A program made the translations under genes and the position numbers. From Escherichia phage UPEC06, in the sequence record MW250786: a stretch of DNA of 64,000 bases; one strand, given 5' to 3'. Shown one piece after another: positions 1 to 64,000 of this stretch. The notes under the pieces are model-generated. The model ran no database searches. It was not told the origin of the DNA and saw nothing but the letters and a program-made list of their open reading frames with translations. The first letter of the stretch is position 1, and every line of letters begins with the position of its first letter.

Positions 1-17
1 CTTGGAAATAACCTCAA

Positions 18-44
18 GGGAGCCTCGTGCTCCCTTTTCTTTTA
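18..44 (+). terminator. Rho-independent terminator closing an upstream + strand gene
   Basis: GGGAGC-ctcgt-GCTCCC hairpin followed by TTTTCTTTT; approx coords. Confidence 0.6.
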
Positions 45-102
45 ATTCTCTGGATATTATGATAAAATACGCTTATCGTCTAATTTTGGAGCAGGAGGAA
101 CA

Positions 103-1587
103 ATGGCGTCCAATTACGGTCTAACGGGTAGTGGATTTAACCTCCCGCCGATGGAAGACTTGATTCAGGAAACGAAGAAAACTTTCAAGAATGAATTTGG
201 TGAAGATTTCAATACCGAAAGTAACTCAGTTGCTGACAAACTCATTTCTATCTTTAACGAACGTGAATATCAACTCTGGTTGTTGATGGGTTCTGTTTAT
301 TACGCACAGACAATGCAAGGTGCAGAAGGTATTTACCTTGACGACCTTTTATCTAAGCGTGGTATTTATCGTAACGGGAAGACTCGAAGCACAGGTCAGG
401 TTCAGTTGACCATTGATTCCACTATCCCTTACAACATGATTTACTCTGCCTCTGCATACACCATCGACAACGATTATCGTCTATCTAACGATGTTCAGGT
501 TGCAGGAAACATTTTTGCTCAGGTCATCCGTGGTTCGGATCTTTCTGTCGGAAGTTACCGATTACAGATCCAGAACATCAATGATCAATCGATCAAGACC
601 ATGACATATCAATTGACAGCCACCACTGGTGCGCCTGTTATCGCATTCTTCTCTGCAATTAAAGATTTCATTGTGGAGAACACTATCCTGTCCAACCGTG
701 ATAAAATCATTATTGATTCCGTAGCCAACTCTATCCACATTGGGTATGATAGTAACAAGAACCTTATCGGCTTGTCAAGCAGAATCGATTTCCGTACTCA
801 ACCATTGGCAGGTACTAGAACTATCACAATGGATGTTAGAGCTACGGAGCCTGGTTTAACATCTCGTGATGCTTTCAGTGTTCGTGGAATAAGTCCGGTT
901 CCGGCGGGTTTCCTTGACTTGACGAACCTGATTGCATTCACCCCAGGGTCAGACGTAGAATCAGATAATGAATACCGTCTCCGTGCAATTGATGCAGTTA
1001 ACACAGGAAAGGCCACTCGTGCAGCGATCCTTTCTGCACTGCTGAACAAAGTTGAGGGTATAGAAAAGGTAAGGATCTTTGCAAACAATACCGACAAGAC
1101 TAACTCTGTTGGTGTACCTCCTTACTCCTTCATGCCTGTTGTTTACGGTGGTAACACTGCTGAAATCAGTCAGGTACTTTACGACACTATCGCGGGTTCC
1201 AACAATACGTCAGGGAGTACTTTCTACAATATCACCACTGAAGATGACCAAGTAGAAACAATCTGGCACACGAAGGCCCAAGCTCGTAACCTGAGTATGA
1301 GAATCAGCTATCGTGGAAGACCTCTTTCTGTTGTCGAAGAAACAACTATCTCAAATAGCTTGATTACTGCGATAAATGGGACTATTATAGCCGGAACTCT
1401 GTACAACGTTCAGTTGGTAGGTACAGTTATCAGTTCAACGGCATCATCTCGTTTCACTCAAGTTTTTGTTGAGATTAAGAACGTAGAAGAACCTGAGTCT
1501 TCCTATGTTGGAACAGATGTATCTGCCGATGTTACTGAAGTATTCGCCCTGTCCGCAGAGAATATTGAATTCCGTCAGATAGTTTAA
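103..1587 (+). CDS. putative baseplate protein (Baseplate-J/wedge-like)
   Basis: 494-aa ORF with GGAGG RBS, first of a same-strand structural block before fibre genes; family call from overall resemblance only. Confidence 0.45.
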   Translation: MASNYGLTGSGFNLPPMEDLIQETKKTFKNEFGEDFNTESNSVADKLISIFNEREYQLWLLMGSVYYAQTMQGAEGIYLDDLLSKRGIYRNGKTRSTGQVQLTIDSTIPYNMIYSASAYTIDNDYRLSNDVQVAGNIFAQVIRGSDLSVGSYRLQIQNINDQSIKTMTYQLTATTGAPVIAFFSAIKDFIVENTILSNRDKIIIDSVANSIHIGYDSNKNLIGLSSRIDFRTQPLAGTRTITMDVRATEPGLTSRDAFSVRGISPVPAGFLDLTNLIAFTPGSDVESDNEYRLRAIDAVNTGKATRAAILSALLNKVEGIEKVRIFANNTDKTNSVGVPPYSFMPVVYGGNTAEISQVLYDTIAGSNNTSGSTFYNITTEDDQVETIWHTKAQARNLSMRISYRGRPLSVVEETTISNSLITAINGTIIAGTLYNVQLVGTVISSTASSRFTQVFVEIKNVEEPESSYVGTDVSADVTEVFALSAENIEFRQIV

Positions 1588-1596
1588 GGAGAAAGA

Positions 1597-2238
1597 ATGG
1601 CAGAGGTTACAGAAAAGAAGGATGTTAACCACATCCATCCTCTGCCTGATTTCGTCAAAGGGGGTATTGATTATTTACCCCCTGAGGTCTTTGAGAATAA
1701 AGATAACATCCAAAAGGTCCTTGAGATCTTCTTGAAACGTCTTGAACTCATCGATCAGAAAGCTGTTGAACTGGCAGAGATGAGAACAATCATCAATGCA
1801 GAGGGCGACACTCTCGACGAGATAGGCAGACAAAATGGTATCTTCCGTAACGGATTGAATGACCCTGAGTACAGGGCTGTTATTATAATCCTTACAGGTA
1901 TCGGATCTAAAAGCGGAACAAGGTCTGAAATAATATCCACACTGAAGCAATTATTCGGCGAAGAGGGTGTGACTACCTACAAGGGTAGAAACTATCGTAT
2001 GGATATCAACATCTTCAACACCTGTGTGGAAGTTGAGCTTATTCTTGACCAAATACTTGATATGCTCCCTCTGGTGACTCACTTGCGAGTTGTGGAGAAT
2101 CAGGGATACCCGTTTGGATTTGAGGGTGACGAACAAGCATTTGGGTGGGCATCCGTCTACGACACTGATCGTACTGGCGCGGGTGGACTTGCAACTTTAG
2201 TTTATGTATCTGACGACGAAGACCCTTGGGGCTTTTAA
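1597..2238 (+). CDS. putative baseplate/tail-associated protein
   Basis: 213-aa ORF 10 nt after previous stop with AGGAG RBS; position between baseplate and fibre genes. Confidence 0.4.
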   Translation: MAEVTEKKDVNHIHPLPDFVKGGIDYLPPEVFENKDNIQKVLEIFLKRLELIDQKAVELAEMRTIINAEGDTLDEIGRQNGIFRNGLNDPEYRAVIIILTGIGSKSGTRSEIISTLKQLFGEEGVTTYKGRNYRMDINIFNTCVEVELILDQILDMLPLVTHLRVVENQGYPFGFEGDEQAFGWASVYDTDRTGAGGLATLVYVSDDEDPWGF

Positions 2239-2250
2239 TGGGAGAATTTA

Positions 2251-3885
2251 ATGGCTAGACCAACAACACCGATTGTTGTCTTTGCGGCACAAGATGTTAA
2301 CCTTCCTGGCACTGGAAGACCTAACAAATCAAAACCGATTGATGACCTTTTAGCGAAGGGCTATGACAAAGGACAAAAACCAGCGGCAGAGGAATTCAAC
2401 TATATTCTTCACCAATCTGGTGCTTGGCTTAACTGGATCGTAGAAGAGAAGTTCCCTGAAGTTGAAGAAGAATATAAGCGACTGATTCAGGAACTCGAAA
2501 CACGAGTAAACAATCAACTGGAAGTTATTCGTGAAGATGTTGCAAACGTAAGACAATCAGTTGCAACCTTGAGAACTTATGTAGAGCAAACTGTTGCAGA
2601 CATTCGTCGTGAGATCACTGCGGTTGATCAGCGTGTTACTCGTTTGTCTCAAGACTTGGATAATGCTGTTTCCAGATTAAACGCCCGTATTGATGAGCTT
2701 GAACCTCGTTTAGTTCCGATCGGTGCAATTCTTACTTGGGCAGGCCAAACACCTCCGGCGGGATTCTTGGAATGTAATGGACAGGTATACAGTACATCTC
2801 AAAACCCGAAACTTTATCAAGTCCTTGGTAGGAACGTAGTACCTGATTATCGTGGATTGTTCCTTCGTGGCTGGGCGCACGGATCTGGCGCTTACGATCC
2901 TGACTCTGGTCGTGCTTTGGGTTCTATTCAAGGTGATGCGATTCGAAACATTACTGGCGCGATGGGTTACGAAAGTATTCGTACTGACCACGGATATCGT
3001 GAGAGTGGTGCACTTTATACGCAATATAACTCAAACTCAGGTCCTGATCACGATCGTAAAAACCCAGCGGGTGATGTTCGATTTGATGCAAGCCGTGTTG
3101 TTCCGACTGCACCAGAAAACAGACCTAAGAACGTCGCAGTGATGTATATTATCAAGACTGATCAGGCACAAGGTACGGGAAGTCTGTCACCAACTGCACT
3201 TGTTACTACGCCGGACACTATTACAAACCGCGTAGGGTTTACTCAAGGGATTTCTGCTCAGGTTCTCCCTGCAAACTTGGCAAGTCAATACCCTGTGACG
3301 TGGACTTCTCAGAACGGTAATGTTGCAACAGTGGATAGTGCAGGTAACGTAAGATTAACTGGTCCAGGTGAAACTAACATTATCGCCTCTATCTCTACTG
3401 GTATCTCTGCCCAAGTTAAAATAGTTTCATATACACCACTGACAGCAATCAGTATCGGTAGCATACCTAGTGTAGAGGTTAATGATTCCGAGGTTATTCC
3501 TGTTAATAGAACACCTGCTAACTCTAACGAGCCTCTCGTGTATTCTACCAGTAATGCTAACGTCGCTGTTGTAACTCAAAGCGGTTACGTATCTGGTGTT
3601 TCTCCAGGTACAGCGGTAATAACAGTTCGTGGGTCTATCACAGGCATCCAAGCCACAAGACAGGTCACTGTAATTCCTGCAACGATTGTTCAGACCATAG
3701 AGGATGTTCGTTTAGGTCTTGAGCAACAGACGACAATGAATGGCGATGATTATACAAATCCTGTGCGTGCTCCGGCGGGTTGTGTTATTACTGGCGTTGT
3801 ATCAGCAGGTCTTGGGTTAAATCAAGGTTATTATAAACCGATCCAGAAGCGTATATCTGGCGTATGGGTAACGGTGGAGGGTTAA
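2251..3885 (+). CDS. tail fibre protein with phage tail-collar domain and C-terminal Ig-like (Big_2-type) repeats
   Basis: Motif LTWAGQTPPAGFLECNGQ...YQVLG...DYRGLFLRGW typical of tail-collar domain; N-terminal coiled-coil; C-terminal VTWTSQNGNVATVDSAGNV Ig-like repeats. Confidence 0.7.
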   Translation: MARPTTPIVVFAAQDVNLPGTGRPNKSKPIDDLLAKGYDKGQKPAAEEFNYILHQSGAWLNWIVEEKFPEVEEEYKRLIQELETRVNNQLEVIREDVANVRQSVATLRTYVEQTVADIRREITAVDQRVTRLSQDLDNAVSRLNARIDELEPRLVPIGAILTWAGQTPPAGFLECNGQVYSTSQNPKLYQVLGRNVVPDYRGLFLRGWAHGSGAYDPDSGRALGSIQGDAIRNITGAMGYESIRTDHGYRESGALYTQYNSNSGPDHDRKNPAGDVRFDASRVVPTAPENRPKNVAVMYIIKTDQAQGTGSLSPTALVTTPDTITNRVGFTQGISAQVLPANLASQYPVTWTSQNGNVATVDSAGNVRLTGPGETNIIASISTGISAQVKIVSYTPLTAISIGSIPSVEVNDSEVIPVNRTPANSNEPLVYSTSNANVAVVTQSGYVSGVSPGTAVITVRGSITGIQATRQVTVIPATIVQTIEDVRLGLEQQTTMNGDDYTNPVRAPAGCVITGVVSAGLGLNQGYYKPIQKRISGVWVTVEG

Positions 3886-3887
3886 TT

Positions 3888-4400
3888 ATGAGAATGAATA
3901 ACTTCAAGCTTTATACACCGGAAGTTAAATCTTTCGGAGAAGGAGTTCAGTATTTTCAGGATGATAAGGGTCGTGATTTCTACGACTCTCGTGCACTATT
4001 CAAAAAGAAATATGTTGTTTTCTTTGATGAGCATAATATTGTCCGTGGCTGGGCAAAGAGTGAAGAAGTTACCCGTCTTCACCCAGGTGGTTTATCTGTT
4101 GTGGATCTTAATACCCTCCCTAAAGATTTTTCTTTGCAAGGTGGTGTTTGGTCATTCAACGGAAAACAGGTAGTTAAGGCAGACTATGATCCTGCTTTTA
4201 GCACCGCTGCAAGAAAGGCTGGCATTCTGCAAGTGATCGGTTCTGTTATCGTTCCGCTTCAGGATGCTGTTGAATTGGGAGATGCTACAGATGATGAGCT
4301 TGAGAAGTATAACGATCTTCGTAAGATGAGAGTTAAAGTCATGCGTATCCCTGATAGCACCTCCCCTGGTGATATCGACTGGTCAGAGTTCACCTTTTAA
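3888..4400 (+). CDS. tail fibre assembly chaperone (Tfa-like)
   Basis: Resembles Tfa/P2 gpG N-region (FDEHNIVRGWAKSEEVTRLHPGGLSVVDL); start moved to ATG 3888 with GGTGGAGGG RBS, track start 3864 overlaps upstream gene. Confidence 0.6.
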   Translation: MRMNNFKLYTPEVKSFGEGVQYFQDDKGRDFYDSRALFKKKYVVFFDEHNIVRGWAKSEEVTRLHPGGLSVVDLNTLPKDFSLQGGVWSFNGKQVVKADYDPAFSTAARKAGILQVIGSVIVPLQDAVELGDATDDELEKYNDLRKMRVKVMRIPDSTSPGDIDWSEFTF

Positions 4401-4410
4401 CCTTAGATGA

Positions 4411-4428
4411 GTCGGGCTTCGGCCCGAC
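4411..4428 (+). other. GC-rich hairpin after fibre chaperone gene, no U-tract
   Basis: GTCGGGC-ttc-GGCCCGAC perfect stem directly after stop at 4400. Confidence 0.4.
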
Positions 4429-4439
4429 TATGGAGACTT

Positions 4440-4772
4440 ATGATTGTTGATATAATGGCAGTTCTTAAAGCACTTTGGGGTCTTTTAACATTTATTTTGC
4501 TGGGTGCACTAAAGATCTTTTACACCGACTTTAAAAAATTAGAGTCACGTCAAAGCGAGCTTGAAAAAGATGTTCTTCGTTTGAAGGAATCTGCGGTTAC
4601 TAAGGATAGTATCGATGCCATTCTTGACCGTAAGATAAAACATATCACTGATACGATCCAGGATATTAGGACCGATATCACAGATATGCGAAAGGAAGCA
4701 AAAGAAGAAAACCACGCTCTACAGAAGGATATTCGAGAATTACTAAACAAAATTATTGAGAACCGCAAATGA
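4440..4772 (+). CDS. membrane-anchored coiled-coil protein
   Basis: N-terminal hydrophobic helix then charged heptad-like region; start set to ATG 4440 with GGAGA RBS (track start 4407 lies in hairpin). Confidence 0.5.
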   Translation: MIVDIMAVLKALWGLLTFILLGALKIFYTDFKKLESRQSELEKDVLRLKESAVTKDSIDAILDRKIKHITDTIQDIRTDITDMRKEAKEENHALQKDIRELLNKIIENRK

Positions 4773-5227
4773 TTACAGCCATAATATATGGCATTTGTTT
4801 CGTAATCCTTGCTACTCGAAAAGAGAGTGGAACAAAGATAATGGCTGGGCTTTGCCTAGCCTATCTCGTATTGGAGAACCTGATCCTTTGGTTCTTCTCT
4901 ACGCAACAATATTTCGACATCACTCTTTATTTTAATGTTCTCTGGACATTGGATTCGATACTGCTTTTCACTATGGGTTGTACAGTGAAAGGATTACGAC
5001 AAAAACTTATCGTATGCCTAAGTATTCCGTTCATGCTTATTCAAGTGTTTGCAATCCAATATCCAGAATTGTTCCCCTTATGGGTTTACGAATTCGCTCT
5101 TAGAGACGCTCACAAATATTTCATAGAAACCTTTGTGTTCGTTTATTCTTGGAAGGATAATACCGTACCGGAATGGATAAGGACAGCAGTGGTGATATTT
5201 CTGGTGCTCATTGCCCATATGGTATGA
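4769..5227 (+). CDS. multi-pass membrane protein
   Basis: 152 aa with 4-5 hydrophobic segments; ATGA overlap with upstream stop. Confidence 0.5.
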   Translation: MITAIIYGICFVILATRKESGTKIMAGLCLAYLVLENLILWFFSTQQYFDITLYFNVLWTLDSILLFTMGCTVKGLRQKLIVCLSIPFMLIQVFAIQYPELFPLWVYEFALRDAHKYFIETFVFVYSWKDNTVPEWIRTAVVIFLVLIAHMV

Positions 5228-5249
5228 ACATTGATAATGAAGGTGATCT

Positions 5250-5510
5250 ATGTTAAAATTTCTCAAAGACCTCGTTACCTCTGCGGTGGAACCAGATAAA
5301 GCTTCCCATACAAAGTTTTGGTCTAACGTAGGTATGGCTGCTATGACTGCCGTCTTTCTATGGTATGGATTCAACAATACATTGCCTGAATGGTATGTGT
5401 GGCTTTATGCTCCTACGGTAGTGGCTCCACACCTTTTGAGTGATCTCATTAACCTCCGCTGGGGATTATCTTTGAAAAAAGATAAAGGCCCTTCTGACGA
5501 AAACAAGTAA
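5250..5510 (+). CDS. small membrane protein (holin-like topology)
   Basis: 86 aa, two hydrophobic segments, charged C-terminus, RBS-like sequence upstream. Confidence 0.45.
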   Translation: MLKFLKDLVTSAVEPDKASHTKFWSNVGMAAMTAVFLWYGFNNTLPEWYVWLYAPTVVAPHLLSDLINLRWGLSLKKDKGPSDENK

Positions 5511-5522
5511 GAGGAGAAAACT

Positions 5523-8500
5523 GTGTCGTCTAATACTGATATATTGGCACTGGTAAGTACCGAAGCAGATCTTGCTGTTGACCAGATCATTGAAGACTCT
5601 CGAAGACTTCATTTGATCGTCAACGGAACTGCAACAGAACAAGCTGTTACAGAAGATGGTAGCTTAATCCCTAGTGTACGTAAAGCGATAATTGATAACT
5701 TTTATTTTAAAACTCCACCGTTACCGTGGAGAAATGGAAGTTCAGTTATTGAATTCAATCAGTTATATGCATTTACCGATGTAAATGGCAACGTAACTTG
5801 GTGGTATGCCCCAGGTGCAACTACCAGCACTCCTGTCGTTATGCGAGACAGTCCAATCAACGACGGTAAGTTCAGACCTTTCTTCGATAAAGGTAACATT
5901 CAAGAAACTTACGCCCCTATCCTTTCCCCTGTTTTTCGTGGAAACCCTACTGTACCTCTTGCTGCTGAAGGTGATAACTCATTTACTATCGCGAACACAG
6001 CTTGGGTTAGTCGAGAAATAGAAAAAGTACGTGGTGAGGTTCTTGAAGAGTCCAGAGGTGAATTCCAAAACATTATCGTTGCAGATGATGCGAGTCTGAA
6101 AGATCTCTATGTAAGTGGAGAAACCATCTTCACTGGCGACAGGATCGCTGCTCTTGATGCCGAGTTATCTTTAAAAAGATTACGAATGACAGGGACAGAC
6201 GCAGAAATCGCATTTGAACAAAATGGCGTTCCACCCCAGGCAGGGTTAACAAAAAGAACAAATATCAAGCCTTTCCAAGTCACCACTGGTGTTGTTGATA
6301 CCGATAATATAACTGCGAGAGAGATCAAGGTTGGAAATACCTCTGTTTCCACGAATTCTCTTGATGTTGATGGATTCATGCAAGGTGACTATCTTCACTT
6401 AGAGGGTAATGCCAATAACGCAGAAGACCGCCCACAACTGATCGTTGACGGTATTGCGGAAATAAATACTCTTCGTGTGACGAACACCATTGAAGGATTG
6501 AAGGCTGACGTTGAAGGTCTGGATATTAATCCTAACAGCATTGTGGTTGAAAGAACTGCGGAGATTAAGGGAAATACAACCCTTGGTGCAGATCTTGCCG
6601 TTACTGGCAATACGGTATTGAAAAATGTAAGAATCGAAGGTACTCTCACGGGTGCTGGAATCGGTGTTGACGGGAAAGACATTTCCCCTCGTAATGTGAG
6701 TGCAACATCCGTTACTGTGGCAGAGAGCTTAAACATTACTGGACCTACTACGGCTTCCGGCGACGTTACGGTAAACAACCTGACGGTTAATGGAACACTC
6801 AGGGCCGATATCGACTTTGGAACTGCTGCTGTTGAATTCCAAGATCTGACTGTGACTAACAAGGCAACGATCAAGGATCTTGAAATCACCGGAAACCTGA
6901 CGGGAGTTACAGTCTCTGTTGATGGTGAAGCAATCTCCCCTTCTTCGGTGACAACCACAGGAAACATCGATGTTGGTAACAACATGCGTGTTCGTGGTGA
7001 TATTACTCTGGACGGTGAGTTAAGTATCCCAAGCTTAGATACTGGGGACATAACGGCTGCTGCAATTGATGGTGCGAGCCTCTCAGTTAGTGGCGACATT
7101 ACCGCAGGAACAACTTCGACCACAACGGTTAACAATCTTGTAGTCACAGGAACCACTACAGGAATCACTGTAACGGGCAATGTTGACGGACAAGACATTC
7201 TCCCATCCTCTGTAGAAACAACGTCTGTAGTGGCCTCTGAGAGAGTTACAACGGCAAACCTGACATCTACAGGTGACACTCAGGTAAATAACCTGACAAT
7301 TACTGGAACTGTAACAGGATTCGATGTAGATCTTACCGGAAAGGACATTCAGGTTAATACCTTGACGGTTACTCGCGGGTCAACTTTTGACGAGGTTACT
7401 GCTAATAACATAACCAACAATCAAAAGATTACCACAGTAGACCTTCAGGTTACTGGAAACCTGACGAATGCAGACGGTGAACAATTCTTTGCAAACGTCA
7501 CTGGTCAAGATATACTTCCTAATAGTGTGCAGTCTGCAACGTCTGTGAGAACTAAAACGCTACGTGTCGAAGAGACTAGCCTATTGGAAGGTGCTGTTAC
7601 CTTAAATGATGGTTTGACTATCACTGGTGGTAATATCACATCTGTTCAAGGTCAAGCAAGCTTCAATGACGTACAGGTATTTGGATCTCTTCTGGACGCG
7701 AATGGTAATGCCTTAGGGACAGCGGAAAGCATAAACGGTAAAGATATCTCTCCTCGTAGCGTTACTGCTCAAGTTGAGATTCAGACTACTGCAATTGTTG
7801 CTACAGGTCAAGCTGAAGTTGGTTCTTTGATTTCAACTGGACAAGTAATGGCAGGAAGCTTAGAGGTTTCAGGGATAGGTAATATTGGTCAGGTTATTAC
7901 CGACGACGTTCGTGCTGGAAAGGTAACTTCTGGTAACACCGTTATTACTCGTACTGTTGGATCTAGCGATCCTGCTCTTGAAGTTCGTGGACCAGGTGAG
8001 ATTCAGGGTGACCTTAATGTAACCGGAACTGTAACTGGTAACATTGACCTTAGCTCTCAAGACGTTAACGTTGCTTCAATGACCTCAACGGGAACAGTAA
8101 ATGCCCTTTCCATTGAGTCTCGTACATCGGTAACTGGATTGTCTGGTACATTCGGTGAAGATTATGAAGGTGCACCTACCTATGGTATAACTTCTCTTTC
8201 CGGCGCAAACATCAACAAGAACCTTCGAGTTGGTGGAAACCTGACTGTTGTTGGTAACATCTCTGGCAATATCGACTTATCTGGAAAGGCGATCGAGCCT
8301 GCATCTTTGTCTACCACGACAGCTACGTTAACGACGGCGAACATAACAGACCTGACTGTAACTGGTCAGTTTAATATCCCGACTGTACCGTTAAATGTTC
8401 AATCCCTTAGTTCTGAAAACGCTATTTCCGCAAGCAAGTTCAGCACCACACCAAAAGAAGTAAGCACCACCTCTTCTTCTTACATCCCAGACGGCTCAAC

Positions 8501-8756
8501 GAGCATATATAACGTAAACGTTATAAATGATGTTGAAGTGAAAGCGCCGATTGGCCTGTTGAGTTCAGGAAAAGGTGAGTCGGTATTCCTCTTCTTTGAA
8601 CAGGATGGTACTGGTGGACATGCGGTAACATTCGGATCGGAGTTTGTTGTGCATGGTACTGAAACCATCAAAACAGATGCAAACACTGTATCGGTAGTTA
8701 ACATGGTTTATCGTGGCAAAGGCCCATTGATTGACGTATTCATCACTCGTCGCTAA
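5523..8756 (+). CDS. long tail fibre protein with internal periodic repeats
   Basis: 1077 aa, GTG start after GAGGAG; many recurrences of GxDISPxSV...TGN.T.. units; Ser/Thr/Gly/Val/Asn-rich fibre-like composition; terminator follows. Confidence 0.75.
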   Translation: MSSNTDILALVSTEADLAVDQIIEDSRRLHLIVNGTATEQAVTEDGSLIPSVRKAIIDNFYFKTPPLPWRNGSSVIEFNQLYAFTDVNGNVTWWYAPGATTSTPVVMRDSPINDGKFRPFFDKGNIQETYAPILSPVFRGNPTVPLAAEGDNSFTIANTAWVSREIEKVRGEVLEESRGEFQNIIVADDASLKDLYVSGETIFTGDRIAALDAELSLKRLRMTGTDAEIAFEQNGVPPQAGLTKRTNIKPFQVTTGVVDTDNITAREIKVGNTSVSTNSLDVDGFMQGDYLHLEGNANNAEDRPQLIVDGIAEINTLRVTNTIEGLKADVEGLDINPNSIVVERTAEIKGNTTLGADLAVTGNTVLKNVRIEGTLTGAGIGVDGKDISPRNVSATSVTVAESLNITGPTTASGDVTVNNLTVNGTLRADIDFGTAAVEFQDLTVTNKATIKDLEITGNLTGVTVSVDGEAISPSSVTTTGNIDVGNNMRVRGDITLDGELSIPSLDTGDITAAAIDGASLSVSGDITAGTTSTTTVNNLVVTGTTTGITVTGNVDGQDILPSSVETTSVVASERVTTANLTSTGDTQVNNLTITGTVTGFDVDLTGKDIQVNTLTVTRGSTFDEVTANNITNNQKITTVDLQVTGNLTNADGEQFFANVTGQDILPNSVQSATSVRTKTLRVEETSLLEGAVTLNDGLTITGGNITSVQGQASFNDVQVFGSLLDANGNALGTAESINGKDISPRSVTAQVEIQTTAIVATGQAEVGSLISTGQVMAGSLEVSGIGNIGQVITDDVRAGKVTSGNTVITRTVGSSDPALEVRGPGEIQGDLNVTGTVTGNIDLSSQDVNVASMTSTGTVNALSIESRTSVTGLSGTFGEDYEGAPTYGITSLSGANINKNLRVGGNLTVVGNISGNIDLSGKAIEPASLSTTTATLTTANITDLTVTGQFNIPTVPLNVQSLSSENAISASKFSTTPKEVSTTSSSYIPDGSTSIYNVNVINDVEVKAPIGLLSSGKGESVFLFFEQDGTGGHAVTFGSEFVVHGTETIKTDANTVSVVNMVYRGKGPLIDVFITRR

Positions 8757-8758
8757 TA

Positions 8759-8785
8759 GAGGCCCTTCGGGGCCTTTTCTTTTTA
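8759..8785 (+). terminator. Rho-independent terminator after long fibre gene
   Basis: AGGCCC-ttcg-GGGCCT hairpin plus TTTTCTTTTT. Confidence 0.7.
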
Positions 8786-8795
8786 GGAGGACAAC

Positions 8796-10031
8796 ATGAT
8801 CCCTTTTCCAATTATTAATTTCGGTGGCAGTGTTCCACTACCTGTAGGCGTTACAATCAAGTATGCAGTAAGTACCAGCACCGGAAATATTTTTATTCTG
8901 CTTACCAATGGGCATCTATATGTAACTGGATCTAATTATCTAAACGGACTTGGTAAAACAGGGACCACAAATAATGCAACTTCGGGATGGTCACTTACTA
9001 ACACAGGTGTTGAAGAAGTTTATGAGGCAGGAACAGAAAGTACACTGTACGGCGGTGTGTGGGTTAAGAAAAATAATAACCACTATGAATATATCTCTGC
9101 TGTAATCTTCCCCACTGTTGACACAACTCTCCAAAACAGTTGGAACGTCTTGCCTGAATCTGCATACATTGTCGATGGCGTAAATATCTTATCTTCCGCA
9201 ATACAAATAGCCAGATCATACGCGATCCAGCCCGACGGCACTGTTTACAGACTTCTTCCAGAGGGACCTCAAGTAGCTTGGCCTGAGAAAACAAAATACC
9301 TGTATTTTGCAAACTATAATGCTATTCGTGTCGAGGTTGACGGAACTTTAAAATACCGAGGCGACAATGGTATAGATCAAGTGGCAGGCACTTCTGCCGG
9401 AACAACATTATCAACTTGGACAACCATCGGGGATTCTTCTGTAAGGTATATTAGGGCAAAATGTGCTCGTGGTCAAGTGGCTAACACGAGTGGCGGTTCA
9501 GGTGCTCAATCTATTGTACTTGTTGTTGCACAGAGGGAAGATGGGTCATGGGATGCAGTTGGATCGGCAGCAAGAGCAGGGATAAACTCAACCAACGTCC
9601 TCGGTCCTAATTTAGCACCTATGACAAGCATTCCTGCTGGAGTTGAAGTTTACCTAACTAACCAGATCAGTTATACAAACGCAAGTGTGAGCACTAGGGC
9701 AGCACTGCAAGTATTCATCTCTGACAGGGTTAATGGAGTTTATCAATCGACAGGTGGACAAGGTGGATACACATACTCCTTATTTAGAGATCTTCCTATA
9801 ACCACCAACGCAACATCTTTTGAAAGCATACATCAAGATATTATAGATGATGGCGGCATTCTCCATATGACTGGCTCATTGGCTGACACTTTCAAAGTGA
9901 TTGTTAGTGGTAATGGTAATCTTTACTGGACAGGGAGAGGTTACACAGGGGCTATGTACCCTGCTGACTTTACGGCCTCTAATACGATAGCTCAGAAGTT
10001 TAACTTGGAAGGTATAGTTATTCCAGCATAA
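8796..10031 (+). CDS. putative distal tail fibre / receptor-binding protein
   Basis: 411 aa, strong RBS AGGAGG, immediately after long fibre gene; no recognisable motif. Confidence 0.4.
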   Translation: MIPFPIINFGGSVPLPVGVTIKYAVSTSTGNIFILLTNGHLYVTGSNYLNGLGKTGTTNNATSGWSLTNTGVEEVYEAGTESTLYGGVWVKKNNNHYEYISAVIFPTVDTTLQNSWNVLPESAYIVDGVNILSSAIQIARSYAIQPDGTVYRLLPEGPQVAWPEKTKYLYFANYNAIRVEVDGTLKYRGDNGIDQVAGTSAGTTLSTWTTIGDSSVRYIRAKCARGQVANTSGGSGAQSIVLVVAQREDGSWDAVGSAARAGINSTNVLGPNLAPMTSIPAGVEVYLTNQISYTNASVSTRAALQVFISDRVNGVYQSTGGQGGYTYSLFRDLPITTNATSFESIHQDIIDDGGILHMTGSLADTFKVIVSGNGNLYWTGRGYTGAMYPADFTASNTIAQKFNLEGIVIPA

Positions 10032-10066
10032 AGAAAAGGCGCTCAAATGAGCGCCTTTATTTTTAT
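10032..10066. terminator. bidirectional terminator at convergent strand switch
   Basis: AAAGGCGCTC-aaat-GAGCGCCTTT hairpin flanked by A-run and T-run, between + gene ending 10031 and - gene ending 10080. Confidence 0.7.
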
Positions 10067-10079
10067 CTAAATTTTACGA

Positions 10080-11255
10080 TCAAAACGGAATATCGTCGTC
10101 AAAATCCATATCATCTACAGACATATTCACATGGCCTTCGATATCAGGTGTAGGTGAATCTTCTGCTGACGGAGTTAACTGCGGTTCCGGCTCAGATTTC
10201 TTTTCTTCTTGCTTAGGGGTTGAAGCCCCGTTACGGATCTTATCTTCCAACTGACAGATAAATCGGAAATTCTCTTCTGTTTTAGCAATAAACGTTTCAA
10301 TGTTATTACTTCCCCAACGGGCAGAAAGAATACCACACTGGCCTAAACGAGCACCAAAAGAATAATCATCCATAGATTTAAACTCTTCGCGAAGTTTTGC
10401 TTTAATGGAGTCCATCGCTGCAAGAACTTGCTCTACAACAATACCCTGATTTACGATCGTTTCATTCGGGAACATCGCATCTGTGATAGACAGTGCATTA
10501 CCTAAACGAATAGGCAGATCGTCTTTACCTTTACCTGAACGTGATCCTGTTCCAGTACTTGCACCTTTTGGACCGTAAGCTTTAAAGCCTGTAACCGTAC
10601 CATCATCTGAACGAACACCTGCAATACGACCACCTTCTGTAATCTGACCCGTCTGTTCATCAGTGAGGTTTACAGTAACTTCTGTGCCGTCTTCCAGCTT
10701 AACAACTACCTTATTGCCTTCGATAGATGTGATATCACCATAAATCTTCTTAGCTGCACCACCAGACGGCTTTTGCTGCTGTTGGGAACCATTTGATTGC
10801 TGCTGTTGCTGACGAGGCTCACGAGCACCGGATGCGTCAGTAATCTTGATACGTGCTTTCTTACCTTCCGTAGAAGAACCCTGACTACCATCTTGTTTGG
10901 TGTAGGTCTTGATAACAACAGGTAAGCGAATTTTCATACCTTCTTTAAGATCAGTGTAACCACCTTCAGGATTTTTAATCTGGAACTGATTCTCATACTT
11001 CAGGTTTTTAACTTCACCTTCACCAAAAGAAATCCAAGCCTGGTCTTCACCTTCTTTCAGAAGAACTGCATAGCGGTGGGTATTGTTAATGCTTTTTTGC
11101 TGACCTGTATTCTTATCTTTAAAGGTGGTAACGCGTGGACTACCATCTTCATTAATACGTTTAATGAGGATACGTTCAATCGTACCTGCTGCAATGTTTA
11201 CTGTGGTATCGGAAACAGCATCGTATACAGCATTGATAACTTTAACTTCAGACAT
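10080..11255 (-). CDS. single-stranded DNA-binding protein with acidic C-terminal tail
   Basis: C-terminus ...DDMDFDDDIPF matches the SSB acidic tip (DDDIPF); Gln/Gly-rich linker. Confidence 0.65.
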   Translation of the reverse strand: MSEVKVINAVYDAVSDTTVNIAAGTIERILIKRINEDGSPRVTTFKDKNTGQQKSINNTHRYAVLLKEGEDQAWISFGEGEVKNLKYENQFQIKNPEGGYTDLKEGMKIRLPVVIKTYTKQDGSQGSSTEGKKARIKITDASGAREPRQQQQQSNGSQQQQKPSGGAAKKIYGDITSIEGNKVVVKLEDGTEVTVNLTDEQTGQITEGGRIAGVRSDDGTVTGFKAYGPKGASTGTGSRSGKGKDDLPIRLGNALSITDAMFPNETIVNQGIVVEQVLAAMDSIKAKLREEFKSMDDYSFGARLGQCGILSARWGSNNIETFIAKTEENFRFICQLEDKIRNGASTPKQEEKKSEPEPQLTPSAEDSPTPDIEGHVNMSVDDMDFDDDIPF

Positions 11256-11338
11256 TTAAATCTCCTTTAACTATTGAACACACCACTTAAGGCCGAGAAA
11301 CTATATTACAACTAACTTATTTGAATTGCAAACAACTT

Positions 11339-11719
11339 TTAGAGATAAACTCGCTTAACTTTTTCATGAACATTATCAAACAAAGTGTTGATCATCTGCA
11401 AGTCTTTAATAAGTTCTTCCGTAAATTGTTCTTCTTTGTGAGCAAACACACGAGAACGGTCAATGTTTACGGGATCTGCACTTTGGTCACCAGACAGGTC
11501 GAAAATGTCGATACCAATACGAGCACGACCTTTTTCAATCTTATTCTCATCATCAATACCATAAACACTCATGATTTGCATTTCACGATCTTCTTCTTTG
11601 TTTGTATAGATGATCGTGGTATTCAGATTCTTAATGCCATCATAAATGTGGATATTACGTGTAGCTGAGATAGGAATCCAATCACCAACCAGATAATCTT
11701 TACCGTCGAAAATACTCAT
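11339..11719 (-). CDS. hypothetical protein
   Basis: 126-aa ORF with RBS in - strand gene array. Confidence 0.5.
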   Translation of the reverse strand: MSIFDGKDYLVGDWIPISATRNIHIYDGIKNLNTTIIYTNKEEDREMQIMSVYGIDDENKIEKGRARIGIDIFDLSGDQSADPVNIDRSRVFAHKEEQFTEELIKDLQMINTLFDNVHEKVKRVYL

Positions 11720-11773
11720 CTTCTTTCCTCTGTTGTTTAAGTGGGGCCATTATGCCCCAAGTAGTACTTTCTG

Positions 11774-12361
11774 TCAAGGACGTTTTGGTGGACTAACGAC
11801 ACCTTTTTTAGATAAAGGTAATTCGTCTGCATCTTTTCCACGAAGAGATTCTAGCCACTCATCTAAAGACAGGGGTACTTTACCATCACCTTTGGACCAC
11901 ACAGACAAGCAATACAGATCGTATGCAGATGGACCTCGATCACCTTTGTCACCATTCGGCCCTTTTAAGCTCTCCAACCAATCCTTTTCGTTCAGTGGGA
12001 TAGCACCTGGATCTTCTTGATGAAGAACTCTTAGGTATGTTTCATAAGCAGACTCTCCACGAGGACCCATTTGACCCTTCTCACCTTGTGGCCCTTTTGC
12101 ATAATCTGCGTACTTAGATTCCAGATATGCAGACTTCACACCTTCAGGGGCAACGGAAACCTTATACAATGACCAAGCTAACAGAGCTATCCAACAAGCA
12201 AACAGTGCAAGCGGATAAGGGATCATTGAAGTAAAGAATGACAGAGCTAAAATTACAACCTTGTTCTTGTGATTACGACGGAAAGCGATGATCACAGGGG
12301 CTAACCAGATAGCAAAGATAACCCACGCAGATAAGATAAACAACCAACTAATGTATTCCAT
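11774..12361 (-). CDS. membrane protein with short collagen-like G-X-Y repeats
   Basis: Two N-terminal hydrophobic segments; GPQGEKGQMGPRGES and GPNGDKGDRGPS triplet runs. Confidence 0.5.
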   Translation of the reverse strand: MEYISWLFILSAWVIFAIWLAPVIIAFRRNHKNKVVILALSFFTSMIPYPLALFACWIALLAWSLYKVSVAPEGVKSAYLESKYADYAKGPQGEKGQMGPRGESAYETYLRVLHQEDPGAIPLNEKDWLESLKGPNGDKGDRGPSAYDLYCLSVWSKGDGKVPLSLDEWLESLRGKDADELPLSKKGVVSPPKRP

Positions 12362-12549
12362 TAAGCCTCCTCGGTATCGTCTTTAAAGTAATCTAACATC
12401 CAACTTTCTACAGGGGTTGCATAGTAACCCGTTCGACCTTTCTTTTGAAACTCCATGATAATTTCATTTGCAATACCTTTTGTGATTGCGATCCCGATCA
12501 GTGCACCACCAGGTCCCATTACTGCATGTGAACTAAGATCATTACTCAT
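12361..12549 (-). CDS. hypothetical protein
   Basis: 62-aa ORF, start/stop abut neighbours. Confidence 0.35.
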   Translation of the reverse strand: MSNDLSSHAVMGPGGALIGIAITKGIANEIIMEFQKKGRTGYYATPVESWMLDYFKDDTEEA

Positions 12550-12841
12550 TTTTAACCCCCTTCATTTTATCTCTTAAACTTTGAGCATCCCACGTATAAC
12601 CTGAGGAGATACCTTTTTCACGTTCACTATCTTTGAACTTGCAAATTACAGATTTTGCTTCACCATCAACAACAACCGCATAACTGTTGTAATAATTGTG
12701 TTGCTTCTTGCAAAATTCGTGTAACTCCTTAACCTCTATTGGCATCAGAGAAGGTAGATTTTTGTATCGCTTTGTCTGATCATCTTCACCATCTCCGCAA
12801 CCAACAAGAAGAAGTATACATAAAATGATTAACCTTTTCAA
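12542..12841 (-). CDS. putative lipoprotein
   Basis: Signal peptide with lipobox-like LLVGC. Confidence 0.5.
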   Translation of the reverse strand: MKRLIILCILLLVGCGDGEDDQTKRYKNLPSLMPIEVKELHEFCKKQHNYYNSYAVVVDGEAKSVICKFKDSEREKGISSGYTWDAQSLRDKMKGVKNE

Positions 12842-12989
12842 TAGCTACCCCCAAAATATTTTGTAATCTCTACTGCAAATATTGTCCCAAGTATAAACCA
12901 TGTGGCACTTAGTACGTTGAAGGGTAAAAACCTTGATCCTGTAAGAGAAACCATAATGAAAAACGTTACAAAAATCTCTGGAGAAATCA

Positions 12990-13391
12990 TCATTGTTTGA
13001 TAGTCCCCTTGGCGATCATCTCGTCAAGTTCATCTTCCGCACGACACATAATCTGATAGATAGTCTCTGGATTGTTTAAGAATTCTGTGTACTTTTTGAT
13101 ACGACAAACTAAACGTGCACGAACTTTACGCTCACGGGCCACATGATTAAAGTAATGTCCCTTTTGTCTGTAGATCCAAGCATAATATACAGTTTTTGCT
13201 CTATTGCGATCACAACCTAAACGTTCAGCCAACAGAGTGTAAGGGTCATTATTAGTGGGACCAAACAAAAATATTTCTGCAAAACTTTCCTTCATGATAC
13301 GAGATTCTTCATCCGTGATTCGCGGACATTCTTCAGAACCGTAGCGTGGGGTTTTAGTGGCATTTGGCTTCTTAGGGTATACTTTACGCAT
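12990..13391 (-). CDS. hypothetical protein
   Basis: 133-aa basic ORF with RBS. Confidence 0.5.
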   Translation of the reverse strand: MRKVYPKKPNATKTPRYGSEECPRITDEESRIMKESFAEIFLFGPTNNDPYTLLAERLGCDRNRAKTVYYAWIYRQKGHYFNHVARERKVRARLVCRIKKYTEFLNNPETIYQIMCRAEDELDEMIAKGTIKQ

Positions 13392-13458
13392 TTCATCACT
13401 CCTCTAATTAAAACTCTTACTCCCGATGTGAGGAGCCTTTCGGCCCCTCTCTTAAATA

Positions 13459-14067
13459 TCAATCACAACTACTTGAAGAACTACTGCTGCTACTGTCAGA
13501 AGAATAACTATCATATGATGATGAGCTATCATACGAACTTGATCGACTTGAAGAACAGTAAGAACTTGAACTACTTGTACGATCTTCACTGGAGGACATT
13601 ACAGCAGCATACGTTGCCACACCACCTAAAGCTGCCACCTGAGGATCAACCTGGCTAGTTCCATATCCATTTGGAGAGTCGCTCATCTTACGTGGTGCTG
13701 CCCGACGTGCCTGATCAATATACTGTCGCTTTGCCTTCGGCGGTAATTTCTTACCTTGAGCATAGGACGGTAATTCAACGCCCTTCAGTTGTTCATTCAA
13801 AGGTTTCGGCGGTGTAGCCTGTGATTTTGGTCGTTCAACAGAGATATCAACAACCTTCATCGTCTTATCCTTGATGTTTACCCCAACCAGTACTTCATTT
13901 TCTTTTAATGGCTTTTCAAGATCGCGTGTTTCAACTGGACCAAATTTAACGCTTGCAGTTTCCTGACGTTGTTCGGCCTGCTTTGCAATATATTTGTCGA
14001 TCGCCGCAGTTTCTACTTCCAGCGGAATAAACAGTGATTTTACCCAAGCAACAAACTTCTTGATCAT
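13459..14067 (-). CDS. hypothetical protein with Ser-rich C-terminal tail
   Basis: 202 aa; C-terminal ~40 residues almost entirely Ser with Tyr/Asp/Cys. Confidence 0.5.
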   Translation of the reverse strand: MIKKFVAWVKSLFIPLEVETAAIDKYIAKQAEQRQETASVKFGPVETRDLEKPLKENEVLVGVNIKDKTMKVVDISVERPKSQATPPKPLNEQLKGVELPSYAQGKKLPPKAKRQYIDQARRAAPRKMSDSPNGYGTSQVDPQVAALGGVATYAAVMSSSEDRTSSSSSYCSSSRSSSYDSSSSYDSYSSDSSSSSSSSSCD

Positions 14068-14288
14068 ACTCTTTCTCCTTTTTCATCAATAACAATCAGT
14101 GGCTCAATAACTAAAAGACGTTGCTTCATAAGACTTTTTATAGTCTCATCAATGTCAGACAGAAGAATATCTTTTTGACCTTCTATCCAATTGAGTGCTG
14201 CCTTTTCTGAAACAAATGCAATACCTTCTTGACCAATATCCCATTCACAGAATACTTTATACACCATCATCCTCTCCCTTGTCAACAT
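14064..14288 (-). CDS. hypothetical protein
   Basis: 74-aa ORF, overlaps neighbours by 4 nt. Confidence 0.4.
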   Translation of the reverse strand: MLTRERMMVYKVFCEWDIGQEGIAFVSEKAALNWIEGQKDILLSDIDETIKSLMKQRLLVIEPLIVIDEKGERV

Positions 14289-14574
14289 TATTCGGATTCA
14301 GTTTCTTTTCTGCGGTCTTCAAAATAATATCCAGCTTTTCAATTTCCTTATGTAAAGGCTCAGATAATAACTTCTCACCAAAAAGCCAGAATTTCTTCAT
14401 GCCTTTCTTAACGCACTTCCCCATAAAGCCCGCGAGGTCTTCTAGTCGCCAAGCGATAAAACTAAATATTGCAGCTAAAAGGTGAATCACGGCCAGCAGT
14501 AAACGATGTGGGTTTAGTACAGCAAGGCACAGGATCATAAAGATTATTTTAGTAAATCCCCAAATAATTTTCAT
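14257..14574 (-). CDS. small membrane protein
   Basis: 105 aa, two hydrophobic helices. Confidence 0.4.
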   Translation of the reverse strand: MKIIWGFTKIIFMILCLAVLNPHRLLLAVIHLLAAIFSFIAWRLEDLAGFMGKCVKKGMKKFWLFGEKLLSEPLHKEIEKLDIILKTAEKKLNPNNVDKGEDDGV

Positions 14575-14957
14575 TCGTAATTAATCTCCACTTTAACAAT
14601 TTCACCAGTTTTATCATTGAATACTTCAATGTCATAGTATTCAACAATGCCTTCATCATCAAAAGAACTTTTTTGTTTGCAAGGTGATACCCAAAAACCG
14701 TGGATTACTGCCTCCTCAAGTCCGTCGGTATGTGATACAACACTCAATGTCGGGTAAGGAACCATAATAGGTTTTACCTCACCACAACCACACGTACAGC
14801 AAAATACTTCATCTTCTTCCAGTTGGTACAATCGCTTTTCTGGAACAAAGGTCAGATGCGCCAAAGGATATTTAGAGACGATAGCATTAATATAAGGTTT
14901 TCCTGCCAAGCTGTCAATAAATTCATTAAACTCTTTTCTATTTTTTGATAAACTCAT
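14571..14957 (-). CDS. hypothetical Cys-containing protein
   Basis: 128 aa, CCTCGCG cluster, overlapping stop/start. Confidence 0.45.
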   Translation of the reverse strand: MSLSKNRKEFNEFIDSLAGKPYINAIVSKYPLAHLTFVPEKRLYQLEEDEVFCCTCGCGEVKPIMVPYPTLSVVSHTDGLEEAVIHGFWVSPCKQKSSFDDEGIVEYYDIEVFNDKTGEIVKVEINYE

Positions 14958-15190
14958 CGAGTACCTCCAAAAATATTTAAAGCTTTAGAATAATCAATGT
15001 GACCTGGAACAGTGTGAGCCTCTTGTACAAGACATTCCCGACAAATACGTGACACAACTGTTGTCTTGATCTCTTCTGTATCGCAGAAGCGAGACAATAC
15101 TTTTGTAACTTGATTGCATTGAGTAATGACAAAATCATGTTTACAACTTGGTTTGTTTTCTTCAGTTTCTTTCTTTTTAAAAGGCCACAT
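14954..15190 (-). CDS. hypothetical Cys-rich protein (possible zinc ribbon)
   Basis: 78 aa with CxH...C...CxxC spacing. Confidence 0.4.
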   Translation of the reverse strand: MWPFKKKETEENKPSCKHDFVITQCNQVTKVLSRFCDTEEIKTTVVSRICRECLVQEAHTVPGHIDYSKALNIFGGTR

Positions 15191-15198
15191 GATGACTC

Positions 15199-15381
15199 CT
15201 ATTCTTCAACTATTTCATATTCATCTTTCAAGAGCATAAATTGATAGTCCTTGCCCTTATTCGCAATAATAGTACCAGACGCGCTTTCTTTTGTCACGAA
15301 AAGAATTGAATCTTTTTGGACACCGTAATACTTAAGTTGCTCAAGCAGTTTGGTCTTCGATTCTAAGATTTTGACTTTCAT
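15199..15381 (-). CDS. hypothetical protein
   Basis: 60-aa ORF, start overlaps upstream stop. Confidence 0.35.
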   Translation of the reverse strand: MKVKILESKTKLLEQLKYYGVQKDSILFVTKESASGTIIANKGKDYQFMLLKDEYEIVEE

Positions 15382-15638
15382 TAGATATCAATTACTACGA
15401 TTTCAAGCATTGAATTTTCAACAGCTTCCTTAAGCTCATCGTATACAATAATAGACCAATCATTATTAAGATTACCTTTGATCAGTTTAGCCACCTGTTC
15501 TAACGAAGTCACAAAAGGTGTGTCACATTCATTATTGGAAAGACTTAACTTTGTGTGCATAAAGCCATCATCATCGGCAGTTTGCCAAAATGAAACAAAT
15601 TCACCACTGACTTTATGTTTTGCTGAGTAAAATTTCAT
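15381..15638 (-). CDS. hypothetical protein
   Basis: 85-aa ORF in compact array. Confidence 0.4.
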   Translation of the reverse strand: MKFYSAKHKVSGEFVSFWQTADDDGFMHTKLSLSNNECDTPFVTSLEQVAKLIKGNLNNDWSIIVYDELKEAVENSMLEIVVIDI

Positions 15639-15809
15639 TTAATTGACCTCTTTCTTTCCGAGATACTCTTTAAGGATTTCGAAAAGTTCTTCAGCTTGGA
15701 TTTTGTCCATAATAACAGAATCTTCGGCATGGTAGATTTCGATAGTGTCGTCAAAGATTGCAACTTGTTTTTTGTCAAACTCTTCAGTTTCTTTTAAGAA
15801 TTTTTTCAT
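15639..15809 (-). CDS. hypothetical small protein (below track cut-off)
   Basis: 56-codon ORF read by eye, ATG with AAGGGG RBS, stop abuts next start. Confidence 0.35.
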   Translation of the reverse strand: MKKFLKETEEFDKKQVAIFDDTIEIYHAEDSVIMDKIQAEELFEILKEYLGKKEVN

Positions 15810-15830
15810 TTATTTATTCCCCTTAGTAGT

Positions 15831-16097
15831 TTATAACTTTTCTTTACCTAAAGTAAGATTGATCTCGAAAGCTTTTGTTGTAGCTTTGTCGTCTTCGTTG
15901 AAGAAATTAAATTGGACATAGCTCTCAGTCGAACTAACAGCCATACCTACAGAGACAGTTCCTTCTGGTACGAGATGCTTATATTCTTCTTTTAACACAA
16001 CGTCGTAAAAATACATCGTCCCACAATCAATTTCATCCCACCCATCAAAAGATTCGATGAAAGCTTTTTCAATACCAACTAAAGTCTTTTCTGACAT
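15831..16097 (-). CDS. hypothetical protein
   Basis: 88-aa ORF. Confidence 0.4.
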   Translation of the reverse strand: MSEKTLVGIEKAFIESFDGWDEIDCGTMYFYDVVLKEEYKHLVPEGTVSVGMAVSSTESYVQFNFFNEDDKATTKAFEINLTLGKEKL

Positions 16098-16120
16098 TAT
16101 ATTTTCCTCTTCGTTTCAAG

Positions 16121-16393
16121 TTAGATATAGTCTACACCAGCTTGTTCCAACAAGTCAAGCCTTAATTTAAGTTCTTTTTCACGATAGTCGGAAACAAGTT
16201 TATCCTTTTTCTTTTCTTCTTCTTCGAACTGGTCGAGTGGAAGAATACGAATAATGTGTTCTGCCTTCATGTAGGATGTTGATCCGATAAGCTGAACATT
16301 ACCATTTGGCAGCAGTCGGCCTTTGATCACCCGATAACGAGGAAACAGATCATATTTGACGATTGCTGTAACTGCCATATTACTCATGTGCAT
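16121..16393 (-). CDS. hypothetical protein
   Basis: 90-aa ORF. Confidence 0.4.
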   Translation of the reverse strand: MHMSNMAVTAIVKYDLFPRYRVIKGRLLPNGNVQLIGSTSYMKAEHIIRILPLDQFEEEEKKKDKLVSDYREKELKLRLDLLEQAGVDYI

Positions 16394-16757
16394 TCTCCAT
16401 GTCAGAAATTCGATCTTCTACCCAACCACGACGGTAAATGTTGAGGTAAGATTTACCTTTTGAACCATGATGGGCATATTCGTCAAAATCAAAATCGAAA
16501 GGTGTCTCGGTGTTAAGACCTGCGTCAAAGAATTGATTCTTCATTTCGAATTGCACTTTCATGTCTGGATCATTTTTACCCAGGAATGAGGACAAATTAA
16601 AACAAAGGCCAGCGCCTCGGTAAAAAGCACCATCTTTTGGTGCACCAATGTCTAACCATTTCTTATATTCCTTGTAGAAATTCAGAAGTTGCGGACTGCT
16701 TTTCATTTTGTTCTCCTCATTTGTTTTGATAGGACTACTATAACATAGTCCTATCAA
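16380..16757 (-). CDS. hypothetical protein
   Basis: 125-aa ORF with RBS. Confidence 0.45.
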   Translation of the reverse strand: MIGLCYSSPIKTNEENKMKSSPQLLNFYKEYKKWLDIGAPKDGAFYRGAGLCFNLSSFLGKNDPDMKVQFEMKNQFFDAGLNTETPFDFDFDEYAHHGSKGKSYLNIYRRGWVEDRISDMENAHE

Positions 16758-16839
16758 CTTGTATACTATTTAATTAAAGATTTTATGAATGCTTGGTAGG
16801 ACCCTTCTTTACATACCCATCTGGATAATAAAAATCATC

Positions 16840-17217
16840 TTATACTCCAAATGTGGATTTGATTTCAGCAATAACCTCATGCACATTGTTTTCGTTTACT
16901 TCAAATGTGTAGGACGTTGGTTTAAGGAACGTCTGAGGTGAAACATTAACAAAGAATTCAAATTCATCATCAAAAATTTCAAAGTATTTTCCCGGTGTTG
17001 ATTCTTGACTTTTGAAAACAGAACCATCTTCCATAGTAACAGAAGAAACAGATTTTTCACCAAGGGTGTATGTTTTTAACTCATCAACAACGAAACTAGG
17101 ACCGTGACGACGTAGTATTTCAACCATAGTTCGGTTGGCCCCGCAAATACCTGCCCGCTTAATAAATAACTCTTCACACCGAGGATTGAGAATATAAGTT
17201 TTTCCTACTTGCATCAT
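16840..17217 (-). CDS. hypothetical protein, paralogue family member 3
   Basis: MxVGKTYxLNP...HGPxF...EDG...E.EF.FF...ETI.xIKSTF shared with the two upstream genes. Confidence 0.55.
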   Translation of the reverse strand: MMQVGKTYILNPRCEELFIKRAGICGANRTMVEILRRHGPSFVVDELKTYTLGEKSVSSVTMEDGSVFKSQESTPGKYFEIFDDEFEFFVNVSPQTFLKPTSYTFEVNENNVHEVIAEIKSTFGV

Positions 17218-17227
17218 AACAACCCCC

Positions 17228-17587
17228 TTATGATAAGTTAAATGTGGATTTGATCAGGTCGATAGTTTCTTGTGCGTTTTGCTCAGATACTGACACCTGG
17301 ATAATTTTAAGATCACTGACCTCTTCGAAGTATTTGAACTCGGATTCACGAAGTTCAAAGTACATTGCCCCGCAGCCCACACTGAATGAATCACACCCTA
17401 CAGCACCATCTTCTGTTGTGATGTTATTAACATACATATCACCTTCGATCATACTCATGTTGTTAACAATAAATCGCGGCCCGTGCTCATCCAGAAAAGA
17501 AACAATCTCGTGATTGTAACTTGGGTCAGCCTTAATAAATTCTTCCACGAATTTTGGATTAAGTTTATAAGTTTTACCCACTTCCAT
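17228..17587 (-). CDS. hypothetical protein, paralogue family member 2
   Basis: Clear similarity to 17599-17973 product; AAGGAG RBS. Confidence 0.55.
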   Translation of the reverse strand: MEVGKTYKLNPKFVEEFIKADPSYNHEIVSFLDEHGPRFIVNNMSMIEGDMYVNNITTEDGAVGCDSFSVGCGAMYFELRESEFKYFEEVSDLKIIQVSVSEQNAQETIDLIKSTFNLS

Positions 17588-17598
17588 TTTTGTTCTCC

Positions 17599-17973
17599 TT
17601 ACGCTAGGTTAAAGGTAGCTTTAATCAAGTCTACGGTTTCTTGTGCATTACTACGAGAGACGGCAACTTGAACGATAACAGGATCTTCATCTTCCCCGAC
17701 TTCTTTAAAGAAGGGAAATTCACTCTCTGCAAGTTCAAAGTATACACCCTTGTTACATTCGCAGCCGTGAAGACTGTCACTACCTAAAGTACCATCTTCA
17801 AATATGACATTGTTAACGTATGTAACATTATCATAAACGTGGGTGGTGTTGACAACAAATTTAGGACCGTGTTTATAAAGAAGGTCAGCCAATTCTTGAT
17901 TGTAGCTAGGGTCCATATTGATAAAAGCTTTTTCTAAGTCTTGATTAAGAATGTAAGTTTTTCCGATTTCCAT
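17599..17973 (-). CDS. hypothetical protein, paralogue family member 1
   Basis: Start moved to ATG 17973 (MEIGKTYILNQ) with GAGGAG RBS; track N-extension lacks RBS. Confidence 0.55.
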   Translation of the reverse strand: MEIGKTYILNQDLEKAFINMDPSYNQELADLLYKHGPKFVVNTTHVYDNVTYVNNVIFEDGTLGSDSLHGCECNKGVYFELAESEFPFFKEVGEDEDPVIVQVAVSRSNAQETVDLIKATFNLA

Positions 17974-18047
17974 CTTTGTTCTCCTCTTCAGTTGATGGAT
18001 ACATCTTAGTTGATGTGGATATGTCTTGTCAATAGCTTTTTGCACAT

Positions 18048-18075
18048 AAAAGAAAACCACCCCGAAGGGTGGTTT
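18048..18075 (-). terminator. Rho-independent terminator after DNA polymerase gene
   Basis: AACCACCC-cgaa-GGGTGGTT hairpin followed by T-run on - strand. Confidence 0.65.
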
Positions 18076-18081
18076 AAATTA

Positions 18082-20736
18082 TCAGTGGCACGCCCCCCAG
18101 TTCATCCCTGTGAGGTATTCACCTGTTATGTGTACAGGAGATTTCATCATTCGTGCTGCTTGCTCTACACAACGAACAACCATCTCTCCAACTGGACAAT
18201 ACATGATCGTGTAGATTCCATTCTCATCAGGATCACACTTAAACTTCCCTTCTTTCACACAATGACCATCCAAGATCATTTTCTTAGCCAAGCAAGCTTC
18301 TACAAATTTCTTCGCGTCAGCTTCGTTGTCAAAGGTCCAAGTCTTCTTGAACTTGTGCGGCACTTCAAGCTGGTATTCATCATGATAGTAAATGATACGG
18401 CGAACACCCTCATCATACCAACCTTTCTTGACCAACTGCCAGTGCAGGAGGATACCCACCAAGTCAAACAGTGCAGCACCACCATTCTGCTGATAAGCAT
18501 TAAGCAATGAGTGTTTGGAACGAGTGTAGATCTTACGTCCATCAAGACCGTAGATGAATCGCTTACCGTTAGCTTCCCAAAACTTCTCTAATGCTTCTTT
18601 ACGACCTTTCAAGCCGATGTTGCTATCCCAGAATGCGTCGATTACTGCCTGGGCTTTCTCAAGAGTGATTCCCAGCATTGATGCAATCTTCGCCGCCTGC
18701 GCCCCGTACATGATTCCGTATGTCACGCCTTTACCTTCACCACGAGAAACCTTCTTCCCTGCCGCTTTGGTATACGCTTCTGCGTTTCGGGAGTGAGCAT
18801 CTCCAGATTCCATGATACGAAGATAAGCGCCACCATCGAAATCATACGCGCCCCATGCCGCGATCATACCTTCCAAGTTTGAACCGTCGATACCTACCTG
18901 ATATTTACCCTCGGAGGCTCTAAACAGTTCACGCATCTCTTTACCGAGAAGAACTTTCTCATCCGGCTTAGGTACGTTTGCTACGATCGTATGCTTACGA
19001 CGACCTGTGTTAGTTATTCCACTATAACGGGCCGGAAGTTTACCGTCAACCCGTAGACGTGGATGGTTAAGCCATCCGGTATCAACCTTCTCTTCTTTCA
19101 GTGGGTCAAGAACAGATCGTCGGTTACGTAAAGACAGCCATTTAACAATCTGTTTAGCCATTTCACCATCTACTCGCTCAAGGTTAGGGCAAAGACCCTG
19201 CTGATCCTTAAGTTGTGGAGATGTTGGTAATGCACGGGCTTTCTTACGGAAGAACTTGAACATCTTTTCTTTATCGGACCACTGTTTAGGGGTGATCGAT
19301 AAGCTTTTCAGAATCAGATCACGATACTCCGTCTGATCCAAATCTTCAATATATTGACGAACAATCAGGTCAACCTCACTATCTGGACGTTGTTTCTTGA
19401 ACTGATCTTTAGTTGCATCCTTTGTACGCCAAATTGTTGGAATCCACCCTGCATCACGGATCAGGAACTTCTTAACGTCGTCCTGGTTACCAATACGCAT
19501 CGGGATCATAATGTCCGGCATCTTTTGTTCTTTGATATCCATCAAAGCACGAGCCATATCTTCCGGCGGCAAAGGAACAAGCCCTTGCTGCTTAACGTTT
19601 TGTGCACGGATAAAATCACCCATTTTGGATTCATCTTCTACACCGTGTTCAACACAATACTTGATCGCGGCGGCAGTAAGAGATCCGTCAGCCTTAAACG
19701 GCTTACTTGGTGCACCTTTAAACTCTAATGCTTCCCAATTGATATTATAACCTAACTTCTCTAACCATTTCCAACCTGTACCGGAAAGAGATCCATCACC
19801 CTTGAAAGGCTTAGATGGGAATGTCGGTTGTGCTGATTTCGACATTTCTTTCTTCGGTAACTTAGGTTCAACCTCTAACTCAATGTCTGTCATCATCTTA
19901 TCGATACGATCACGGAGCTTGAGTGCTTTTTCTTCATCAAATGAAACACCCTGAATCTCTTGCTCAATCATCAGGTAGTCGGTCAGCATACCTCGACGCA
20001 AGGCATTCTTCCAGTTGATCATTTTAAACTTCTTCTGATCTTTGTCTGTTTCATCCTTAAACATGAAGCGTTTATCATCGGGCATGGATTCACAAGAGAT
20101 CTCTTTCATCAGAGCATCCCACACCATTTCGTTGATAATTACGTCTTCAATAATACGATCGCAATATTTCCAAAGTGGAAGGCCACGCCAATCTTCAATC
20201 GCCACTTTCTGGTTGGCTACTCGCATACCCCAAGCTTCAAGCCCGTGAGGGCCTACAGGCTTCATTTTACCTGTGACTGGGTTCTTTACCATCTCGGGAC
20301 AACCACGAGGCAGAGGGCGATCTGGATACAATGTACGAGACATTGACAGTGTATCAAAGATGGTCACTTGTTTACCATTAATCGTACCCATGCAACCAGG
20401 GTCTGCAAACATATCGTAAGTTGTTCCAAGCATCTTCTTAAACAACTGGAGGTCGTAGCCGAAGATGTTGTGGATAGCAATTGCCTTAGGCTCTGTGACA
20501 AACCATTCGTTTAATTCTTCAATAGTGCGAATCTTAAAGTTTTTACCTTTAGATTGGATAAATTTAACAGCTTGATCGTAACCTTCCCGTTGGGGATCAA
20601 GAAAGATGTTCCAGTTATCTTTTTTATACTCTTTAAACAGGACGCAGTGAATGAGATCAACCTCTGTCAACAGGCCGTTAGCTTCCGCATCTCCAATAAA
20701 TAAGCCTTTCATTTTTTCTCCTTCTTTAAACTCCAA
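18082..20736 (-). CDS. DNA polymerase, family A, with 3'-5' exonuclease domain
   Basis: Exo I-like FIGDAEANG; motif A-like VGIDGSNLEGMIAAW; motif B-like RGEGKGVTYGIMYGAQ; motif C-like YYHDEYQLEV. Confidence 0.85.
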   Translation of the reverse strand: MEFKEGEKMKGLFIGDAEANGLLTEVDLIHCVLFKEYKKDNWNIFLDPQREGYDQAVKFIQSKGKNFKIRTIEELNEWFVTEPKAIAIHNIFGYDLQLFKKMLGTTYDMFADPGCMGTINGKQVTIFDTLSMSRTLYPDRPLPRGCPEMVKNPVTGKMKPVGPHGLEAWGMRVANQKVAIEDWRGLPLWKYCDRIIEDVIINEMVWDALMKEISCESMPDDKRFMFKDETDKDQKKFKMINWKNALRRGMLTDYLMIEQEIQGVSFDEEKALKLRDRIDKMMTDIELEVEPKLPKKEMSKSAQPTFPSKPFKGDGSLSGTGWKWLEKLGYNINWEALEFKGAPSKPFKADGSLTAAAIKYCVEHGVEDESKMGDFIRAQNVKQQGLVPLPPEDMARALMDIKEQKMPDIMIPMRIGNQDDVKKFLIRDAGWIPTIWRTKDATKDQFKKQRPDSEVDLIVRQYIEDLDQTEYRDLILKSLSITPKQWSDKEKMFKFFRKKARALPTSPQLKDQQGLCPNLERVDGEMAKQIVKWLSLRNRRSVLDPLKEEKVDTGWLNHPRLRVDGKLPARYSGITNTGRRKHTIVANVPKPDEKVLLGKEMRELFRASEGKYQVGIDGSNLEGMIAAWGAYDFDGGAYLRIMESGDAHSRNAEAYTKAAGKKVSRGEGKGVTYGIMYGAQAAKIASMLGITLEKAQAVIDAFWDSNIGLKGRKEALEKFWEANGKRFIYGLDGRKIYTRSKHSLLNAYQQNGGAALFDLVGILLHWQLVKKGWYDEGVRRIIYYHDEYQLEVPHKFKKTWTFDNEADAKKFVEACLAKKMILDGHCVKEGKFKCDPDENGIYTIMYCPVGEMVVRCVEQAARMMKSPVHITGEYLTGMNWGACH

Positions 20737-20877
20737 CTAGACTAAAACAAAGCCCAGCCGGAGGTATTACCCTTCGGCTAGGTTATCAAAAGTGCAGGTA
20801 TCCTTCATCAATAAAGTAAAGCATAACTAAAATAGCGAATACCCCACCTAAGAAGATTAAACCCAGTAAAGTAGGCA

Positions 20878-21123
20878 TCAGTCTTCTATTACCTCAAATT
20901 CACTACTAAAAGCTACAATAGTCTCACCGTAGCCCATGTTCAATCGGGCAGTTGTAGGTTTGCCATTCCTAGATAGATAGTACACCCTCGCTTCGTAAAT
21001 GTCACCAACTTTTACACCGTAATCCTGTAGGTCTTTGTTATTGATATCTTTATTTTCAGCATTGATTATTCGAACACTGCTGATCTCTGAGTATACAGAA
21101 TTATCTTTCATAGGTATTACCAA
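20878..21123 (-). CDS. hypothetical protein
   Basis: 81-aa ORF. Confidence 0.4.
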   Translation of the reverse strand: MVIPMKDNSVYSEISSVRIINAENKDINNKDLQDYGVKVGDIYEARVYYLSRNGKPTTARLNMGYGETIVAFSSEFEVIED

Positions 21124-21605
21124 TCCTCTTCTGTTTGTTCATACTCGGAAGGGGTGATGAAGTAATTCTGACCCCGCTTGCACTGGTTGAAAGTCCCAAT
21201 ATACCAAGTGCCGATATCCATATTGATGAAAGTTTCTTCGTGAACAAGGATGAAATCAGCAAGATTATTGTCTGACCGTTGAGTTGCTAATAAAATATGC
21301 TCAAAATCTGCTAATGTCATGTTGTAACAGAAACCATCTTCGTCCTCCATAACCGCAACAACAGAACTACGCCCTTGAGTGAATTGACGAAACTGTAAAC
21401 GTAAATGACGATGTTCATGTTCATTCGTCTTCACCTTTTTCCGATTTTCGAAATATTCTTCGGAATAATTTGGATGCCTTAATTTCAGCTTTTCGATCTC
21501 TTCGGTAGAAAGAGCATCCTTATCCCAACCAGTAAACCATTTACCGTTATCATTAAATACCGCAGGGTATTTACGCTTACTCAAATCTTTAAACATTTGA
21601 ATCAT
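21117..21605 (-). CDS. hypothetical protein
   Basis: 162-aa ORF, overlapping neighbours. Confidence 0.5.
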   Translation of the reverse strand: MIQMFKDLSKRKYPAVFNDNGKWFTGWDKDALSTEEIEKLKLRHPNYSEEYFENRKKVKTNEHEHRHLRLQFRQFTQGRSSVVAVMEDEDGFCYNMTLADFEHILLATQRSDNNLADFILVHEETFINMDIGTWYIGTFNQCKRGQNYFITPSEYEQTEEDW

Positions 21606-21975
21606 CTCCTTCAGCTAGGCTACGAATATACTTGAAAATTTCTTCATGATCATTACCAAATGCAACATATCCATTTTCAGCATCAAGTCCATAATTATGC
21701 TCTATTTTCTCTAAAAAGCAATTTCCGTAAGTAATTTTTTCAACCAGGGGATCGGATTCTGAAAAACCCAACCCAAAAGCTTTCCAGTGCTCACGTTTAA
21801 GCTCCACGTATTCCCACGGTTTATCTCCATCGTGGAATAACACAAGGGTGTCTTGATCTTTCTTTTCTACATTGACATGACCATAAAATCCACTGGGCGA
21901 TTTGTTAAATTTCATAATCTTCTCCGTAAATATCTTTAATTTTTGAACTGAGGTATCCAGGATCGCTACCATCAT
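21589..21975 (-). CDS. hypothetical protein
   Basis: 128-aa ORF. Confidence 0.45.
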   Translation of the reverse strand: MMVAILDTSVQKLKIFTEKIMKFNKSPSGFYGHVNVEKKDQDTLVLFHDGDKPWEYVELKREHWKAFGLGFSESDPLVEKITYGNCFLEKIEHNYGLDAENGYVAFGNDHEEIFKYIRSLAEGDDSNV

Positions 21976-22237
21976 ACCACACTTCTACGAAAACCTTTTG
22001 GGAATCCTTCACGATCTTTGCCCCTGCTCTTTCAACCTCCTTGAAGAAAGATTGCAAGATGTGATCATCTAACAGGTTTACCCCATAAGCATCGTGGAGG
22101 GATTTTTCATCGTGAACATACACAACCATCTTACCATCATACGTAACTTGAATGTAATGGTCATCTTCCCAAGTAATAGCCGGAGAATCCGGCTCAAGCT
22201 TTGCAATAACACCAATAGTCAATCGGTTGTCACTCAC
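21905..22237 (-). CDS. hypothetical protein
   Basis: 110-aa ORF; overlaps neighbour by ~70 nt, start may be internal. Confidence 0.4.
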   Translation of the reverse strand: MSDNRLTIGVIAKLEPDSPAITWEDDHYIQVTYDGKMVVYVHDEKSLHDAYGVNLLDDHILQSFFKEVERAGAKIVKDSQKVFVEVWYDGSDPGYLSSKIKDIYGEDYEI

Positions 22238-23451
22238 TCTTTACCCCCTGCGATGCGTAACATTTGGATAGTTTTCTCCAGTTCTTTACGAGGTTTGGCA
22301 ACTAAACGACGTTCGTGTCGCTTCAGGAAGCCTTCTAAGAACTCTAACGGTTTAAAGGATAACACTTCCTGTACTGATTCGTCAACAGCATACTCTTTCT
22401 GGACCATACGATAAACCGGATTTTTTACAGTTACAGGAGTATAACCCTTACTGATCGCCATTTGGGTAACAACACGCTTCTTGCCATCGGTCCATGAGTC
22501 ATCGATCGGGAAAGAATCTTTGCCGTATTTTTCAGAGAATAACTTAACTGCTGTTTTTGTCAAGTCATCCTGATCCTCTTGTGACCGACTTTGACCCCAA
22601 TAATAGCCACCAGAGGTCTTAGCACGACGTTCTGAGAACAAAGCAAGGTCATCGTACTGCTCAAGAGCCAAACGCGCCAGAAGCTCGATATCGTCGCTTT
22701 CTGACAGTAGTCGGTTTGCTTCGTACTTAACCTCAAAAGTATTTGCACTATCACGATCACGGTCGAGAGTAAAAGCTTCCGGCTTAAAGTCATAATCGAA
22801 TTTAAAATTGCCTGGAACACGAGTAACGAACAGTCCATTTACAAACAGGTTGCAGTCACCACCTGTGATAGATCCATCCTCTTCTTCATTTTGGTATTCG
22901 TCCGCAGCATTATACAGTTTAGTATAAGCTTTGCCGCGATCATTCTGAATAACGACTGTACGTTCAGTGGTTGGCGCATAGTTATTCATAATTTCAGACA
23001 TAGCACAATGAGGGATGTTTTCAATGATCACAGTTACAGTATTTGAATCACGGCCTGACAAAGCCTTTTCATGGATATCTACCGCCAAAATATTCTGTTC
23101 GTATACTGTATCATAAACCATATTTGGAATCCAAAGATCATTACCATTTTCGATAACAATGTCTGCACCTTCACGAACAAGCACCAGAAGACCTACTTTC
23201 AGACCTTCACCAAACTTACCGATCTTGCTGTCATCATCACGTTTGGTTGAAACACCCATCAAAAGGCCGGAAACGGGAACAACACCGCCACGAGAGATGA
23301 TTGTGATCTTACCTTGATTACTATCATCTTTACTAAAATAAATATTGAAATCTTCTGTATCGATAGCATTTTGCATTAGTTCACGAGCACCTTGCCACCA
23401 TGACCAGTGACTGACGTAATTTTCAGTGATGCTCAATTTAATCTGTTTCAT
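22234..23451 (-). CDS. putative GHKL-type (Bergerat-fold) ATPase domain protein
   Basis: N-box-like RELMQNAIDT (ExxxNxxD) near N-terminus and Gly-rich IGKFGEGLKVG; motif-level only. Confidence 0.4.
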   Translation of the reverse strand: MKQIKLSITENYVSHWSWWQGARELMQNAIDTEDFNIYFSKDDSNQGKITIISRGGVVPVSGLLMGVSTKRDDDSKIGKFGEGLKVGLLVLVREGADIVIENGNDLWIPNMVYDTVYEQNILAVDIHEKALSGRDSNTVTVIIENIPHCAMSEIMNNYAPTTERTVVIQNDRGKAYTKLYNAADEYQNEEEDGSITGGDCNLFVNGLFVTRVPGNFKFDYDFKPEAFTLDRDRDSANTFEVKYEANRLLSESDDIELLARLALEQYDDLALFSERRAKTSGGYYWGQSRSQEDQDDLTKTAVKLFSEKYGKDSFPIDDSWTDGKKRVVTQMAISKGYTPVTVKNPVYRMVQKEYAVDESVQEVLSFKPLEFLEGFLKRHERRLVAKPRKELEKTIQMLRIAGGKE

Positions 23452-23463
23452 TTATTTGCCCTC

Positions 23464-24180
23464 TTATTTGTTGTATTGATAAATTGCTTCAGCCAAGCCC
23501 CGTGGGGTTAATGACCGGATCATCTTAGTTCTTGCTGACTTACCCCCCAACTTATTCTGCTGATCTGACCAACCAGGTGCAACAGGAACCGGAGAGGTTT
23601 TTGGAATTATAAACCCATTCCCTGTCCAAAGTCCAGTCTTTTTAGGATAAGCATCCCGTGGTTTAATGTACTGAGGAAAATAAGGGTTAACATCATTTAC
23701 CGGAAGATAACCACCATATTCCCAAGGGTTGAAATATACCGTAGGCTTTCGCCATTGTCCAGCTAAAACACTAACGGGGTTCTCGATCATGTAAGGACAA
23801 TCAAAAACAAATTCCGCAAGCCAAGCTGCAATCTTTGCAGTTCTTACCGCCTTGATCTGGAAGAAAGGATCTTTTGCTTTCTTTGATGCAAAGTGACGCG
23901 AACCACTGACAGCCATATCAGTACATGGAGGGTAGGCAAGGATCAGGTCCGGTGATGGCAATCCTAAGTTCTCTACATTTTCCATCCATTCAATATCGAT
24001 AAAAGCGTTAACGTAAGTGATGTTGGGATGAATTTCCTTTACACCTTCATAATCCCCGTGATCAGCATCGTCATAGTTGAAGCAGTAGCATTTGTGCCCT
24101 GCCTTCGCCCAGGGAAGAACATCAATCCCTGAACCAGAAAAGAGACTCCAGATAATCTTTTTATTCATCGTAGCATCCAA
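23464..24180 (-). CDS. short DNA cytosine-C5 methyltransferase-like protein (no obvious TRD)
   Basis: Motif I-like LFSGSGI (FxGxG), motif IV-like PPCT (PCQ variant), motif VI-like ENP; only 238 aa. Confidence 0.45.
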   Translation of the reverse strand: MDATMNKKIIWSLFSGSGIDVLPWAKAGHKCYCFNYDDADHGDYEGVKEIHPNITYVNAFIDIEWMENVENLGLPSPDLILAYPPCTDMAVSGSRHFASKKAKDPFFQIKAVRTAKIAAWLAEFVFDCPYMIENPVSVLAGQWRKPTVYFNPWEYGGYLPVNDVNPYFPQYIKPRDAYPKKTGLWTGNGFIIPKTSPVPVAPGWSDQQNKLGGKSARTKMIRSLTPRGLAEAIYQYNK

Positions 24181-24473
24181 ATAGTGGTTAATTTACAAAT
24201 ACACCAGAAAAGTCCGATCAGTGTAGCTAAAGTAATAACACAAGTCAATGCTATAGGTAAGAATATCGTCATAATCACTGCAAAGACTGAAATACCTATG
24301 CTTGCAATAAGATCCGGCACGAAATAGTGAAATGGATCTCTTGCCTTTTTAATGTTGTCCCATGTTATTACTACGGAGCTAAGGACGAGCCAGAATAAAA
24401 AGTACAAAATGCAAGGAAATAAAGTCATGTGTGACTTAACCATATCAAACCACATGTTGTAGAATTCAATCAT
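24165..24473 (-). CDS. small membrane protein
   Basis: 102 aa, 3 hydrophobic helices. Confidence 0.45.
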   Translation of the reverse strand: MIEFYNMWFDMVKSHMTLFPCILYFLFWLVLSSVVITWDNIKKARDPFHYFVPDLIASIGISVFAVIMTIFLPIALTCVITLATLIGLFWCICKLTTIWMLR

Positions 24474-24793
24474 TCAGTTTTCCTCGGTACAGATGCAATA
24501 ACAGCCTTTTCGACGAGATATACAATAAATCTCCCAATCCCTGCCAAAAGGAGAGCAAAGACTGTAAAAGGCAACCCATAAATAAGAACCAAAATCATCA
24601 ATCCAAAACAAGCGGAAAACAGGACTTCTGTGCCCAGCCACATCTTGGAGTAATTGATATAATTATGCCGCAATTTTAAAAACAGTCCAGCAATAGAACC
24701 TACAGAAAATATACCAATCAACCAAGGTGCGGTTACAAATTGACGGCTAAACGCCTCCCAAAAAACAAAAACATTAATGATTGCTTCGATCAT
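24470..24793 (-). CDS. small membrane protein
   Basis: 107 aa, 3 hydrophobic helices. Confidence 0.45.
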   Translation of the reverse strand: MIEAIINVFVFWEAFSRQFVTAPWLIGIFSVGSIAGLFLKLRHNYINYSKMWLGTEVLFSACFGLMILVLIYGLPFTVFALLLAGIGRFIVYLVEKAVIASVPRKTE

Positions 24794-25044
24794 AAACCAT
24801 ACCTCACTTCATATAAGAATTCATCAAGATCTTTACTGTCGTCTGAACCTTCTACTGTCAGTGGCATCAGATGTTCTTTAAGATAATAGCAAAGATTGCC
24901 GGAACTTGTTTCTACTAAACATGTTGTTTTGCAAACCATTTTAACCCTTACCGATAGTCCGGCATCTTCATGGCTGTGGACCATTGCAAGGCAACCATCG
25001 TAAAGCTTATCCTCATAAGGTAAGCAAGGATCTGGATTTTTCAT
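24790..25044 (-). CDS. hypothetical protein
   Basis: 84-aa ORF. Confidence 0.4.
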   Translation of the reverse strand: MKNPDPCLPYEDKLYDGCLAMVHSHEDAGLSVRVKMVCKTTCLVETSSGNLCYYLKEHLMPLTVEGSDDSKDLDEFLYEVRYGL

Positions 25045-25445
25045 TGGGAACCTTCCTCCTCTGCATATGCAATCTTAGTCATGTATTCAATACATTCACA
25101 CTGGACATTGTGGCTATTAAAAACAGCCTTGTCGTTGTAAATAACTTGCCAATAGTCAATGCTTTCAATTTCGGAAAGGTATGCAACACACTCCCCTTTT
25201 GGATTAATAAGTTCAACTCGATCAGTTTCTCGTAATTTCCAACCAGTAGGCAACTGAACAGCTTGTTCCTTAAAAATCATAATATCGTCACGGTGACCAG
25301 TAAATCTTTTAAATGCTCGCAGTAATTCTTTGTATTCACGATACTTCACATAGAGGCCATCCTCTGATTTTTCCATACGGGCTTCATTGATATTGCAATT
25401 ACCATCCATATCCCCAACAAGGTCATAACGATATACAGGTTTCAT
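25041..25445 (-). CDS. hypothetical protein
   Basis: 134-aa ORF. Confidence 0.45.
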   Translation of the reverse strand: MKPVYRYDLVGDMDGNCNINEARMEKSEDGLYVKYREYKELLRAFKRFTGHRDDIMIFKEQAVQLPTGWKLRETDRVELINPKGECVAYLSEIESIDYWQVIYNDKAVFNSHNVQCECIEYMTKIAYAEEEGSQ

Positions 25446-25654
25446 TTTTTAACTTTCTCCTTTTTCTCAGGTTTTACATCGCAAACTTTTTGTTGGTAAC
25501 TGATCGGTGTTACATAGCGCCACGTCTTTTTAAGGTTCTCAACGAGGATTCTCATTTGTTCCTCATCAGCACCCCAGCCTGCGGTATGTGCTATTTCATC
25601 AACACTCATTTGGCATTTAACATACCATCTTGTAACTGTCTTCGATTGTATCAT
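25442..25654 (-). CDS. hypothetical protein
   Basis: 70-aa ORF. Confidence 0.4.
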   Translation of the reverse strand: MIQSKTVTRWYVKCQMSVDEIAHTAGWGADEEQMRILVENLKKTWRYVTPISYQQKVCDVKPEKKEKVKK

Positions 25655-25680
25655 TAGTGTTTCCTTGAGGTCAAGAAATT

Positions 25681-25977
25681 TTATTCAATACCGAGTTCTT
25701 TTGCACTGTAAATATCGTTACCTTCATAACCTTTGTAGTAGATCAGAATATCTTTGACAATCTCTCCTGTCGGTCCGCTCCGGCGGGTACGTGGTCGTGG
25801 TGAGTTTACCAAATAAACTTCACGACGAGTATTTATTTTTGTTGTACGGTGACCTTCGACGAAGGTCAATGTTGTATATGCAGGAACCTTGACAAGAACC
25901 TCTACCTGGTCACCAGCCGTATTCTGTTGTTCATTTGCCATATCGTCTTTAACAACAGTAATCATAAGTTTGGTCAT
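25681..25977 (-). CDS. hypothetical protein
   Basis: 98-aa ORF. Confidence 0.4.
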   Translation of the reverse strand: MTKLMITVVKDDMANEQQNTAGDQVEVLVKVPAYTTLTFVEGHRTTKINTRREVYLVNSPRPRTRRSGPTGEIVKDILIYYKGYEGNDIYSAKELGIE

Positions 25978-25979
25978 TT

Positions 25980-26243
25980 TTATTCTCCCTTGTTCAATGT
26001 GGATACAAATTCGATATATGTTTCTGCATTTCGCTTATGGTAAATCCGAGGATAGCTGTCGGTTACTTTGCTGTATTTGATGTATCGCTCAAGCATACCG
26101 ACAATGCCACCAATGGAATGCACAACAACGCCTTCTTCACCAACAAAGGTAACAACCTCTACGAATGGACTATTGTCATAAGAGCGATTTACAATCAGGT
26201 CGCCGACTTCAAATTCGATTTTATCATTTTGTGAGTAGTGCAT
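25980..26243 (-). CDS. hypothetical protein
   Basis: Track ORF 25980-26663 trimmed to ATG 26243 (MHYSQND) with GGAGA RBS; longer form overlaps helicase and a terminator. Confidence 0.45.
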   Translation of the reverse strand: MHYSQNDKIEFEVGDLIVNRSYDNSPFVEVVTFVGEEGVVVHSIGGIVGMLERYIKYSKVTDSYPRIYHKRNAETYIEFVSTLNKGE

Positions 26244-26304
26244 TTGTTTCTCCTTTCTGTTTGGTATGGGAGAAGTATAGGGGAGTTTAGGAGGGGTGTC
26301 AATA

Positions 26305-26334
26305 GAAAAACCGCCCGAAGGCGGTTTATTTTTA
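26305..26334 (-). terminator. Rho-independent terminator after helicase exon
   Basis: AAACCGCC-cgaa-GGCGGTTT hairpin with T-runs on both strands. Confidence 0.65.
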
Positions 26335-26337
26335 GGA

Positions 26338-27444
26338 TCAGAAAGGCGCGTCATCGTCCCAATCATCCGGCTCTGTGTCCGGCACATCAGGAATATCACC
26401 TGCGGATTCAACGATACTTTGTTGCTCCCATGTAGGTTCTTCTGAAGGTTGTTCCATTTCTTCCATAACCTTCTTGATCTCTTCCTCTTGCTCACGCAGG
26501 AAGTTATCATCCGGCTCAGGAATATCTTCCTCTTTAATATCTGAACGAGTGAGATCACTGTTTTGTTCAGACAGAGGTTGAATCTCTGCTGCCTTAGGCT
26601 TGAAGTCTGGAGAACGATGATCATCTTCTGGATGAGCGGCATACCACTCACGAAGAGTTTCATAAGGACTCTCTAAGAAGCCCTCTGGCGGTTCCAGATA
26701 ATCACCCGTGTCAATGTCATAGAACACAGGGAATTTACCAGCACGACCGTGTTTACGGTCATCCAGAATAACAAAGTAAGAAGTGTTACGTTGTTTCATC
26801 GGGAGTTCTGGATCTTTGTTACGTTCAATACCCCACATATAATAAGTGTTTCGCATCATTGCACGACTGCCAGCAAACTGCGCTGACTGGACTTGACCAC
26901 CAAATTCATGAGGCTTGCCAGATTCAGGCTTATTAAGGTGACAGAAGCAATAATAAGTAAAGCCAAGTTCTTTTGCCAGCTTAGAGATCTCATCCGAGAA
27001 TCGTTCCAGTTCCTGGTTAGCTTCGGAAGCACTCATACCTTGCACAAGACGAGTGATCGGGTCAATAAAGATATCTTCACAACCTTCTACAATCACTGCG
27101 TGACGGATAGCACCTTTCAGTTCATCCCATACTGCACGACCATAGTTGTTATAATAGATGACACTATCACCAACCTCATCTGTAGCTTTGATCAGTTCTT
27201 CTTGCTTAAAGTAGCCACGTTGCCCTTCAAATACTTCATTACCCCAAATGTCACGGAAAGTTCCATCTTCTTGAGGAATCATTACCTTTTCTGCGTTAAC
27301 AAAGTCTTTATGATAACGCTTACCTGCGATCTTTTTACAGGTAATTTCGTTCTCTTCTTCAAACTTAAACACCGCAGCTTTTGACTTCTCAATACCCGTG
27401 ATGTGTTCAACCATTTGGTTAAGAAGTTCAGACTTGCCCATTTT
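26338..27444 (-). CDS. primase-helicase, exon 2 (T7 gp4-like DnaB-family helicase domain, acidic C-terminal tail)
   Basis: Begins at Walker A (K)MGKSELLNQ; CFCHLNKPESGKPHEFGG...ALMRNTYYMWGIERNK resembles T7 gp4 helicase motifs; ends DDWDDDAPF; no own ATG/RBS, track start is TTG two codons after a stop. Confidence 0.6.
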   Translation of the reverse strand, partial: KMGKSELLNQMVEHITGIEKSKAAVFKFEEENEITCKKIAGKRYHKDFVNAEKVMIPQEDGTFRDIWGNEVFEGQRGYFKQEELIKATDEVGDSVIYYNNYGRAVWDELKGAIRHAVIVEGCEDIFIDPITRLVQGMSASEANQELERFSDEISKLAKELGFTYYCFCHLNKPESGKPHEFGGQVQSAQFAGSRAMMRNTYYMWGIERNKDPELPMKQRNTSYFVILDDRKHGRAGKFPVFYDIDTGDYLEPPEGFLESPYETLREWYAAHPEDDHRSPDFKPKAAEIQPLSEQNSDLTRSDIKEEDIPEPDDNFLREQEEEIKKVMEEMEQPSEEPTWEQQSIVESAGDIPDVPDTEPDDWDDDAPF

Positions 27445-28200
27445 CACCGTTATGTTCAGCAAGGTTCGCTACTCCTTGCCCGTTCTCTAAGAACTGCTAC
27501 ATGTCCCCATGCAGACCAGACTATATCTTCAACCCGTAAAACAGGTGCTATGCACTTCGAGCCGCTTGGCCCTACTCTACTCGGTTCAAGAGCTTTGCTC
27601 TTGCCTTTCGATAGTCGTTGCTCCTTCCTCTCAACCGCTTTGTAATCTCTCGAACTGTATCGCGATGAATACCAAAATATTGTGCAATTTCTTTCTGAAG
27701 CATGGTTGTTTTAATGACCATATCATAAACTTCTTTTTCGAAATCATCATCGAATCGGTTTGGGTTTCTTCTTCCCGCTTTCCAACCGTGATCAACATTT
27801 TGCTTTGTAGTCATCCATTCTAGATTACTATCTGCGTTATTTTTCCTGTCTCTATCTTTATGATTAACGACAGGTAGATTATAAGGATTTTCTACATAAT
27901 GTTCAGCCACAAGTTGATGTATAAATCTCCTAGTGACCTTACCATTCTTACTTAATGAAACTCTTAGATACCCTGCACTATTCGTGTCTGGCTTTAGTTT
28001 CTTAAGTTTTCGGTACACATCTCCGCGTCTGGTAATTATGTATTGTTCAAAACCCTTTATTCTTTTCATTTCAACCTCCCTTTTAATGATAACAAAGAGG
28101 TTGAGAGGCTTGGATCAGGATTATCTGTTCTAGACTTCCCCTGAATTCACATAGTATTTAGTCGAGGCATTACTGCCAAGGCTGGCTAGACTTAATGTTT
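27445..28200 (-). mobile_element. putative group I intron (~756 nt) carrying an HNH homing endonuclease ORF
   Basis: Upstream exon ends in U; intron nt 15-20 GCCAGC can pair with exon GCUGGU (P1 with U.G); intron ends in G; phase-0 join restores Walker A; internal HNH ORF. Confidence 0.55.
27572..28069 (-). CDS. HNH homing endonuclease
   Basis: HNH motif VVNHKDRDRKNNADSNLEWMTTKQN, basic helical C-terminus, strong GGGAGG RBS; lies inside putative intron. Confidence 0.7.
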   Translation of the reverse strand: MKRIKGFEQYIITRRGDVYRKLKKLKPDTNSAGYLRVSLSKNGKVTRRFIHQLVAEHYVENPYNLPVVNHKDRDRKNNADSNLEWMTTKQNVDHGWKAGRRNPNRFDDDFEKEVYDMVIKTTMLQKEIAQYFGIHRDTVREITKRLRGRSNDYRKARAKLLNRVE

Positions 28201-29136
28201 ACCAGCACCGATGAAGTAACCTTCACCTGGACGACGACCCAAGGTAAGCTTGGTCATGGTGGGCCAAGGGAACTTCTTGCCGAGTTTAGGGATCTCATGT
28301 GCCTTTTCGCGGAACTGTGAATAAGTCGAGAAACCATCAGGCACATATTCTTTTGGCTTCATTGCAGCCCAAAACAACTGATCAGAAAGACCTTTGTTAT
28401 ACATATCGCAAGGGTCCATATCTTCTGGAATATCCACGACCTTCATTTGTGGAATTACAGAGTATACCGCTGCAACTGCATCTTTACCTTTCATGATCCC
28501 TTTGGCCTTCTCTGCTTCTGTCGCACGGTCAGCATCGAAAGCTACGATAATCTCTTCAAACTTACTCAGAAGCTTATAGTTATTCTTCTGTGATAAGTTT
28601 TGCACGGCATTTGATGTACCGTTAGAGATAGATACAACTGTGAAGTTTGGTTTACGGGTGGAACCATCCTTCGGTTTGTACTTCTCTGTCAATACCTGCC
28701 ACAAGATTGCAGCATCGTATTCACCTTCAGTGATAAAGATCATACGTTTGGAAGACTTATTTGCACCTTCCAGCCCAAACATATCACAAGCCACAGATTG
28801 GAAACCAATAGTTGTAAAGTGACCTTTCTGTTGCTTAGGGATCGTAAGATCACGCTTCTTAAAACCTACAACCTTACCTTCCAATGTGTACGGAAAATAA
28901 TGCGCCTCTGGTGTCATACCGTCTTTAGCTGACAACTTGGTACGAATACCAAATCGTTTAGCTGTCTTTTCGTCGATACCACGCTCAGGGATACTTTTAC
29001 ACGGATAAGTCAATACGTCTTCAACTGTTTCTTCCACACGAGACACACCACCACCATAATTACGTGCTACTGAAGCTTTAGGATTTTTATGTCCAAACTT
29101 ATAACCGCCAAACAGACTTTCGCCAATAGTGCTCAT
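28201..29136 (-). CDS. primase-helicase, exon 1 (TOPRIM primase domain)
   Basis: TOPRIM motifs IFITEGEYDAAIL and IIVAFDADRATE; C-terminal KLTLGRRPGEGYFIGAG resembles the DnaB/gp4 segment before Walker A; no N-terminal Cys4 zinc ribbon. Confidence 0.6.
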
Positions 29137-29293
29137 TACTGCTCCTTGATCATTGTCGCCAAATAAATAGTGTTACCGTTTGAATTAATACCTGTTGTTA
29201 CAGGACCAATCAATTTATAACCGTAATCGTAATGCTTCAGTATAAATTTTTGAAGAGCCAATAGATTTGTATATGATAAGATCTTAACGTCCA

Positions 29294-29569
29294 TCAAAAA
29301 CCTCCAGTTTCTTCATTAAATGCCTGACGTACTTGTGCATCACGGACACGTTCTTCAATACAACGATACACTACTTCATAAGGGATATCAAGAGCAATTT
29401 CTTCACCATCTTCATAAACAGTGATTGAAAAAATATCTAAGTAATCTTCGGCATCCCAATCTGACTCCGCATTTGGAATACCTTTGTACATAACAACCTC
29501 TGCTTCAACAACTACCTCTTTACCGATTGCCTTATGAAAATGTGTGAATTCGAAGTTTACTGTACGCAT
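29294..29569 (-). CDS. hypothetical protein
   Basis: 91-aa acidic ORF. Confidence 0.4.
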   Translation of the reverse strand: MRTVNFEFTHFHKAIGKEVVVEAEVVMYKGIPNAESDWDAEDYLDIFSITVYEDGEEIALDIPYEVVYRCIEERVRDAQVRQAFNEETGGF

Positions 29570-29605
29570 TTTATTTTCTCCTGATAATTTATATTTATTT
29601 ACTGC

Positions 29606-29797
29606 TTACTTTTTGGAAATGATATGTTCTTCACGAACTTGAAGCTTAGTGCCATCTTTCATCTCGACAAGGTAGGCATTGCAAAGAATGTATTCTTGCA
29701 GCATCAAGATCTTACCATCACCTTTCTTACCGTACTTTTCGCCAATCTGATCGAAGCTTACATCATCATTGATTGCGTATTTGAACACATTATTCAT
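29606..29797 (-). CDS. hypothetical protein
   Basis: 63-aa ORF. Confidence 0.35.
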   Translation of the reverse strand: MNNVFKYAINDDVSFDQIGEKYGKKGDGKILMLQEYILCNAYLVEMKDGTKLQVREEHIISKK

Positions 29798-30225
29798 GCG
29801 TATTCAACCTCACTGATCATTTCAAAACCATCATTTTGGATCAGTGTTTTAACAAAGCCGATATTACCTTCTTCTATGTTTCTGTGCAACCACATATAGC
29901 CTTCAGCACAATAAACATTGACACCATAGCCAAGTTTAGCTGCTCGTTCAAAATCACCGTTTTCTTTCTTAACTAAACAACGAACCATCTTTTTCATCAG
30001 TCTTTCCCCCTTGTGTTCAGGAACAACGTGTTTATTGATTACTTTAACAATACGTTCCCGTAATTGTTGTGTATGACCATATTTTGAAAAAGTCTCCATG
30101 ATCTCACCAATATGCTTACTGAATAGGTGAGGTGGGATTTTTAACTTTCCAAGTTGATCCATATCATTCCTCAATAATCTCAAGTTTACCGTTGATAGTG
30201 TACAACGTAGTTGCTTTATCTTCAA
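29794..30225 (-). CDS. hypothetical protein
   Basis: 143-aa ORF, overlapping stop/start. Confidence 0.45.
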   Translation of the reverse strand: MKIKQLRCTLSTVNLRLLRNDMDQLGKLKIPPHLFSKHIGEIMETFSKYGHTQQLRERIVKVINKHVVPEHKGERLMKKMVRCLVKKENGDFERAAKLGYGVNVYCAEGYMWLHRNIEEGNIGFVKTLIQNDGFEMISEVEYA

Positions 30226-30388
30226 TGGCTTTTAAAGCCTGAATGACAGAATCATAAAACTGTTCAGATTCCTTAACTTCTTGTTTGCACTTCTGGATAT
30301 GATCAGCACTAATGTCGCGAAGACTCAGCAGTTGTGCACGGTTCAGTACAGATAGGTCTACAGAAAAATCATCAACTTTAAAACTCAT
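30164..30388 (-). CDS. hypothetical protein
   Basis: 74-aa ORF; overlaps neighbour by ~60 nt. Confidence 0.35.
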   Translation of the reverse strand: MSFKVDDFSVDLSVLNRAQLLSLRDISADHIQKCKQEVKESEQFYDSVIQALKAIEDKATTLYTINGKLEIIEE

Positions 30389-30470
30389 CTATAATCTCCT
30401 TGTTTGTGTTCAGTTACTTTATCATTTTAAGATAAAGATGCAACAAGTTTATTGCATCTTTTTGAATTAT

Positions 30471-31829
30471 TTATTGATCCTTGAAGATACTGGGGAACTT
30501 CTCATGATAGAAGTTTACAACATCTTGGTCAACAATGATATCTTTTACTCGTAAGCGTTTCAAAAGGCGAAGACCTTCTACACTCGTGGCACGGGAGAGC
30601 ATAACATATGCTTGACCAGGTGTGAAAGTACCAAAGCCGAGATCGATGTTTACCTTACCTAAAGTTAAACCTTGTGCCTTGTGACCAGTGATCGCATAGC
30701 CCAACTTGAATGGGTATTGAATGTATTCACCAATAGATTTATCAACAAGAACAGTCTTTTCAACCATCTTCTTGATCATCTTTTTAGTCCCGTCCGGCAT
30801 ATCAACCTCTTCCTCTTCAAGCATCATCTTTTTCTCAGGTACTTGAGCAACGTTGTTCCATGTTGCAGGGCCAATTGGGACCATTTTACCATCAATATCT
30901 ACAACAACGAAGGTTTTTGCGATACGACGAACAATACCAACTGTACCATTGACATAATCAGGGACTTTCTTCTTCTGATCATTATCGTTAACGACAATCA
31001 TCACTTTAAGACCTTCCTTAAGGAAAAGTTTTTCATTGACTGGACGTTCAACAAATTCACCAGTAATACGAGCATTGAACTCATGCTGTTCAGCATTAAT
31101 CTTTGCATATTCTTTGTTGTTGATCTCTTCTGCCAGCTTGTTCGTGGTAGTTAAAGTTACTGCCCCGTCAAGTGGACGACCAAAGCAACGCTGGTTAAAG
31201 AAGTTAACGGCATCAGGGATGTTTTTCCCGATACGAATATTGTTCAGGTGTTCTGCAAACACTGGATCACTTTGGCGATGAACTTTAGGGAGATAAGCAT
31301 AGGTCAGATTCAAAGATTCCCAAGTTTCGCACCCAAAAGGAATTTCTTTCCCGTGCAGTTCACGGAACAAAGGAACCTCTTCTTTCTTAAGTACAGGCTT
31401 GATCTGGAAACCGTCACCAAACATGATGATCTGGAGTCCACCAAAAGGCTTATCGGATTTACGATGGTGGCGAAGTTTCATATCGATTTCTTTCAGTTTG
31501 TCACTTCGAGTCATGCCGATCTCATCAAACACGATACCATCGAGTGCATCAGATGCCATAAGCATAGCTGCCTTTTTAGATTTTGCCTTATAATCCTCAG
31601 ATGTTGTAACCCCAAATGTCAAACCAAAGGCTTTGTGGGTGGTAACACCACGAATGTTTAATGATGCTACACCTGTTGGTCCAACGAACAAGAAACTATC
31701 GGCAAAGAAATCACGAAGTGCTGCGATCATCATACTTTTGCCACTACCACCAGGTCCAGTGATAAAAACGTTTTCACCATTCATGATTGCTTGCATCGCT
31801 GCTTCGTTACCGATCACTGTCTTAGTCAT
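30471..31829 (-). CDS. SF1 DNA helicase, Dda/RecD-like
   Basis: Walker A FITGPGGSGKS, Walker B IVFDEIGM, HRQSD-type motif. Confidence 0.7.
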   Translation of the reverse strand: MTKTVIGNEAAMQAIMNGENVFITGPGGSGKSMMIAALRDFFADSFLFVGPTGVASLNIRGVTTHKAFGLTFGVTTSEDYKAKSKKAAMLMASDALDGIVFDEIGMTRSDKLKEIDMKLRHHRKSDKPFGGLQIIMFGDGFQIKPVLKKEEVPLFRELHGKEIPFGCETWESLNLTYAYLPKVHRQSDPVFAEHLNNIRIGKNIPDAVNFFNQRCFGRPLDGAVTLTTTNKLAEEINNKEYAKINAEQHEFNARITGEFVERPVNEKLFLKEGLKVMIVVNDNDQKKKVPDYVNGTVGIVRRIAKTFVVVDIDGKMVPIGPATWNNVAQVPEKKMMLEEEEVDMPDGTKKMIKKMVEKTVLVDKSIGEYIQYPFKLGYAITGHKAQGLTLGKVNIDLGFGTFTPGQAYVMLSRATSVEGLRLLKRLRVKDIIVDQDVVNFYHEKFPSIFKDQ

Positions 31830-32019
31830 TATTTAGTTCCTCATATTCATATGGGTAGAGTAGATATCCTTTGTTGTCTTTTAGTGCTACAGCTATAACA
31901 CTCTCAAGGTAAAAATCATCGTCATAGTGCATTTCTTCAATTACAAGAATATCACCTTTCTTTGGATGATCATCGCGATCACTGAAATCATTTAGTAGTT
32001 TTATTTTTACGTTTTTCAT
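31822..32019 (-). CDS. hypothetical protein
   Basis: 65-aa ORF. Confidence 0.35.
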   Translation of the reverse strand: MKNVKIKLLNDFSDRDDHPKKGDILVIEEMHYDDDFYLESVIAVALKDNKGYLLYPYEYEELNND

Positions 32020-32200
32020 ATAACATCTCCGCTGCTACAAGGGATAAGATCATTGCCATATACATTACAATGGAAGTCACACTGATCTGAATGAAAACCT
32101 CATCGGTTACATGATCAAAGTAAGCATTCTTTACATATCTTACGCCCACGAGCCAAAATACCATTACTACAGCAAATGTCAGTATCATACGTTTTATCAT
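31988..32200 (-). CDS. small two-TM membrane protein (holin candidate)
   Basis: 70 aa, two hydrophobic helices, charged C-terminus, directly downstream of cell-wall hydrolase gene. Confidence 0.45.
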   Translation of the reverse strand: MIKRMILTFAVVMVFWLVGVRYVKNAYFDHVTDEVFIQISVTSIVMYMAMILSLVAAEMLYEKRKNKTTK

Positions 32201-32712
32201 TTCTTTTTCTCCTCTTTATCTTTATAAAAGATGTGATTTTCTATGGTAACTGTTCTTTTCAGAAGTTTACGCCACACAGGCTTAACCTTCTTAGTGTGAT
32301 AATACAAAGATCCATGCGTTGGGTCAAACCTTTTATACAAAACCTCATTATTTTTTATCTTATGTACAAACTTAGAGATGCTGAGCGCACCCTCCCAGGA
32401 GTCTTTATCTGTTATGCTATAAGAGGATTTAGTTAATGTCCATGAAAACTGAGAGGCTTGATACACAACTCCTTTCATTGTTCTCGGGAATTTATCATTT
32501 TTCATCCGATTCATTGTAACGAAGGCAACAGCCATTTGACCATTTATCGTCTCGCCTCGGGACTCCATATAGACATTACAGGCTAAGGCATTTACAGAAT
32601 TATCCTTTTTCGTACATTTATGAATAACCTTCTGTGCTCTCTCTTTGGCATAAGTGACGCCTGGTGCCAGAGACAGAGTACAAATCAAACCACATAAAAC
32701 TAATTTTTTCAT
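32197..32712 (-). CDS. secreted cell-wall hydrolase (SleB/Hydrolase_2-like), endolysin candidate
   Basis: N-terminal signal peptide; NALACNVYMESRGETINGQMAVAFVTMNRM resembles the SleB-type hydrolase core. Confidence 0.5.
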   Translation of the reverse strand: MKKLVLCGLICTLSLAPGVTYAKERAQKVIHKCTKKDNSVNALACNVYMESRGETINGQMAVAFVTMNRMKNDKFPRTMKGVVYQASQFSWTLTKSSYSITDKDSWEGALSISKFVHKIKNNEVLYKRFDPTHGSLYYHTKKVKPVWRKLLKRTVTIENHIFYKDKEEKKK

Positions 32713-32758
32713 TTTCCCTCCAATTGAGGACCCAGCTTATCACTGGGTCACCCTCTTG

Positions 32759-33145
32759 TCAACTACCTTCGATATGCTTCTGAATTTGATCAGCAATACC
32801 TTTCCACAAACCATTAAGGAAAGGGTTGCTTGTGATGACTTCGCCCAACCAGGGGCCATACAGGCGGTATACGTAGTCATCTGTGATCGCATAGATACTT
32901 CCATCACGTACAGCAAGACCACGTACAAGGGAGGTTGTTACACGACGACCTGCAAACCCCGTCTTTTGGTATTCCAGTTCAGAATGTTCAATATAACCTA
33001 CCAGACTTACCAGATTTTGAGTTCCATCAATTTCAAACCCGCATTTCTTTTCGAGGTCTTCTGAAATCGTACTAACCCCTTCCAGTGCAAAGTTACCACC
33101 GAATTTTAGGCCATACTTAGCTGCCAGTTTATCGTGTGCTGTCAT
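32759..33145 (-). CDS. hypothetical protein
   Basis: 128-aa ORF. Confidence 0.45.
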   Translation of the reverse strand: MTAHDKLAAKYGLKFGGNFALEGVSTISEDLEKKCGFEIDGTQNLVSLVGYIEHSELEYQKTGFAGRRVTTSLVRGLAVRDGSIYAITDDYVYRLYGPWLGEVITSNPFLNGLWKGIADQIQKHIEGS

Positions 33146-33336
33146 TTTACACTTTCCTTGATCAGTTGTTCAAAAGTTTCAACATCCTGAGTGATATGTG
33201 CTGTACTTCCATCACGGAAGACAACAACTGTAGTTTCTTCACCAAAATGATTACCTTGACGAAAGAGAAGAATCTCATCTACACGCAGAGCAACTTTAAG
33301 ACCACCTTCACCTGACAGATTTGCTTTTACGAACAT
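33142..33336 (-). CDS. hypothetical protein
   Basis: 64-aa ORF. Confidence 0.35.
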   Translation of the reverse strand: MFVKANLSGEGGLKVALRVDEILLFRQGNHFGEETTVVVFRDGSTAHITQDVETFEQLIKESVK

Positions 33337-33527
33337 TATAAACCTCCCATACTACGAAGAATAACATCTTTCATACGAATAAGAATTTCATTCTTATCCA
33401 CCTCAGGAAAAATTTCAACCAGTTTAATAAGTAAACTTCTTCCACTTTTATACTCGCCCGATCTTGCAAGGTGCAGAACAGTTCTTGCAAACTCTAACTC
33501 GTCTAAAGGTACTTTTCCTTCAACCAC
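33336..33527 (-). CDS. hypothetical protein
   Basis: 63-aa ORF. Confidence 0.35.
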   Translation of the reverse strand: MVEGKVPLDELEFARTVLHLARSGEYKSGRSLLIKLVEIFPEVDKNEILIRMKDVILRSMGGL

Positions 33528-33781
33528 TCCGCAGCCTCCTTTAAGTTATCAAACACCTTATAAGCAACACCTGTATATTCCGAACTCCAATCGTCACTTG
33601 GATCATAATCCTCGTTAATTTCTTCTACATCGACATGATACTTATTTTCGTAGTCCTTTTCAACAAGAATACGAAGATCATGGTAAACAGATGCTTCAAC
33701 TTGGTCTGCTATTTTATCAAAGTAATCTCGATCTGTCATCTTTATACCCCGCAACGTTGGAGAAAAGCTTCGCAAATGCAC
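33503..33781 (-). CDS. hypothetical protein
   Basis: 92-aa acidic ORF. Confidence 0.4.
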   Translation of the reverse strand: MHLRSFSPTLRGIKMTDRDYFDKIADQVEASVYHDLRILVEKDYENKYHVDVEEINEDYDPSDDWSSEYTGVAYKVFDNLKEAAEWLKEKYL

Positions 33782-33993
33782 AAAAAATCTTCTTTTTCTA
33801 CATTCTTGATATCCATACCGATCTCTTTAAAAAGTTTAGGAAGATCAAGAGCCTTCGCGTCCTTTTCTAACTTGAAGTAGCCGTTCTTATCATACGGAAT
33901 TTTTTGGAGGAATAGAACATCTGGATTATCAGAGCCTTTTGTTTTTGTTGCTAGGTAATCATAAATATCTTCACGAGGTACTGGCTTCTTCAT
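33742..33993 (-). CDS. hypothetical protein
   Basis: 83-aa ORF. Confidence 0.4.
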   Translation of the reverse strand: MKKPVPREDIYDYLATKTKGSDNPDVLFLQKIPYDKNGYFKLEKDAKALDLPKLFKEIGMDIKNVEKEDFLCICEAFLQRCGV

Positions 33994-33994
33994 A

Positions 33995-34426
33995 TTATTC
34001 TCCTGTTAAATTTAACTTATCGCCTTTCCTCATTTCAAGAAAGGCTTTCAAATCTCCAAACTTGGTTTCAATAAATGCCGAACCTGCTGGGGCTTTGTTA
34101 TAATCCCAGTTATCTTTGGCCTCGTCAATATCACCATGTAGGTTCGTGAACTCATTTTTGAACTCGCGCACAGACCACTTGACAGAACGATGACGAGTAG
34201 GGATGTAGTTGGAAACAGAGGCATAACTAAGTCGCTTCTGAACCTCATCAATAATACCCTTTACCTTCAACTCGAACAACTTCCGAAACACGGGGTGGAT
34301 AAGGTCCTCAGGGGCATCTACATACACACGAGTAAGCCCAGGGTGGTGATTGAAGCTGACCTCAATCTTGTTGCGACTCTTACCTTCCCGTACTGTTACC
34401 ATATATTTACCGATTTCAAATTTCAT
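33995..34426 (-). CDS. hypothetical protein
   Basis: 143-aa ORF. Confidence 0.45.
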   Translation of the reverse strand: MKFEIGKYMVTVREGKSRNKIEVSFNHHPGLTRVYVDAPEDLIHPVFRKLFELKVKGIIDEVQKRLSYASVSNYIPTRHRSVKWSVREFKNEFTNLHGDIDEAKDNWDYNKAPAGSAFIETKFGDLKAFLEMRKGDKLNLTGE

Positions 34427-34469
34427 CTATAAAGCCCTCTCTGTTTCCAATGAGGGCAGAATACATGAC

Positions 34470-34664
34470 TTACTCTACCGAGTCAACCGTTTCAACAAAG
34501 ATAATGTTACCATATTTCAGCTTACGGCGGTTGTCACCTTTGTGGGTGTGGTCCACAGGGTTAAATGATCCAATATCATTGGAATGTTTCCAGCCAGATT
34601 TAACAGAAAACTGCTTAACAACAGCAGCAAAATCTTCCGGCTTTAACTCAATCATATGCTCCAT
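34470..34664 (-). CDS. hypothetical protein
   Basis: 64-aa ORF. Confidence 0.35.
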   Translation of the reverse strand: MEHMIELKPEDFAAVVKQFSVKSGWKHSNDIGSFNPVDHTHKGDNRRKLKYGNIIFVETVDSVE

Positions 34665-34751
34665 TACATACTCCTTTCATAAGAAATTTCTCTATAGGGG
34701 CTTCATAGAGTAAAACCCCTATTGATTAAGATAGAACCTATTATCAGTTAT

Positions 34752-35141
34752 TTACTCGTCAACAACTTTCCAACTCCAAAGATAACCATCTTTAGGCATA
34801 GTGGAACCTTTAACAAATATCATTTCGTCATAAAGATCATTTTCGTTAGGCAAATCTTCTAGGAGTTTAAACTCAACATTGTTATACTCATTATAGATGA
34901 TTTGTGCACGGAGTTTCTTGCCTACCTTAATGGAGTTAGTTTCTGATCGAACACATTCAATAATGTATCCCTTTTCATAAGAAATTTCTTCACGAGATAC
35001 CTTATAGACCTTGACCAACGCAGGAAATTCCTTTTGTATTTTCAAAGCTGTATGCTGCGCTTCTTGTTCACTATCATAGCCCTTGAAAAATTTAAAAACT
35101 TCACCTTCCCACTTGATCCAGACTTCATATTCTTTTTCCAT
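34752..35141 (-). CDS. hypothetical protein
   Basis: 129-aa ORF. Confidence 0.45.
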   Translation of the reverse strand: MEKEYEVWIKWEGEVFKFFKGYDSEQEAQHTALKIQKEFPALVKVYKVSREEISYEKGYIIECVRSETNSIKVGKKLRAQIIYNEYNNVEFKLLEDLPNENDLYDEMIFVKGSTMPKDGYLWSWKVVDE

Positions 35142-35151
35142 GTATTACCTC

Positions 35152-35469
35152 TTAAGAAATAAGTTGGATTTTTGGACCTTTTTCTTTTTCTGCTTGACGC
35201 AGGCGTTCACGAACGTAGAGTTCGATATCGGTTGGTCGCCACAATTCAACCATAACCACATCAAAACGATTTTCGTGAGCACCAGGTTGTTTATTCATGT
35301 GGCTTGCCATCAGATCTGCACTCTCTTGATCAGCAAATACAGCTTTTGCGACAATTGCTTTACCGTCTTCAGTTTGTCCCATACTCATGCTTGGGATGTT
35401 GTGACCTGCATCATTATCACGAATAGCAAACACAAGAGTAGTTTCAGCATTTTTCAGAAAGTCAGTCAT
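35152..35469 (-). CDS. hypothetical protein
   Basis: 105-aa ORF. Confidence 0.45.
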   Translation of the reverse strand: MTDFLKNAETTLVFAIRDNDAGHNIPSMSMGQTEDGKAIVAKAVFADQESADLMASHMNKQPGAHENRFDVVMVELWRPTDIELYVRERLRQAEKEKGPKIQLIS

Positions 35470-35683
35470 TAATAATCTCCACGTCAGAATTGATATCAGT
35501 TTTATAAAACAGTCCCAGAGTTTCTGCGACCTCTATGAAAACAGCATCCCCAGATACAACTGCATCAGAGGTTGCGTATACTTTATTATAAATCGGCTGG
35601 CCTGTAAAGTCATAATCAACAACATATTTAAACTTTTGGCCTTTCTTTACATCACGGGCTTTGATCAGCTTAACATTAATCAT
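35462..35683 (-). CDS. hypothetical protein
   Basis: 73-aa ORF. Confidence 0.4.
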   Translation of the reverse strand: MINVKLIKARDVKKGQKFKYVVDYDFTGQPIYNKVYATSDAVVSGDAVFIEVAETLGLFYKTDINSDVEIIND

Positions 35684-36371
35684 CGGTACTCCCTATTTGT
35701 AATGGTACAATACCTAAAGCTTCCAGGCCTGCCTCTACAACCTTACGATTTACAGAAGCTTCGAACTCTGCTTGTGCTTTCGCCTTAACAACCTCGGAGT
35801 TTTCCTTAAACACGTTGATCGCATGTTGAGTGATATCCGGCAGCTTTGAATGAACACGAGTGATCTTATTCTTAAGTTCAGTCAATTCTTTCTTTGTTGC
35901 CTTACCTTTCTCAATAAGTTGCTGGACTTCAATTACGGCTTCCAGATGGTCCTTTAAAAGATCTTTTAAGTCTTTATCCACGTTCAAGCCGATCATGTCA
36001 GAACTATTTTGTTGTCCCTCAATACCAGGAACATATCCATCGCCCTTGATATATCTTAATGTGATTGGTACGCCTTGTCCACTATGGGATGCCACTAACT
36101 CTGCCCATTGGTAAGATGTTAATTCAATCTCAATGATACGAGAGTTTCGTGACGTATAATAAGACGGCAAACCATAAGAGATCTCCTGGTATGCGGTATC
36201 AATACGTAAACAAACACGTTGATTGTGTGTGGTGTCTGATCCGAACATTTCCACATTCCCACCAGTTGGGTGAGTGATTGATGCCAACCCATAAGCTGGG
36301 TGTGTCTGGATTACACGCTCAAATACTCCAGCTTCAGATAATTTTACTTCGGGCTTCATTACGTTTCTCAT
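35676..36371 (-). CDS. hypothetical protein
   Basis: 231-aa ORF, C-terminal half Lys/Glu-rich helical. Confidence 0.5.
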   Translation of the reverse strand: MRNVMKPEVKLSEAGVFERVIQTHPAYGLASITHPTGGNVEMFGSDTTHNQRVCLRIDTAYQEISYGLPSYYTSRNSRIIEIELTSYQWAELVASHSGQGVPITLRYIKGDGYVPGIEGQQNSSDMIGLNVDKDLKDLLKDHLEAVIEVQQLIEKGKATKKELTELKNKITRVHSKLPDITQHAINVFKENSEVVKAKAQAEFEASVNRKVVEAGLEALGIVPLQIGSTDD

Positions 36372-36379
36372 AAAATCCC

Positions 36380-36580
36380 CTATTTTATTTTTACAATGTA
36401 TTTAGAAGTTCTTCGGATTCTTTGGGTCCTTGTCCAAGTTGGGTCAACATACTCTATTTCTGCCAGACCCTTACTCGGGATGATTCTGGTGATAATCCCC
36501 TTAAATATAGTTTTACGATCGTCATATGTAAAAGCTACTTTGTCACCAACTTTGATCTCTGTACCCATTAAATCTTTCAA
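36380..36580 (-). CDS. hypothetical protein
   Basis: 66-aa ORF. Confidence 0.35.
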   Translation of the reverse strand: MKDLMGTEIKVGDKVAFTYDDRKTIFKGIITRIIPSKGLAEIEYVDPTWTRTQRIRRTSKYIVKIK

Positions 36581-36584
36581 ATCA

Positions 36585-36809
36585 TCAACCCCGTCTTTCT
36601 TTCAATTCCTGTAAGAACAACTCATCAGCAAGATTATTTAAACTTTCTGCCAGATTGCGAGCTTGTTCACGAGTGACACGAATACCAACAGAATCACAAC
36701 CTTCGCGATCACAATAGTCAATACCAATCAGAATTTTACCTTTTTCAGTTGAAGGGGTGATGTTAATTTCTGCCTGATAATCTACGCCAATATCCTGGAA
36801 TATCATCAT
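36585..36809 (-). CDS. hypothetical protein
   Basis: 74-aa ORF. Confidence 0.35.
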   Translation of the reverse strand: MMIFQDIGVDYQAEINITPSTEKGKILIGIDYCDREGCDSVGIRVTREQARNLAESLNNLADELFLQELKERRG

Positions 36810-36963
36810 TTTGTATATACCTCTTGTATTTCTGCAATTAATGTTTCAGAGGAACTGGCAATCTCTGCTCGGATTTCCTCTGCTTTTTCTTTGTCTTCAA
36901 ATAAGGTCGGATGAATTTGAGCATCCTCTCCACAATGTAGACACAGTATAGCATAATACTTCA

Positions 36964-37326
36964 TCACTTATTACCTTTTTCTTCTTCATGTGGCTTAACA
37001 ATAATCTCTTCAATAATTTTAGGATCGATGTTTCTAGTATACATAAAAGTATAAAGCGCCGTTTTCAAAGCTGCACGTTTACCATAATAATGCCCTGTGA
37101 TACCGTTCTGTTTTGACAGTTTATAAATCTCTACCATTTTGCTTTCAACTTCTTCGTTGGAGATCTTAACATACTCCACTGCTGACATTTGCTCGATAAA
37201 TATTGCATCGAGGCCGTACAATTTGATATCTCGTTCAACGTATTCTTTGAATCGCTGCCATTCTGCCTCGTCTTTAATAAGATCTGCAATTTTAAAGATT
37301 ACTGGATGCTTGTTTGATTTAGTCAT
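36964..37326 (-). CDS. hypothetical protein
   Basis: 120-aa ORF. Confidence 0.45.
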   Translation of the reverse strand: MTKSNKHPVIFKIADLIKDEAEWQRFKEYVERDIKLYGLDAIFIEQMSAVEYVKISNEEVESKMVEIYKLSKQNGITGHYYGKRAALKTALYTFMYTRNIDPKIIEEIIVKPHEEEKGNK

Positions 37327-37381
37327 TTATTTCCCCTTGTTTGTTTTGATAGGGTCATATTACATGACCCTTGATATGGTG

Positions 37382-37639
37382 TCAACTAAAAATTAAAGAA
37401 ACAACGTGATAAATTACCTGAGGAACAATGATCAGAAAGTATAGATCAACAAACCCTGAGATAAAGTGATAAGCCTTCAGCTTTGTACGTTTACCTTTGT
37501 AAAAATCAGAGGCGATTTTGAAATATTTATAAAGAGTTCTTACAAATGCAAAACCGATCAATCCTAATCCAGTAAGAACCACAACAAACACTGAAAACTG
37601 TACGTCAGCACTAAAAACACCAACAATAAGATCTAACAT
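37382..37639 (-). CDS. small membrane protein
   Basis: 85 aa, two hydrophobic helices. Confidence 0.4.
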   Translation of the reverse strand: MLDLIVGVFSADVQFSVFVVVLTGLGLIGFAFVRTLYKYFKIASDFYKGKRTKLKAYHFISGFVDLYFLIIVPQVIYHVVSLIFS

Positions 37640-37914
37640 TAAATTTCCTCCAAATCAGATTCTACGATATAGATGCCTGGTGAAACTCTATAAGCCCAAG
37701 TGTTAAAAGTACAAGAATACATAATTCCTTTTACTTTGTAAGTTTTATTTGCAAACTGGCTTACAGGGTTAGTGACTTTCACCATTGTGTCACTTGCAAA
37801 CTTAGGCATACCGTGCTTTGAAATTGCTTCACGATCAACTTTGTAAACATCCCTCCCAAAGAACTTTTCTAGTGGGCAAAGATTATTCTCAAAATCAGTA
37901 CCCATAGTCAACAT
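37639..37914 (-). CDS. hypothetical protein
   Basis: 91-aa ORF. Confidence 0.4.
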   Translation of the reverse strand: MLTMGTDFENNLCPLEKFFGRDVYKVDREAISKHGMPKFASDTMVKVTNPVSQFANKTYKVKGIMYSCTFNTWAYRVSPGIYIVESDLEEI

Positions 37915-38161
37915 CTCCTGTAATTACCGAAGTGCTTTTCTTTGTCTTACCATTTGAAGTCTTGATATGAGTATCTGCATGAGGACAATACACCACATTC
38001 AGACTCATATCTCCTGGGTTAGCTTTGAGACGATAAATCTTACAACCTGCCTCTTTCATTTCTTGCGGTAAAATGTAATTAGTAGTCTTATCGACAACAC
38101 CCTTTTGATCACAACCGGAAATGAAACATATCATAAAAATCGCAGCAATAATCTTTTTCAT
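37895..38161 (-). CDS. putative lipoprotein
   Basis: Signal peptide with lipobox-like FISGC. Confidence 0.45.
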   Translation of the reverse strand: MKKIIAAIFMICFISGCDQKGVVDKTTNYILPQEMKEAGCKIYRLKANPGDMSLNVVYCPHADTHIKTSNGKTKKSTSVITGDVDYGY

Positions 38162-38508
38162 TTTACCTCCATCATAAATACTTTAACTTTTCGTACCTCT
38201 AATCTTACTTTATTAGAGCCTTGAAGTCTATTTCTTTTTTCAATTGCGTCATTAATGTCGCCATAGAAGTAGTGATCCTTACCTATTGTTGGTATTCCAT
38301 TGCCGCCTTGCATAGCCAGTGTATACATTTCTTTTCCACCTTGCAACCCTTTTGATACTTTTTCTTCAAAATATTTATTGAATTGGGTTGGTGAAGTGTC
38401 AATTTCTACATCATCTTCCCATCCCATAACTTTATCCCAAAAACGGTCAATCTTGTCAAGAACTTTGTTACTAATCTTTTTAATCTTCTTCAACATAATC
38501 TTCCCCAT
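38158..38508 (-). CDS. hypothetical protein
   Basis: 116-aa basic ORF. Confidence 0.4.
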   Translation of the reverse strand: MGKIMLKKIKKISNKVLDKIDRFWDKVMGWEDDVEIDTSPTQFNKYFEEKVSKGLQGGKEMYTLAMQGGNGIPTIGKDHYFYGDINDAIEKRNRLQGSNKVRLEVRKVKVFMMEVK

Positions 38509-38968
38509 TATTTATTTGGATACCGAAACGATTTTCATTTGAAGAAAAGAAACCCATCTTCATCCGATCAATCTCGTGTTTCATAACTTCCTGCATCGTT
38601 AATTTAAGGATTTCTTTGTTTAATTTTGGCTTAACTTCACGGAGCTTGTCAAGAAGTTTTTCCATTTCTTCTTTTACTTTTTCTTCCTCATTTTCTATCT
38701 CTAATTGGTCCATTGCATCTTTACAAACACAGCAATGGCCCACAACTCTTAAAATATGATTTTGTATAGGTAATGCTTTTCTTCCACAATACCCACAAAC
38801 AATAGACCCACCGGAGTTTCGAGCATCCACTGTCAATGTAGGTTTGGCCCCTTCTGCCTGAGAATTCCAAGTCTTTTTGCCTTGATAATCAAACATAAAG
38901 AATTCGTAGGATCTTTCATCAACGTGATCTTCGAGCATATGTAAAGTTCTTGTATTGAAATGTTTCAT
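38480..38968 (-). CDS. hypothetical Cys-rich protein (possible zinc-binding)
   Basis: 162 aa with CGYCGRK...HCCVCK cluster; first gene of - strand block at divergent promoter region. Confidence 0.45.
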   Translation of the reverse strand: MKHFNTRTLHMLEDHVDERSYEFFMFDYQGKKTWNSQAEGAKPTLTVDARNSGGSIVCGYCGRKALPIQNHILRVVGHCCVCKDAMDQLEIENEEEKVKEEMEKLLDKLREVKPKLNKEILKLTMQEVMKHEIDRMKMGFFSSNENRFGIQINNGEDYVEED

Positions 38969-39004
38969 TTTTAAACCCTCGTTGTTTGTATGAGCTAACT
39001 ATAC

Positions 39005-39018
39005 GAGAACTTGAGAGG
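39005..39018. promoter_or_regulatory. GAGAACTTGAGAGG motif copy in divergent promoter region
   Basis: Same 14-mer as the iteron-like repeats at 47.94-48.11 kb; lies between divergent genes at 38968 and 39089. Confidence 0.4.
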
Positions 39019-39088
39019 AAGATCAATACTTGATTTGTATTTTATTTTCATTATACTGTGCACATCTAAAACAAGAAGGGGATAAGAA

Positions 39089-39652
39089 ATGAGTCAAGAT
39101 AAAGAGTTAGCCATTGCGATATCCGTAGCTGCTTCTGCCCATGTTGACCAAGTAGATAAAGGGGGGAATATCTATATTCTTCATCCTTTGCAGGTGATGC
39201 AAACATTGCAGCAAAAGGGAAGGGAAGATTTAATGGCAGCAGGAGTTTTGCATGATGTGATTGAAGATACTGAAATCACTATGGAACACCTCTTTAAAAA
39301 GGGGATTTCAGAAAGAACCTTAGTGATTGTCGATGCAGTGACAAAGAAACGTAAGCAATCTTCATCTGATTACCTAGAGGGGATTTTAGAGAGTGAGGGT
39401 GCTTGTCATGTTAAGCTTGCGGATCTTAAACACAACTTAGATATTCTGCGAACTTGTAGCACCACAGAAAAAGACTTGCAACGGGTCAGGAAGTATGTAA
39501 CAATGCACTTGTTGATTACGGAGATGGTTGATTGGTATGAAAGTATCGGAAGGTATCTCGATTATTGTGATTCTTTTGCCTATTGTAGCTATCTCGACGA
39601 ACGTAAAGAATTTGTTCAGAAACTTATTAAAAAATGGAAGGAGTTTAAATGA
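39089..39652 (+). CDS. HD-domain phosphohydrolase, SpoT/RelA-hydrolase-like (putative (p)ppGpp hydrolase)
   Basis: Signature AAGVLHDVIEDT with upstream His; 187 aa consistent with a stand-alone hydrolase domain. Confidence 0.55.
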   Translation: MSQDKELAIAISVAASAHVDQVDKGGNIYILHPLQVMQTLQQKGREDLMAAGVLHDVIEDTEITMEHLFKKGISERTLVIVDAVTKKRKQSSSDYLEGILESEGACHVKLADLKHNLDILRTCSTTEKDLQRVRKYVTMHLLITEMVDWYESIGRYLDYCDSFAYCSYLDERKEFVQKLIKKWKEFK

Positions 39653-40182
39653 AAAAGGTATTAAGTATCGAACCTTTCACAACAACATACTTTGACGATT
39701 TGGAACGTTACGGTGATTATGGGGTACAAGACGCTGATGGTTGGAAAGAATTCCCTGAAGAAACAAAAGGCCACATTACAAAGTTAGGTTGTAAGATTAA
39801 TGGATCTGAACCAAAAGGTGTTTACACCATGTTTTCTTTCCTTGAAGCTATGAATCCTACATACAAGGGGGATAGACAATTTGGTTTTTCTTTTGCATCA
39901 TTCCTTACTTGTAGTTGTGGTCATGGTGGTTGTGCGGGCTATCATGATAATGTGGTTATTCGACGTAAAAAGAATACCGTGATGGTCATGGGTAAAAAGG
40001 AAGATGGTTATGACGAAGGTGTTGTATTGACAGGTGAATCTGTTGTATACTTCGATAAAAAGCAGTGGGACGGTGTTCTAGAACACTACCTTAAACTCTT
40101 CAAAGAAAGTCCTGATGGTGTTTTTGAAGATGCGGGTTTTATGTTTACTGGTCGTTGGGGGACTAAAAATTTTTCAAAATAA
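39649..40182 (+). CDS. hypothetical protein
   Basis: 177-aa ORF, ATGA overlap with upstream gene. Confidence 0.5.
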   Translation: MKKVLSIEPFTTTYFDDLERYGDYGVQDADGWKEFPEETKGHITKLGCKINGSEPKGVYTMFSFLEAMNPTYKGDRQFGFSFASFLTCSCGHGGCAGYHDNVVIRRKKNTVMVMGKKEDGYDEGVVLTGESVVYFDKKQWDGVLEHYLKLFKESPDGVFEDAGFMFTGRWGTKNFSK

Positions 40183-40252
40183 TTTAAAAACTTGTTGACT
40201 TAAGAAATAGAAAAGATATACTTATCACATCAAAAACAAGAGGAGATATAAA

Positions 40253-41482
40253 ATGCAAGAAACTTATCAACGTATGGACCAAACCATGTTCAAAAAACGT
40301 ATCAGTGTTCGTGATATGGAATCACTGATTCGCCTGGGGGCTTCCATCGGAAAGACCGTATTCTTTTTTGGTGGTGCTGGTCTTGGTAAGTCTGAAAAAG
40401 TAAAACAGATCGCTGATTCCATGTTCCCACATCGTGTAGGTAATAACCTTTGTGATGTTCGTCTGTCGGATAAAGAGCCACAAGATATCGCAGGTATTCC
40501 GATTCCGATCTCTTATCCAGATCCGAAAACTGGTAAAGAAGTCACTCGTACCGTATACGCAGTTCCAAACTTTTGGCCTACTGATCCTGATTGGGAAGGT
40601 ATCGTGTTCCTGGATGAACTGCCAAATGCACCATTGGGCACTCAGCACTCTGCATATCAGGTTATTCTTGATCACGTTGCAGGTGAGCATAAGTTCCCGA
40701 AAGGTACTGTGTTTGTAGGTGCAGGTAACCGTGATACTGATGGAGCAGGGACTACTTCTATGCCTGGTCCATTGGTTAACCGTATGATCATTGCAGAAGT
40801 TGATTATAATCTGGATGTGTGGATCGAAGACTATGCGATTCCGTTCCGTCTGCACCCGAACATTATTGGTTTCTTGAAGCAGTTTCCAGAGCATTTCTAT
40901 ACTGGTGACGTAGAAAACCGAAGTACTCCGGTTTATTCATCTCCTCGTCAATGGAAAACAGCATCTGACATTCTGTACAAGTATGATGCGGGTGAGATTA
41001 ATGAATTTATCGCAGAGGTTGCTCTTGCAGGTACAGTTGGTGAAGGCTTGGAAGTACAGATCCTTGCTTATCACTTACGTGCTAAAGAACTTCCACCTAT
41101 TGAAGATATCTTCAGTGGTGCAGTGGAAGAACATAAACTTGATCGCAGCAAGAACGACCTTGTTTACGTACTGGCACAAACTGGCCTTCGTCGCATGGAA
41201 GATGAAGTGATGGATAATGATATGCCGGATGATAAGTTCCTTGAACGTGCAGGTAACTTCCTTACGTTCATGTACAATAACTATTATGCGAACAACAAGG
41301 ATACGATGATTGCTTTGATCTTGGGCGTGTTCCGTGGTCCAAACGATAAGCCATCTATCTTGACTGTTAACCCGAAACGTCAGAAAATGATTCCGCTTAT
41401 GCGTAAGAGTTGCCCGACTGTTTCTGCCGCAGTTATGGAATACATGACTCGCTATGGTCAACTGATTAAAGAATTCGAATAA
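40253..41482 (+). CDS. MoxR-like AAA+ ATPase (CobS/RavA-type)
   Basis: Walker A FFGGAGLGKS, Walker B IVFLDELPNA, sensor-like VFVGAGNR; RBS AGAGGAG. Confidence 0.65.
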   Translation: MQETYQRMDQTMFKKRISVRDMESLIRLGASIGKTVFFFGGAGLGKSEKVKQIADSMFPHRVGNNLCDVRLSDKEPQDIAGIPIPISYPDPKTGKEVTRTVYAVPNFWPTDPDWEGIVFLDELPNAPLGTQHSAYQVILDHVAGEHKFPKGTVFVGAGNRDTDGAGTTSMPGPLVNRMIIAEVDYNLDVWIEDYAIPFRLHPNIIGFLKQFPEHFYTGDVENRSTPVYSSPRQWKTASDILYKYDAGEINEFIAEVALAGTVGEGLEVQILAYHLRAKELPPIEDIFSGAVEEHKLDRSKNDLVYVLAQTGLRRMEDEVMDNDMPDDKFLERAGNFLTFMYNNYYANNKDTMIALILGVFRGPNDKPSILTVNPKRQKMIPLMRKSCPTVSAAVMEYMTRYGQLIKEFE

Positions 41483-41562
41483 TCTCTTGACAACGAAAAA
41501 CAGTTAACTTAATATAAGGGCATCTCGAAAGAGGTGTCCTTTTTTAATTTGGAGAAAATGAA

Positions 41563-43095
41563 ATGGCAAAACTGACGATTGAAGAAAGTAACATGATTGA
41601 AATGCAAGTCTCTGAAGCGGAACGTATCATTGAGGCTGCTAGTCTACAACTGATGCGTTTTAAACCCTTCTACGGGGTGATGCTTTCGTCTATGCCTGTT
41701 AAAAAGGCAACTGAGTGGTGCAGTACAATGGCGACTGATGGACGCAACCTATACTATCATCCAGAATTCATTGCAGGTATGACAGAAGAACGTAAAAAAT
41801 TAGTACTCGATCGACTTTCCAAATCTGAGTCCGATCCTAAAAAGCTTAAAGAGGCAACTGAATTTATTAATGTTTTTTATCGACGGAAGACCGCTCGTGA
41901 AGTTGCACTTATTCTTGAGCATGAATGTGATCATGTGATCTCTGATCACGCCTCTCGCGGTAAAGGATTTAATCATGAACTTTACAACATTGCAGCGGAT
42001 CATCGTATCAATACAACGGCTGTGCTTATTCACCAGAAAGGGGATGAGTTAGGTAAAGCCTGGTTCCCTGCCGGAGAGAGAACGGTATTTGATAAGAATG
42101 CTGAATTTGGATTTATGGCCTGGTCTTATTGTGACTTCCGATTCAAAGATATGTATACAGAGCAAATCTATGAAATCTTAAATAAAGAGCAGGACGATAA
42201 AGAAAAATCCAAAGGGGAAGGTTCTGGAAGTGGAAAAGGAGATGGTGAAGAAGGTGATCAAGGCCGTAAAGGTGTTGATCAGCACATGGACCCAAATGGT
42301 GATCCAGAAGATTCAGAAGATGATAGTATCGAAGATGCACTCGGAATCGACCGTAAAGCGAAACCTAAGCAAACAGCAGAGGAACGCCAATATAACGATG
42401 GGGTTATGCGTCGAGCCATTGAGAATGCCGTACAGGCAGCAGGAAGCGGTGCACCGGAAGATGCACGACGTTTTGTAGAGGCGGCAGGTAAACCAAAGAT
42501 TAACTATCTTCGTTTGTTGCGTAAAACTATTGAACGTCTGTTCAAAGATGATGTATCATATCGTCGTTTGTCACGCCGTAGTCACTCGTTAACTCGGACT
42601 CTCCGTAGCTCAGGTTACTTGTCTGGACGACAAACAATTGGTTTACCATCAAAGAATAAACAGAAGACTATCCGTGCAGGTGTTTTCTTTGATGTGTCGG
42701 GATCATTTAACGATGAACTGTTAAGACCAACAATGCGTGAGATTCGTGGATTGTGTAATCTTTACGACGAGTTTGAGGTCACGATGGCTTGCTGGTCAAC
42801 AAAGGTTGGTAACATTGAAACGTATACGAAGAAGAATGTGAATGAGATTGCTAACTATAAGATCAAGACCACATTTGGTACGGATGTTTCTTGTGTGTTT
42901 GAAGCATTAGATGAAATGAAAGACCCTATGGATCAGATCATCATCTATACTGACGGTTACTTTGCTGATGTATCCCAAAAGAAAGATTGGGCCAAAAAGT
43001 ATGGTAAGAATGTTCTTTGGATCATCCTGGGTCGTGGGTCTTCGTTCAATCCACCTTTTGGTAAAGCCATTGATTTTGACAAGTATCTTAAATAA
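41563..43095 (+). CDS. vWA-domain protein with N-terminal HExxH metallopeptidase-like motif (DUF2201-like MoxR partner)
   Basis: HExxH in ALILEHECDHVISDH; MIDAS-type DxSxS in VFFDVSGSF; acidic Gly/Glu/Asp-rich linker; directly downstream of AAA+ gene. Confidence 0.6.
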   Translation: MAKLTIEESNMIEMQVSEAERIIEAASLQLMRFKPFYGVMLSSMPVKKATEWCSTMATDGRNLYYHPEFIAGMTEERKKLVLDRLSKSESDPKKLKEATEFINVFYRRKTAREVALILEHECDHVISDHASRGKGFNHELYNIAADHRINTTAVLIHQKGDELGKAWFPAGERTVFDKNAEFGFMAWSYCDFRFKDMYTEQIYEILNKEQDDKEKSKGEGSGSGKGDGEEGDQGRKGVDQHMDPNGDPEDSEDDSIEDALGIDRKAKPKQTAEERQYNDGVMRRAIENAVQAAGSGAPEDARRFVEAAGKPKINYLRLLRKTIERLFKDDVSYRRLSRRSHSLTRTLRSSGYLSGRQTIGLPSKNKQKTIRAGVFFDVSGSFNDELLRPTMREIRGLCNLYDEFEVTMACWSTKVGNIETYTKKNVNEIANYKIKTTFGTDVSCVFEALDEMKDPMDQIIIYTDGYFADVSQKKDWAKKYGKNVLWIILGRGSSFNPPFGKAIDFDKYLK

Positions 43096-43104
43096 GGGGG
43101 ATCT

Positions 43105-43476
43105 TTGAGCGAGTATACTTACAAGTTATCAGTTGGTAGGCGTGGTGTAGTTATGACTATCAACATGATTAATGAAAGTGCGGAGGCTGTAAAATGGTGG
43201 GCCTCCACCTTTAACGGGAAAGGTTTTACTTTATCTCGCCATAAGATTGGATCAGGAAAGCCGATAGATCTTGTAAAGGAAGACACTTTCCTGTATCCTG
43301 ATCGTATTGCTGATGAAGATATTGATTTCCTGTCTGCTACGGTTGGTAGTCTGTTAGATGAGGAGCCAGATATTGTAAGGTTGCTCTCTTTGCTTACCGC
43401 AATGTGGTCAGCAGGTCATGATGAGGAAAGTATGCATACGATGGTAAGGAATACGTTGAGACGTTGGTCTAAGTAA
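43105..43476 (+). CDS. hypothetical protein
   Basis: 123-aa ORF; track start is TTG, alternative in-frame ATG at ~43153. Confidence 0.4.
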   Translation: MSEYTYKLSVGRRGVVMTINMINESAEAVKWWASTFNGKGFTLSRHKIGSGKPIDLVKEDTFLYPDRIADEDIDFLSATVGSLLDEEPDIVRLLSLLTAMWSAGHDEESMHTMVRNTLRRWSK

Positions 43477-43796
43477 CAACATTTCCTTTATGCCCATTTA
43501 GGCATACAATACTATATTAGATGATAAACCCCTCAACCTGCTCGGTTGCTTCGACGGGGTTTATATATCTATTAAAAAATTAACCACACTCACATTCGTT
43601 CGGTACTTAATTTTTTAAGTCACCACAAAATTGTGTTGACACCACAATCAAACAGGTGTAGAGTTAACAAGAGAAGGAAAGTTAATTGGATAAGTTTTAC
43701 ATATACTGTCTAACATTGGGATTGATCTTCATGATTGTTGGATCAGTGGGTAAAGTTTTACTCAATAGTTTTGGAATTTATTAAGAGGAGATCGTA

Positions 43797-44039
43797 ATGA
43801 GAGTACGTCAACATCGTGGTACATTGATCGAAAGTTTGAAAACTGTTAAACAGATTGAAGGTACAAAACAAGCTCTTGTGGATCATATCAACAAAGAGTT
43901 AGGTAAACCGTTTAACTTCTCTGTTGATTCGATCAGCATTGTGGAAAAAGGAGTTGATGAGCGTATCAACTGGAACAACCATCTGATCCTGATTGATGGA
44001 TTTGGTGTATTTGGTTATTGTGATCAACATCCTGTTTAA
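43797..44039 (+). CDS. hypothetical protein
   Basis: 80-aa ORF with AGGAG RBS. Confidence 0.45.
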   Translation: MRVRQHRGTLIESLKTVKQIEGTKQALVDHINKELGKPFNFSVDSISIVEKGVDERINWNNHLILIDGFGVFGYCDQHPV

Positions 44040-44159
44040 GAGGTGGTTATGGCTATTAAATGGTGGTTGTTTGTAGTTCCTGCAAATGATAATGCAGGCG
44101 GTGATGGTAAACGTGCAGTCGCACAAACCTATGTCTATGGTCGTCATTAAGGAGTTATT

Positions 44160-44567
44160 ATGGATGCTTTTTTGAGTATTGTGTTTGCACTGACAGTGGT
44201 TGATTGGGTATTTATCGGTATCTATCTACTCTGTATTCCTTTTGTGATCTGGTTTTACATTGACCTTTTGGCAGGTACTGGCAAAGTAACTGGAATGGAC
44301 TACTTCATGTTTGTTGTTGTGATTCTCATGGGGCCTTTAGCCTTGTTGTCTTTCCTTATTGCAAACATTGTGGTAAGAGGGGGCGCTATCAAACAAACTG
44401 TTCTTTTAAAGGTGAGTAGAACTGATATTGGTAAGAAGATCATTGTCTGGAACATTACACGTAAGCTTAAAAAGACCAATACCAAATGGGTTAATCCTTT
44501 AGAACGAGCCGTTCAGAAACGTCACAAAGTCTTATTGGAGAGAAAACATGGGAAACGAAATCCGTAA
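44160..44567 (+). CDS. membrane protein
   Basis: 135 aa, 3 hydrophobic helices then basic tail. Confidence 0.45.
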   Translation: MDAFLSIVFALTVVDWVFIGIYLLCIPFVIWFYIDLLAGTGKVTGMDYFMFVVVILMGPLALLSFLIANIVVRGGAIKQTVLLKVSRTDIGKKIIVWNITRKLKKTNTKWVNPLERAVQKRHKVLLERKHGKRNP

Positions 44568-44708
44568 AATCAAGTGGAAGTTTTGGGAATACGCATTGGT
44601 TGTCGCTGGATATCTTTTCGGCTACAATCATGAGGTATACTATGGCGTAAAGCATAATCGAAACATGGCGTACTTCGCGTGGAAGTTTCCAGAGCGTAAG
44701 GAAAAGAA

Positions 44709-45230
44709 ATGAAAGTCACAGAAAGCTTAGTTAAAAAGGTTCGAATAGAAGAACTCCAGGAAGAAAGGCTCGATCCTATCGAGGTTATCATTGAGAACTA
44801 TGATAATGGTAGAGGTAAGATCATAATCACCTCCGGCGGTGAGTCCTGGGTAGGCCAATGGAATGCGATGGGAGGGAGTGTAGAATCCTTTATCCAACGT
44901 GTCGATAATGACTACCTCATAGGGTGTATGGGGCGAGCACCTAAGTTCATTGAAGATAAAGATCAGGACCCTGTTTTCATTAAGAAGATGATCTTGAAGC
45001 AACGCCGGACCGATTCAATAACTAAAGGGCAGGCGAGATGGGCTTGGGATTATACGGAGACGTTTGCCCCTGACCGTGATCATATCCTTCATGGGGTTCC
45101 TTTTGCGCTTCAACCCCTGAGGGAGTTAGAAGAACCTTGGTATCTGGACTGGCCCACAAAAATCAATACAGATTATACTTATCAAAGTAAAATCCTGGAT
45201 GTTGTTCGTAAAGTAATAAAGCCAAATTAA
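44709..45230 (+). CDS. hypothetical protein
   Basis: 173-aa ORF with RBS. Confidence 0.5.
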   Translation: MKVTESLVKKVRIEELQEERLDPIEVIIENYDNGRGKIIITSGGESWVGQWNAMGGSVESFIQRVDNDYLIGCMGRAPKFIEDKDQDPVFIKKMILKQRRTDSITKGQARWAWDYTETFAPDRDHILHGVPFALQPLRELEEPWYLDWPTKINTDYTYQSKILDVVRKVIKPN

Positions 45231-45305
45231 TCACAAGAAGGGGTTGACGAGTGTCGCCCCTTGATTTAAACTTCAGTTATCGAAAGAAAGAGAGGAATCT
45301 AGATA

Positions 45306-45521
45306 ATGACTAAGCTTGTAACTTACGTGTTCGAAGGTGATGCTGTACCAACTGAATTTTTTGAAGATGTTTACAGCAATGATCGTGGAGTGGAACCTTT
45401 AAAGGTTTTACTTGTTGATGTTACCAACTATGGTGATGATATCGAAGTCACAGTGCAAGGAACAACCCAACAAGTCATTGATGAACGTATGAAGTATTGG
45501 GCACTGTTGCTGAAAAAATAA
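45306..45521 (+). CDS. hypothetical protein
   Basis: 71-aa acidic ORF with RBS. Confidence 0.4.
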   Translation: MTKLVTYVFEGDAVPTEFFEDVYSNDRGVEPLKVLLVDVTNYGDDIEVTVQGTTQQVIDERMKYWALLLKK

Positions 45522-45552
45522 AAAGTTATTTTAAATTACATAGGAGAAAGAA

Positions 45553-46173
45553 ATGGCTATCTATGCAAAACTGAAAGAAAGTAAGAAAAGTTATTTTATT
45601 TCAATGGACCCATCTAACCGACGTATGATTGAAAATCATGGTGATCGCTTCATTGTACGACCTTCCGAGAATAACGATTCTTACTTACGTCCGGTGGGTC
45701 CACGTATTGAGGGTCAGTTCTTAACATCCCGAGATATCGAAGAGTATTTTACATTCTTCCCTGAATGGTCAGCAGAGTCAGCAGAATACATCGTTAACCT
45801 AGCGATCCCAAGGGGTAGCGTTGCTATTGATGATCAGTATCTGCTGGGGGATAAATGGGGTGACTACAAGATCAAAACAAGTCATCCAAATATGTGGCGA
45901 CTGTATAACTCCGATAATCCTGACGATTATGTTATGCTTAAGCAAAGTAATTTGGAGAAATACTTCACCTTACAGGAAGATAGCTTAAAGAAAGCATTGG
46001 CTAAGTTTGACAATTACACACCTGCACCTGTAGAAAAAGAACAGGAAGTTGTAGATACGGATGTTTTTGAATTGAAGATTAAACGCACAGTAAGGGTTAA
46101 GGATGCAGAAATCACAGAGGACAATCTGGATCAGTTCATTGCACAGCTTACTAAACTGGTTAAAGGAGAATAA
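45553..46173 (+). CDS. hypothetical protein
   Basis: 206-aa ORF with AGGAGA RBS. Confidence 0.5.
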   Translation: MAIYAKLKESKKSYFISMDPSNRRMIENHGDRFIVRPSENNDSYLRPVGPRIEGQFLTSRDIEEYFTFFPEWSAESAEYIVNLAIPRGSVAIDDQYLLGDKWGDYKIKTSHPNMWRLYNSDNPDDYVMLKQSNLEKYFTLQEDSLKKALAKFDNYTPAPVEKEQEVVDTDVFELKIKRTVRVKDAEITEDNLDQFIAQLTKLVKGE

Positions 46174-46176
46174 AAG

Positions 46177-46491
46177 ATGATTATCGATCAAAGAACGCAA
46201 GTAGTTATTGACAAGACTTTCAGTGTACGTAAAAGTATCATTGCAGACATTAGTCTTGAGCGTATGACCGAAGAGGGTATTGATACTTCTGTAAACTACC
46301 CCTTGATGGAAGAAGACTTCCTACGTAAAATTATGAAACAGGGTTTTACCGACCATGTTCAGATAGAGACGAACAAAGATATGTGGTTAGTCTTTAAACT
46401 GTCTGCCGATACTGATCACGAACAAGAATTCAATGCGGCATTGGCCTGGATTCTTAAATACTGTGATGACAATGACCTAGAGGTAATGTAA
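46177..46491 (+). CDS. hypothetical protein
   Basis: 104-aa ORF, 3 nt after previous stop. Confidence 0.45.
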   Translation: MIIDQRTQVVIDKTFSVRKSIIADISLERMTEEGIDTSVNYPLMEEDFLRKIMKQGFTDHVQIETNKDMWLVFKLSADTDHEQEFNAALAWILKYCDDNDLEVM

Positions 46492-46718
46492 TGTACAAGC
46501 TTCCAAAGAACTTTCGATTCTATCGTGATCTGAAATTAAAGACTGTACTGTTTGTCGAGAATTTAGAGTTGGAGGAGTTTTATGGTTTTGAATGGTATGA
46601 AGGGGATATGGGAGAGATGAACCTCAAGAATGTTCTCGAATTTTGGGGCAATGATGATGGGGAAGGATACAGCCCCACTCCAAAACACGAGCTTTCCCTT
46701 GTTGAGATCAGAGACTAA
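46491..46718 (+). CDS. hypothetical protein
   Basis: 75-aa ORF, overlapping stop/start. Confidence 0.4.
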   Translation: MYKLPKNFRFYRDLKLKTVLFVENLELEEFYGFEWYEGDMGEMNLKNVLEFWGNDDGEGYSPTPKHELSLVEIRD

Positions 46719-46823
46719 CAAAATAAGGGGTCTAAACAGGCCCCTGTAAGCATAAACAAGTACAAGACGATAAATGACCTTACCAAAGATAAAAGGTCCT
46801 CACAAACGCATACAGGAGCTTAC

Positions 46824-47642
46824 ATGGCCTACCGTAAATTTGACCCACTGATCATTTATGAAGTTGTCCCAATGAGTATAGCCAACCCTCATGGTTTGCA
46901 ATCACCTACTCCACTTGATCATAAAACAATGATCAGGAATGCAGAGTACACTTTAAGAGATCTAGAGAATGAGGAGATTGAAAGTGCTGTGCATGGGTTG
47001 AAAGACCTGATCCGTGAACTTGATACGGATGATTCTGTTCAAGAATATATTGAAAAGTCAGAGGCACTAATCACGAAGTTTCATGAATACCGCACTAAGG
47101 TATCTCGTATTCTTGATGAAGCTTTTGATCCTTCATTAAAAGACCCGATAAAGGATGACAAAGCAATACTCTTGCTTAGTCAAATAGCTGACGCTACTGA
47201 CAACATGGACCCTGGTTTTGTAAGAGCTGATCATACCTGTGTAGATCAGTTTCCTTTAGCTTATCTTAAATCCAAAAAGGCATTCGGTAGTCTGGCTTTT
47301 GTCTGGGAGTATGAGAAAGATTCCCTTACTCGTTACATCAATCGGGTAGGTAAGAAAGATATTTCAGTTACATTGAACATCTTCTCTGACGGTTCTTTGA
47401 TGGTTCATAACAACTGGACAAAAGAAAGTATCCTCTTTGGTAAAGAAAGAGATCAGAAATTTAAACTGGTAAACTATATCCGTTTCGCAACAGAGGATAG
47501 TAAAATGGGTAAGTCATTTAAAGAGGAGGACTTTAAAACTTTCTTTGAAGACTGGCTTTCCCCAACAGAAGAAGAGATCCAACTATTCAAAGCTGTGAAT
47601 GGGGATGTTTCGTTCGACCTGTACACACTCTTTAACGAGTGA
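46824..47642 (+). CDS. hypothetical protein
   Basis: 272-aa ORF with AGGAG RBS; last gene before repeat region. Confidence 0.5.
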   Translation: MAYRKFDPLIIYEVVPMSIANPHGLQSPTPLDHKTMIRNAEYTLRDLENEEIESAVHGLKDLIRELDTDDSVQEYIEKSEALITKFHEYRTKVSRILDEAFDPSLKDPIKDDKAILLLSQIADATDNMDPGFVRADHTCVDQFPLAYLKSKKAFGSLAFVWEYEKDSLTRYINRVGKKDISVTLNIFSDGSLMVHNNWTKESILFGKERDQKFKLVNYIRFATEDSKMGKSFKEEDFKTFFEDWLSPTEEEIQLFKAVNGDVSFDLYTLFNE

Positions 47643-47770
47643 TATTTGTTCGCTGAAACAAATTCAAATTTCAGATCCAAAATATATTTGAGATATTTCC
47701 CTGTGATATTTGTTTCATGGGGAATTTTCAGATTTCAATTTGAAATTCTATTTGAGATAAATTTAAGACT
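47641..47770. repeat. short direct repeats (GATATTTGTT, AAATTTCAGAT, TATTTGAGATA, each x2)
   Basis: Interleaved direct repeats in AT-rich non-coding DNA; approx coords. Confidence 0.5.
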
Positions 47771-47938
47771 CCTGCCACCGTGCCCCCTCCATACTGTGTC
47801 ATTCCTGCATACCTGCACCACTAGATCAACTTAGTTGATGCCCCTTCTTACAGACTCACCCTCCAGATTCAATACGTTACTGTTCCAGTATACCTGTGAT
47901 ACAAAGCAAACATACGACACTAGTGACCAAAATAATTT

Positions 47939-48106
47939 GAGAACTTGAGGGGTTTTTCATTTTTAAGATCGTAACCTGAAAGCTGTTCACGAGAACTTGA
48001 GAGGTTTTTCGATACAGCGATTAGGAACTTGAGAGGTTTTTCATTTTTGAGTTTGCATTTGAAATTGAGAACTTGAGCTACAGGCCAGATACTTGAGGGG
48101 TTTTTC
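47939..48106. repeat. iteron-like direct repeats, 4 full and 1 partial copy of GAGAACTTGAGRGGTTTTTC
   Basis: Copies at ~47939, 47991, 48024, 48067 (partial), 48088 with irregular spacing. Confidence 0.65.
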
Positions 48107-48469
48107 AAATTTCAGTTTCATTTCAAAATTGAAAAATTTTTTATATGCACAAAAATATAGGGCTTGTCAAGGTCTTTGATAAGAAATTTTCAGGAGGTGA
48201 GAATTATTCTCATTTGCAGAATAACGGGCAGGGGTGGTGATTGCTTCGTGAAACCGTCCTCATCACCATGAATATATAATAGCACCGTTTTTGATTAGAA
48301 AGCAACAACATTTTAAAAATATTTTTCGGTAAATTTTGGGCGAGCTACCGGCGATCCACCTTACAACCTGGCGGCGATGCCTGGTATGTTAGCCCCGCCT
48401 TTACGCCGTGGGGATGGCGATTGTTTTCCTATGTAAGCATTATGGCCCCTGGCGGGGCCGTTGTCAACA

Positions 48470-48754
48470 TTATTTTTTATCTTCTTGCCAAGTAAGAACG
48501 CCTAACCAAAAATACACGTCGCCCTTAGCGTTCGGTGGTATCTTGCTTTCTTTCCCGCCAGCACACGCCCAAAGGTAACCATCGGTAAACGTATCAAGGT
48601 AGTCCATATCTTCCACCTTTCGATCCGCCAGGTTAAGGATAGTATTAACGTCTAAGCCTGTTGCGCTTGCTACCTGGTAGACCGTGCCACCTTGCCAGCC
48701 TAACGAGTGCATAAGATGCAAAGTAGTAGTAGTAGTAGTGGTGATGGTAGTCAT
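48470..48754 (-). CDS. hypothetical protein in locally GC-rich island
   Basis: 94-aa ORF; N-terminal poly-Thr encoded by (ACT)n-type repeat; only - strand ORF in this region. Confidence 0.4.
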   Translation of the reverse strand: MTTITTTTTTTLHLMHSLGWQGGTVYQVASATGLDVNTILNLADRKVEDMDYLDTFTDGYLWACAGGKESKIPPNAKGDVYFWLGVLTWQEDKK

Positions 48755-48947
48755 AGTATCGCCCTTTCTTCTGTTGTGCGCCCTGGTTGGCGCGGTAAAA
48801 AGACTATAAATGATCTTCCTTTATATAGCAAGGAAAAAGAAATTAAAAAAGATTAAAAATAATGTTGACGTAGTGAATCTGGTAGCGTAGTATTCATCTC
48901 ATCGAACGGCGACATGCCAACAAGTAAACAAATAAAAGGGCAACAAA

Positions 48948-49133
48948 ATGAATAAAAGAATTACAAACGTAAATCCTGGCGAACGTTTCCAACATGAGGG
49001 GCATTTGCACACTGTAGTAAGCAACAAGGAGCATACTGTAAGAGTTAATCGAAATATCTTGCAATTACGTGATCGTTTTGGTATCGTACAGACTTACACT
49101 TTCGAAGCAAATAAAACAGTTAAAACTTTCTGA
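48948..49133 (+). CDS. hypothetical small protein
   Basis: 61-aa ORF after TTGACG/TAGTAT promoter-like pair. Confidence 0.45.
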   Translation: MNKRITNVNPGERFQHEGHLHTVVSNKEHTVRVNRNILQLRDRFGIVQTYTFEANKTVKTF

Positions 49134-49144
49134 GGATTTTTAAA

Positions 49145-49480
49145 ATGGCACTAGTCACTAAGTATTTCATTGAAGGCCAGCAAGCGGCGCAACAAGGTTA
49201 CAGCCGTGTTACTCGTTACAAGAAAGAAGAAAACAAGGTTGAATTTTTCAAAGGGTATGACAGTGTAAACCGTGATGCAATGGTCCTACGCTTCGAATCC
49301 GATCCAGTGGGCAAGCCTGTTACCTCTTACCAGGCATCACCGCAGATTGTTTATGTGGGGACTGTTAAAGAATGCAACGACAAATTGATCACATTGAAAC
49401 AATCGGATCGTGCTGGTTACTTTGTTGTTTACACTGCCGATGGTAAGCCTTACCAGTACGAAAGCAAATATTTTAAATAA
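49145..49480 (+). CDS. hypothetical protein
   Basis: 111-aa ORF with RBS. Confidence 0.5.
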   Translation: MALVTKYFIEGQQAAQQGYSRVTRYKKEENKVEFFKGYDSVNRDAMVLRFESDPVGKPVTSYQASPQIVYVGTVKECNDKLITLKQSDRAGYFVVYTADGKPYQYESKYFK

Positions 49481-49486
49481 AAAGTA

Positions 49487-49543
49487 TTGACAGAAAGAAA
49501 GAAGTAGATTAAATTATACCACGTAACGCCGCAATCGTGCGGC
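49487..49543 (+). promoter_or_regulatory. promoter-stem-loop cassette (TTGACA-17-TAAATT + leader hairpin)
   Basis: -35 TTGACA, 17-nt spacer, -10 TAAATT, then GCCGCA-atcg-TGCGGC hairpin; approx coords. Confidence 0.6.
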
Positions 49544-49570
49544 AATAAAAACTGATAGGAATTGAACAAA

Positions 49571-49783
49571 ATGGCTAAAATCATCATTAAAAAATCCCGT
49601 GTATCTTCTGTTGCTCGCGTCGAAATGGTAAACACTATGCCAGGTTACCGGACTCGCGAGGAAGCCCGAAGCGTTGCAAAACAGATTAAAGCCCGTGGCT
49701 TAACTGTAAGTGCACCGACCAAAACACAAGAAGGATGGAAGGTATCTATTAAATCCGGTACACTGTCGATCAATAAACACTAA
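49571..49783 (+). CDS. hypothetical small basic protein
   Basis: Track ORF starts at TTG 49562; in-frame ATG 49571 follows RBS. Confidence 0.5.
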   Translation: MAKIIIKKSRVSSVARVEMVNTMPGYRTREEARSVAKQIKARGLTVSAPTKTQEGWKVSIKSGTLSINKH

Positions 49784-49846
49784 TAGCCAAAACATTAACG
49801 GGGCAAATTTGCCCCTCACTAAATAACATTATCCAGGAGTATTAAC

Positions 49847-50005
49847 ATGACTAGCCAAAACACTAACATTGAAAAAATCAACATTACGAAAGAGCGTAAA
49901 GCATGGAATGAAACATTGAATCTCAAAGGTAAGAAGCTGAATAAAACTAAACGCGATCGCAGTACAAAGCGGGCCTTTTGTGAATTTACAGCGGATCAAG
50001 AATGA
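49847..50005 (+). CDS. hypothetical small basic protein (below track cut-off)
   Basis: 52-codon ORF read by eye after GGGGCAAATTTGCCCC hairpin and GGAG RBS; stop overlaps next start. Confidence 0.35.
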   Translation: MTSQNTNIEKINITKERKAWNETLNLKGKKLNKTKRDRSTKRAFCEFTADQE

Positions 50006-50301
50006 TGATTAAAGTTATTGCACTTACTGCTTTATTGTGTATGCCGTTTTTGGCGCACGGTACTAAGTTTTACGGTGCTAACTTGATAGATTGTAAAGCT
50101 CATATGCTGGACCATGAAACAGGTAATAAATTTGTTAAGCCCTTCCAGATCAATCCGGCGGCATTTGTTGACGGTGTTTTATATCAGGAAGGTAAAGCCA
50201 CTACGCTGATAATGCACTATGATCCAACAACAAAGAAAGGTAGTCTATCAATCCAGGTTGGAGAGGTGGAAGAGTTTTCCGGTGAAATAGTCTGTAATTA
50301 A
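50002..50301 (+). CDS. secreted small protein
   Basis: 99 aa with N-terminal signal peptide MMIKVIALTALLCMPFLAHG. Confidence 0.5.
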   Translation: MMIKVIALTALLCMPFLAHGTKFYGANLIDCKAHMLDHETGNKFVKPFQINPAAFVDGVLYQEGKATTLIMHYDPTTKKGSLSIQVGEVEEFSGEIVCN

Positions 50302-50307
50302 TATCTT

Positions 50308-50339
50308 GAGGCCCGTCATTGTACGGGCCTTTTTCTTTT
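50308..50339 (+). terminator. Rho-independent terminator
   Basis: GAGGCCCGT-cattgt-ACGGGCCT hairpin plus TTTTCTTTT. Confidence 0.7.
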
Positions 50340-50549
50340 ATGAAAATAATATTGAAAATGTTGTTGACAGTGACAACAAAAAGCGTAGAATGTATCACAT
50401 CAGGACGGGGCAACATAAGTAGACAACTTGTAAGTCGTAAGAAAACCAAGTGACCGTCAAAAATAGCTTGAAATGAAACATAAATAGTAATAAGATACTT
50501 ACATCGAAGGCGGGAATATCTCCCGATTCACAAATAAGAGAGAAATATT

Positions 50550-50822
50550 ATGGCATCATATAGCGCAACAATGATCGTAACGGGCACAACTGGTAAACCT
50601 ATGAGCGGTGGCGGATCATTCGCTAACATCAATATTGACGGGCGTTTATCCCTGGATGCCGCGATCGCCGTAGCGCAAGAAACATTTAAGAAAGAATGTA
50701 TTTTCAACAAGCAAGAGTATCTAGGCTTCGCTATTGAGAAAACTACTCGTTTTGTTGACTATAACAACCCTTTGATGGTTGATACTAACCTAAAAGCGAA
50801 AGATGTAGATTTCTTATTGTAA
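50550..50822 (+). CDS. hypothetical protein
   Basis: 90-aa ORF after promoter-like TTGACA and CGGGA-atatc-TCCCG leader hairpin. Confidence 0.5.
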   Translation: MASYSATMIVTGTTGKPMSGGGSFANINIDGRLSLDAAIAVAQETFKKECIFNKQEYLGFAIEKTTRFVDYNNPLMVDTNLKAKDVDFLL

Positions 50823-50867
50823 GTAATTGACAGCGGCAAGATTTACGAATTTTGTAGCAAATAGTAC

Positions 50868-50926
50868 TTGCAAAGTAATTAGATTAACGTATAATGTTTT
50901 ACATCGAGAGCGGCAATAGTGCCGCC
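50868..50926 (+). promoter_or_regulatory. promoter-stem-loop cassette (TTGCAA-16-TATAAT + GCGGCAATAGTGCCGC hairpin)
   Basis: Consensus -10 TATAAT with conserved leader hairpin ~15 nt downstream; approx coords. Confidence 0.6.
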
Positions 50927-50948
50927 TCACATCAAAGAGATTAAAATT

Positions 50949-51176
50949 ATGGCTATCCTTATTGTTCGTGTATCCGGTACAGTTGGTAACTCCCAAGTTG
51001 TGGCGGTTGTAACCAGCAAAAACATAAATGAGGCAAGCAATGTATTAAACAGATGGGCCGTTGCTAATTTTGGTGAGTGGTCAAGTGTTGAGTATATCGA
51101 ATCTTACCAGGTGCCAACTATTAGCCTAACCGATCTCAATGTTGATCGCTTGTTATGCCTGGATGAATTGATTTAA
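50949..51176 (+). CDS. hypothetical protein
   Basis: Start set to ATG 50949 (MAILIV) after RBS; track N-extension overlaps the hairpin. Confidence 0.5.
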   Translation: MAILIVRVSGTVGNSQVVAVVTSKNINEASNVLNRWAVANFGEWSSVEYIESYQVPTISLTDLNVDRLLCLDELI

Positions 51177-51260
51177 AAAGTAATTGCAAAGTAAGTCGAA
51201 TAAAGTATAATACATTACATCACGGGGAGAAATTATTATCCCCAGTAAGAGGAAACTAAA

Positions 51261-51404
51261 ATGAAAACTTGTCAGTGTGGTAAAAAGTCTATTGCTGGTC
51301 TGCGTCGCGGTGTTGCTTTATGCCAGTATCATTACAATACTCAAGTATGGGGTAAAATGTGGGCTGACCAGGTTGAAGCAGCAAAGAAAGCAAAAAATAG
51401 TTGA
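51261..51404 (+). CDS. hypothetical small Cys-containing protein (below track cut-off)
   Basis: 47-codon ORF read by eye after promoter/hairpin and GAGGA RBS. Confidence 0.35.
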   Translation: MKTCQCGKKSIAGLRRGVALCQYHYNTQVWGKMWADQVEAAKKAKNS

Positions 51405-51457
51405 CAGCAAGAAGAAAAAGAGTAAACTGTATTACGTAGGGCGGCAATAGCGCCGCC
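51401..51457 (+). promoter_or_regulatory. promoter-stem-loop cassette (TTGACA-16-TAAACT + GGGCGGCAATAGCGCCGCC hairpin)
   Basis: As other cassettes; approx coords. Confidence 0.55.
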
Positions 51458-51478
51458 ACATCAAAGAGAGAAATCAAA

Positions 51479-51697
51479 ATGGCTAATATCCGCACCGTGT
51501 TAAAAAATGCAAAAGAAGTTTTATTTTCTGACGATGAATATTTTAATCGCAATATCAAAGGTGTTCGGAACATCGAGGACGTAAAGGATTTATTTGGAAT
51601 CAAAGGTAACGTATATCGTAAAGGATTGCACGGTAATAATTTTGAATATAAATTAGCTGATAGTGATTATAATTTTACACTAACAATCATTAGTTGA
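51479..51697 (+). CDS. hypothetical protein
   Basis: 72-aa ORF after cassette. Confidence 0.5.
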   Translation: MANIRTVLKNAKEVLFSDDEYFNRNIKGVRNIEDVKDLFGIKGNVYRKGLHGNNFEYKLADSDYNFTLTIIS

Positions 51698-51790
51698 AAG
51701 TTTTATCACAGCACTATTGACTTAAGCGGATAGTGCTGGAATAATAACTTTTATCAAGTACTACAAATCAAACAAAGAGAGAATACAATC

Positions 51791-52030
51791 ATGGCTAATA
51801 ACAAAACTTTCAACGGTCACAAAAACAAAACTCATTGGAATGTTTCCTTGTGGATTAATAACGATATATCACTGTATCGATTGGCTAAAGATTTCATCGC
51901 CGATAATACTAATCGTTATGATGCGGCCCGCCACATGATGTTATTTTTAGAACAAATTGGACAAGATAAAACACCGGACGGCTTCAAATATAGTACCACT
52001 GCAATCCGTGCCGCGATGGTTGGAATGTAA
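51791..52030 (+). CDS. hypothetical protein
   Basis: 79-aa ORF with AAAGAGAGA RBS. Confidence 0.5.
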   Translation: MANNKTFNGHKNKTHWNVSLWINNDISLYRLAKDFIADNTNRYDAARHMMLFLEQIGQDKTPDGFKYSTTAIRAAMVGM

Positions 52031-52043
52031 AAAGAAAAAGTAG

Positions 52044-52100
52044 TTGACATAAACAAGCAAAACAAGTAAATTAATCACATCAAGCGGGGAATGGCCCCGC
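52044..52100 (+). promoter_or_regulatory. promoter-stem-loop cassette (GTAGTTGACA-17-TAAATT + GCGGGGAATGGCCCCGC hairpin)
   Basis: As other cassettes; approx coords. Confidence 0.6.
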
Positions 52101-52124
52101 TAAAAAAGAAGAGAGAGAAATCAA

Positions 52125-52460
52125 ATGGGCTTTTTATCTATCGTACAGGCTAACTTCGAAAATGATTTTATTGCTCAAGTTATCAACATTGACAAAGGTA
52201 TCCCAAATATCAATTTTGGTTTCAATAGTGGTGGTTATGAGAGATACCAGTATTTTGTAACTGACGATGGAAGTGTTTTAGGTATCAATACGGTGATGGC
52301 TAATATCCAAAACATTAATTTCAATGATCCCGATGAGCGCTCATTCTATATCGTCGGTGTCCAGGTGAACTACAATGATGACTCTTTAATCGATGATTAC
52401 ACTGGCGAGACGTTAGAAAGTGCTTACAGTGACGAATCAGAAGAAGAAGAAGAAGAATAA
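52125..52460 (+). CDS. hypothetical acidic protein
   Basis: 111 aa, C-terminal SDESEEEEEE. Confidence 0.5.
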   Translation: MGFLSIVQANFENDFIAQVINIDKGIPNINFGFNSGGYERYQYFVTDDGSVLGINTVMANIQNINFNDPDERSFYIVGVQVNYNDDSLIDDYTGETLESAYSDESEEEEEE

Positions 52461-52474
52461 GATTAAAAAAGTAG

Positions 52475-52532
52475 TTGACTGAAAGACTACAAAGAAGTAA
52501 GATAATTAACGAATAGGGGGAACATCTCCCCC
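52475..52532 (+). promoter_or_regulatory. promoter-stem-loop cassette (GTAGTTGACT-17-TAAGAT + GGGGGAACATCTCCCCC hairpin)
   Basis: As other cassettes; approx coords. Confidence 0.6.
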
Positions 52533-52558
52533 GTAAACAAAAGAAAGAGAGATTAAAA

Positions 52559-52741
52559 ATGACAGAACTGATTGCAACTACAAAGATCGAAGGCGTTAAC
52601 GATGTTACTTTGTCCTATGATCCTTCTACTCTGGTTTATGTTGTGAAATATGGCAGAATGATCGCAGAACTTGATTGCATTGATGAGGCTTTCGAAAAAT
52701 ATTTCGAACTTATCAATATTGCTTATGATGACTACCGTTAA
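52559..52741 (+). CDS. hypothetical protein
   Basis: 60-aa ORF after cassette. Confidence 0.45.
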   Translation: MTELIATTKIEGVNDVTLSYDPSTLVYVVKYGRMIAELDCIDEAFEKYFELINIAYDDYR

Positions 52742-52771
52742 CATACAACGCAAAAATAGAAAGGTGATAAA

Positions 52772-52981
52772 ATGATCAATGAAAAAACAATCAATGACGT
52801 TCGAGAGGAAGTTTTAGCCGTTGCCGTAGAATCTGGCGCACGTCAGGCATTTTGGAAAGCTACTGATCTTTACCCTGAACAAGCTGAAAATATTTTAAAC
52901 CAGGTCAGCGTTAAACTCGAAGAGATGGGCAAAGTCAAAACAAGTGAGCGCCTCGACCAAATCATTAAAGAAAGTTTTTGA
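52772..52981 (+). CDS. hypothetical protein
   Basis: 69-aa ORF with AAAGGTGA RBS. Confidence 0.45.
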   Translation: MINEKTINDVREEVLAVAVESGARQAFWKATDLYPEQAENILNQVSVKLEEMGKVKTSERLDQIIKESF

Positions 52982-53045
52982 TTGACTTTTAACATTGCCC
53001 CTATTAGTATTCAGGGGCAAGATTAAAAGAAACAAGGACACAAAG

Positions 53046-53357
53046 ATGAACGATATTGTTAGTATCATAGGTTTACTGGGTATAGGCTACGTCGCCACAT
53101 CAATTACGATGAGTTACTTCAATAAAAGGCGTGATAAAATGTTTTGTTACTTTGAATACCGTTACCGTGGTAAGGTTGGATCATCCCGTGACTATGGTCC
53201 GATGTTAGAGATTGATGCGGTTGGCGCTATGCAGTATCGCCAGTCACTAGGGGCTGAAATAATTTTTGAAGTGTACCGCAGTACAGAAGAAGAGATCCAC
53301 GACATTATTGACGAGCGTCAATATTACCACGAACAACAAACTAAACGCAGGGCTTAA
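53046..53357 (+). CDS. hypothetical membrane-anchored protein
   Basis: Start set to ATG 53046 (MNDIVS); N-terminal hydrophobic helix. Confidence 0.45.
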   Translation: MNDIVSIIGLLGIGYVATSITMSYFNKRRDKMFCYFEYRYRGKVGSSRDYGPMLEIDAVGAMQYRQSLGAEIIFEVYRSTEEEIHDIIDERQYYHEQQTKRRA

Positions 53358-53507
53358 CATATGACTAATACAAACCGACAAAAAATCATCAAAACTAAAA
53401 AACTTGATTTCAATACTTATCAAGAATGCAAGAAGAAAGTAAAAGAAAAGCGAGAGAACAAGCGGCACGAATGGATCACCAATACAATCGATCTTTAATA
53501 ACAATCT

Positions 53508-53531
53508 AAGCCCATTATGTGGGCTTTTTCT
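53508..53531 (+). terminator. Rho-independent terminator
   Basis: AAGCCCA-ttatg-TGGGCTT hairpin plus TTTTCTT. Confidence 0.6.
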
Positions 53532-53545
53532 TATGGAGAACAGAC

Positions 53546-53773
53546 ATGATTAATATTCTTTCACTGACAGAAGTGATCCGTTTCCTCAAAAACAACGCCC
53601 TGGGGACTTCTATAACGTATCTAATCCCGCAAGGTAAAGATTATGCCAGCGTTACACGTTCAATCACCGCTACGGCTTCCAGGGAAGAAATAAAGGTCAG
53701 CGTAAGCCAATTGTTGATTGTTGATCCATCATCTTGCGAGACTATCCAGGCGGTGAAGATAATTAGAAAATAA
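53546..53773 (+). CDS. hypothetical protein
   Basis: Start set to ATG 53546 (MINILS) after GGAGAA RBS. Confidence 0.45.
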   Translation: MINILSLTEVIRFLKNNALGTSITYLIPQGKDYASVTRSITATASREEIKVSVSQLLIVDPSSCETIQAVKIIRK

Positions 53774-53858
53774 TTTAAAAAACTTCTTGCATCCATTATT
53801 GAGGGGGTGTATATTAGTTTCATCAAGACGAGATAAAGATAACCCAAAGGTGATTATT

Positions 53859-54152
53859 ATGTTATACGAAGTTTTTGCTGGATTTTGTTTTTATGGTGCT
53901 GCCGCCGTTCGCCAGTGTGATGATTATGTGGTTGAGTCATTTGATGATCCTTTGGCGTGTGAGATTGTTACTACGGCATACGAGCAAGATCGCCGTTGGA
54001 TTAATCCGGCCTGTATCGCATCGCCTGAGGTTGAACCTATGCCGGAAGGTGAGGAATTAACAGAGGAAGACTTGCAAGAAGTAAAAGAAGTTATGAGCTA
54101 CATGATTGATAATCTGGACGCTGAAAACTTACAACGTGCATTGCAAAAATAA
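53859..54152 (+). CDS. hypothetical acidic protein
   Basis: Start set to ATG 53859 (MLYEVF) after AAAGGTGA RBS. Confidence 0.45.
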   Translation: MLYEVFAGFCFYGAAAVRQCDDYVVESFDDPLACEIVTTAYEQDRRWINPACIASPEVEPMPEGEELTEEDLQEVKEVMSYMIDNLDAENLQRALQK

Positions 54153-54165
54153 TTTGAAAAAGTAG

Positions 54166-54223
54166 TTGACTGAAAGCAACAAAACAAGTAAATTATTCAC
54201 ATCAGGCGGGGAATGGCCCCGCC
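54166..54223 (+). promoter_or_regulatory. promoter-stem-loop cassette (GTAGTTGACT-17-TAAATT + GGCGGGGAATGGCCCCGCC hairpin)
   Basis: Near-identical to the cassette at 52044; approx coords. Confidence 0.6.
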
Positions 54224-54238
54224 AAACAAAAAGAGATT

Positions 54239-54619
54239 ATGAAAATGGCTAAAAATACTAACGTTTGTGATTACGCTGACCTCGTTACTCTGAATGCAGA
54301 TTCTAAAATCAACTTGTCAGATGTGGAAGCGGTACACGTCCTGGCACGCCGTTGGTTCCAACAATCCTACGGTAATACATATTTTTCTTTAAGTGTAGAC
54401 GTGGAGATCGCTGGTAAATTGGTTGAAGTGGTTAGCGTGCCGTTCAAATATGGATATGGTGACCATTTCGATACCGTGGCACTGGAAGAATTTAGCAAGG
54501 TTATCAACCTGGAAGGAAAGGAGTTTTCAGAGTATAGTTACCTTTCCCGTTTTTGCCGTGACAATAACATCCCTGTTTATTCGAACGCTGTTGATGTTAA
54601 ACGCAAAAAAGATATGTGA
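54239..54619 (+). CDS. hypothetical protein
   Basis: 126-aa ORF after cassette (ATG 54239 or 54245). Confidence 0.5.
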   Translation: MKMAKNTNVCDYADLVTLNADSKINLSDVEAVHVLARRWFQQSYGNTYFSLSVDVEIAGKLVEVVSVPFKYGYGDHFDTVALEEFSKVINLEGKEFSEYSYLSRFCRDNNIPVYSNAVDVKRKKDM

Positions 54620-54706
54620 TTATTATTGACAGCACACAAAAAACAAGTAAATTGTATCACATAGAAAGCGGGAACACTTCCCGCTTATATCCTAAAGGTA
54701 AGAGAA

Positions 54707-54958
54707 ATGTTCGAACAAATCAAAACTACAACGGCTAACGTAACGGGTACAGTATCTCACTTCATTAGTGATGAATCGCGGGGCGTTCCTTATTGTGCGG
54801 TGCATGTAAACAAAAATGGCGACTACTGGTTAACGGCGTATGGATCTTATTCTTTCGGACGTAGTGCACACCAAAAGATCCTGGATAAAGTGCAGCCAAC
54901 GGGTAAAAATATTACCGCTGAAATGTTTAATAAATCACTTGCAAAGTTAAAAGCGTAA
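54707..54958 (+). CDS. hypothetical protein
   Basis: 83-aa ORF after TTGACA/TAAATT promoter and GCGGGAACACTTCCCGC hairpin. Confidence 0.5.
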   Translation: MFEQIKTTTANVTGTVSHFISDESRGVPYCAVHVNKNGDYWLTAYGSYSFGRSAHQKILDKVQPTGKNITAEMFNKSLAKLKA

Positions 54959-55259
54959 AGTATAATATATCACATCAGGCGGGGAGTGTTTCCCCGTCAC
55001 AAAATGAAAGGTTAACAAAATGAAAGCAAGCATGATGGTAGCGACTGTAAACATTATCATTGGTAACGGAACTGGACACCACGAAATCATAAAAAACAAG
55101 GCTTACTCTATTAGCTCCCTCAAAAACGACATGCGTTTATCTTTGGGCCAAATCCGCGCTTACTTTCGTGAAGGCTATCAGAAAAAAGTAGCAAATTAAT
55201 AGTTGACGCAAAGGTCATTTTAATTTAATCTATAACAAATCGACAAATGAGGCATAATC

Positions 55260-55562
55260 ATGTTTACCAAAGCAAATGAGTATTTCTTTTTAGATTCACT
55301 TGACGAAAGTATCTTTGTAGCTATGGGCAAAAAGTCAATGGTCTTTAAACGCAAAAAAGATAATGGTGACTTTGAAGATAGCGAAGCCGTGCTAACAGTC
55401 AAGGAAGGTAAAGAACCTGCTACGTCTGTTTTAATCTATACCTTGACCAACGGCGGTGAAGTTATCGCATCAGGTAGTAGCCATCCGATCCCAAAATCGG
55501 AAGTGAACACTGTAATTATTGGTTTTGTTGCAGCTTGTTTCTACGAGGAAAAAAGCAAATGA
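55260..55562 (+). CDS. hypothetical protein
   Basis: 100-aa ORF after TTGACG promoter-like site. Confidence 0.5.
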   Translation: MFTKANEYFFLDSLDESIFVAMGKKSMVFKRKKDNGDFEDSEAVLTVKEGKEPATSVLIYTLTNGGEVIASGSSHPIPKSEVNTVIIGFVAACFYEEKSK

Positions 55563-55723
55563 ATCCGCAAAATTTATCTTATGTAAATTGGCCCAATAAG
55601 GCTGAGAAGAAAGAAAACTTGAAACGTCTGGTTAACTTTTATCGTGAAGCTGATCATAGTAAAGTAACAGCGGTTAAAATGGCAAAGCGCCACCTTAACA
55701 AGCCAGGTACTAAACTAATTTAA
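55559..55723 (+). CDS. hypothetical small basic protein
   Basis: Start set to ATG 55559 (MNPQN), ATGA overlap with upstream stop. Confidence 0.4.
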   Translation: MNPQNLSYVNWPNKAEKKENLKRLVNFYREADHSKVTAVKMAKRHLNKPGTKLI

Positions 55724-55794
55724 AAACTTGTTGACGTTGGCTTGTGCCGTACCTATAATGGACGGCATAGGCAAACGAAATAGGATTTATAGAA

Positions 55795-56001
55795 ATGAAA
55801 AAGAAAATTGTATATAACTTTGTTAGCTTTATTGCGACTACCCTCCTGGCTATTGCAGGGCTATCTTTAATCGTCGCCGTAGGATCTTTGTTTCCTGGGG
55901 CAATAGGTATTAGCATAGCTTTCGCTGCATTGTCTGTTTTTACAGGCTATGCAGGGATTAAAGTTATTTACTGGTCAGAAGATTATAAATATTCAAACTA
56001 A
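55795..56001 (+). CDS. small two-TM membrane protein
   Basis: 68 aa, two hydrophobic helices; after TTGACG-N-TATAAT promoter. Confidence 0.5.
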   Translation: MKKKIVYNFVSFIATTLLAIAGLSLIVAVGSLFPGAIGISIAFAALSVFTGYAGIKVIYWSEDYKYSN

Positions 56002-56391
56002 ATTGAGGTGTAAGGTGTATAAATTATTGGCCTGGGAAACAGAATCATCGTCACCGATCAGCCGGACCTTTTTTGATTTGTGCACGGCTTACAAGCTGGC
56101 AAAGGGAGGATATCATAAGGCCCAGATCATTGATGAATTTAATGTTATCCTTTATGAATTTTAATTAATTCATGCACTTAAAAGAAAGTTATAAAAAGTT
56201 TTAAAAAGTAGTTGCAACAAACATTGGGTAGTAGTATAGTACTTTCAACGGGGCGAGATAGCCCAAAACGAAAAAACTTGAAAGGTGATTATCATGATGG
56301 CAATTTTCTTAGTTTCTCTTCTGGTCGCTGTATGTTCTGCCACTGCTGCCGCTGTACTTTACGATACACGTTACAATGAGGAATAATAAAA

Positions 56392-56610
56392 ATGAATATT
56401 GTCAACATTACAGGAAAAACTGAACTCCTTAAAAATCTTGCACCAGGTGAATCAACTGTATGGATCTGTAACAATGGAGAAGTAGAAAAACAGATGAGAT
56501 TGTTTACCGCCATTTGTTGTCGGCTGAATATGAAGGTCACACAAATCCGATCGATGATTGTTAGTGTGGGAAACATTCCGACTGAATGCATAATTCTTAC
56601 AAAGATTTAA
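56392..56610 (+). CDS. hypothetical protein
   Basis: 72-aa ORF. Confidence 0.45.
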   Translation: MNIVNITGKTELLKNLAPGESTVWICNNGEVEKQMRLFTAICCRLNMKVTQIRSMIVSVGNIPTECIILTKI

Positions 56611-56686
56611 AAATAGCTTTACAACAACGATAAAATCAGTACAATACAAATCAGGCAATAAAGCCGACTAAAGAAAGGTAAAGACC

Positions 56687-56926
56687 ATGCAAACTATTAT
56701 CACTAAATTTCTTCCTCCTACTAATACCCGTGGCGCTCGCATCAAAGCAAAATGTTGGTTGACAGATATCACTATCGCCTATCCGGTAGCCGAGATCAAC
56801 GAAGCCCATAAACTGGCGGCAGAAGTGTTAATTACAAAATTGAAGATGACAACAGATATTGATTGGAATATCGTTGCAAGCGGTGAAACACCGGACGGCA
56901 GCGGCTACGCTTTCATTATCAAATAA
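56687..56926 (+). CDS. hypothetical protein
   Basis: 79-aa ORF with RBS. Confidence 0.45.
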   Translation: MQTIITKFLPPTNTRGARIKAKCWLTDITIAYPVAEINEAHKLAAEVLITKLKMTTDIDWNIVASGETPDGSGYAFIIK

Positions 56927-56935
56927 TCATAAAGC

Positions 56936-56954
56936 GGCGGGAATAGTTCCCGCC
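56936..56954 (+). other. intercistronic leader stem-loop (GCGGGAA-tag-TTCCCGC) without promoter
   Basis: 8-bp GC-rich stem between stop of upstream ORF and RBS of next ORF; same family as promoter-linked hairpins. Confidence 0.5.
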
Positions 56955-56980
56955 TTATTAAAGAGAAAAGAGAAGATATC

Positions 56981-57259
56981 ATGACTATTACTAAATTATC
57001 CACCGAAGAGATCACCAACATTCTGACTACTAATCTTGGAGATTGGAAGCGTGAAGCTGATTTGCAAGCAACCTGTAAACTGAATACAGAGCTAACATCA
57101 GACGATATTGAAACGATCGTCCATGCTGATTTCTATGATGCTTTGCATGATGATTCTATCGTCCTTGAAACGTTGTTAGATAATGCCTGGATCAATCCCG
57201 ATTTGGCGGCGTATGGTCATAGCGCCTTTGTTACTATCCACAATATTTATAACCGTTAA
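56981..57259 (+). CDS. hypothetical protein, paralogue of 58733-59011 product
   Basis: MTITKLSTEEITNILTTNLGDWKREADLQ aligns with MTIAKLSAEEIEQVLTTNLEQWKREADIQ. Confidence 0.55.
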   Translation: MTITKLSTEEITNILTTNLGDWKREADLQATCKLNTELTSDDIETIVHADFYDALHDDSIVLETLLDNAWINPDLAAYGHSAFVTIHNIYNR

Positions 57260-57269
57260 GAGGTGATAA

Positions 57270-57533
57270 GTGGCCCTTTCAACAACAAATAAAGTAATTG
57301 GTGTTATCCCTGGGAGATCAATCAAGGTTGGCGATCTCATACGCTTACAAGTTGCTTCCTTTCCTGGTCCGGCTTATGATTTTTGTCATACCGTTGCGAT
57401 TCAAGAGAATCCGCATGATGTTAACCTCATGGTGATTTGGTACAAGCTGGCAAATGGTCAACTTTGCGAGGATATCATAGGGAAAGATGAGGCGTTCAAT
57501 ATTATGTACCAAAACGGCCCGCTAACGGCCTAA
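57270..57533 (+). CDS. hypothetical protein, paralogue of 59255-59482 product
   Basis: GTG start with AAGAGGTGA RBS; shared PxYDFC...VIWY...DIxGxDE pattern. Confidence 0.5.
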   Translation: MALSTTNKVIGVIPGRSIKVGDLIRLQVASFPGPAYDFCHTVAIQENPHDVNLMVIWYKLANGQLCEDIIGKDEAFNIMYQNGPLTA

Positions 57534-57630
57534 AACGGCGAAAGTATGCAATCACCTTACTTGATACTATTCTACGCCCTGGCTTATCCTGGGGCTTTTG
57601 ATTGGGGTAGAAAATAATTCGAAAAAGTAG

Positions 57631-57687
57631 TTGACGGCAATTAACACTATGGTAAAGTGTACCCCGTAGGGCGGCAATAGCGCCGCT
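57631..57687 (+). promoter_or_regulatory. promoter-stem-loop cassette (GTAGTTGACG + GGGCGGCAATAGCGCCGCT hairpin)
   Basis: As other cassettes; approx coords. Confidence 0.55.
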
Positions 57688-58045
57688 CACTGAAAAAGGG
57701 TAAAATCATGTTAGAAAAAATTTTCACGGTTGTAATCTTAGGTTTAACATTCTTTGTAGGAGTAACTGCAACGATGGCTAATATGATTTTATCTTTCAAT
57801 GGTATTGGTTAAGAGGAAACAACAAATGAAAACTTTCAACGCAACAGCCTCAACAATTGGCTATATTATTACAGTACAGGCCGTGGATCTGGTAGCGGCG
57901 GCAAACAAGATTAAAAAAATGATTCCGACAGATAGCAAATTTTCCGTATGGGAAGTCAAATAATCCTTGACAGTAATTTATTATCTGGTAAAGTCTATTA
58001 TGTAGGGCGGCAATAGTGCCGCTGATAACCGAAGAGAAACAACAA

Positions 58046-58219
58046 ATGATCCCAACTATCTTTTACATATCTCGCAAAGGCATCAACATCCATTGGATGG
58101 AAGATTTAGAGCAAGCTATAGAGTATGCCCGTGGTCGTGTCGCTATCGGCGGCGTAGATATCACCGTTACCGATGAGAACGGGATCGAGTATTATAACAG
58201 CGAAGAAGAAGACTACTAA
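58046..58219 (+). CDS. hypothetical small protein
   Basis: Start set to ATG 58046 (MIPTIF) after promoter, GGCGGCAATAGTGCCGC hairpin and RBS. Confidence 0.45.
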   Translation: MIPTIFYISRKGINIHWMEDLEQAIEYARGRVAIGGVDITVTDENGIEYYNSEEEDY

Positions 58220-58263
58220 TCAACAGGGCGGCAAGAATGCCGCCATATAAAGGAATAAATGAA

Positions 58264-58650
58264 ATGAAACAAGAAATCATCAATACAATTATCGACGGTT
58301 ACAAAGAAGCCTTTATTTTCGCTGAATCAGCAACGGATCAGTACGGGGAGCATATCGATAACCTTGATCCTTATGACTTCTCCCAGGACGCAAACGACCG
58401 GATCGCCCAGGATGTAACAGCCTTCATTAATGCCAATATCGCCGTTATATCTGAGGCAATGTCTGACGGTGCAACAGCGATCCAGATAGGGAATGATTTA
58501 CATCTTACACGCAACGGTCACGGCGTAGGATTTTGGGATCGTCCTGAGATATACACCACGGATACGGGTAACCGTTTGAGTAATGCCGCTAAATTAATGC
58601 CTAACGTGTCAGCTTACATTGGGAAAGATAATCTGATTTATATTGAATAA
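58264..58650 (+). CDS. hypothetical protein
   Basis: Start set to ATG 58264 (MKQEII) after RBS; track start 58237 lies in loop of hairpin GGGCGGCAAGAATGCCGCC. Confidence 0.45.
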   Translation: MKQEIINTIIDGYKEAFIFAESATDQYGEHIDNLDPYDFSQDANDRIAQDVTAFINANIAVISEAMSDGATAIQIGNDLHLTRNGHGVGFWDRPEIYTTDTGNRLSNAAKLMPNVSAYIGKDNLIYIE

Positions 58651-58656
58651 AAAGTA

Positions 58657-58712
58657 TTGACAAGCTGAATCAACCTGATAAGATGTATCACATAGGGGCG
58701 ACAAGCGCCCCG
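58657..58712 (+). promoter_or_regulatory. promoter-stem-loop cassette (TTGACA-16-TAAGAT + GGGGCGACAAGCGCCCC hairpin)
   Basis: As other cassettes; approx coords. Confidence 0.55.
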
Positions 58713-58732
58713 CCTAACAGAGAGATAGAATC

Positions 58733-59011
58733 ATGACCATCGCCAAATTATCCGCTGAAGAAATCGAACAAGTGTTAACTACTAACCTGGAACAATGGAA
58801 ACGTGAGGCAGATATACAATCAGCACAATGGCTTAACGAGAAGTTAACACCGGATGATCTGAGTAAGATTATAGATCCTCAATTCTATGAAGATATTCAC
58901 GACACGGCGTTATCCGTTGAGGATGTACTCGATAAGCATTACATTGCTACTGATTTGCAGGTTTACGGGCGTAAAAACTTTATTACTATTCACGACATTT
59001 ACAATAACTAA
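58733..59011 (+). CDS. hypothetical protein, paralogue of 56981-57259 product
   Basis: See 56981-57259. Confidence 0.55.
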   Translation: MTIAKLSAEEIEQVLTTNLEQWKREADIQSAQWLNEKLTPDDLSKIIDPQFYEDIHDTALSVEDVLDKHYIATDLQVYGRKNFITIHDIYNN

Positions 59012-59046
59012 GGGCGGCAACGCCCTACAACTAAAAGGGTAATATT

Positions 59047-59241
59047 ATGACGTTAGCAACATGTACCGGATCAAAAATTGCTTGCTTTGAGTTTATGGAA
59101 GACTACCACACGACCGCAATCACTAACCAATATATTACAGTGATCACGCGTGACGGTATCGCCTGGCATGTTCCGGTTTATGATGGGGATACCTATGAAG
59201 TCACCGATAGCGACGGCAATACAGCTATCTTTGTTGTCTAA
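59047..59241 (+). CDS. hypothetical protein
   Basis: 64-aa ORF after GGGCGGCAACGCCC hairpin and RBS. Confidence 0.45.
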   Translation: MTLATCTGSKIACFEFMEDYHTTAITNQYITVITRDGIAWHVPVYDGDTYEVTDSDGNTAIFVV

Positions 59242-59254
59242 GGGGGGAAACACT

Positions 59255-59482
59255 ATGCACAATAACATCATTACCGATCGTGCCGCTACTATGCGCCCTG
59301 GCGATCGGGCACGTTTACAGATCGGCGCTTATCCGTTCCCTACTTATGACTTTTGCAAAGTAACCGCTATCGAAAACAATCCGTTCGAACCTGATACCGT
59401 GATCGTATGGTATGAAGGAAGAGGTAATAAATTTGAAGACATTTTGGGGCGAGATGAGTTATTGAATATTCTACGTTATTAA
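59255..59482 (+). CDS. hypothetical protein, paralogue of 57270-57533 product
   Basis: Start set to ATG 59255 (MHNNII) after AAGGGGGG RBS. Confidence 0.5.
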   Translation: MHNNIITDRAATMRPGDRARLQIGAYPFPTYDFCKVTAIENNPFEPDTVIVWYEGRGNKFEDILGRDELLNILRY

Positions 59483-59600
59483 TCGCCGTCTAACAGCCTT
59501 AAGCCTGTTAAGCTATGCAACCCCCTACCTTGTCCAATCGTCGCGCCCTGGTTTATGCTGGGGCGTTCTACGTTACAGCAAAATAATTTTAAAAATACGC

Positions 59601-59659
59601 TTGACGCTCGCCAGGTGAGCGGGTATATTTTATCACGTAGGGCGGCAATAGTGCCGCTC
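59601..59659 (+). promoter_or_regulatory. promoter-stem-loop cassette (TTGACG-17-TATATT + GGGCGGCAATAGTGCCGCT hairpin)
   Basis: As other cassettes; approx coords. Confidence 0.6.
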
Positions 59660-59679
59660 ACTGAAAAAGGTAAATCAGC

Positions 59680-59871
59680 ATGAAAACTATCACCTATCTG
59701 GAATCGAATAATAAATTTTTTGCCCCTGTTGATGAAATCATCGAAGCCCTGGCAAACGGTGAGGGTGTAAATGGCTTGCCTCATGCTCAATTAGTCGGAC
59801 TTGTCAAGGCAAACAAAGAATTAGCCTACTATGTAGAAAACTTTGAAACAGCAGTTATATTTACAAAATAA
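59680..59871 (+). CDS. hypothetical protein
   Basis: 63-aa ORF after cassette. Confidence 0.45.
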   Translation: MKTITYLESNNKFFAPVDEIIEALANGEGVNGLPHAQLVGLVKANKELAYYVENFETAVIFTK

Positions 59872-59951
59872 AGGTTGTATTCATTCCGCAACTGGTTTAT
59901 ATTATTTGTGTAGGGCGGCAATAGTGCCGCTCACTGACTGGAGCTATCATT

Positions 59952-60353
59952 ATGGCCTTTACAATCACCTCTTACACTGACGTTGCCAACATTGCTAAAA
60001 CTTTCGGCCCTGAAGCCCTTAAGTATGCGGTATCCAATGGTAAACTAACGAAAGAGCAATGTTACCTGATTGGAAGCTGTAAACGTTGGGCGGCATCTCG
60101 TAACATCGAGATTGAAAACGTAAATGATGGTAACATCGAGTATAGCGTTGATGCAGTATTCAAGGCCGTGTATTTGGGCGGTATCTATAATACCAACCTT
60201 AATGATGTGCGTATCGTTCGCACTGGTTTTGGGGCTTATGATGTTCCAGTTCGCGAAGCTATGGAAAAAGGTTATATTAATCCAGCTATTTTAAGTATGA
60301 TCATGACTGAGGCCAAAGAACGTAACGAAGTACGGGCCATCCTGGGCCTGTAA
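59952..60353 (+). CDS. hypothetical protein
   Basis: 133-aa ORF after GTAGGGCGGCAATAGTGCCGCTCACTGA element. Confidence 0.5.
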   Translation: MAFTITSYTDVANIAKTFGPEALKYAVSNGKLTKEQCYLIGSCKRWAASRNIEIENVNDGNIEYSVDAVFKAVYLGGIYNTNLNDVRIVRTGFGAYDVPVREAMEKGYINPAILSMIMTEAKERNEVRAILGL

Positions 60354-60451
60354 TGAAATATTAACAGAAAACTATTGACACGGATCGTCAATATGCTAAT
60401 ATTTATCACGTAGGGCGGCAATGGTGCAGCCCACTGGAAAAGGTAAAAATC

Positions 60452-60697
60452 ATGTACCAGACAACTAAAATTGGCAATATCTATCACGATCCTAAAAACT
60501 CACGCGGTACAGCCTGGATCAAGATGCCCAACAACGTTTGGTACTATGCATTAAAAGGCAATACCTTGATGGGCAATCGTTGGAAGTGGATTAAAGAAAA
60601 TAACAACATTATTAACGATGAAAAAATCCAAGAAATGGTAGCAACGGGTAAGGTTGTAATGCAAGAAAACACCGACCGCCTTACTCGTCAATTTTAA
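60452..60697 (+). CDS. hypothetical protein
   Basis: 81-aa ORF after TTGACA promoter and degenerate hairpin. Confidence 0.45.
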   Translation: MYQTTKIGNIYHDPKNSRGTAWIKMPNNVWYYALKGNTLMGNRWKWIKENNNIINDEKIQEMVATGKVVMQENTDRLTRQF

Positions 60698-60706
60698 TAT
60701 CAATAA

Positions 60707-60722
60707 GGGGCGGCAACGCCCC
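60707..60722 (+). other. intercistronic stem-loop with GNRA-type loop (GGGGCG-GCAA-CGCCCC)
   Basis: 6-bp GC stem, GCAA tetraloop, between ORFs and upstream of RBS. Confidence 0.5.
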
Positions 60723-60745
60723 ACCTCGACCAAAGAGAAACAATA

Positions 60746-60952
60746 ATGAGTATTGCAGCGATTAGCTCATCCGACATTAAAAAGGCTTTATCTGTGTTGC
60801 GCTATCACCACCACAGGAAAGTAATCAACGATGAGAGCTATCTAGATTCATCGTTAGAAAGCGATACGTTGGAAGCCATTTCAAAATTATCCGATTTACA
60901 TAAACGCATGACCGAAAGCAACCGATCCGACTTCATAGGGGGCGAAATATGA
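60746..60952 (+). CDS. hypothetical protein
   Basis: 68-aa ORF. Confidence 0.45.
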   Translation: MSIAAISSSDIKKALSVLRYHHHRKVINDESYLDSSLESDTLEAISKLSDLHKRMTESNRSDFIGGEI

Positions 60953-61209
60953 GCATTGCAATGTTAATTAATGCGGTAGAAGAGGCAAAAGCATTAAAGC
61001 TATGTGTTGAACTGATTGATCAACCAGGCGGCGATCTCCTTGTCCAAATTTATCCCCAAAAGGATTATTCTGGCGCTTATAGTTGGTGCTACTCTGACAC
61101 GTTCGGACAAGTAGACATTAAAGCAATAACATCGTTTATCAACAGGGCCATACTTGAGCAAACGATAGAGATTAACGGAATGTTAAAAACACCCTGGCAC
61201 ATTTACTAA
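60949..61209 (+). CDS. hypothetical protein
   Basis: 86-aa ORF, ATGA overlap. Confidence 0.45.
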   Translation: MSIAMLINAVEEAKALKLCVELIDQPGGDLLVQIYPQKDYSGAYSWCYSDTFGQVDIKAITSFINRAILEQTIEINGMLKTPWHIY

Positions 61210-61216
61210 GTTCGAT

Positions 61217-61246
61217 AAAAGGGCTTGACTTGTTCGGCCCTTTTTT
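61217..61246 (+). terminator. Rho-independent terminator
   Basis: AGGGC-loop-GCCCT stem followed by TTTTTT. Confidence 0.55.
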
Positions 61247-61385
61247 GCTATTCTTATCAAACGGGCGGCAACTGGGGACAGGGGAAGGTAATCACCGGAA
61301 GACTTTGGCATATACTGATAGTAAATAACTATTAATACTCACCAAAAATAAAATAAAATTTATTAAATCTTTACAATTCTACGTA

Positions 61386-61680
61386 TTGACACCGGATCAC
61401 CGTTATATTATTATTTATCTCGTAGGGCAGCGAAGCAGTGATGCAAAGTAGTTACTCTATGATGTAAGTTCTGAGAAGTCGAATCCGATAAAGTATCAGA
61501 AAGTTTCTAAGTTTTCGAATCGTCCAGATGAAAAAGGCTGGCAAGTGTTGAGAAAGGGCACGTTGAGTAAGTCCCGAAAAGGGGCGCTCTTAGACACCTT
61601 CTACTGAGATTGCGATCAAAGTGTTAAACTGTGAGAAACAAAAAGAGTACCAGGAAAGAAAAAAAAAAGTTAAAAAGATT
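61386..61680 (+). other. promoter-driven non-coding leader / candidate small RNA locus
   Basis: TTGACA-N17-TATTAT promoter-like pair, then ~250 nt with no ORF above ~10 codons before the next promoter at ~61684. Confidence 0.3.
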
Positions 61681-61755
61681 ATTGACACAAAAGTAAGTTT
61701 TGTACTATTATCTATCTCGTAGGGCAAACATTCAAAACATTAAAAAGGGTACAAA

Positions 61756-62031
61756 ATGTTACAGCTTAACGCTAAATTAGACAAAGAAATCACTGAGTTT
61801 TGGGATATGGTAGTAGCTACAGATGTAGACGGTGTAGCAAGTCCTTACCTCAATAACATCGAGTATCACAATGTTGCAGCTATGAATGCAGAATATGCAG
61901 AAGAAGGCGGCGCGGATAAGTTTGCTAAAAGCAACGGTTTCACTGATGCTAATGATATGATGCAATCAGTATTGTGGCAAGCCCAGGAAGATTTTGAAGA
62001 AAAAACACTTGAATTCGCCAGACGTTCATAA
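61756..62031 (+). CDS. hypothetical acidic protein
   Basis: 91-aa ORF after TTGACA-N-TATTAT promoter-like pair. Confidence 0.5.
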   Translation: MLQLNAKLDKEITEFWDMVVATDVDGVASPYLNNIEYHNVAAMNAEYAEEGGADKFAKSNGFTDANDMMQSVLWQAQEDFEEKTLEFARRS

Positions 62032-62086
62032 TAGAATAATCAAACGGGCCGAGAGGCCCACTAACTGACCTAACAGGATTAATATC

Positions 62087-62356
62087 ATGAATCGCATCGA
62101 TCAGCTTAAAGTAGTTCAGCATATGGCTTACCGTATCCTTGAAGTCCAGAAGGGTAGCAAAAAAGAAGTATGCGAGAAAGCGTACAAGGTATTCAGCCAT
62201 AAATCTGACGATTGGAAATTACAGAAAGTTAAAAAGGCCGATATCCTGGGCTACCTTGAGGATGAGATCCGCCTTGCGGAGCAAAAACAGATTCGTCGTG
62301 ATGAGGCAGAACATAACCAGGCCTGGCAGGAGTGGTTTAAAGGGTATACTAAGTAA
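62087..62356 (+). CDS. hypothetical protein
   Basis: 89-aa ORF with RBS. Confidence 0.5.
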   Translation: MNRIDQLKVVQHMAYRILEVQKGSKKEVCEKAYKVFSHKSDDWKLQKVKKADILGYLEDEIRLAEQKQIRRDEAEHNQAWQEWFKGYTK

Positions 62357-62487
62357 TACTAAAACAGGGGCCATATGGCCCCTTTGTAAATATCCAATTA
62401 ATTTACAATTCTCCCTATTGACAGGCTAGTCAGTTTTGCACTATAGTTAAGTTCCTGGCAGCAAACAACAAAACAAAGGACAACAGC

Positions 62488-62907
62488 ATGAACATCAAAT
62501 CAAATAATCCGGCATACTCTTTCGATAACGCTTTTTGTCACGGTAGCGCCGCCAAAGGTTTTGAAATTGATGGTAAACTGGTTATCGTCAATGTTGATGG
62601 GGAAGAGGTTGCAGTTTATCCAGTGGCAGACGTTAAAAGCCGTTTACAGTGCCGCATGGACGTTAACGAATATCGCCTTGATCCGGTTCGTGTAGTTGCC
62701 TTAGTCCTGGAAGAAGAAATTAAAGCAATGCAGCATAGCAACAAGTTTATCGGTGATGCACAGGACAACATGAAAGTAAGCCGCCACAAAGTTAATGAAG
62801 CACTGAAAGATTTTGGCTTTAAAGACCTAGTTATTAAACGTGATGAAAAATTCCGCTTTCGTAATGATCTGGCAAATCGCTACTATGAAATCTATGAAGC
62901 ACTTTAA
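62488..62907 (+). CDS. hypothetical protein
   Basis: 139-aa ORF after TTGACA promoter-like site. Confidence 0.5.
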   Translation: MNIKSNNPAYSFDNAFCHGSAAKGFEIDGKLVIVNVDGEEVAVYPVADVKSRLQCRMDVNEYRLDPVRVVALVLEEEIKAMQHSNKFIGDAQDNMKVSRHKVNEALKDFGFKDLVIKRDEKFRFRNDLANRYYEIYEAL

Positions 62908-62920
62908 GAGGTAAGACAAC

Positions 62921-62947
62921 AAAGGGCCGCTATTGCGGCCTTTATTA
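62921..62947 (+). terminator. Rho-independent terminator ending the small-ORF array
   Basis: AAAGGGCCGC-tatt-GCGGCCTTT hairpin plus TTTATTAT. Confidence 0.65.
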
Positions 62948-63151
62948 TATCCATCGGCGTGACTCTCCCAACTCTATTAATCCCCTCCCTCATTTGGATC
63001 ATCCTACTCTATCCAACCCTTCTAACTTACTTTACCCATCAATCTAATCAGCTTCCTGAATCTCTCCTATAAAAATCAAAACTAACCTGATAGCTTACCA
63101 CAACAAAACACACAAAGAAAGAACTATTTTGCCCACAAAGAAAGCAGTTTT

Positions 63152-63790
63152 AAAGAGATACCATTGCCAGAGTATGGAGGTGGCGCGACCGTAGGGAGCG
63201 ACACTATAAAACGAGTATACCCCTCCTACCGCTATGCGGTCATCGGTGATAACCGATAACATACTGTTATCTGTTCTCTTCGTTTCCTCGTTTTATAGTG
63301 TCTACTTATAGTAATCTTTTATCCTTTGTCAATACATTATCGAAGATAATATTGAATTATTTAATGCTTTGTTAGTAATTATTTATGCATGGATACTGAT
63401 TATGTATGCAATAAGGATGCAATGGGAAGGCCGTTAGTGTGACCACACAAAGAGGCTGTAGGGTACACAAAGAGGCCGTAAAAGGCTGTATTTGCCCACA
63501 GAATGAACAAGTAAGCAGGGCGGTACGCCAGTTTGCTAGACAAAACTCTCTTCTCTCTTCTCTCCCCAAATAAATTTTTTCTTGCTTTTATTGCCAGAGT
63601 ATGGCGGGGCGCTCAGGCTATTGATGGCCCTGATGGAGTCGCTCCTGCACAGTTGGGATAGTTCATCGTTGGATAGTCACAAGTTGGTATTATTCTTCCC
63701 ACTAGTTGGAACAGGCCAGAACTGGCGGGGCTTGGAGTCGCTCCACTTGTTGGGCGGAAGAAGGGCGCTTGCAGTGCGTATAAGTTGTAT
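63152..63790. repeat. dispersed imperfect repeats in terminal non-coding region
   Basis: ATTGCCAGAGTATGG at ~63152 and ~63590 with a variant GCCAGAACTGGCGGGG at ~63713; GGAGTCGCTCC x2; CACAAAGAGGCYGTA x2 at ~63445-63480. Confidence 0.4.
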
Positions 63791-64000
63791 TATGTTAAAT
63801 GCAGATCGAAATCGGTATTCTAAATCAGATTCAGAAGTCAATAGAAATCTTTAACTTTATTGTTGGGGTAGCACAACATTTTTCTTGACAAGTCGAATCA
63901 AAGATGTATTGCGGATTGAAAATAAATGAAGATAATGCTTGACTTCTTGGATATTTTGAAAACATCGGACCCCCTCTCCCTCCCCCACGGTCGCCGTGCC

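What the first reader, a model, noticed from the sequence alone, without database searches (positions are those of the whole stretch)
48860..62950. Array of at least 12 promoter-stem-loop cassettes driving more than 40 small ORFs
Across ~14 kb of + strand, small ORFs (mostly 45-140 aa) are preceded by a recurring unit: an A-rich tract, (GTAG)TTGAC(A/T/G), a 16-17-nt spacer, a -10 hexamer (TAAATT, TATAAT, TAAGAT or TATATT), about 8-12 nt (often CACATCA or CGTA), a GC-rich perfect hairpin, an A-rich spacer, then RBS and ATG. Clear copies are near 49487, 50868, 51401, 52044, 52475, 54166, 54625, 54941, 57631, 57966, 58657, 59601 and 60374. This matches in architecture the promoter-early stem-loop (PeSL) cassettes described in T4-type phages, yet this phage has T7-type replication genes. 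Several cargo proteins are membrane peptides or secreted, and none has a recognisable function.
Basis: partly seen in the sequence, partly recalled or inferred. Interest (0 to 1): 0.7.

Follow-up and report, generated by a model that had tools for sequence, protein, structure and literature searches.

The report
Phage early-gene promoter-hairpin cassette array
This is the early-gene region of an rV5-like E. coli phage, where some 44 tiny genes of unknown function are mostly driven by a repeated unit (a strong host-type promoter followed at once by a transcribed GC hairpin); that unit also marks where single genes are gained, lost and swapped between phages, which is a variant of cassettes known from T4-like phages and not a new kind of system.

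Summary
All 13 listed copies exist, and there are at least 17 promoter-plus-downstream-hairpin cassettes on the + strand between 49.4 and 60.5 kb. A combined pattern scan finds 15, against 0.03 expected from shuffles and none on the same strand in the other 48.9 kb. About 44 ORFs of 30-139 aa follow them.

The phage belongs to Vequintavirinae (rV5-like). Sigma-70-type early promoters in front of small ORFs are already described for this subfamily; I found no description of the regular hairpin.

The hairpin starts 10-14 nt after the -10 hexamer, so it should be the first structure of each mRNA, with 0-5 unpaired 5' nt. Stem sequences differ between copies but pairing is kept, and no U-tract follows. 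I read it as an RNA boundary and stability element.

Gene-sized indels against close relatives have their breakpoints in the hairpins, with 10-37 nt junction repeats. The same cassettes, and 16 of the ORFs in scrambled order, occur in the terminal repeat of a jumbo Asteriusvirus; the cassettes also occur in a Phapecoctavirus.

The PeSL comparison is partly right. The components and the gene shuffling match. In phage RB49, checked directly, the stem-loop lies inside the promoter, upstream of the transcription start. Verdict: a new variant of a known kind, of moderate interest. The function of the hairpin is inferred, not shown.

The parts
48860..62950 (+). Early-gene array: about 44 small ORFs (30-139 aa) on the + strand, with promoters, hairpins and a few canonical terminators in the gaps
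   Evidence: About 93% identical to Vequintavirinae phages LTH01, A73 and A5-4.
49487..49543 (+). Cassette: TTGACA-17-TAAATT, then hairpin GCCGCAatcgTGCGGC (49528-49543); gene 49571-49783
   Evidence: 5' UTR MFE -10.8 kcal/mol, z -2.15
50468..50525 (+). Cassette: TTGAAA-17-TAAGAT, then hairpin CGGGAatatcTCCCG; gene 50550-50822
50868..50925 (+). Cassette: TTGCAA-16-TATAAT, then hairpin GCGGCAatagTGCCGC; gene 50949-51176
   Evidence: 40.3 bits; z -4.0
51184..51243 (+). Cassette: TTGCAA-16-TATAAT, then a degenerate hairpin GGGGAgaaattattaTCCCC (a perfect 8-bp stem in relatives and in the jumbo phage); gene 51261-51404
51401..51457 (+). Cassette: TTGACA-16-TAAACT, then hairpin GGCGGCaatagcGCCGCC; gene 51479-51697. 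The TGA inside TTGACA is the stop codon of the upstream gene.
   Evidence: z -3.6
52044..52101 (+). Cassette: TTGACA-17-TAAATT, then hairpin AGCGGGGaatggCCCCGCT; gene 52125-52460
52475..52532 (+). Cassette: TTGACT-17-TAAGAT, then hairpin GGGGGAacatcTCCCCC; gene 52559-52741
54166..54223 (+). Cassette: TTGACT-17-TAAATT, then hairpin GGCGGGGaatggCCCCGCC; gene 54239-54619
   Evidence: MFE -16.1 kcal/mol
54626..54686 (+). Cassette: TTGACA-16-TAAATT, then hairpin AAGCGGGAAcacTTCCCGCTT; gene 54707-54958
54939..54996 (+). Cassette: TTGCAA-16-TATAAT (inside the end of the upstream ORF), then hairpin CGGGGAgtgttTCCCCG; gene 55020-55199
56212..56264 (+). Cassette with a weak hairpin: TTGCAA-17-TATAGT, then GGGCgagataGCCC; gene 56294-56386
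   Evidence: z -1.6
57631..57686 (+). Cassette: TTGACG-16-TAAAGT, then GUAGGGCGGCAAUAGCGCCGCUCAC, which pairs from the first predicted transcribed nucleotide; gene 57708-57812
57967..58022 (+). Cassette: TTGACA-16-TAAAGT, then hairpin GCGGCAatagTGCCGC; gene 58046-58219
58657..58711 (+). Cassette: TTGACA-16-TAAGAT, then hairpin GGGGCGacaagCGCCCC; gene 58733-59011
   Evidence: The same cassette occurs in Phapecoctavirus nepoznato (L007 position 7888).
59601..59657 (+). Cassette: TTGACG-17-TATATT, then hairpin GCGGCAatagTGCCGC; gene 59680-59871 (found only in this phage)
   Evidence: z -4.1
59875..59930 (+). Cassette: TTGTAT-17-TATATT, then hairpin GCGGCAatagTGCCGC; gene 59952-60353. It forms a direct repeat with the previous cassette, flanking the unique gene.
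60375..60433 (+). Cassette: TTGACA-16-TAATAT, then hairpin GGGCGGCAatggTGCAGCCC (one mismatch); gene 60452-60697
51709..51745 (+). PeSL-type unit: stem-loop CAGCACTA...TAGTGCTG enclosing the -35 hexamer of promoter TTGACT-17-AATAAT; no downstream hairpin
   Evidence: (a spurious mir-1000 match reflects this hairpin)
52982..53020 (+). PeSL-type unit: TTGACT-17-TAGTAT with stem-loop TTGCCCCT...AGGGGCAA over the -10 hexamer
55731..55767 (+). PeSL-type unit: TTGACG-17-TATAAT with stem-loop TGCCGT...ACGGCA over the -10 hexamer
61217..61254 (+). Canonical terminator (GGGC...GCCC followed by T6) lying in the spacer of a promoter-like site (TTGACT-18-TATTCT)
   Evidence: (sequence)
48865..48893 (+). 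First promoter of the array (TTGACG-17-TAGTAT); no hairpin
50364..50391 (+). Promoter TTGACA-16-TAGAAT after terminator 50308; followed by an ORF-less leader of about 70 nt, then cassette 50468
53787..53815 (+). Promoter TTGCAT-17-TATATT without hairpin; gene 53859-54152
61386..61414 (+). Promoter TTGACA-17-TATTAT. Its transcript starts CGTAGGGCAGC (the 5' half of the cassette motif) and is followed by about 300 nt with no credible ORF.
61682..61711 (+). Promoter TTGACA-18-TATTAT without hairpin; gene 61756-62031
62418..62447 (+). Promoter TTGACA-18-TATAGT without hairpin, after terminator-like hairpin 62366; gene 62488-62907
49800..49815 (+). Intergenic hairpin without promoter or U-tract (GGGGCAaattTGCCCC)
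56936..56954 (+). Intergenic hairpin without promoter (GGCGGGAAtagTTCCCGCC)
58227..58244 (+). Intergenic hairpin without promoter (GGCGGCAagaaTGCCGCC); an indel breakpoint against A73
59011..59026 (+). Intergenic hairpin without promoter (AGGGCGgcaaCGCCCT); an indel breakpoint against A5-4
60707..60722 (+). Intergenic hairpin without promoter (GGGGCGgcaaCGCCCC); borders a gene replacement against A73 and A5-4
62046..62059 (+). Intergenic hairpin without promoter (GGGCCgagaGGCCC)
50308..50339 (+). Canonical intrinsic terminator (9-bp stem followed by TTTCTTTT)
53508..53534 (+). Canonical intrinsic terminator
57576..57603 (+). Canonical intrinsic terminator just upstream of cassette 57631
62366..62391 (+). 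Terminator-like hairpin followed by TTGTAAAT
62925..62948 (+). Terminator closing the array (GGCCGCtattGCGGCC followed by TTTATTAT)

Best explanation
The region is the early ('host-takeover') gene array of a Vequintavirinae phage.

Most of its small genes carry their own compact expression cassette. Each cassette has a UP-like A-tract (which usually overlaps the stop codon of the gene before it), a near-consensus sigma-70 promoter read by unmodified host RNA polymerase, a conserved start context (tatCAC|A/G), a GC-rich hairpin at about +3 to +25 of the transcript, then an unstructured A-rich leader with the Shine-Dalgarno sequence about 20 nt further on.

The anatomy is shown. The next steps are inferred. 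The hairpin acts at the RNA level as a boundary and stability element. On the cassette's own mRNA it is a 5'-terminal stem-loop that hinders RppH and RNase E, both of which need a single-stranded 5' end. On read-through RNA from upstream it is a 3'-proximal barrier or attenuator. It is not a classical intrinsic terminator.

At the DNA level (shown by comparison) the repeated 20-40 bp cassette cores are substrates for recombination. This adds, deletes or replaces single genes and lets gene cassettes move between unrelated E. coli myoviruses. The array therefore behaves like the PeSL cassettes of T4-like phages, but with the stem-loop moved into the transcribed leader.
For: Anatomy and significance:
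- 15 promoter-plus-hairpin units against 0.03 expected from shuffles, all on the + strand of the array.
- 20 of 22 covariance-model matches fall there.
- Among strong promoters, 11 of 18 in the array have a stable downstream fold against 3 of 36 elsewhere in the window, p = 7e-5.

Fixed geometry tied to the transcription start (46 cassettes from three phage lineages):
- The gap from the -10 hexamer to the stem has mode 12 nt (range 8-15).
- A pyrimidine-purine start dinucleotide lies 7-8 nt after the -10 in most of the 46 (43 at the 8th nt or nearer; CA or CG in 40).
- Predicted unpaired 5' nucleotides number 0-6.
- The distance from hairpin to ATG is mostly 17-27 nt.
- All 17 predicted window 5' UTRs fold into one 5'-proximal hairpin (-8.3 to -16.1 kcal/mol; z -1.3 to -4.1) and leave the SD region open.

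Pairing is conserved, sequence is not:
- 28 distinct 5' arms and 24 distinct loops.
- On a MAFFT alignment 78.5% of cells are paired, against 68.5% when shuffled and 45-62% when slid; the covariation score is 0.363 against 0.195, reached by 0 of 500 shuffles; one pair splits 18 C-G to 18 G-C.
- Between orthologues, changes are loop-only (18), G-U (14) or compensatory (3), with 7 disruptive changes, mostly at terminal or innermost pairs.

Not terminators: a mean of 1.5 T in the 8 nt after the stem, against 4-7 T for six canonical terminators in the same array.

Principle of 5' protection: RppH and RNase E need single-stranded 5' ends, which explains the long-known stabilising effect of 5' secondary structures (PMC3997798).

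Recombination role:
- 18 indel or replacement events against four relatives give 36 breakpoints. Ten lie in hairpins, which make up 5% of the sequence, and 27 lie outside coding sequence, which makes up 29%.
- Junctions overlap by 10-37 nt, meaning direct repeats flank the indels.
- The unique gene 59680-59871 lies between two identical hairpin repeats.

Cross-lineage spread:
- The same cassettes occur in Phapecoctavirus nepoznato (13 copies) and in the 21.5-kb terminal repeat of the jumbo Asteriusvirus vB_Ec-M-J (18 on the + strand, 0 on the - strand).
- 16 of 44 ORFs have homologues there in scrambled order. One is 90% identical at the amino-acid level to the jumbo-phage copy but only 52% to its paralogue in the window.
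Against: - No transcription start, RNA end or half-life has been measured. The transcription start is inferred from promoter geometry only.
- With 4-6 unpaired nucleotides, some copies would exceed the 2-4 nt limit that I recall from the ompA work for efficient 5' protection.
- Folding energies of the two strands do not differ significantly (mean -0.43 kcal/mol, p = 0.11), so the sequence itself does not show which strand carries the function.
- About a third of strong promoters in these arrays, and half in the jumbo phage, have no hairpin at all, so the hairpin is not essential for early expression.
- Six hairpins stand without a promoter. Four promoters carry the stem-loop inside the promoter. 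In those cases the 5'-protection role cannot apply.
- PeSL stem-loops of similar G-then-C design reduced downstream lacZ expression as much as rrnB T1 did (PMC2839356), so attenuation cannot be dismissed.
- Breakpoints at hairpins may only reflect that these are the longest repeats available.
Confidence: 0.55

Rival explanations
1. The hairpins are transcription terminators or attenuators, as proposed for PeSLs. Each one stops or damps read-through from the upstream unit so that every small gene is expressed only from its own promoter. The position just after the next promoter is incidental, forced by the UP element filling the space before the -35 hexamer.
For: - PeSL stem-loops have the same G-then-C design, and one reduced lacZ expression as strongly as rrnB T1 (PMC2839356).
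- Hairpins also occur in six gaps without any promoter, directly after stop codons.
- Four promoters carry the stem-loop inside the promoter, as in RB49.
- In the window, promoters preceded by a canonical terminator or an overlapping stem-loop mostly lack the downstream hairpin (manual reading; one search lists them).
Against: - No U-tract follows: 1.5 T of 8 nt, against 4-7 T for the six true terminators the phage uses in the same array.
- A terminator at +25 would also stop the transcripts of its own promoter.
- The tight spacing to the -10 hexamer (mode 12 nt) is not needed for a terminator.
- The mutual-exclusion trend is not significant across six loci (odds ratio 0.41, p = 0.15).
Confidence: 0.2
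2. The hairpin, or the palindrome in double-stranded DNA, is a binding site for a protein. Candidates are an RNA-binding regulator or antitermination factor loaded on the nascent leader (as with lambda N and boxB), or a DNA operator centred near +12 through which a phage factor shuts off all early promoters together.
For: - The position at +3 to +25 is where operators such as lacO, and nascent-RNA loading sites, lie (own knowledge).
- One sub-family (GTAGGGCGGCAATRGYGCCGC) is nearly invariant within and between phage lineages.
- Strand asymmetry does not exclude a DNA-level role.
Against: - Stem and loop sequences differ widely between copies driven by equivalent promoters: 28 arms, 24 loops, and covarying pairs such as 18 C-G to 18 G-C. 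This is the signature of a structure, not of a sequence-specific site.
- There is no boxA-like partner motif.
- No Rfam family matches.
- Many early promoters lack the element.
Confidence: 0.1
3. The hairpins have no role in expression. They are selfish or neutral GC-rich palindromic repeats that spread together with the promoter cassettes by duplication and recombination, and they persist because they promote exchange.
For: - Breakpoints are concentrated in them.
- Cassette cores are near-identical between neighbours, which suggests duplication or gene conversion.
- They are dispensable at many promoters.
Against: - Pairing is maintained through divergence, with loop-biased and pairing-preserving substitutions.
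- Geometry relative to the -10 hexamer and to the ATG is held in three phage lineages while the intervening sequence diverges.
- All copies lie on the transcribed strand orientation, in intergenic leaders only.
Confidence: 0.1

Closest known systems
PeSL (promoter-early stem-loop) cassettes of T4-like phages RB49/phi1, PST/T4 and nt-1/KVP40 (Arbiol et al. 2010, PMC2839356; Comeau et al. 2014, PMC4122927)
   Same: - A sigma-70-like early promoter with an AT-rich upstream tract that overlaps the previous stop codon.
- A G-then-C stem-loop.
- Dense arrays in a hyperplastic region of small ORFs of unknown function.
- Gene-sized indels between close relatives bounded by the cassettes.
- The promoter context is also alike: RB49 has AAAAAGTTGTTGACA ... 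CACATC, the window has AAAAAGTAGTTGACA ... CACATCA.
   Different: - In RB49 the stem-loop lies in the -35/-10 spacer or over the -10 hexamer (9 of the 11 with a stem-loop detected). It is therefore not part of the cassette's own transcript, and it is assigned a terminator role.
- Here it lies at a fixed site downstream of the start (17 units), with only 4 PeSL-type units.
- The host phage belongs to Vequintavirinae, not Straboviridae.
- Mini-circle formation and terminator activity are untested.
5'-terminal stabilising stem-loops of E. coli mRNAs (ompA, papA; Emory, Bouvet and Belasco 1992, cited through PMC3997798)
   Same: A simple hairpin within a few nucleotides of the 5' end. Its position and pairing matter and its sequence does not, which is the pattern seen here.
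   Different: Those are single, experimentally tested cases in cellular mRNAs. Here there is a repeated, portable unit fused to a promoter. The function is inferred only, and some copies leave 5-6 unpaired nucleotides.
Phage T7 class III promoter leaders (the phi10 5' stem-loop used in pET vectors) and the T7 early-region RNase III sites (own knowledge)
   Same: Phage promoters followed at once by a 5'-terminal hairpin, and intercistronic hairpins that delimit and stabilise individual early mRNAs.
   Different: T7 phi10 is read by the phage's own polymerase. The T7 early hairpins are long RNase III substrates. The stems here (5-9 bp) are too short for RNase III, and the promoters are of host sigma-70 type.
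Published sigma-70-like early promoters of Vequintavirinae (rV5: 33 promoters, PMC3606486; Certrevirus CB7/CR3: AAAA(N3)TGTTGAC(N19)TATAAT concentrated in the small-ORF region, PMC7344957)
   Same: The same subfamily, the same kind of promoter with a UP-like tract, and the same concentration in the region of short hypothetical ORFs.
   Different: In the passages I searched by keyword (promoter, stem, hairpin, terminator), neither paper mentions a regular promoter-proximal hairpin, its fixed geometry, or a role of the units in gene shuffling. I did not read the papers in full.

Membership tests
PeSL cassettes (T4-like phages) | [quoted passage not shown] | tested here: met
   17 cassettes with TTGACA/TTGCAA, a 16-17 nt spacer and TAnnnT. 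The upstream 25 nt are 75% A+T and 50% A. Stop codons lie 3-17 nt before, or inside, the -35 hexamer.
PeSL cassettes (T4-like phages) | Stable stem-loop, often poly-G followed by poly-C, within the unit | tested here: met
   GC-rich perfect stems of 5-9 bp. The 5' arm is 85% purine. MFE is -8 to -16 kcal/mol.
PeSL cassettes (T4-like phages) | Stem-loop placed inside or over the promoter (between -35 and -10, over either box, in the AT-rich region, or just before the start), so upstream of the transcribed leader | tested here: not met
   In RB49, 9 of 11 detected stem-loops lie in the spacer or over the -10 hexamer (authors' description). In the window, 17 units have the stem-loop 10-14 nt after the -10, downstream of the predicted start. 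Only 4 units are of the RB49 type.
PeSL cassettes (T4-like phages) | Concentrated in hyperplastic regions of small ORFs of unknown function | tested here: met
   About 44 ORFs of 30-139 aa. The 10 largest have no Pfam match at its cut-off and match only PHROG families of unknown function, apart from one weak second match (1.1e-08) to a PHROG labelled DNA ligase. Gene content varies between relatives that are 93% identical.
PeSL cassettes (T4-like phages) | Cassettes flank insertions, deletions and replacements that distinguish close relatives | tested here: met
   Of 36 breakpoints, 10 lie in hairpins (5% of the sequence), 6 in promoters and 5 in RBS regions. Junction repeats are 10-37 nt long.
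PeSL cassettes (T4-like phages) | Stem-loop terminates or attenuates transcription; recombination between cassettes yields mini-circles | not testable with these tools
   Needs reporter assays and inverse PCR on infected cells. The sequence shows no U-tract.
5'-terminal stabilising stem-loop (ompA type) | Hairpin no more than a few (2-4) unpaired nucleotides from the 5' end of the mRNA | tested here: inconclusive
   With the start placed at the conserved C|A/G 7-8 nt after the -10 hexamer, unpaired 5' nucleotides number 0-6 (median 4) across 46 cassettes and 0-5 in the 17 window UTRs. The start itself is predicted, not mapped.
5'-terminal stabilising stem-loop (ompA type) | Pairing matters, sequence does not | tested here: met
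   28 different arms and 24 different loops. Pairing and covariation exceed the shuffled and slid controls. Substitutions between orthologues preserve pairing.
5'-terminal stabilising stem-loop (ompA type) | Lengthens mRNA half-life in an RppH- or RNase E-dependent way | not testable with these tools
   Needs half-life measurements. The principle is cited from PMC3997798.
Rho-independent (intrinsic) terminator | GC-rich hairpin followed directly by a U-rich tract on the transcribed strand | tested here: not met
   23 hairpins have a mean of 1.5 T in the next 8 nt. Six canonical terminators in the same array have 4-7 T. The terminator scan flags none of the cassette hairpins on the + strand.
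Lambdoid nut/boxB or HK022 put antitermination RNA | Conserved hairpin loop sequence with a boxA partner (nut), or a two-stem structure of about 70 nt (put), downstream of an early promoter | tested here: not met
   Loops are not conserved (24 variants). The element is a single short stem. No Rfam match at E <= 1 other than two chance-level hits.
Vequintavirinae early region | Nucleotide similarity and synteny with classified members | tested here: met
   81-88% coverage at 92.5-94.2% identity to LTH01, A73, A5-4 and A7_1. LTH01, A73, A5-4 and W70 are classified as Vequintavirinae.

The most novel reading that the evidence does not exclude
The promoter-plus-5'-hairpin unit is a portable 'self-marking' expression module shared by at least three unrelated groups of large E. 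coli myoviruses: Vequintavirinae, Stephanstirmvirinae, and jumbo Asteriusvirus, where it fills the terminal repeat that enters the cell first. The hairpin works like a cap that keeps early phage mRNAs alive while the phage accelerates RNase E-dependent decay of host mRNA; rV5 is reported to encode an Srd homologue. The same module is the unit by which single anti-host genes are traded between these phages.
Probability: 0.2. Interest if true: 0.65.

Novelty: new variant of a known kind. Interest (0 to 1): 0.4.

Why it matters
If the reading holds, it extends the PeSL idea (regulatory cassettes that double as recombination modules) from T4-like phages to rV5-like, phAPEC8-like and jumbo coliphages. 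It also shows a second layout in which the stem-loop becomes the 5' end of the mRNA.

It gives a simple rule for finding early transcription units and the boundaries of exchangeable gene cassettes in several hundred therapeutic-candidate phage genomes that are annotated only as 'hypothetical protein'.

It points to about 44 small early genes, many shared across lineages, as candidates for host-takeover or anti-defence functions.

The compact unit of about 100 bp (UP element, promoter, 5' hairpin, leader) could also serve as a ready-made strong expression part for E. coli.

Tried and rejected
- Rfam scan of 46-64 kb at E <= 1: only two chance-level hits (mir-1000 and Trp leader, both far below their gathering scores), so no known RNA family.
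- tRNA scan of the window: none.
- Strand-of-function test by comparing + and - strand folding energies and G-U counts: not decisive (p = 0.11; more G-U pairs on the - strand because of its U-rich flanks).
- Test for 'one stem-loop per intergenic gap', meaning mutual exclusion of a downstream hairpin and an upstream or overlapping hairpin or terminator. This would favour an insulator role. There is a trend in the window, but it is not significant across six loci (odds ratio 0.41, p = 0.15).
- Literature searches for a described promoter-proximal hairpin, or for mapped transcription starts, in Vequintavirinae, Stephanstirmvirinae or Asteriusvirus: nothing found. The library holds only open-access papers, so absence there is not proof.
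- Exact-pattern scan of IMG/VR for the GTAGGGCGGCAATRGYGCCGC sub-family: 11 matches in 7 stretches on 5 contigs, most of them on two phage contigs of about 150 kb, so this sub-type is narrowly distributed.
- Pfam and PHROG searches on the 10 largest ORFs gave no function.
- A link to an Srd-like RNase E activator was considered. rV5 gp11 is called an Srd homologue in PMC3606486, but no such gene was identified among the 10 flanking ORFs scanned, so it stays a lead only.
- RNase III processing sites were rejected because the stems are only 5-9 bp.
- A dsDNA operator was judged unlikely because the half-sites covary instead of being conserved.
- Technical note: loci fetched in parallel did not all reach the script machine, so A5-4 and W70 were fetched again.

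Full report
**What the window is.** The 14-kb stretch matches Escherichia phages vB_EcoM-LTH01, A73, A5-4 and A7_1 over 81-88% of its length at 92.5-94.2% identity. LTH01, A73, A5-4 and W70 are classified as Vequintavirinae (rV5-like myoviruses of 137-145 kb), and every gene under the match is annotated 'hypothetical protein'. To the left the window carries a PolA-type DNA polymerase, a Dda-like helicase, an ATPase and an HNH endonuclease. To the right of 62,950 lies about 1 kb of non-coding DNA with short repeats. There are no tRNA genes.

**Check of the observation.** Seventeen units have a sigma-70-like promoter (TTGACA or TTGCAA, 16-17 nt, TAnnnT) followed 10-14 nt later by a perfect GC-rich hairpin.
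- The combined pattern occurs 15 times on the + strand of the array. The mean in 100 dinucleotide-preserving shuffles is 0.03. It occurs 0 times on the + strand of the other 48.9 kb and once on each - strand.
- Among promoters scoring at least 10 of 12, 11 of 18 in the array have a downstream fold of -8 kcal/mol or better, against 3 of 36 elsewhere in the window (Fisher p = 7e-5).
- A covariance model built from cassettes of several phages gives 22 matches in the window. Twenty are on the + strand between 49.5 and 60.7 kb, including copies that were not in the seed alignment.
- I count about 44 credible ORFs of 30-139 aa.

The upstream 25 nt are 50% A, against 34% for the array, with consensus AAAAAGTAG before TTGAC. 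Six or seven promoters have no hairpin, and four have a stem-loop that overlaps the promoter (51709-51745, 52982-53020, 55731-55767, 61217-61254). Six similar hairpins stand in intergenic gaps without a promoter.

**Anatomy.** After the -10 hexamer comes a conserved tatCAC followed by A or G. In 46 cassettes from three phages, a pyrimidine-purine step lies 7-8 nt after the -10 in most (43 at the 8th nt or nearer; CA or CG in 40). That is where E. coli RNA polymerase would be expected to start.
- With that start, the stem begins after 0-6 unpaired nucleotides (median 4).
- In the sub-family GUAGGGCGGCAAUAGYGCCGCUCAC, the very first nucleotides pair with the CAC that follows the stem.
- All 17 predicted 5' UTRs of the window fold into a single 5'-proximal hairpin (-8.3 to -16.1 kcal/mol; z -1.3 to -4.1; 12 of 17 at or below -2.1). 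The A-rich leader and the Shine-Dalgarno region stay unpaired.
- The hairpin-to-ATG distance is mostly 17-27 nt.

The whole 5' UTR of about 45 nt therefore has a fixed layout.

**Structure or sequence.** The stems differ widely: 28 different 5' arms and 24 loops in 46 cassettes.
- On a plain MAFFT alignment of 47 promoter-anchored leaders, 78.5% of cells form pairs. The shuffled control gives 68.5% and the slid controls 45-62%. The covariation score is 0.363 against 0.195 (0 of 500 shuffles reach it). One pair splits 18 C-G to 18 G-C. The sequences were chosen for a stable fold, so the percentage paired is biased upward; the register and slide controls are not.
- Between orthologous hairpins of the window and four close relatives, 24 are identical and 18 differ only in the loop. 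Stem changes are 14 G-U, 3 compensatory and 7 disruptive, the last mostly at terminal or innermost pairs.

This is the pattern of a selected single-strand structure, not of a sequence-specific protein site. Which strand carries the function cannot be read from the sequence: the + strand folds are only 0.43 kcal/mol more stable on average (p = 0.11). The purine-then-pyrimidine polarity of the arms is the same on both strands of a palindrome, so it does not help either.

**Not classical terminators.** The 23 hairpins have on average 1.5 T in the 8 nt after the stem. The six canonical terminators in the same array (50308, 53508, 57576, 61217, 62366, 62925) have 4-7 T. The phage uses U-tracts where it terminates, so the cassette hairpins are a different class.

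**Comparison with relatives.** Against A73, LTH01, A5-4 and W70 there are 18 indel or replacement events of 200-1,900 nt, plus one 7.8-kb deletion in W70 that fuses two ORFs.
- Of the 36 breakpoints, 10 fall in hairpins (5% of the sequence), 6 in promoters, 5 in RBS regions, 6 in other intergenic DNA and 9 in coding sequence (71% of the sequence). Some events are shared between relatives, so they are not all independent.
- In 10 of the 18 events the two flanks overlap by 10-37 nt in the relative, meaning the indel is bounded by direct repeats in the window.
- Examples: 59664|59910 is a 28-nt repeat made of the shared hairpin; it removes gene 59680-59871, which is found in none of the six loci compared. 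57686|58227 removes three genes. 60422|60693 marks a gene replacement between two hairpins.

**Spread beyond the subfamily.** A sensitive search found 325 phage records with partial matches.
- Phapecoctavirus nepoznato (Stephanstirmvirinae) carries 13 cassettes of the same design and partly the same sequence.
- The 21.5-kb direct terminal repeat of the 378-kb Asteriusvirus vB_Ec-M-J carries 18, all on one strand.
- Sixteen of the 44 window ORFs have homologues in that jumbo-phage repeat, in a different order. ORF 58733-59011 is 90% identical to the jumbo-phage protein but 52% to its paralogue at 56981 in the window.
- Nucleotide homology tracts with these phages are single-gene sized (100-550 nt) and often end in promoter, hairpin or RBS elements.
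- Across six loci, 72 of 110 distinct strong-promoter leaders fold at -10 kcal/mol or better within 36 nt.

**Most likely mechanism.** The shown part is an array of compact units with a host-type promoter and a transcribed, position-fixed, pairing-conserved hairpin, and these units coincide with recombination junctions. The inferred part is what the hairpin does. RppH and RNase E both need a single-stranded 5' end, which is the accepted reason why 5' secondary structures stabilise E. coli mRNAs (PMC3997798). In the ompA work (as I recall it) the position within 2-4 nt of the end mattered and the sequence did not. That matches fixed geometry with free sequence. Because hairpins also occur without promoters and inside promoters, I describe the element more broadly as an RNA boundary: 5' protection for the unit's own mRNA, and a 3'-proximal barrier or attenuator for RNA arriving from upstream. 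I give this combined reading 0.55.

The main rival, at 0.2, is attenuation or termination as claimed for PeSLs; a PeSL stem-loop reduced lacZ as strongly as rrnB T1. In its favour, window promoters that follow a true terminator or carry an overlapping stem-loop tend to lack the downstream hairpin. That trend is not significant across six loci (odds ratio 0.41, p = 0.15). A protein-binding site and a purely DNA-level repeat get 0.1 each.

**Comparison with what is known.** PeSLs (PMC2839356, PMC4122927) share the promoter type, the AT-rich tract overlapping the stop codon, the G-then-C stem-loop, the setting among small ORFs of unknown function, and the role in indels. They differ in where the stem-loop sits. 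I tested this on RB49 itself (locus L017). Of 16 strong promoters in ORFs 185-211, 11 have a detectable stem-loop: 7 in the -35/-10 spacer (from -24 to about -6 relative to the end of the -10), 2 over the -10, and 2 downstream, of which only one is a small G-then-C hairpin like those in the window. The RB49 promoters also share AAAAAGTTGTTGACA and the CACATC start context with the window units, which may reflect a common optimum for E. coli RNA polymerase.

For Vequintavirinae, sigma-70-like early promoters in the small-ORF region are published (rV5, 33 promoters; Certrevirus). In the passages I searched by keyword, neither paper mentions a promoter-proximal hairpin, and further searches found no such description and no mapped transcription starts for these phages. 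I file the finding as a new variant of a known kind: PeSL-like cassettes in other phage lineages, with the stem-loop moved into the transcribed leader.

**Verdict.** The feature is real, highly non-random and correctly described. The PeSL interpretation is partly right. Arrays of early promoters in front of small genes are ordinary for large virulent phages, so the surprise is modest. The new points are the fixed 5' hairpin, the breakpoints in it, and the sharing of cassettes and genes with Phapecoctavirus and jumbo Asteriusvirus phages. Interest is 0.4.

Noticed in passing
window 61210-61755: About 545 nt with no credible ORF, conserved at about 90% in A73, LTH01 and A5-4. It holds a terminator and two strong promoters (61386, 61682) whose transcripts begin with the cassette motif CGTAGGGCA but lack the hairpin. 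It may encode a non-coding RNA.
   Followed up: partly
window 62950-64000: A non-coding stretch after the array with short direct repeats (ATTGCCAGAGTATGG twice, 427 nt apart; ACACAAAGAGGCYGTA twice; TGGAGTCGCTCC twice) and a 21-nt inverted repeat at 63200/63282. It may be a genome end, a packaging site or an origin region.
   Followed up: partly
window 56981-57700 and 58733-59680: A segmental duplication inside the array: a 92-aa gene, an 87/75-aa gene, a hairpin or terminator, and a cassette. The paralogues are 52% and 41% identical. The second copy carries an extra 64-aa gene, and its 92-aa gene is 90% identical to a jumbo Asteriusvirus protein, which suggests recent import.
   Followed up: partly
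window 50364-50467: A strong promoter directly after a terminator drives an ORF-less leader of about 70 nt that runs into the next cassette. In relatives and in the jumbo phage the equivalent leader forms a larger hairpin (ACGGGGA...TCCCCGT).
   Followed up: no
L005 (phage W70) 8323-8335, equivalent to window 54954 joined to 62787: W70 has lost 7.8 kb of the array through a deletion that fuses the 83-aa ORF to the end of the 139-aa ORF. Half of the array is therefore dispensable for plaque formation on K-12.
   Followed up: partly
window cassettes with GTAGTTGAC (e.g. 52035-52049, 54157-54171, 57622-57636): The UP/-35 consensus TAAAAAGTAGTTGAC carries TAA, TAG and TGA in three different frames. 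Any ORF joined upstream of a cassette would therefore be closed. Gene 51261-51404 ends on the TGA inside TTGACA.
   Followed up: no
L009 (Asteriusvirus vB_Ec-M-J) e.g. 10360, 12024, 14018, 17293, 20049: Some promoters in the jumbo-phage terminal repeat are followed by a different recurring motif (AGCCCACAGGGTGC) in place of the GC hairpin. This motif does not occur in the window.
   Followed up: no
window 40253-43095; L007 1-2385: An ATPase gene followed by a large HNH endonuclease gene lies a few kb upstream of the early array, both in this phage and in Phapecoctavirus nepoznato.
   Followed up: no

What the first reader, a model, noticed from the sequence alone, without database searches (positions are those of the whole stretch)
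49800..60725. Conserved GC-rich leader hairpin family, present with and without promoters
The hairpins form a sequence family in an otherwise AT-rich region. The commonest variant is (C)GTAGGGCGGCAATAG(C/T)GCCGC(C/T)CAC (near 50910, 51439, 57669, 58005, 59640, 59915; degenerate at 60405). Related forms include GCGGGGAATGGCCCCGC (52084, 54205), GGGGGAACATCTCCCCC, GCGGGAACACTTCCCGC and GGGCGGCAACGCCC. Copies also sit between cistrons with no promoter (near 49800, 56936, 58226, 59012, 60707), always 15-35 nt before the RBS. Some loops are GNRA-type (GCAA). Conservation of loop and flanking bases, not just the stem, suggests a sequence-specific site such as a processing or protein-binding element; in one case (58226) an ATG lies in the loop.
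Basis: seen in the sequence. Interest (0 to 1): 0.6.

Follow-up and report, generated by a model that had tools for sequence, protein, structure and literature searches.

The report
Phage early-gene promoter–hairpin cassettes
In this rV5-like phage, a block of about 40 tiny genes of unknown function uses a repeated "strong promoter – GC-rich RNA hairpin – ribosome site" cassette, and gene gains and losses between related phages have their crossover points inside the hairpins; this kind of element was described for T4-like phages (PeSLs), so here it is a new example, not a new mechanism.

Summary
Window 48.9-62.1 kb is an array of about 40 tiny ORFan genes in an rV5-like myovirus (Vequintavirinae). 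23 strong GC-rich hairpins lie in 49.4-60.9 kb, against 0.9 expected. The family has 17 promoter-associated copies. They start 9-14 nt after the -10 box of a near-consensus sigma-70 promoter, about +1 to +7 of the predicted mRNA, and end 19-27 nt before the start codon. Six more copies are promoterless and intercistronic. None has a U-tract.

In four close relatives the stems are under selection for pairing: divergence is 0.046 against 0.11 neutral, and 15 of 21 changed pairs still pair. Loops drift almost neutrally. Several cassette indels between relatives have their crossover inside the hairpins.

The same module occurs in 145 phage records, where it is annotated as "terminator" or "PHIRE promoter".

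Best reading: this is a PeSL-type mobile early-expression cassette, so far described only in T4-like phages. Recombination at the hairpins is shown by the junctions. The hairpin's role as an RNA leader structure (5'-end protection or RBS insulation) is inferred. A sequence-specific protein-binding or processing site is not supported, but not excluded.

The parts
49487..49573 (+). Module 1: promoter TTGACA-17-TAAATT, leader hairpin 49528-49543 (GCCGCA atcg TGCGGC), RBS, ATG 49571
50468..50552 (+). Module 2: promoter TTGAAA-17-TAAGAT, weak hairpin 50511-50525 (CGGGA atatc TCCCG), ATG 50550
   Evidence: the LTH01 orthologue has CGGGAA tag TTCCCG
50868..50951 (+). Module 3: promoter TTGCAA-16-TATAAT, hairpin 50910-50925 (extended 50906-50928 with a bulged A), ATG 50949
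   Evidence: orthologues swap the stem to GCGGG/CCCGC or GGGGAG/CTCCCC
51184..51263 (+). Module 4: promoter TTGCAA-16-TATAAT, degenerate hairpin 51224-51243 (5 bp, 10-nt loop; 8 bp in relatives), ATG 51261
51401..51481 (+). Module 5: promoter TTGACA-16-TAAACT, hairpin 51440-51457 (GGCGGC aatagc GCCGCC), ATG 51479
52044..52127 (+). Module 6: promoter TTGACA-17-TAAATT, hairpin 52083-52101 (AGCGGGG aatgg CCCCGCT), ATG 52125
   Evidence: the basal pair runs A-U, G.U, G-C across orthologues
52475..52561 (+). Module 7: promoter TTGACT-17-TAAGAT, hairpin 52516-52532 (GGGGGA acatc TCCCCC), ATG 52559
   Evidence: relatives carry a paired A...T insertion that adds one base pair
54166..54247 (+). Module 8: promoter TTGACT-17-TAAATT, hairpin 54205-54223 (GGCGGGG aatgg CCCCGCC), ATG 54245
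   Evidence: 88% identical to module 6 over 81 nt
54626..54709 (+). Module 9: promoter TTGACA-16-TAAATT, hairpin 54666-54686 (AAGCGGGAA cac TTCCCGCTT), ATG 54707
   Evidence: compensatory A-T to G-C change in LTH01
54939..55022 (+). Module 10: promoter TTGCAA-16-TATAAT, hairpin 54978-54998 (GGCGGGGAG tgt TTCCCCGTC, one G.U pair), ATG 55020
56212..56296 (+). Module 11: promoter TTGCAA-17-TATAGT, weak hairpin 56251-56264 (GGGC gagata GCCC), ATG 56294
57631..57710 (+). Module 12: promoter TTGACG-16-TAAAGT, hairpin 57669-57688 (GGGCGGC aatagc GCCGCTC), ATG 57708
   Evidence: left crossover site of the A73 indel
57967..58048 (+). Module 13: promoter TTGACA-16-TAAAGT, hairpin 58006-58023 (GGCGGCA atag TGCCGCT), ATG 58046
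58657..58735 (+). Module 14: promoter TTGACA-16-TAAGAT, hairpin 58695-58711 (GGGGCG acaag CGCCCC), ATG 58733
   Evidence: in A5-4 it is fused through the hairpin to gene 59047
59601..59682 (+). Module 15: promoter TTGACG-17-TATATT with a second hairpin 59605-59621 inside the -35/-10 spacer; leader hairpin 59640-59659 (GGGCGGCA atag TGCCGCTC); ATG 59680
   Evidence: left crossover site of the A73 one-gene indel
59875..59954 (+). Module 16: promoter TTGTAT-17-TATATT, hairpin 59913-59932 (GGGCGGCA atag TGCCGCTC), ATG 59952
   Evidence: right crossover site
60375..60454 (+). Module 17: promoter TTGACA-16-TAATAT, degenerate hairpin 60413-60432 (GGGCGGCAATGGTGCAGCCC), ATG 60452
   Evidence: left boundary of a cassette replacement
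49800..49815 (+). Promoterless intercistronic hairpin GGGGCA aatt TGCCCC, 31 nt before ATG 49847
56936..56954 (+). Promoterless intercistronic hairpin GGCGGGAA tag TTCCCGCC, 26 nt before ATG 56981
58227..58244 (+). Promoterless intercistronic hairpin GGCGGCA agaa TGCCGCC, 19 nt before ATG 58264; the ATG at 58237 in the loop is not conserved
59011..59026 (+). Promoterless hairpin AGGGCG gcaa CGCCCT (GNRA loop). It overlaps stop codon 59009-59011 and lies 20 nt before ATG 59047
   Evidence: crossover partner of hairpin 58695 in A5-4
60707..60722 (+). Promoterless hairpin GGGGCG gcaa CGCCCC (GNRA loop), 23 nt before ATG 60746
   Evidence: right boundary of the cassette replacement
62046..62059 (+). 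Intercistronic hairpin GGGCC gaga GGCCC (GNRA loop; GAAA in relatives), 27 nt before ATG 62087.
48778..48793 (-). Leader hairpin (GCGCC aaccag GGCGC on the - strand) of the divergent leftward gene. It follows TTGCTA-17-TATAGT and lies 23 nt before the ATG at 48754
   Evidence: conserved in A73, LTH01 and ASO2A
52995..53020 (+). Hairpin TTGCCCCT...AGGGGCAA spanning the -10 box of promoter 52982-53010 (PeSL-like placement)
55745..55767 (+). Hairpin TGCCGT..cc TATAAT gg..ACGGCA spanning the -10 box of promoter 55731-55759 (PeSL-like placement)
50308..50331 (+). Canonical intrinsic terminator (9-bp stem, then TTTTCTTTT). Context only: it shows what real terminators look like in this array
57576..57595 (+). 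Canonical terminator GCCCTGG cttatc CTGGGGC TTTTG upstream of module 12; a paralogous copy lies at 59543-59566

Best explanation
The hairpins are the stem-loop component of a repeated early-gene expression cassette of about 80-100 bp. Each cassette has an A-rich UP region, a near-consensus sigma-70 promoter, a conserved start region (CACATCA or CACGTAG), a G-rich/C-rich hairpin, an unstructured A/G-rich spacer with a Shine-Dalgarno, and the ATG. These cassettes flank ORFan genes in one hyperplastic block of an rV5-like phage. This is the PeSL type of element described for T4-like phages.

Two things happen at the hairpin.

(1) DNA level, shown by comparative sequence. The hairpin is the longest stretch shared between cassettes, and homologous recombination crosses over inside it. 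This inserts, deletes or replaces units of [spacer-RBS-ORF(s)-hairpin]. It also explains the promoterless copies and the near-identity of hairpins that sit next to unrelated promoter spacers.

(2) RNA level, inferred. The hairpin is transcribed on the + strand and begins about +1 to +7 of the predicted mRNA. Its pairing is kept by selection. It most likely shields or shortens the single-stranded 5' end that RppH and RNase E need, and it keeps the downstream RBS in a fixed, unpaired context whether the gene is read from its own promoter or by read-through. Promoterless copies would act as 3'-exonuclease barriers or insulators between cistrons. The hairpin is not an intrinsic terminator and not a phage-specific promoter.
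For: Family and enrichment: 23 strong hairpins against 0.91 +/- 0.84 in shuffles. The core motif has 8 + strand sites against 0 expected.

Fixed geometry: the gap from the -10 box to the hairpin is 9-14 nt, and from the hairpin to the start codon 19-31 nt. No copy has a U-tract, while real terminators in the same array do. In predicted leaders the hairpin is the only stable structure, the RBS is mostly unpaired (0.49-0.97), and the 5' tail is 0-6 nt.

Selection on pairing: orthologue divergence is 0.008 for the -35 box, 0.111 for the spacer, 0.046 for stems, 0.081 for loops and 0.113 for codon position 3. Stems against neutral sites give p=1.3e-8. Of 21 changed pairs, 15 still pair; 5 of these are double changes. 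All 10 one-sided changes that keep pairing are G-C/A-U to G.U on the + strand. One orthologue has a paired A...T insertion.

Strand asymmetry: 22 of 23 copies have a G-rich 5' arm (G 99, C 31).

Recombination:
- A73 lacks window 59665-59909 and 57689-58226. Its single hybrid module matches the left copy up to the hairpin and the right copy from the hairpin on.
- A5-4 joins promoter 58657, through a GGGGCG...CGCCCC hairpin, to gene 59047.
- Window 60452-60697 is replaced in A73 by an unrelated ORF between two hairpins.
- 6 of 10 (A73) and 6 of 12 (A5-4) homology-block endpoints lie within 15 nt of a hairpin. Only 8% of the sequence does.

Restriction to the ORFan block: 14 of the 16 modules in the whole 142-kb A73 genome lie in one 11-kb block, and a 15th sits divergently beside it. 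All ten proteins tested are of unknown function.

Spread: the module is found in 145 phage records from Vequintavirinae, Phapecoctavirus and Justusliebigvirus, and in no E. coli genome.

PeSL definition: a sigma-70 promoter with an AT-rich upstream region, a G(n)-loop-C(n) stem-loop, and SD/ATG. PeSLs sit in hyperplastic regions, and exchanges occur in or near them. One subclass has the stem-loop downstream of the -10 box (PMC2839356; PMC4122927).

5'-end logic: a 5'-terminal stem-loop blocks RppH, and both RppH and RNase E need unpaired 5' nucleotides (PMC8833179).
Against: - No transcription start site or RNA end was measured. The +1 positions come from the 7-nt rule.
- With that rule most leaders keep 3-6 unpaired 5' nt. 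That is enough for RppH and RNase E, which need at least 2 and prefer 3 or more. Protection could therefore be weak.
- Simple stem-loops inside an RNA are easily bypassed by scanning RNase E (PMC9943677). Promoterless copies would not protect downstream RNA in that way.
- In RB49 a PeSL stem-loop placed in a transcript lowered lacZ expression as much as a strong terminator (PMC2839356). An attenuator role therefore cannot be dismissed from sequence alone.
- Crossovers in the hairpins may only reflect that they are the longest identical stretches. That would be a consequence, not a selected function.
- In Phapecoctavirus (ASO2A against phAPEC8) the junctions I examined lie at promoters or gene ends, not in hairpins.
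- The G.U against A.C counts are few and not independent.
Confidence: 0.55

Rival explanations
1. Attenuator or terminator. The hairpins stop or reduce transcription, as proposed for PeSL stem-loops and as annotated in phage ASO2A. They would limit read-through from upstream promoters or temper very strong promoters.
For: ASO2A annotates the homologous hairpins as 'rho-independent terminator predicted by WebGeSTer'. A PeSL stem-loop reduced lacZ expression like the rrnB T1 terminator (PMC2839356). The array has a promoter before almost every gene, so damping read-through would make sense.
Against: None of the family hairpins has a U-tract: 0-4 T in the next 8 nt, and mostly an A-rich tail. Four hairpins in the same array that do look like terminators sit where operon ends are expected, upstream of promoters; three of them carry a clear T-tract and the fourth (59543) only a weak one. 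The hairpin lies downstream of its own promoter, so an efficient terminator would silence the gene it precedes.
Confidence: 0.15
2. Sequence-specific recognition site. A phage or host protein or nuclease binds the hairpin apex and flanks to process, stabilise, antiterminate or translationally control all early mRNAs together.
For: Seven copies share GTAGGGCGGCAATRGYGCCGC although their promoter spacers are unrelated. 'AA' after the 5' arm is at least 90% conserved across 32 diverse copies. The first loop base never changed among 11 orthologous loop variants. The motif is conserved across phage subfamilies.
Against: Loops diverge almost neutrally between orthologues (0.081 against 0.112, p=0.13) and differ widely across the family. 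Stems also differ in sequence. Recombination inside the hairpins explains the shared sequence. The stems are too short for RNase III. There is no boxA-like partner, and one hairpin per gene is unlike nut or put sites. There is no Rfam match.
Confidence: 0.12
3. No RNA function. The hairpins are selfish or relict repeats that persist only because they promote their own spread by recombination, or because they hitch-hike with the promoters.
For: Crossovers lie in the hairpins. Degenerate copies exist at 51224, 56251 and 60413, and several promoters in the array lack a hairpin altogether. The start motif CGTAGGGC occurs without a hairpin at 61421 and 61718.
Against: Pairing is maintained by compensatory and G.U changes, and stems evolve 2.4 times more slowly than neutral sites. 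Orientation is uniform (22 of 23 have a G-rich 5' arm) and the spacing to the start codon is fixed. Recombination needs identity, not complementarity.
Confidence: 0.1
4. Phage-specific promoter. The 20-mer (G/A)TAGGGCGGCAATGGTGCCG would itself be a promoter, as annotated in phAPEC8 by PHIRE.
For: The phAPEC8 GenBank record labels these 20-mers 'putative promoter determined with PHIRE'. Promoterless copies precede genes.
Against: PHIRE only reports over-represented 20-mers. In most cases the motif lies 9-14 nt downstream of a near-consensus sigma-70 promoter. The family is defined by complementarity, with many different sequences.
Confidence: 0.02

Closest known systems
PeSLs (promoter-early stem-loops) of T4-like phages RB49/phi1, PST/T4 and nt-1/KVP40 (Arbiol et al. 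2010, PMC2839356; Comeau et al. 2014, PMC4122927)
   Same: A composite repeat of roughly 80-100 bp (about 100 bp in RB49). It has an AT-rich upstream region, a sigma-70 consensus promoter, a G(n)-loop-C(n) stem-loop with G.T pairs, and SD plus ATG at the 3' end. It is concentrated in a hyperplastic block of ORFans. Indels and replacements between close relatives are bounded by the elements, and degraded or half copies exist.
   Different: The phage lineage differs (Vequintavirinae / Stephanstirmvirinae, not T4-like). The stem-loop here is almost always downstream of the -10 box and of the predicted start site, so it is part of the gene's own mRNA. In PeSLs it is mostly between or over the promoter boxes (RB49) or upstream of the promoter (PST, nt-1), and it is read as a terminator for upstream transcription. 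Terminator activity and mini-circles were not tested here.
5'-terminal stem-loop mRNA stabilisers: ompA and papA leaders (references listed in PMC3997798), and the T7 gene 10 / class III promoter leader (own knowledge)
   Same: A stable GC-rich hairpin within a few nt of the 5' end of an mRNA made from a strong promoter. An unstructured leader and a strong RBS follow it.
   Different: The predicted 5' tails here are 0-6 nt, so many may be too long for full protection. The stabilising effect has not been measured. These hairpins are also a repeated, recombining family, and copies occur away from 5' ends.
Rho-independent (intrinsic) terminators
   Same: A GC-rich stem of 5-9 bp with a short loop in an intergenic position. 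Some terminator predictors call these hairpins (ASO2A annotation).
   Different: There is no U-tract, and the hairpins sit downstream of the promoter of the gene they precede.
Stable tetraloop hairpins in T4 intercistronic regions, and REP-type intercistronic stabilisers (own knowledge)
   Same: The promoterless copies are short, very stable hairpins between cistrons. Three of the six have GNRA loops (GCAA, GCAA, GAGA).
   Different: They belong to the same recombining family as the promoter-associated hairpins. No link to RNA 3' ends has been shown.
Lambda nut boxB and HK022 put antitermination RNAs (own knowledge)
   Same: An RNA hairpin shortly after an early promoter.
   Different: Here there is one hairpin per gene instead of one or two per operon. 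There is no boxA and no conserved GNRA-like pentaloop. A put RNA has two stems of about 70 nt. There is no Rfam hit.

Membership tests
PeSL (promoter-early stem-loop cassette) | [quoted passage not shown] | tested here: met
   17 modules with TTGACA-like -35 boxes, 16-18 nt spacers and TAnnnT -10 boxes. Most are preceded by AAAAAGTAG.
PeSL (promoter-early stem-loop cassette) | Adjacent stable stem-loop, typically a G tract followed by a C tract, with G.T pairs tolerated | tested here: met
   22 of 23 hairpins have a G-rich 5' arm (G 99, C 31). G.U pairs are seen on the + strand.
PeSL (promoter-early stem-loop cassette) | [quoted passage not shown] | tested here: inconclusive
   Here 17 copies start 9-14 nt after the -10 box, which is beyond the predicted +1. 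Three others overlap a promoter box or spacer (52995, 55745, 59605). The placement is closest to the rarest PeSL subclass, but transcribed.
PeSL (promoter-early stem-loop cassette) | Shine-Dalgarno and start codon at the 3' end of the element | tested here: met
   The hairpin ends 19-31 nt before an ATG that is preceded by a purine-rich SD.
PeSL (promoter-early stem-loop cassette) | Preferential location in a hyperplastic region of ORFans | tested here: met
   Density is 1.87 per kb in 48.9-61.2 kb, against 0.24-0.40 per kb in most of the rest of the window. 14 of 16 modules in the whole A73 genome lie in one 11-kb block. The PHROG hits are all of unknown function.
PeSL (promoter-early stem-loop cassette) | Indels and replacements between close relatives have junctions in or next to the elements | tested here: met
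   Crossovers lie inside the hairpins in A73 and A5-4. One cassette is replaced by an unrelated ORF. Endpoint enrichment: 6/10 and 6/12 against 8% expected.
PeSL (promoter-early stem-loop cassette) | Stem-loop acts as a transcription terminator or attenuator; the elements form excised mini-circles | not testable with these tools
   This needs reporter assays and inverse PCR. The sequence argues against efficient intrinsic termination, because there is no U-tract.
Intrinsic (rho-independent) terminator | GC-rich hairpin immediately followed by a U-rich tract | tested here: not met
   Family hairpins have 0-4 T in the 8 nt after the stem. The control terminators at 50308, 53508 and 57576 have 6-7.
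5'-terminal stem-loop mRNA stabiliser | Hairpin at the extreme 5' end, leaving fewer than 2-3 unpaired nucleotides | tested here: inconclusive
   Predicted 5' tails are 0-6 nt under the 7-nt rule. RppH and RNase E need at least 2 and prefer 3 or more (PMC8833179). True start sites are unknown.
5'-terminal stem-loop mRNA stabiliser | Removing or opening the hairpin shortens mRNA half-life | not testable with these tools
   This needs rifampicin-chase experiments.
nut/boxB or put antitermination RNA | Conserved loop or boxA sequence; one or two sites per operon; matches the Rfam models | tested here: not met
   Loops are variable. There is one hairpin per gene. There is no Rfam hit at gathering score or at E<=5.
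RNase III processing site | About two helical turns (roughly 20 bp) of double-stranded RNA | tested here: not met
   Stems are 4-9 bp. The length requirement comes from general knowledge.

The most novel reading that the evidence does not exclude
The hairpins could be more than passive homology. They might be a dedicated, structure-recognised element: either an integron-attC-like recombination site at which a phage enzyme excises and inserts [hairpin-RBS-ORF] cassettes, or a common RNA handle through which one phage or host factor co-regulates the whole early ORFan regulon. Three observations keep this open: the conserved first loop base, the near-invariant 'AA' after the G-rich arm, and the uniform orientation.
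Probability: 0.1. Interest if true: 0.75.

Novelty: new member of a known kind. Interest (0 to 1): 0.4.

Why it matters
- It extends the PeSL idea from T4-like phages to a second large group of enterobacterial myoviruses (rV5-, phAPEC8- and phi92-like; 145 records). The idea is that standardised promoter/stem-loop cassettes both express and shuffle ORFan genes. Here the crossovers can be read directly inside the hairpins.
- It explains how the accessory-gene block of these therapeutically used phages changes gene by gene.
- It flags inconsistent database annotation of the same motif, as 'terminator' in one record and 'PHIRE promoter' in another.
- It offers a natural set of compact, strong, insulated expression cassettes, with a simple testable question: what does a hairpin placed just after +1 do to an mRNA?

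Tried and rejected
- Rfam, at gathering score over the whole window and at E<=5 over 48.7-62.2 kb: nothing relevant.
- tRNA/tmRNA scan: none.
- MAFFT plus RNAalifold on 32 copies: the gap-free alignment put hairpins with different loop lengths out of register, so only 3 consensus pairs were found. I relied instead on orthologue-by-orthologue pair counts and a loop-anchored alignment. No covariance model was built.
- The loop-anchored pair table is circular for positions 1-5, because those pairs were the selection criterion. It is used only to show the variety of pair types.
- Host origin (REP-like): no match in 5,426 E. coli genomes.
- Literature: no paper in the library describes these hairpins in rV5-like phages. 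The rV5 genome paper lists only promoters and terminators, and the ASO2A paper gives only counts. Searches for start-site data on Vequintavirus found nothing. One search was lost to syntax and one to an over-strict term. The PVP-SE1 paper is not held.
- Phapecoctavirus pair ASO2A/phAPEC8: the junctions lie at promoters and gene ends, not in hairpins. The crossover-in-hairpin result is therefore shown only for the window's own clade.
- A possible ncRNA after promoter 61386: the fold is no better than shuffles, z = -0.33.
- Minus-strand terminator reading of the promoterless copies: the scan flags them only because stop codons and AT-rich DNA lie upstream. No minus-strand genes converge there.

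Full report
**What the window is.** The region is about 94% identical, in mosaic fashion, to Escherichia phages LTH01, A73, A5-4, A7_1 and W70 (Vequintavirinae, rV5-like myoviruses of 137-145 kb). Window 48.9-62.1 kb is a + strand array of about 40 very small genes. All ten that I tested fall in PHROG families of unknown function or in none.

- The core motif GGGCGGCAATAGYGCCGCYC with up to 3 mismatches has eight + strand sites, against none in 100 shuffles.
- Hairpins with a stem of at least 6 bp, at least 5 GC pairs and a 3-7 nt loop number 23 in 49400-60900. In 200 dinucleotide-preserving shuffles the mean was 0.91 +/- 0.84 and the maximum 4.
- Density is 1.87 per kb in the array, against 0.24-0.40 per kb in most of the rest of the window.
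- Of the 23, 18 belong to the family. The rest are two U-tract terminators, one weak terminator, one hairpin inside a promoter spacer and one at a gene end.
- Adding weaker copies gives 17 promoter-associated and 6 promoterless hairpins on the + strand. One more serves the divergent leftward gene at 48778-48793 on the minus strand.
The spacing is better stated as 19-31 nt from the hairpin end to the start codon.
- The region is not unusually AT-rich: 39.5% GC against 40.3%.

**Anatomy.** The unit is a composite of 80-100 bp.
- It opens with an A-rich upstream stretch, often AAAAAGTAG.
- The promoter follows: TTGACA-like -35 box, 16-18 nt spacer, TAnnnT -10 box.
- A conserved start region comes next, CACATCA or CACGTAG.
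- The hairpin starts 9-14 nt after the -10 hexamer.
- An A/G-rich unstructured spacer with the Shine-Dalgarno follows, then the ATG.

Taking +1 as the 7th nt after the -10 box, the leaders are about 40-50 nt long. The hairpin (-8 to -18 kcal/mol for the whole leader) is the only stable structure. The RBS is mostly unpaired, and 0-6 nt (typically 3-4) remain single-stranded at the 5' end.

No family member has a U-tract: 0-4 T in the next 8 nt. Hairpins in the same array that carry T-tracts (50308, 53508, 57576; weakly 59543) sit upstream of promoters, where operon ends are expected. A few promoters carry a hairpin over the -10 box (52995-53020, 55745-55767) or inside the spacer (59605-59621).

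**RNA-level evidence.** I compared orthologous modules in A73, LTH01, A5-4 and W70.

| Partition | Divergence per site |
|---|---|
| -35 box | 0.008 |
| -35/-10 spacer | 0.111 |
| -10 box | 0.044 |
| -10 to hairpin | 0.052 |
| Stem | 0.046 |
| Loop | 0.081 |
| Hairpin to ATG | 0.081 |
| Codon position 3 | 0.113 |

- Stems are slower than neutral sites (Fisher p=1.3e-8). Loops are not (p=0.13).
- Of 21 changed stem pairs, 15 still pair. Five are double changes. All ten one-sided changes that keep pairing are G-C or A-U to G.U on the + strand, which would be A.C mismatches on the other strand.
- Examples: A-U, G.U and G-C at the base of 52083; A-T to G-C in 54666; a paired A...T insertion that lengthens the 52516 stem; three different stems at the 50910 position.
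- 22 of 23 hairpins have the G-rich arm 5'.

Together this points to a structure selected in the + strand transcript. The counts are small and the events are not all independent.

**Loops.** Loops differ across the family and change between orthologues at nearly every position. Two hints remain: the first loop base never changed among 11 variants, and 'AA' after the G-rich arm is at least 90% conserved among 32 diverse copies.

**DNA-level evidence: recombination.** Homology blocks between the window and its relatives end at the hairpins.
- A73 lacks window 59665-59909, which is one gene plus a promoter. Its single module is identical to the window's left module up to the hairpin and to the right module from the hairpin on. 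The crossover lies within the shared GTAGGGCGGCAATAGTGCCGCTCACTGA.
- A73 also lacks 57689-58226 (three genes), with the junction inside GGCGGCAA...GCCGCC. This joins a promoter-associated hairpin to a promoterless one.
- A5-4 fuses promoter 58657, through a GGGGCG...CGCCCC hairpin, directly to the RBS of gene 59047. This removes [RBS-gene 58733-hairpin].
- Window gene 60452-60697 is replaced in A73 by an unrelated ORF between hairpins 60413 and 60707.
- Only 8.0% of 48701-63000 lies within 15 nt of a family hairpin. Yet 6 of 10 (A73, P=4e-5), 6 of 12 (A5-4, P=2e-4) and 2 of 6 (LTH01) block endpoints do. The endpoints come in pairs, so these P values are optimistic.

This pattern accounts for three things. 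The promoterless copies arise when a cassette inserted at a hairpin duplicates it. Hairpins can be near-identical next to unrelated promoter spacers. And [hairpin-RBS-ORF] behaves as a mobile unit: the paralogous two-gene blocks at 56981-57595 and 58733-59566 differ by such an insertion at 59011-59241.

**Distribution.**
- In the complete 142-kb A73 genome, 14 of 16 promoter+hairpin+start modules lie in the 11-kb ORFan block. One sits divergently beside it and one lies elsewhere.
- A 97-nt module finds 145 phage records in Vequintavirinae, Phapecoctavirus and Justusliebigvirus (phi92).
- The exact core motif occurs in eight IMG/VR contigs; five of these are 120-153 kb, like these phages, and three are shorter (36-61 kb).
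- There is no match in 5,426 E. coli genomes.
- In ASO2A the homologous hairpins are annotated as WebGeSTer 'rho-independent terminators' placed directly after annotated promoters.
- In phAPEC8 the 20-mer (G/A)TAGGGCGGCAATGGTGCCG is annotated as a 'putative promoter determined with PHIRE'.
- Neither label fits the anatomy.
- In the ASO2A/phAPEC8 pair, the junctions I looked at lie at promoters or gene ends, not in hairpins.

**Comparison with what is known.** The closest described system is the PeSL of T4-like phages. A PeSL combines an AT-rich region, a sigma-70 consensus promoter, a G(n)-loop-C(n) stem-loop and SD/ATG. PeSLs are concentrated in hyperplastic ORFan regions, and exchanges between close relatives occur in or near them (PMC2839356; PMC4122927). 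All sequence-level criteria are met here.

The difference is placement. PeSL stem-loops mostly lie between or over the promoter boxes, or upstream of the promoter, and are interpreted as terminators for upstream transcription. Here the hairpin follows the predicted start site and so belongs to the gene's own mRNA. PeSLs have been reported only for T4-like phages, and I found no description for rV5-like phages.

**How it most likely works.**
- Shown: the hairpin is a conserved, strand-specific, pairing-constrained element at a fixed place in a repeated cassette, and it is a recombination junction.
- Inferred: as RNA it reduces access to the 5' end. A 5'-terminal stem-loop blocks RppH, and both RppH and RNase E need at least 2 and prefer 3 or more unpaired nt (PMC8833179). 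It also fixes the structural context of the RBS.
- Caveats: the predicted tails of 3-6 nt may be long enough for those enzymes. Internal stem-loops are easily bypassed by scanning RNase E (PMC9943677). A PeSL stem-loop behaved like a terminator in a reporter.
- Confidence: 0.55 for the combined cassette explanation, 0.15 for attenuation, 0.12 for specific recognition, 0.10 for no RNA function, and 0.02 for a phage-specific promoter.

**Verdict.** This is a real and well-organised feature, best filed as a new member of the PeSL kind in another phage lineage. Its mechanism at the RNA level is not settled. Interest is moderate.

Noticed in passing
window 47639-48140: A non-coding stretch of about 1.2 kb upstream of the divergent early promoters. 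It carries four copies of GAGAACTTGAG(G/A)GGTTTTTC (spacing 52, 32 and 64 nt) and two 57-nt repeats. It looks iteron-like, so it may be an origin, packaging region or terminus. rV5 has an annotated 'non-coding' box.
   Followed up: partly
window 61386-61760: Two strong promoters (61386-61414 and 61682-61711) are each followed by the start motif CGTAGGGC but not by a hairpin. The first drives about 260 nt with no ORF of 30 aa or more. Its fold is no better than shuffles (z = -0.33). The gap is also free of annotated genes in A73 and A5-4.
   Followed up: partly
window 56981-57595 and 58733-59566: An old tandem paralogy. Two-gene blocks (52% and about 41% amino-acid identity) are each followed by a related terminator (GCCCTGG..CTGGGGC). 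The second copy carries an extra [hairpin 59011 - gene 59047-59241] insertion.
   Followed up: yes
window 51710-51737: An 8-bp inverted repeat (AGCACTAT ... ATAGTGCT) encloses the -35 box TTGACT of the hairpin-less promoter for gene 51791. It could be a protein-binding palindrome or another PeSL-like placement.
   Followed up: no
window 62960-64000: No ORF of 120 aa or more is listed after the last array gene (a shorter-ORF scan was not run). The sequence is C-rich and T-rich with low complexity (for example ccctctccctccccc at the window end), and further TTGAC-type promoter-like sites lie near 63888 and 63940. It may be the genome end or terminal-repeat region, as in phi92, where the array abuts the right terminal repeat.
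   Followed up: no
window 50392-50470; L001 1790-1850: Promoter 50364-50391 is followed by CACATCAGGACGGGGCAAC, which is a 5' arm without its partner. A73 keeps ACGGGGA...CTCCCCGT with a long loop. It looks like a decaying hairpin at a recombination junction.
   Followed up: partly
(database records): Several records named 'Campylobacter phage' (A150, B15, A142; 140-150 kb, host C. jejuni) match this E. coli phage module at 82-85% identity. The names or hosts may be wrong.
   Followed up: no
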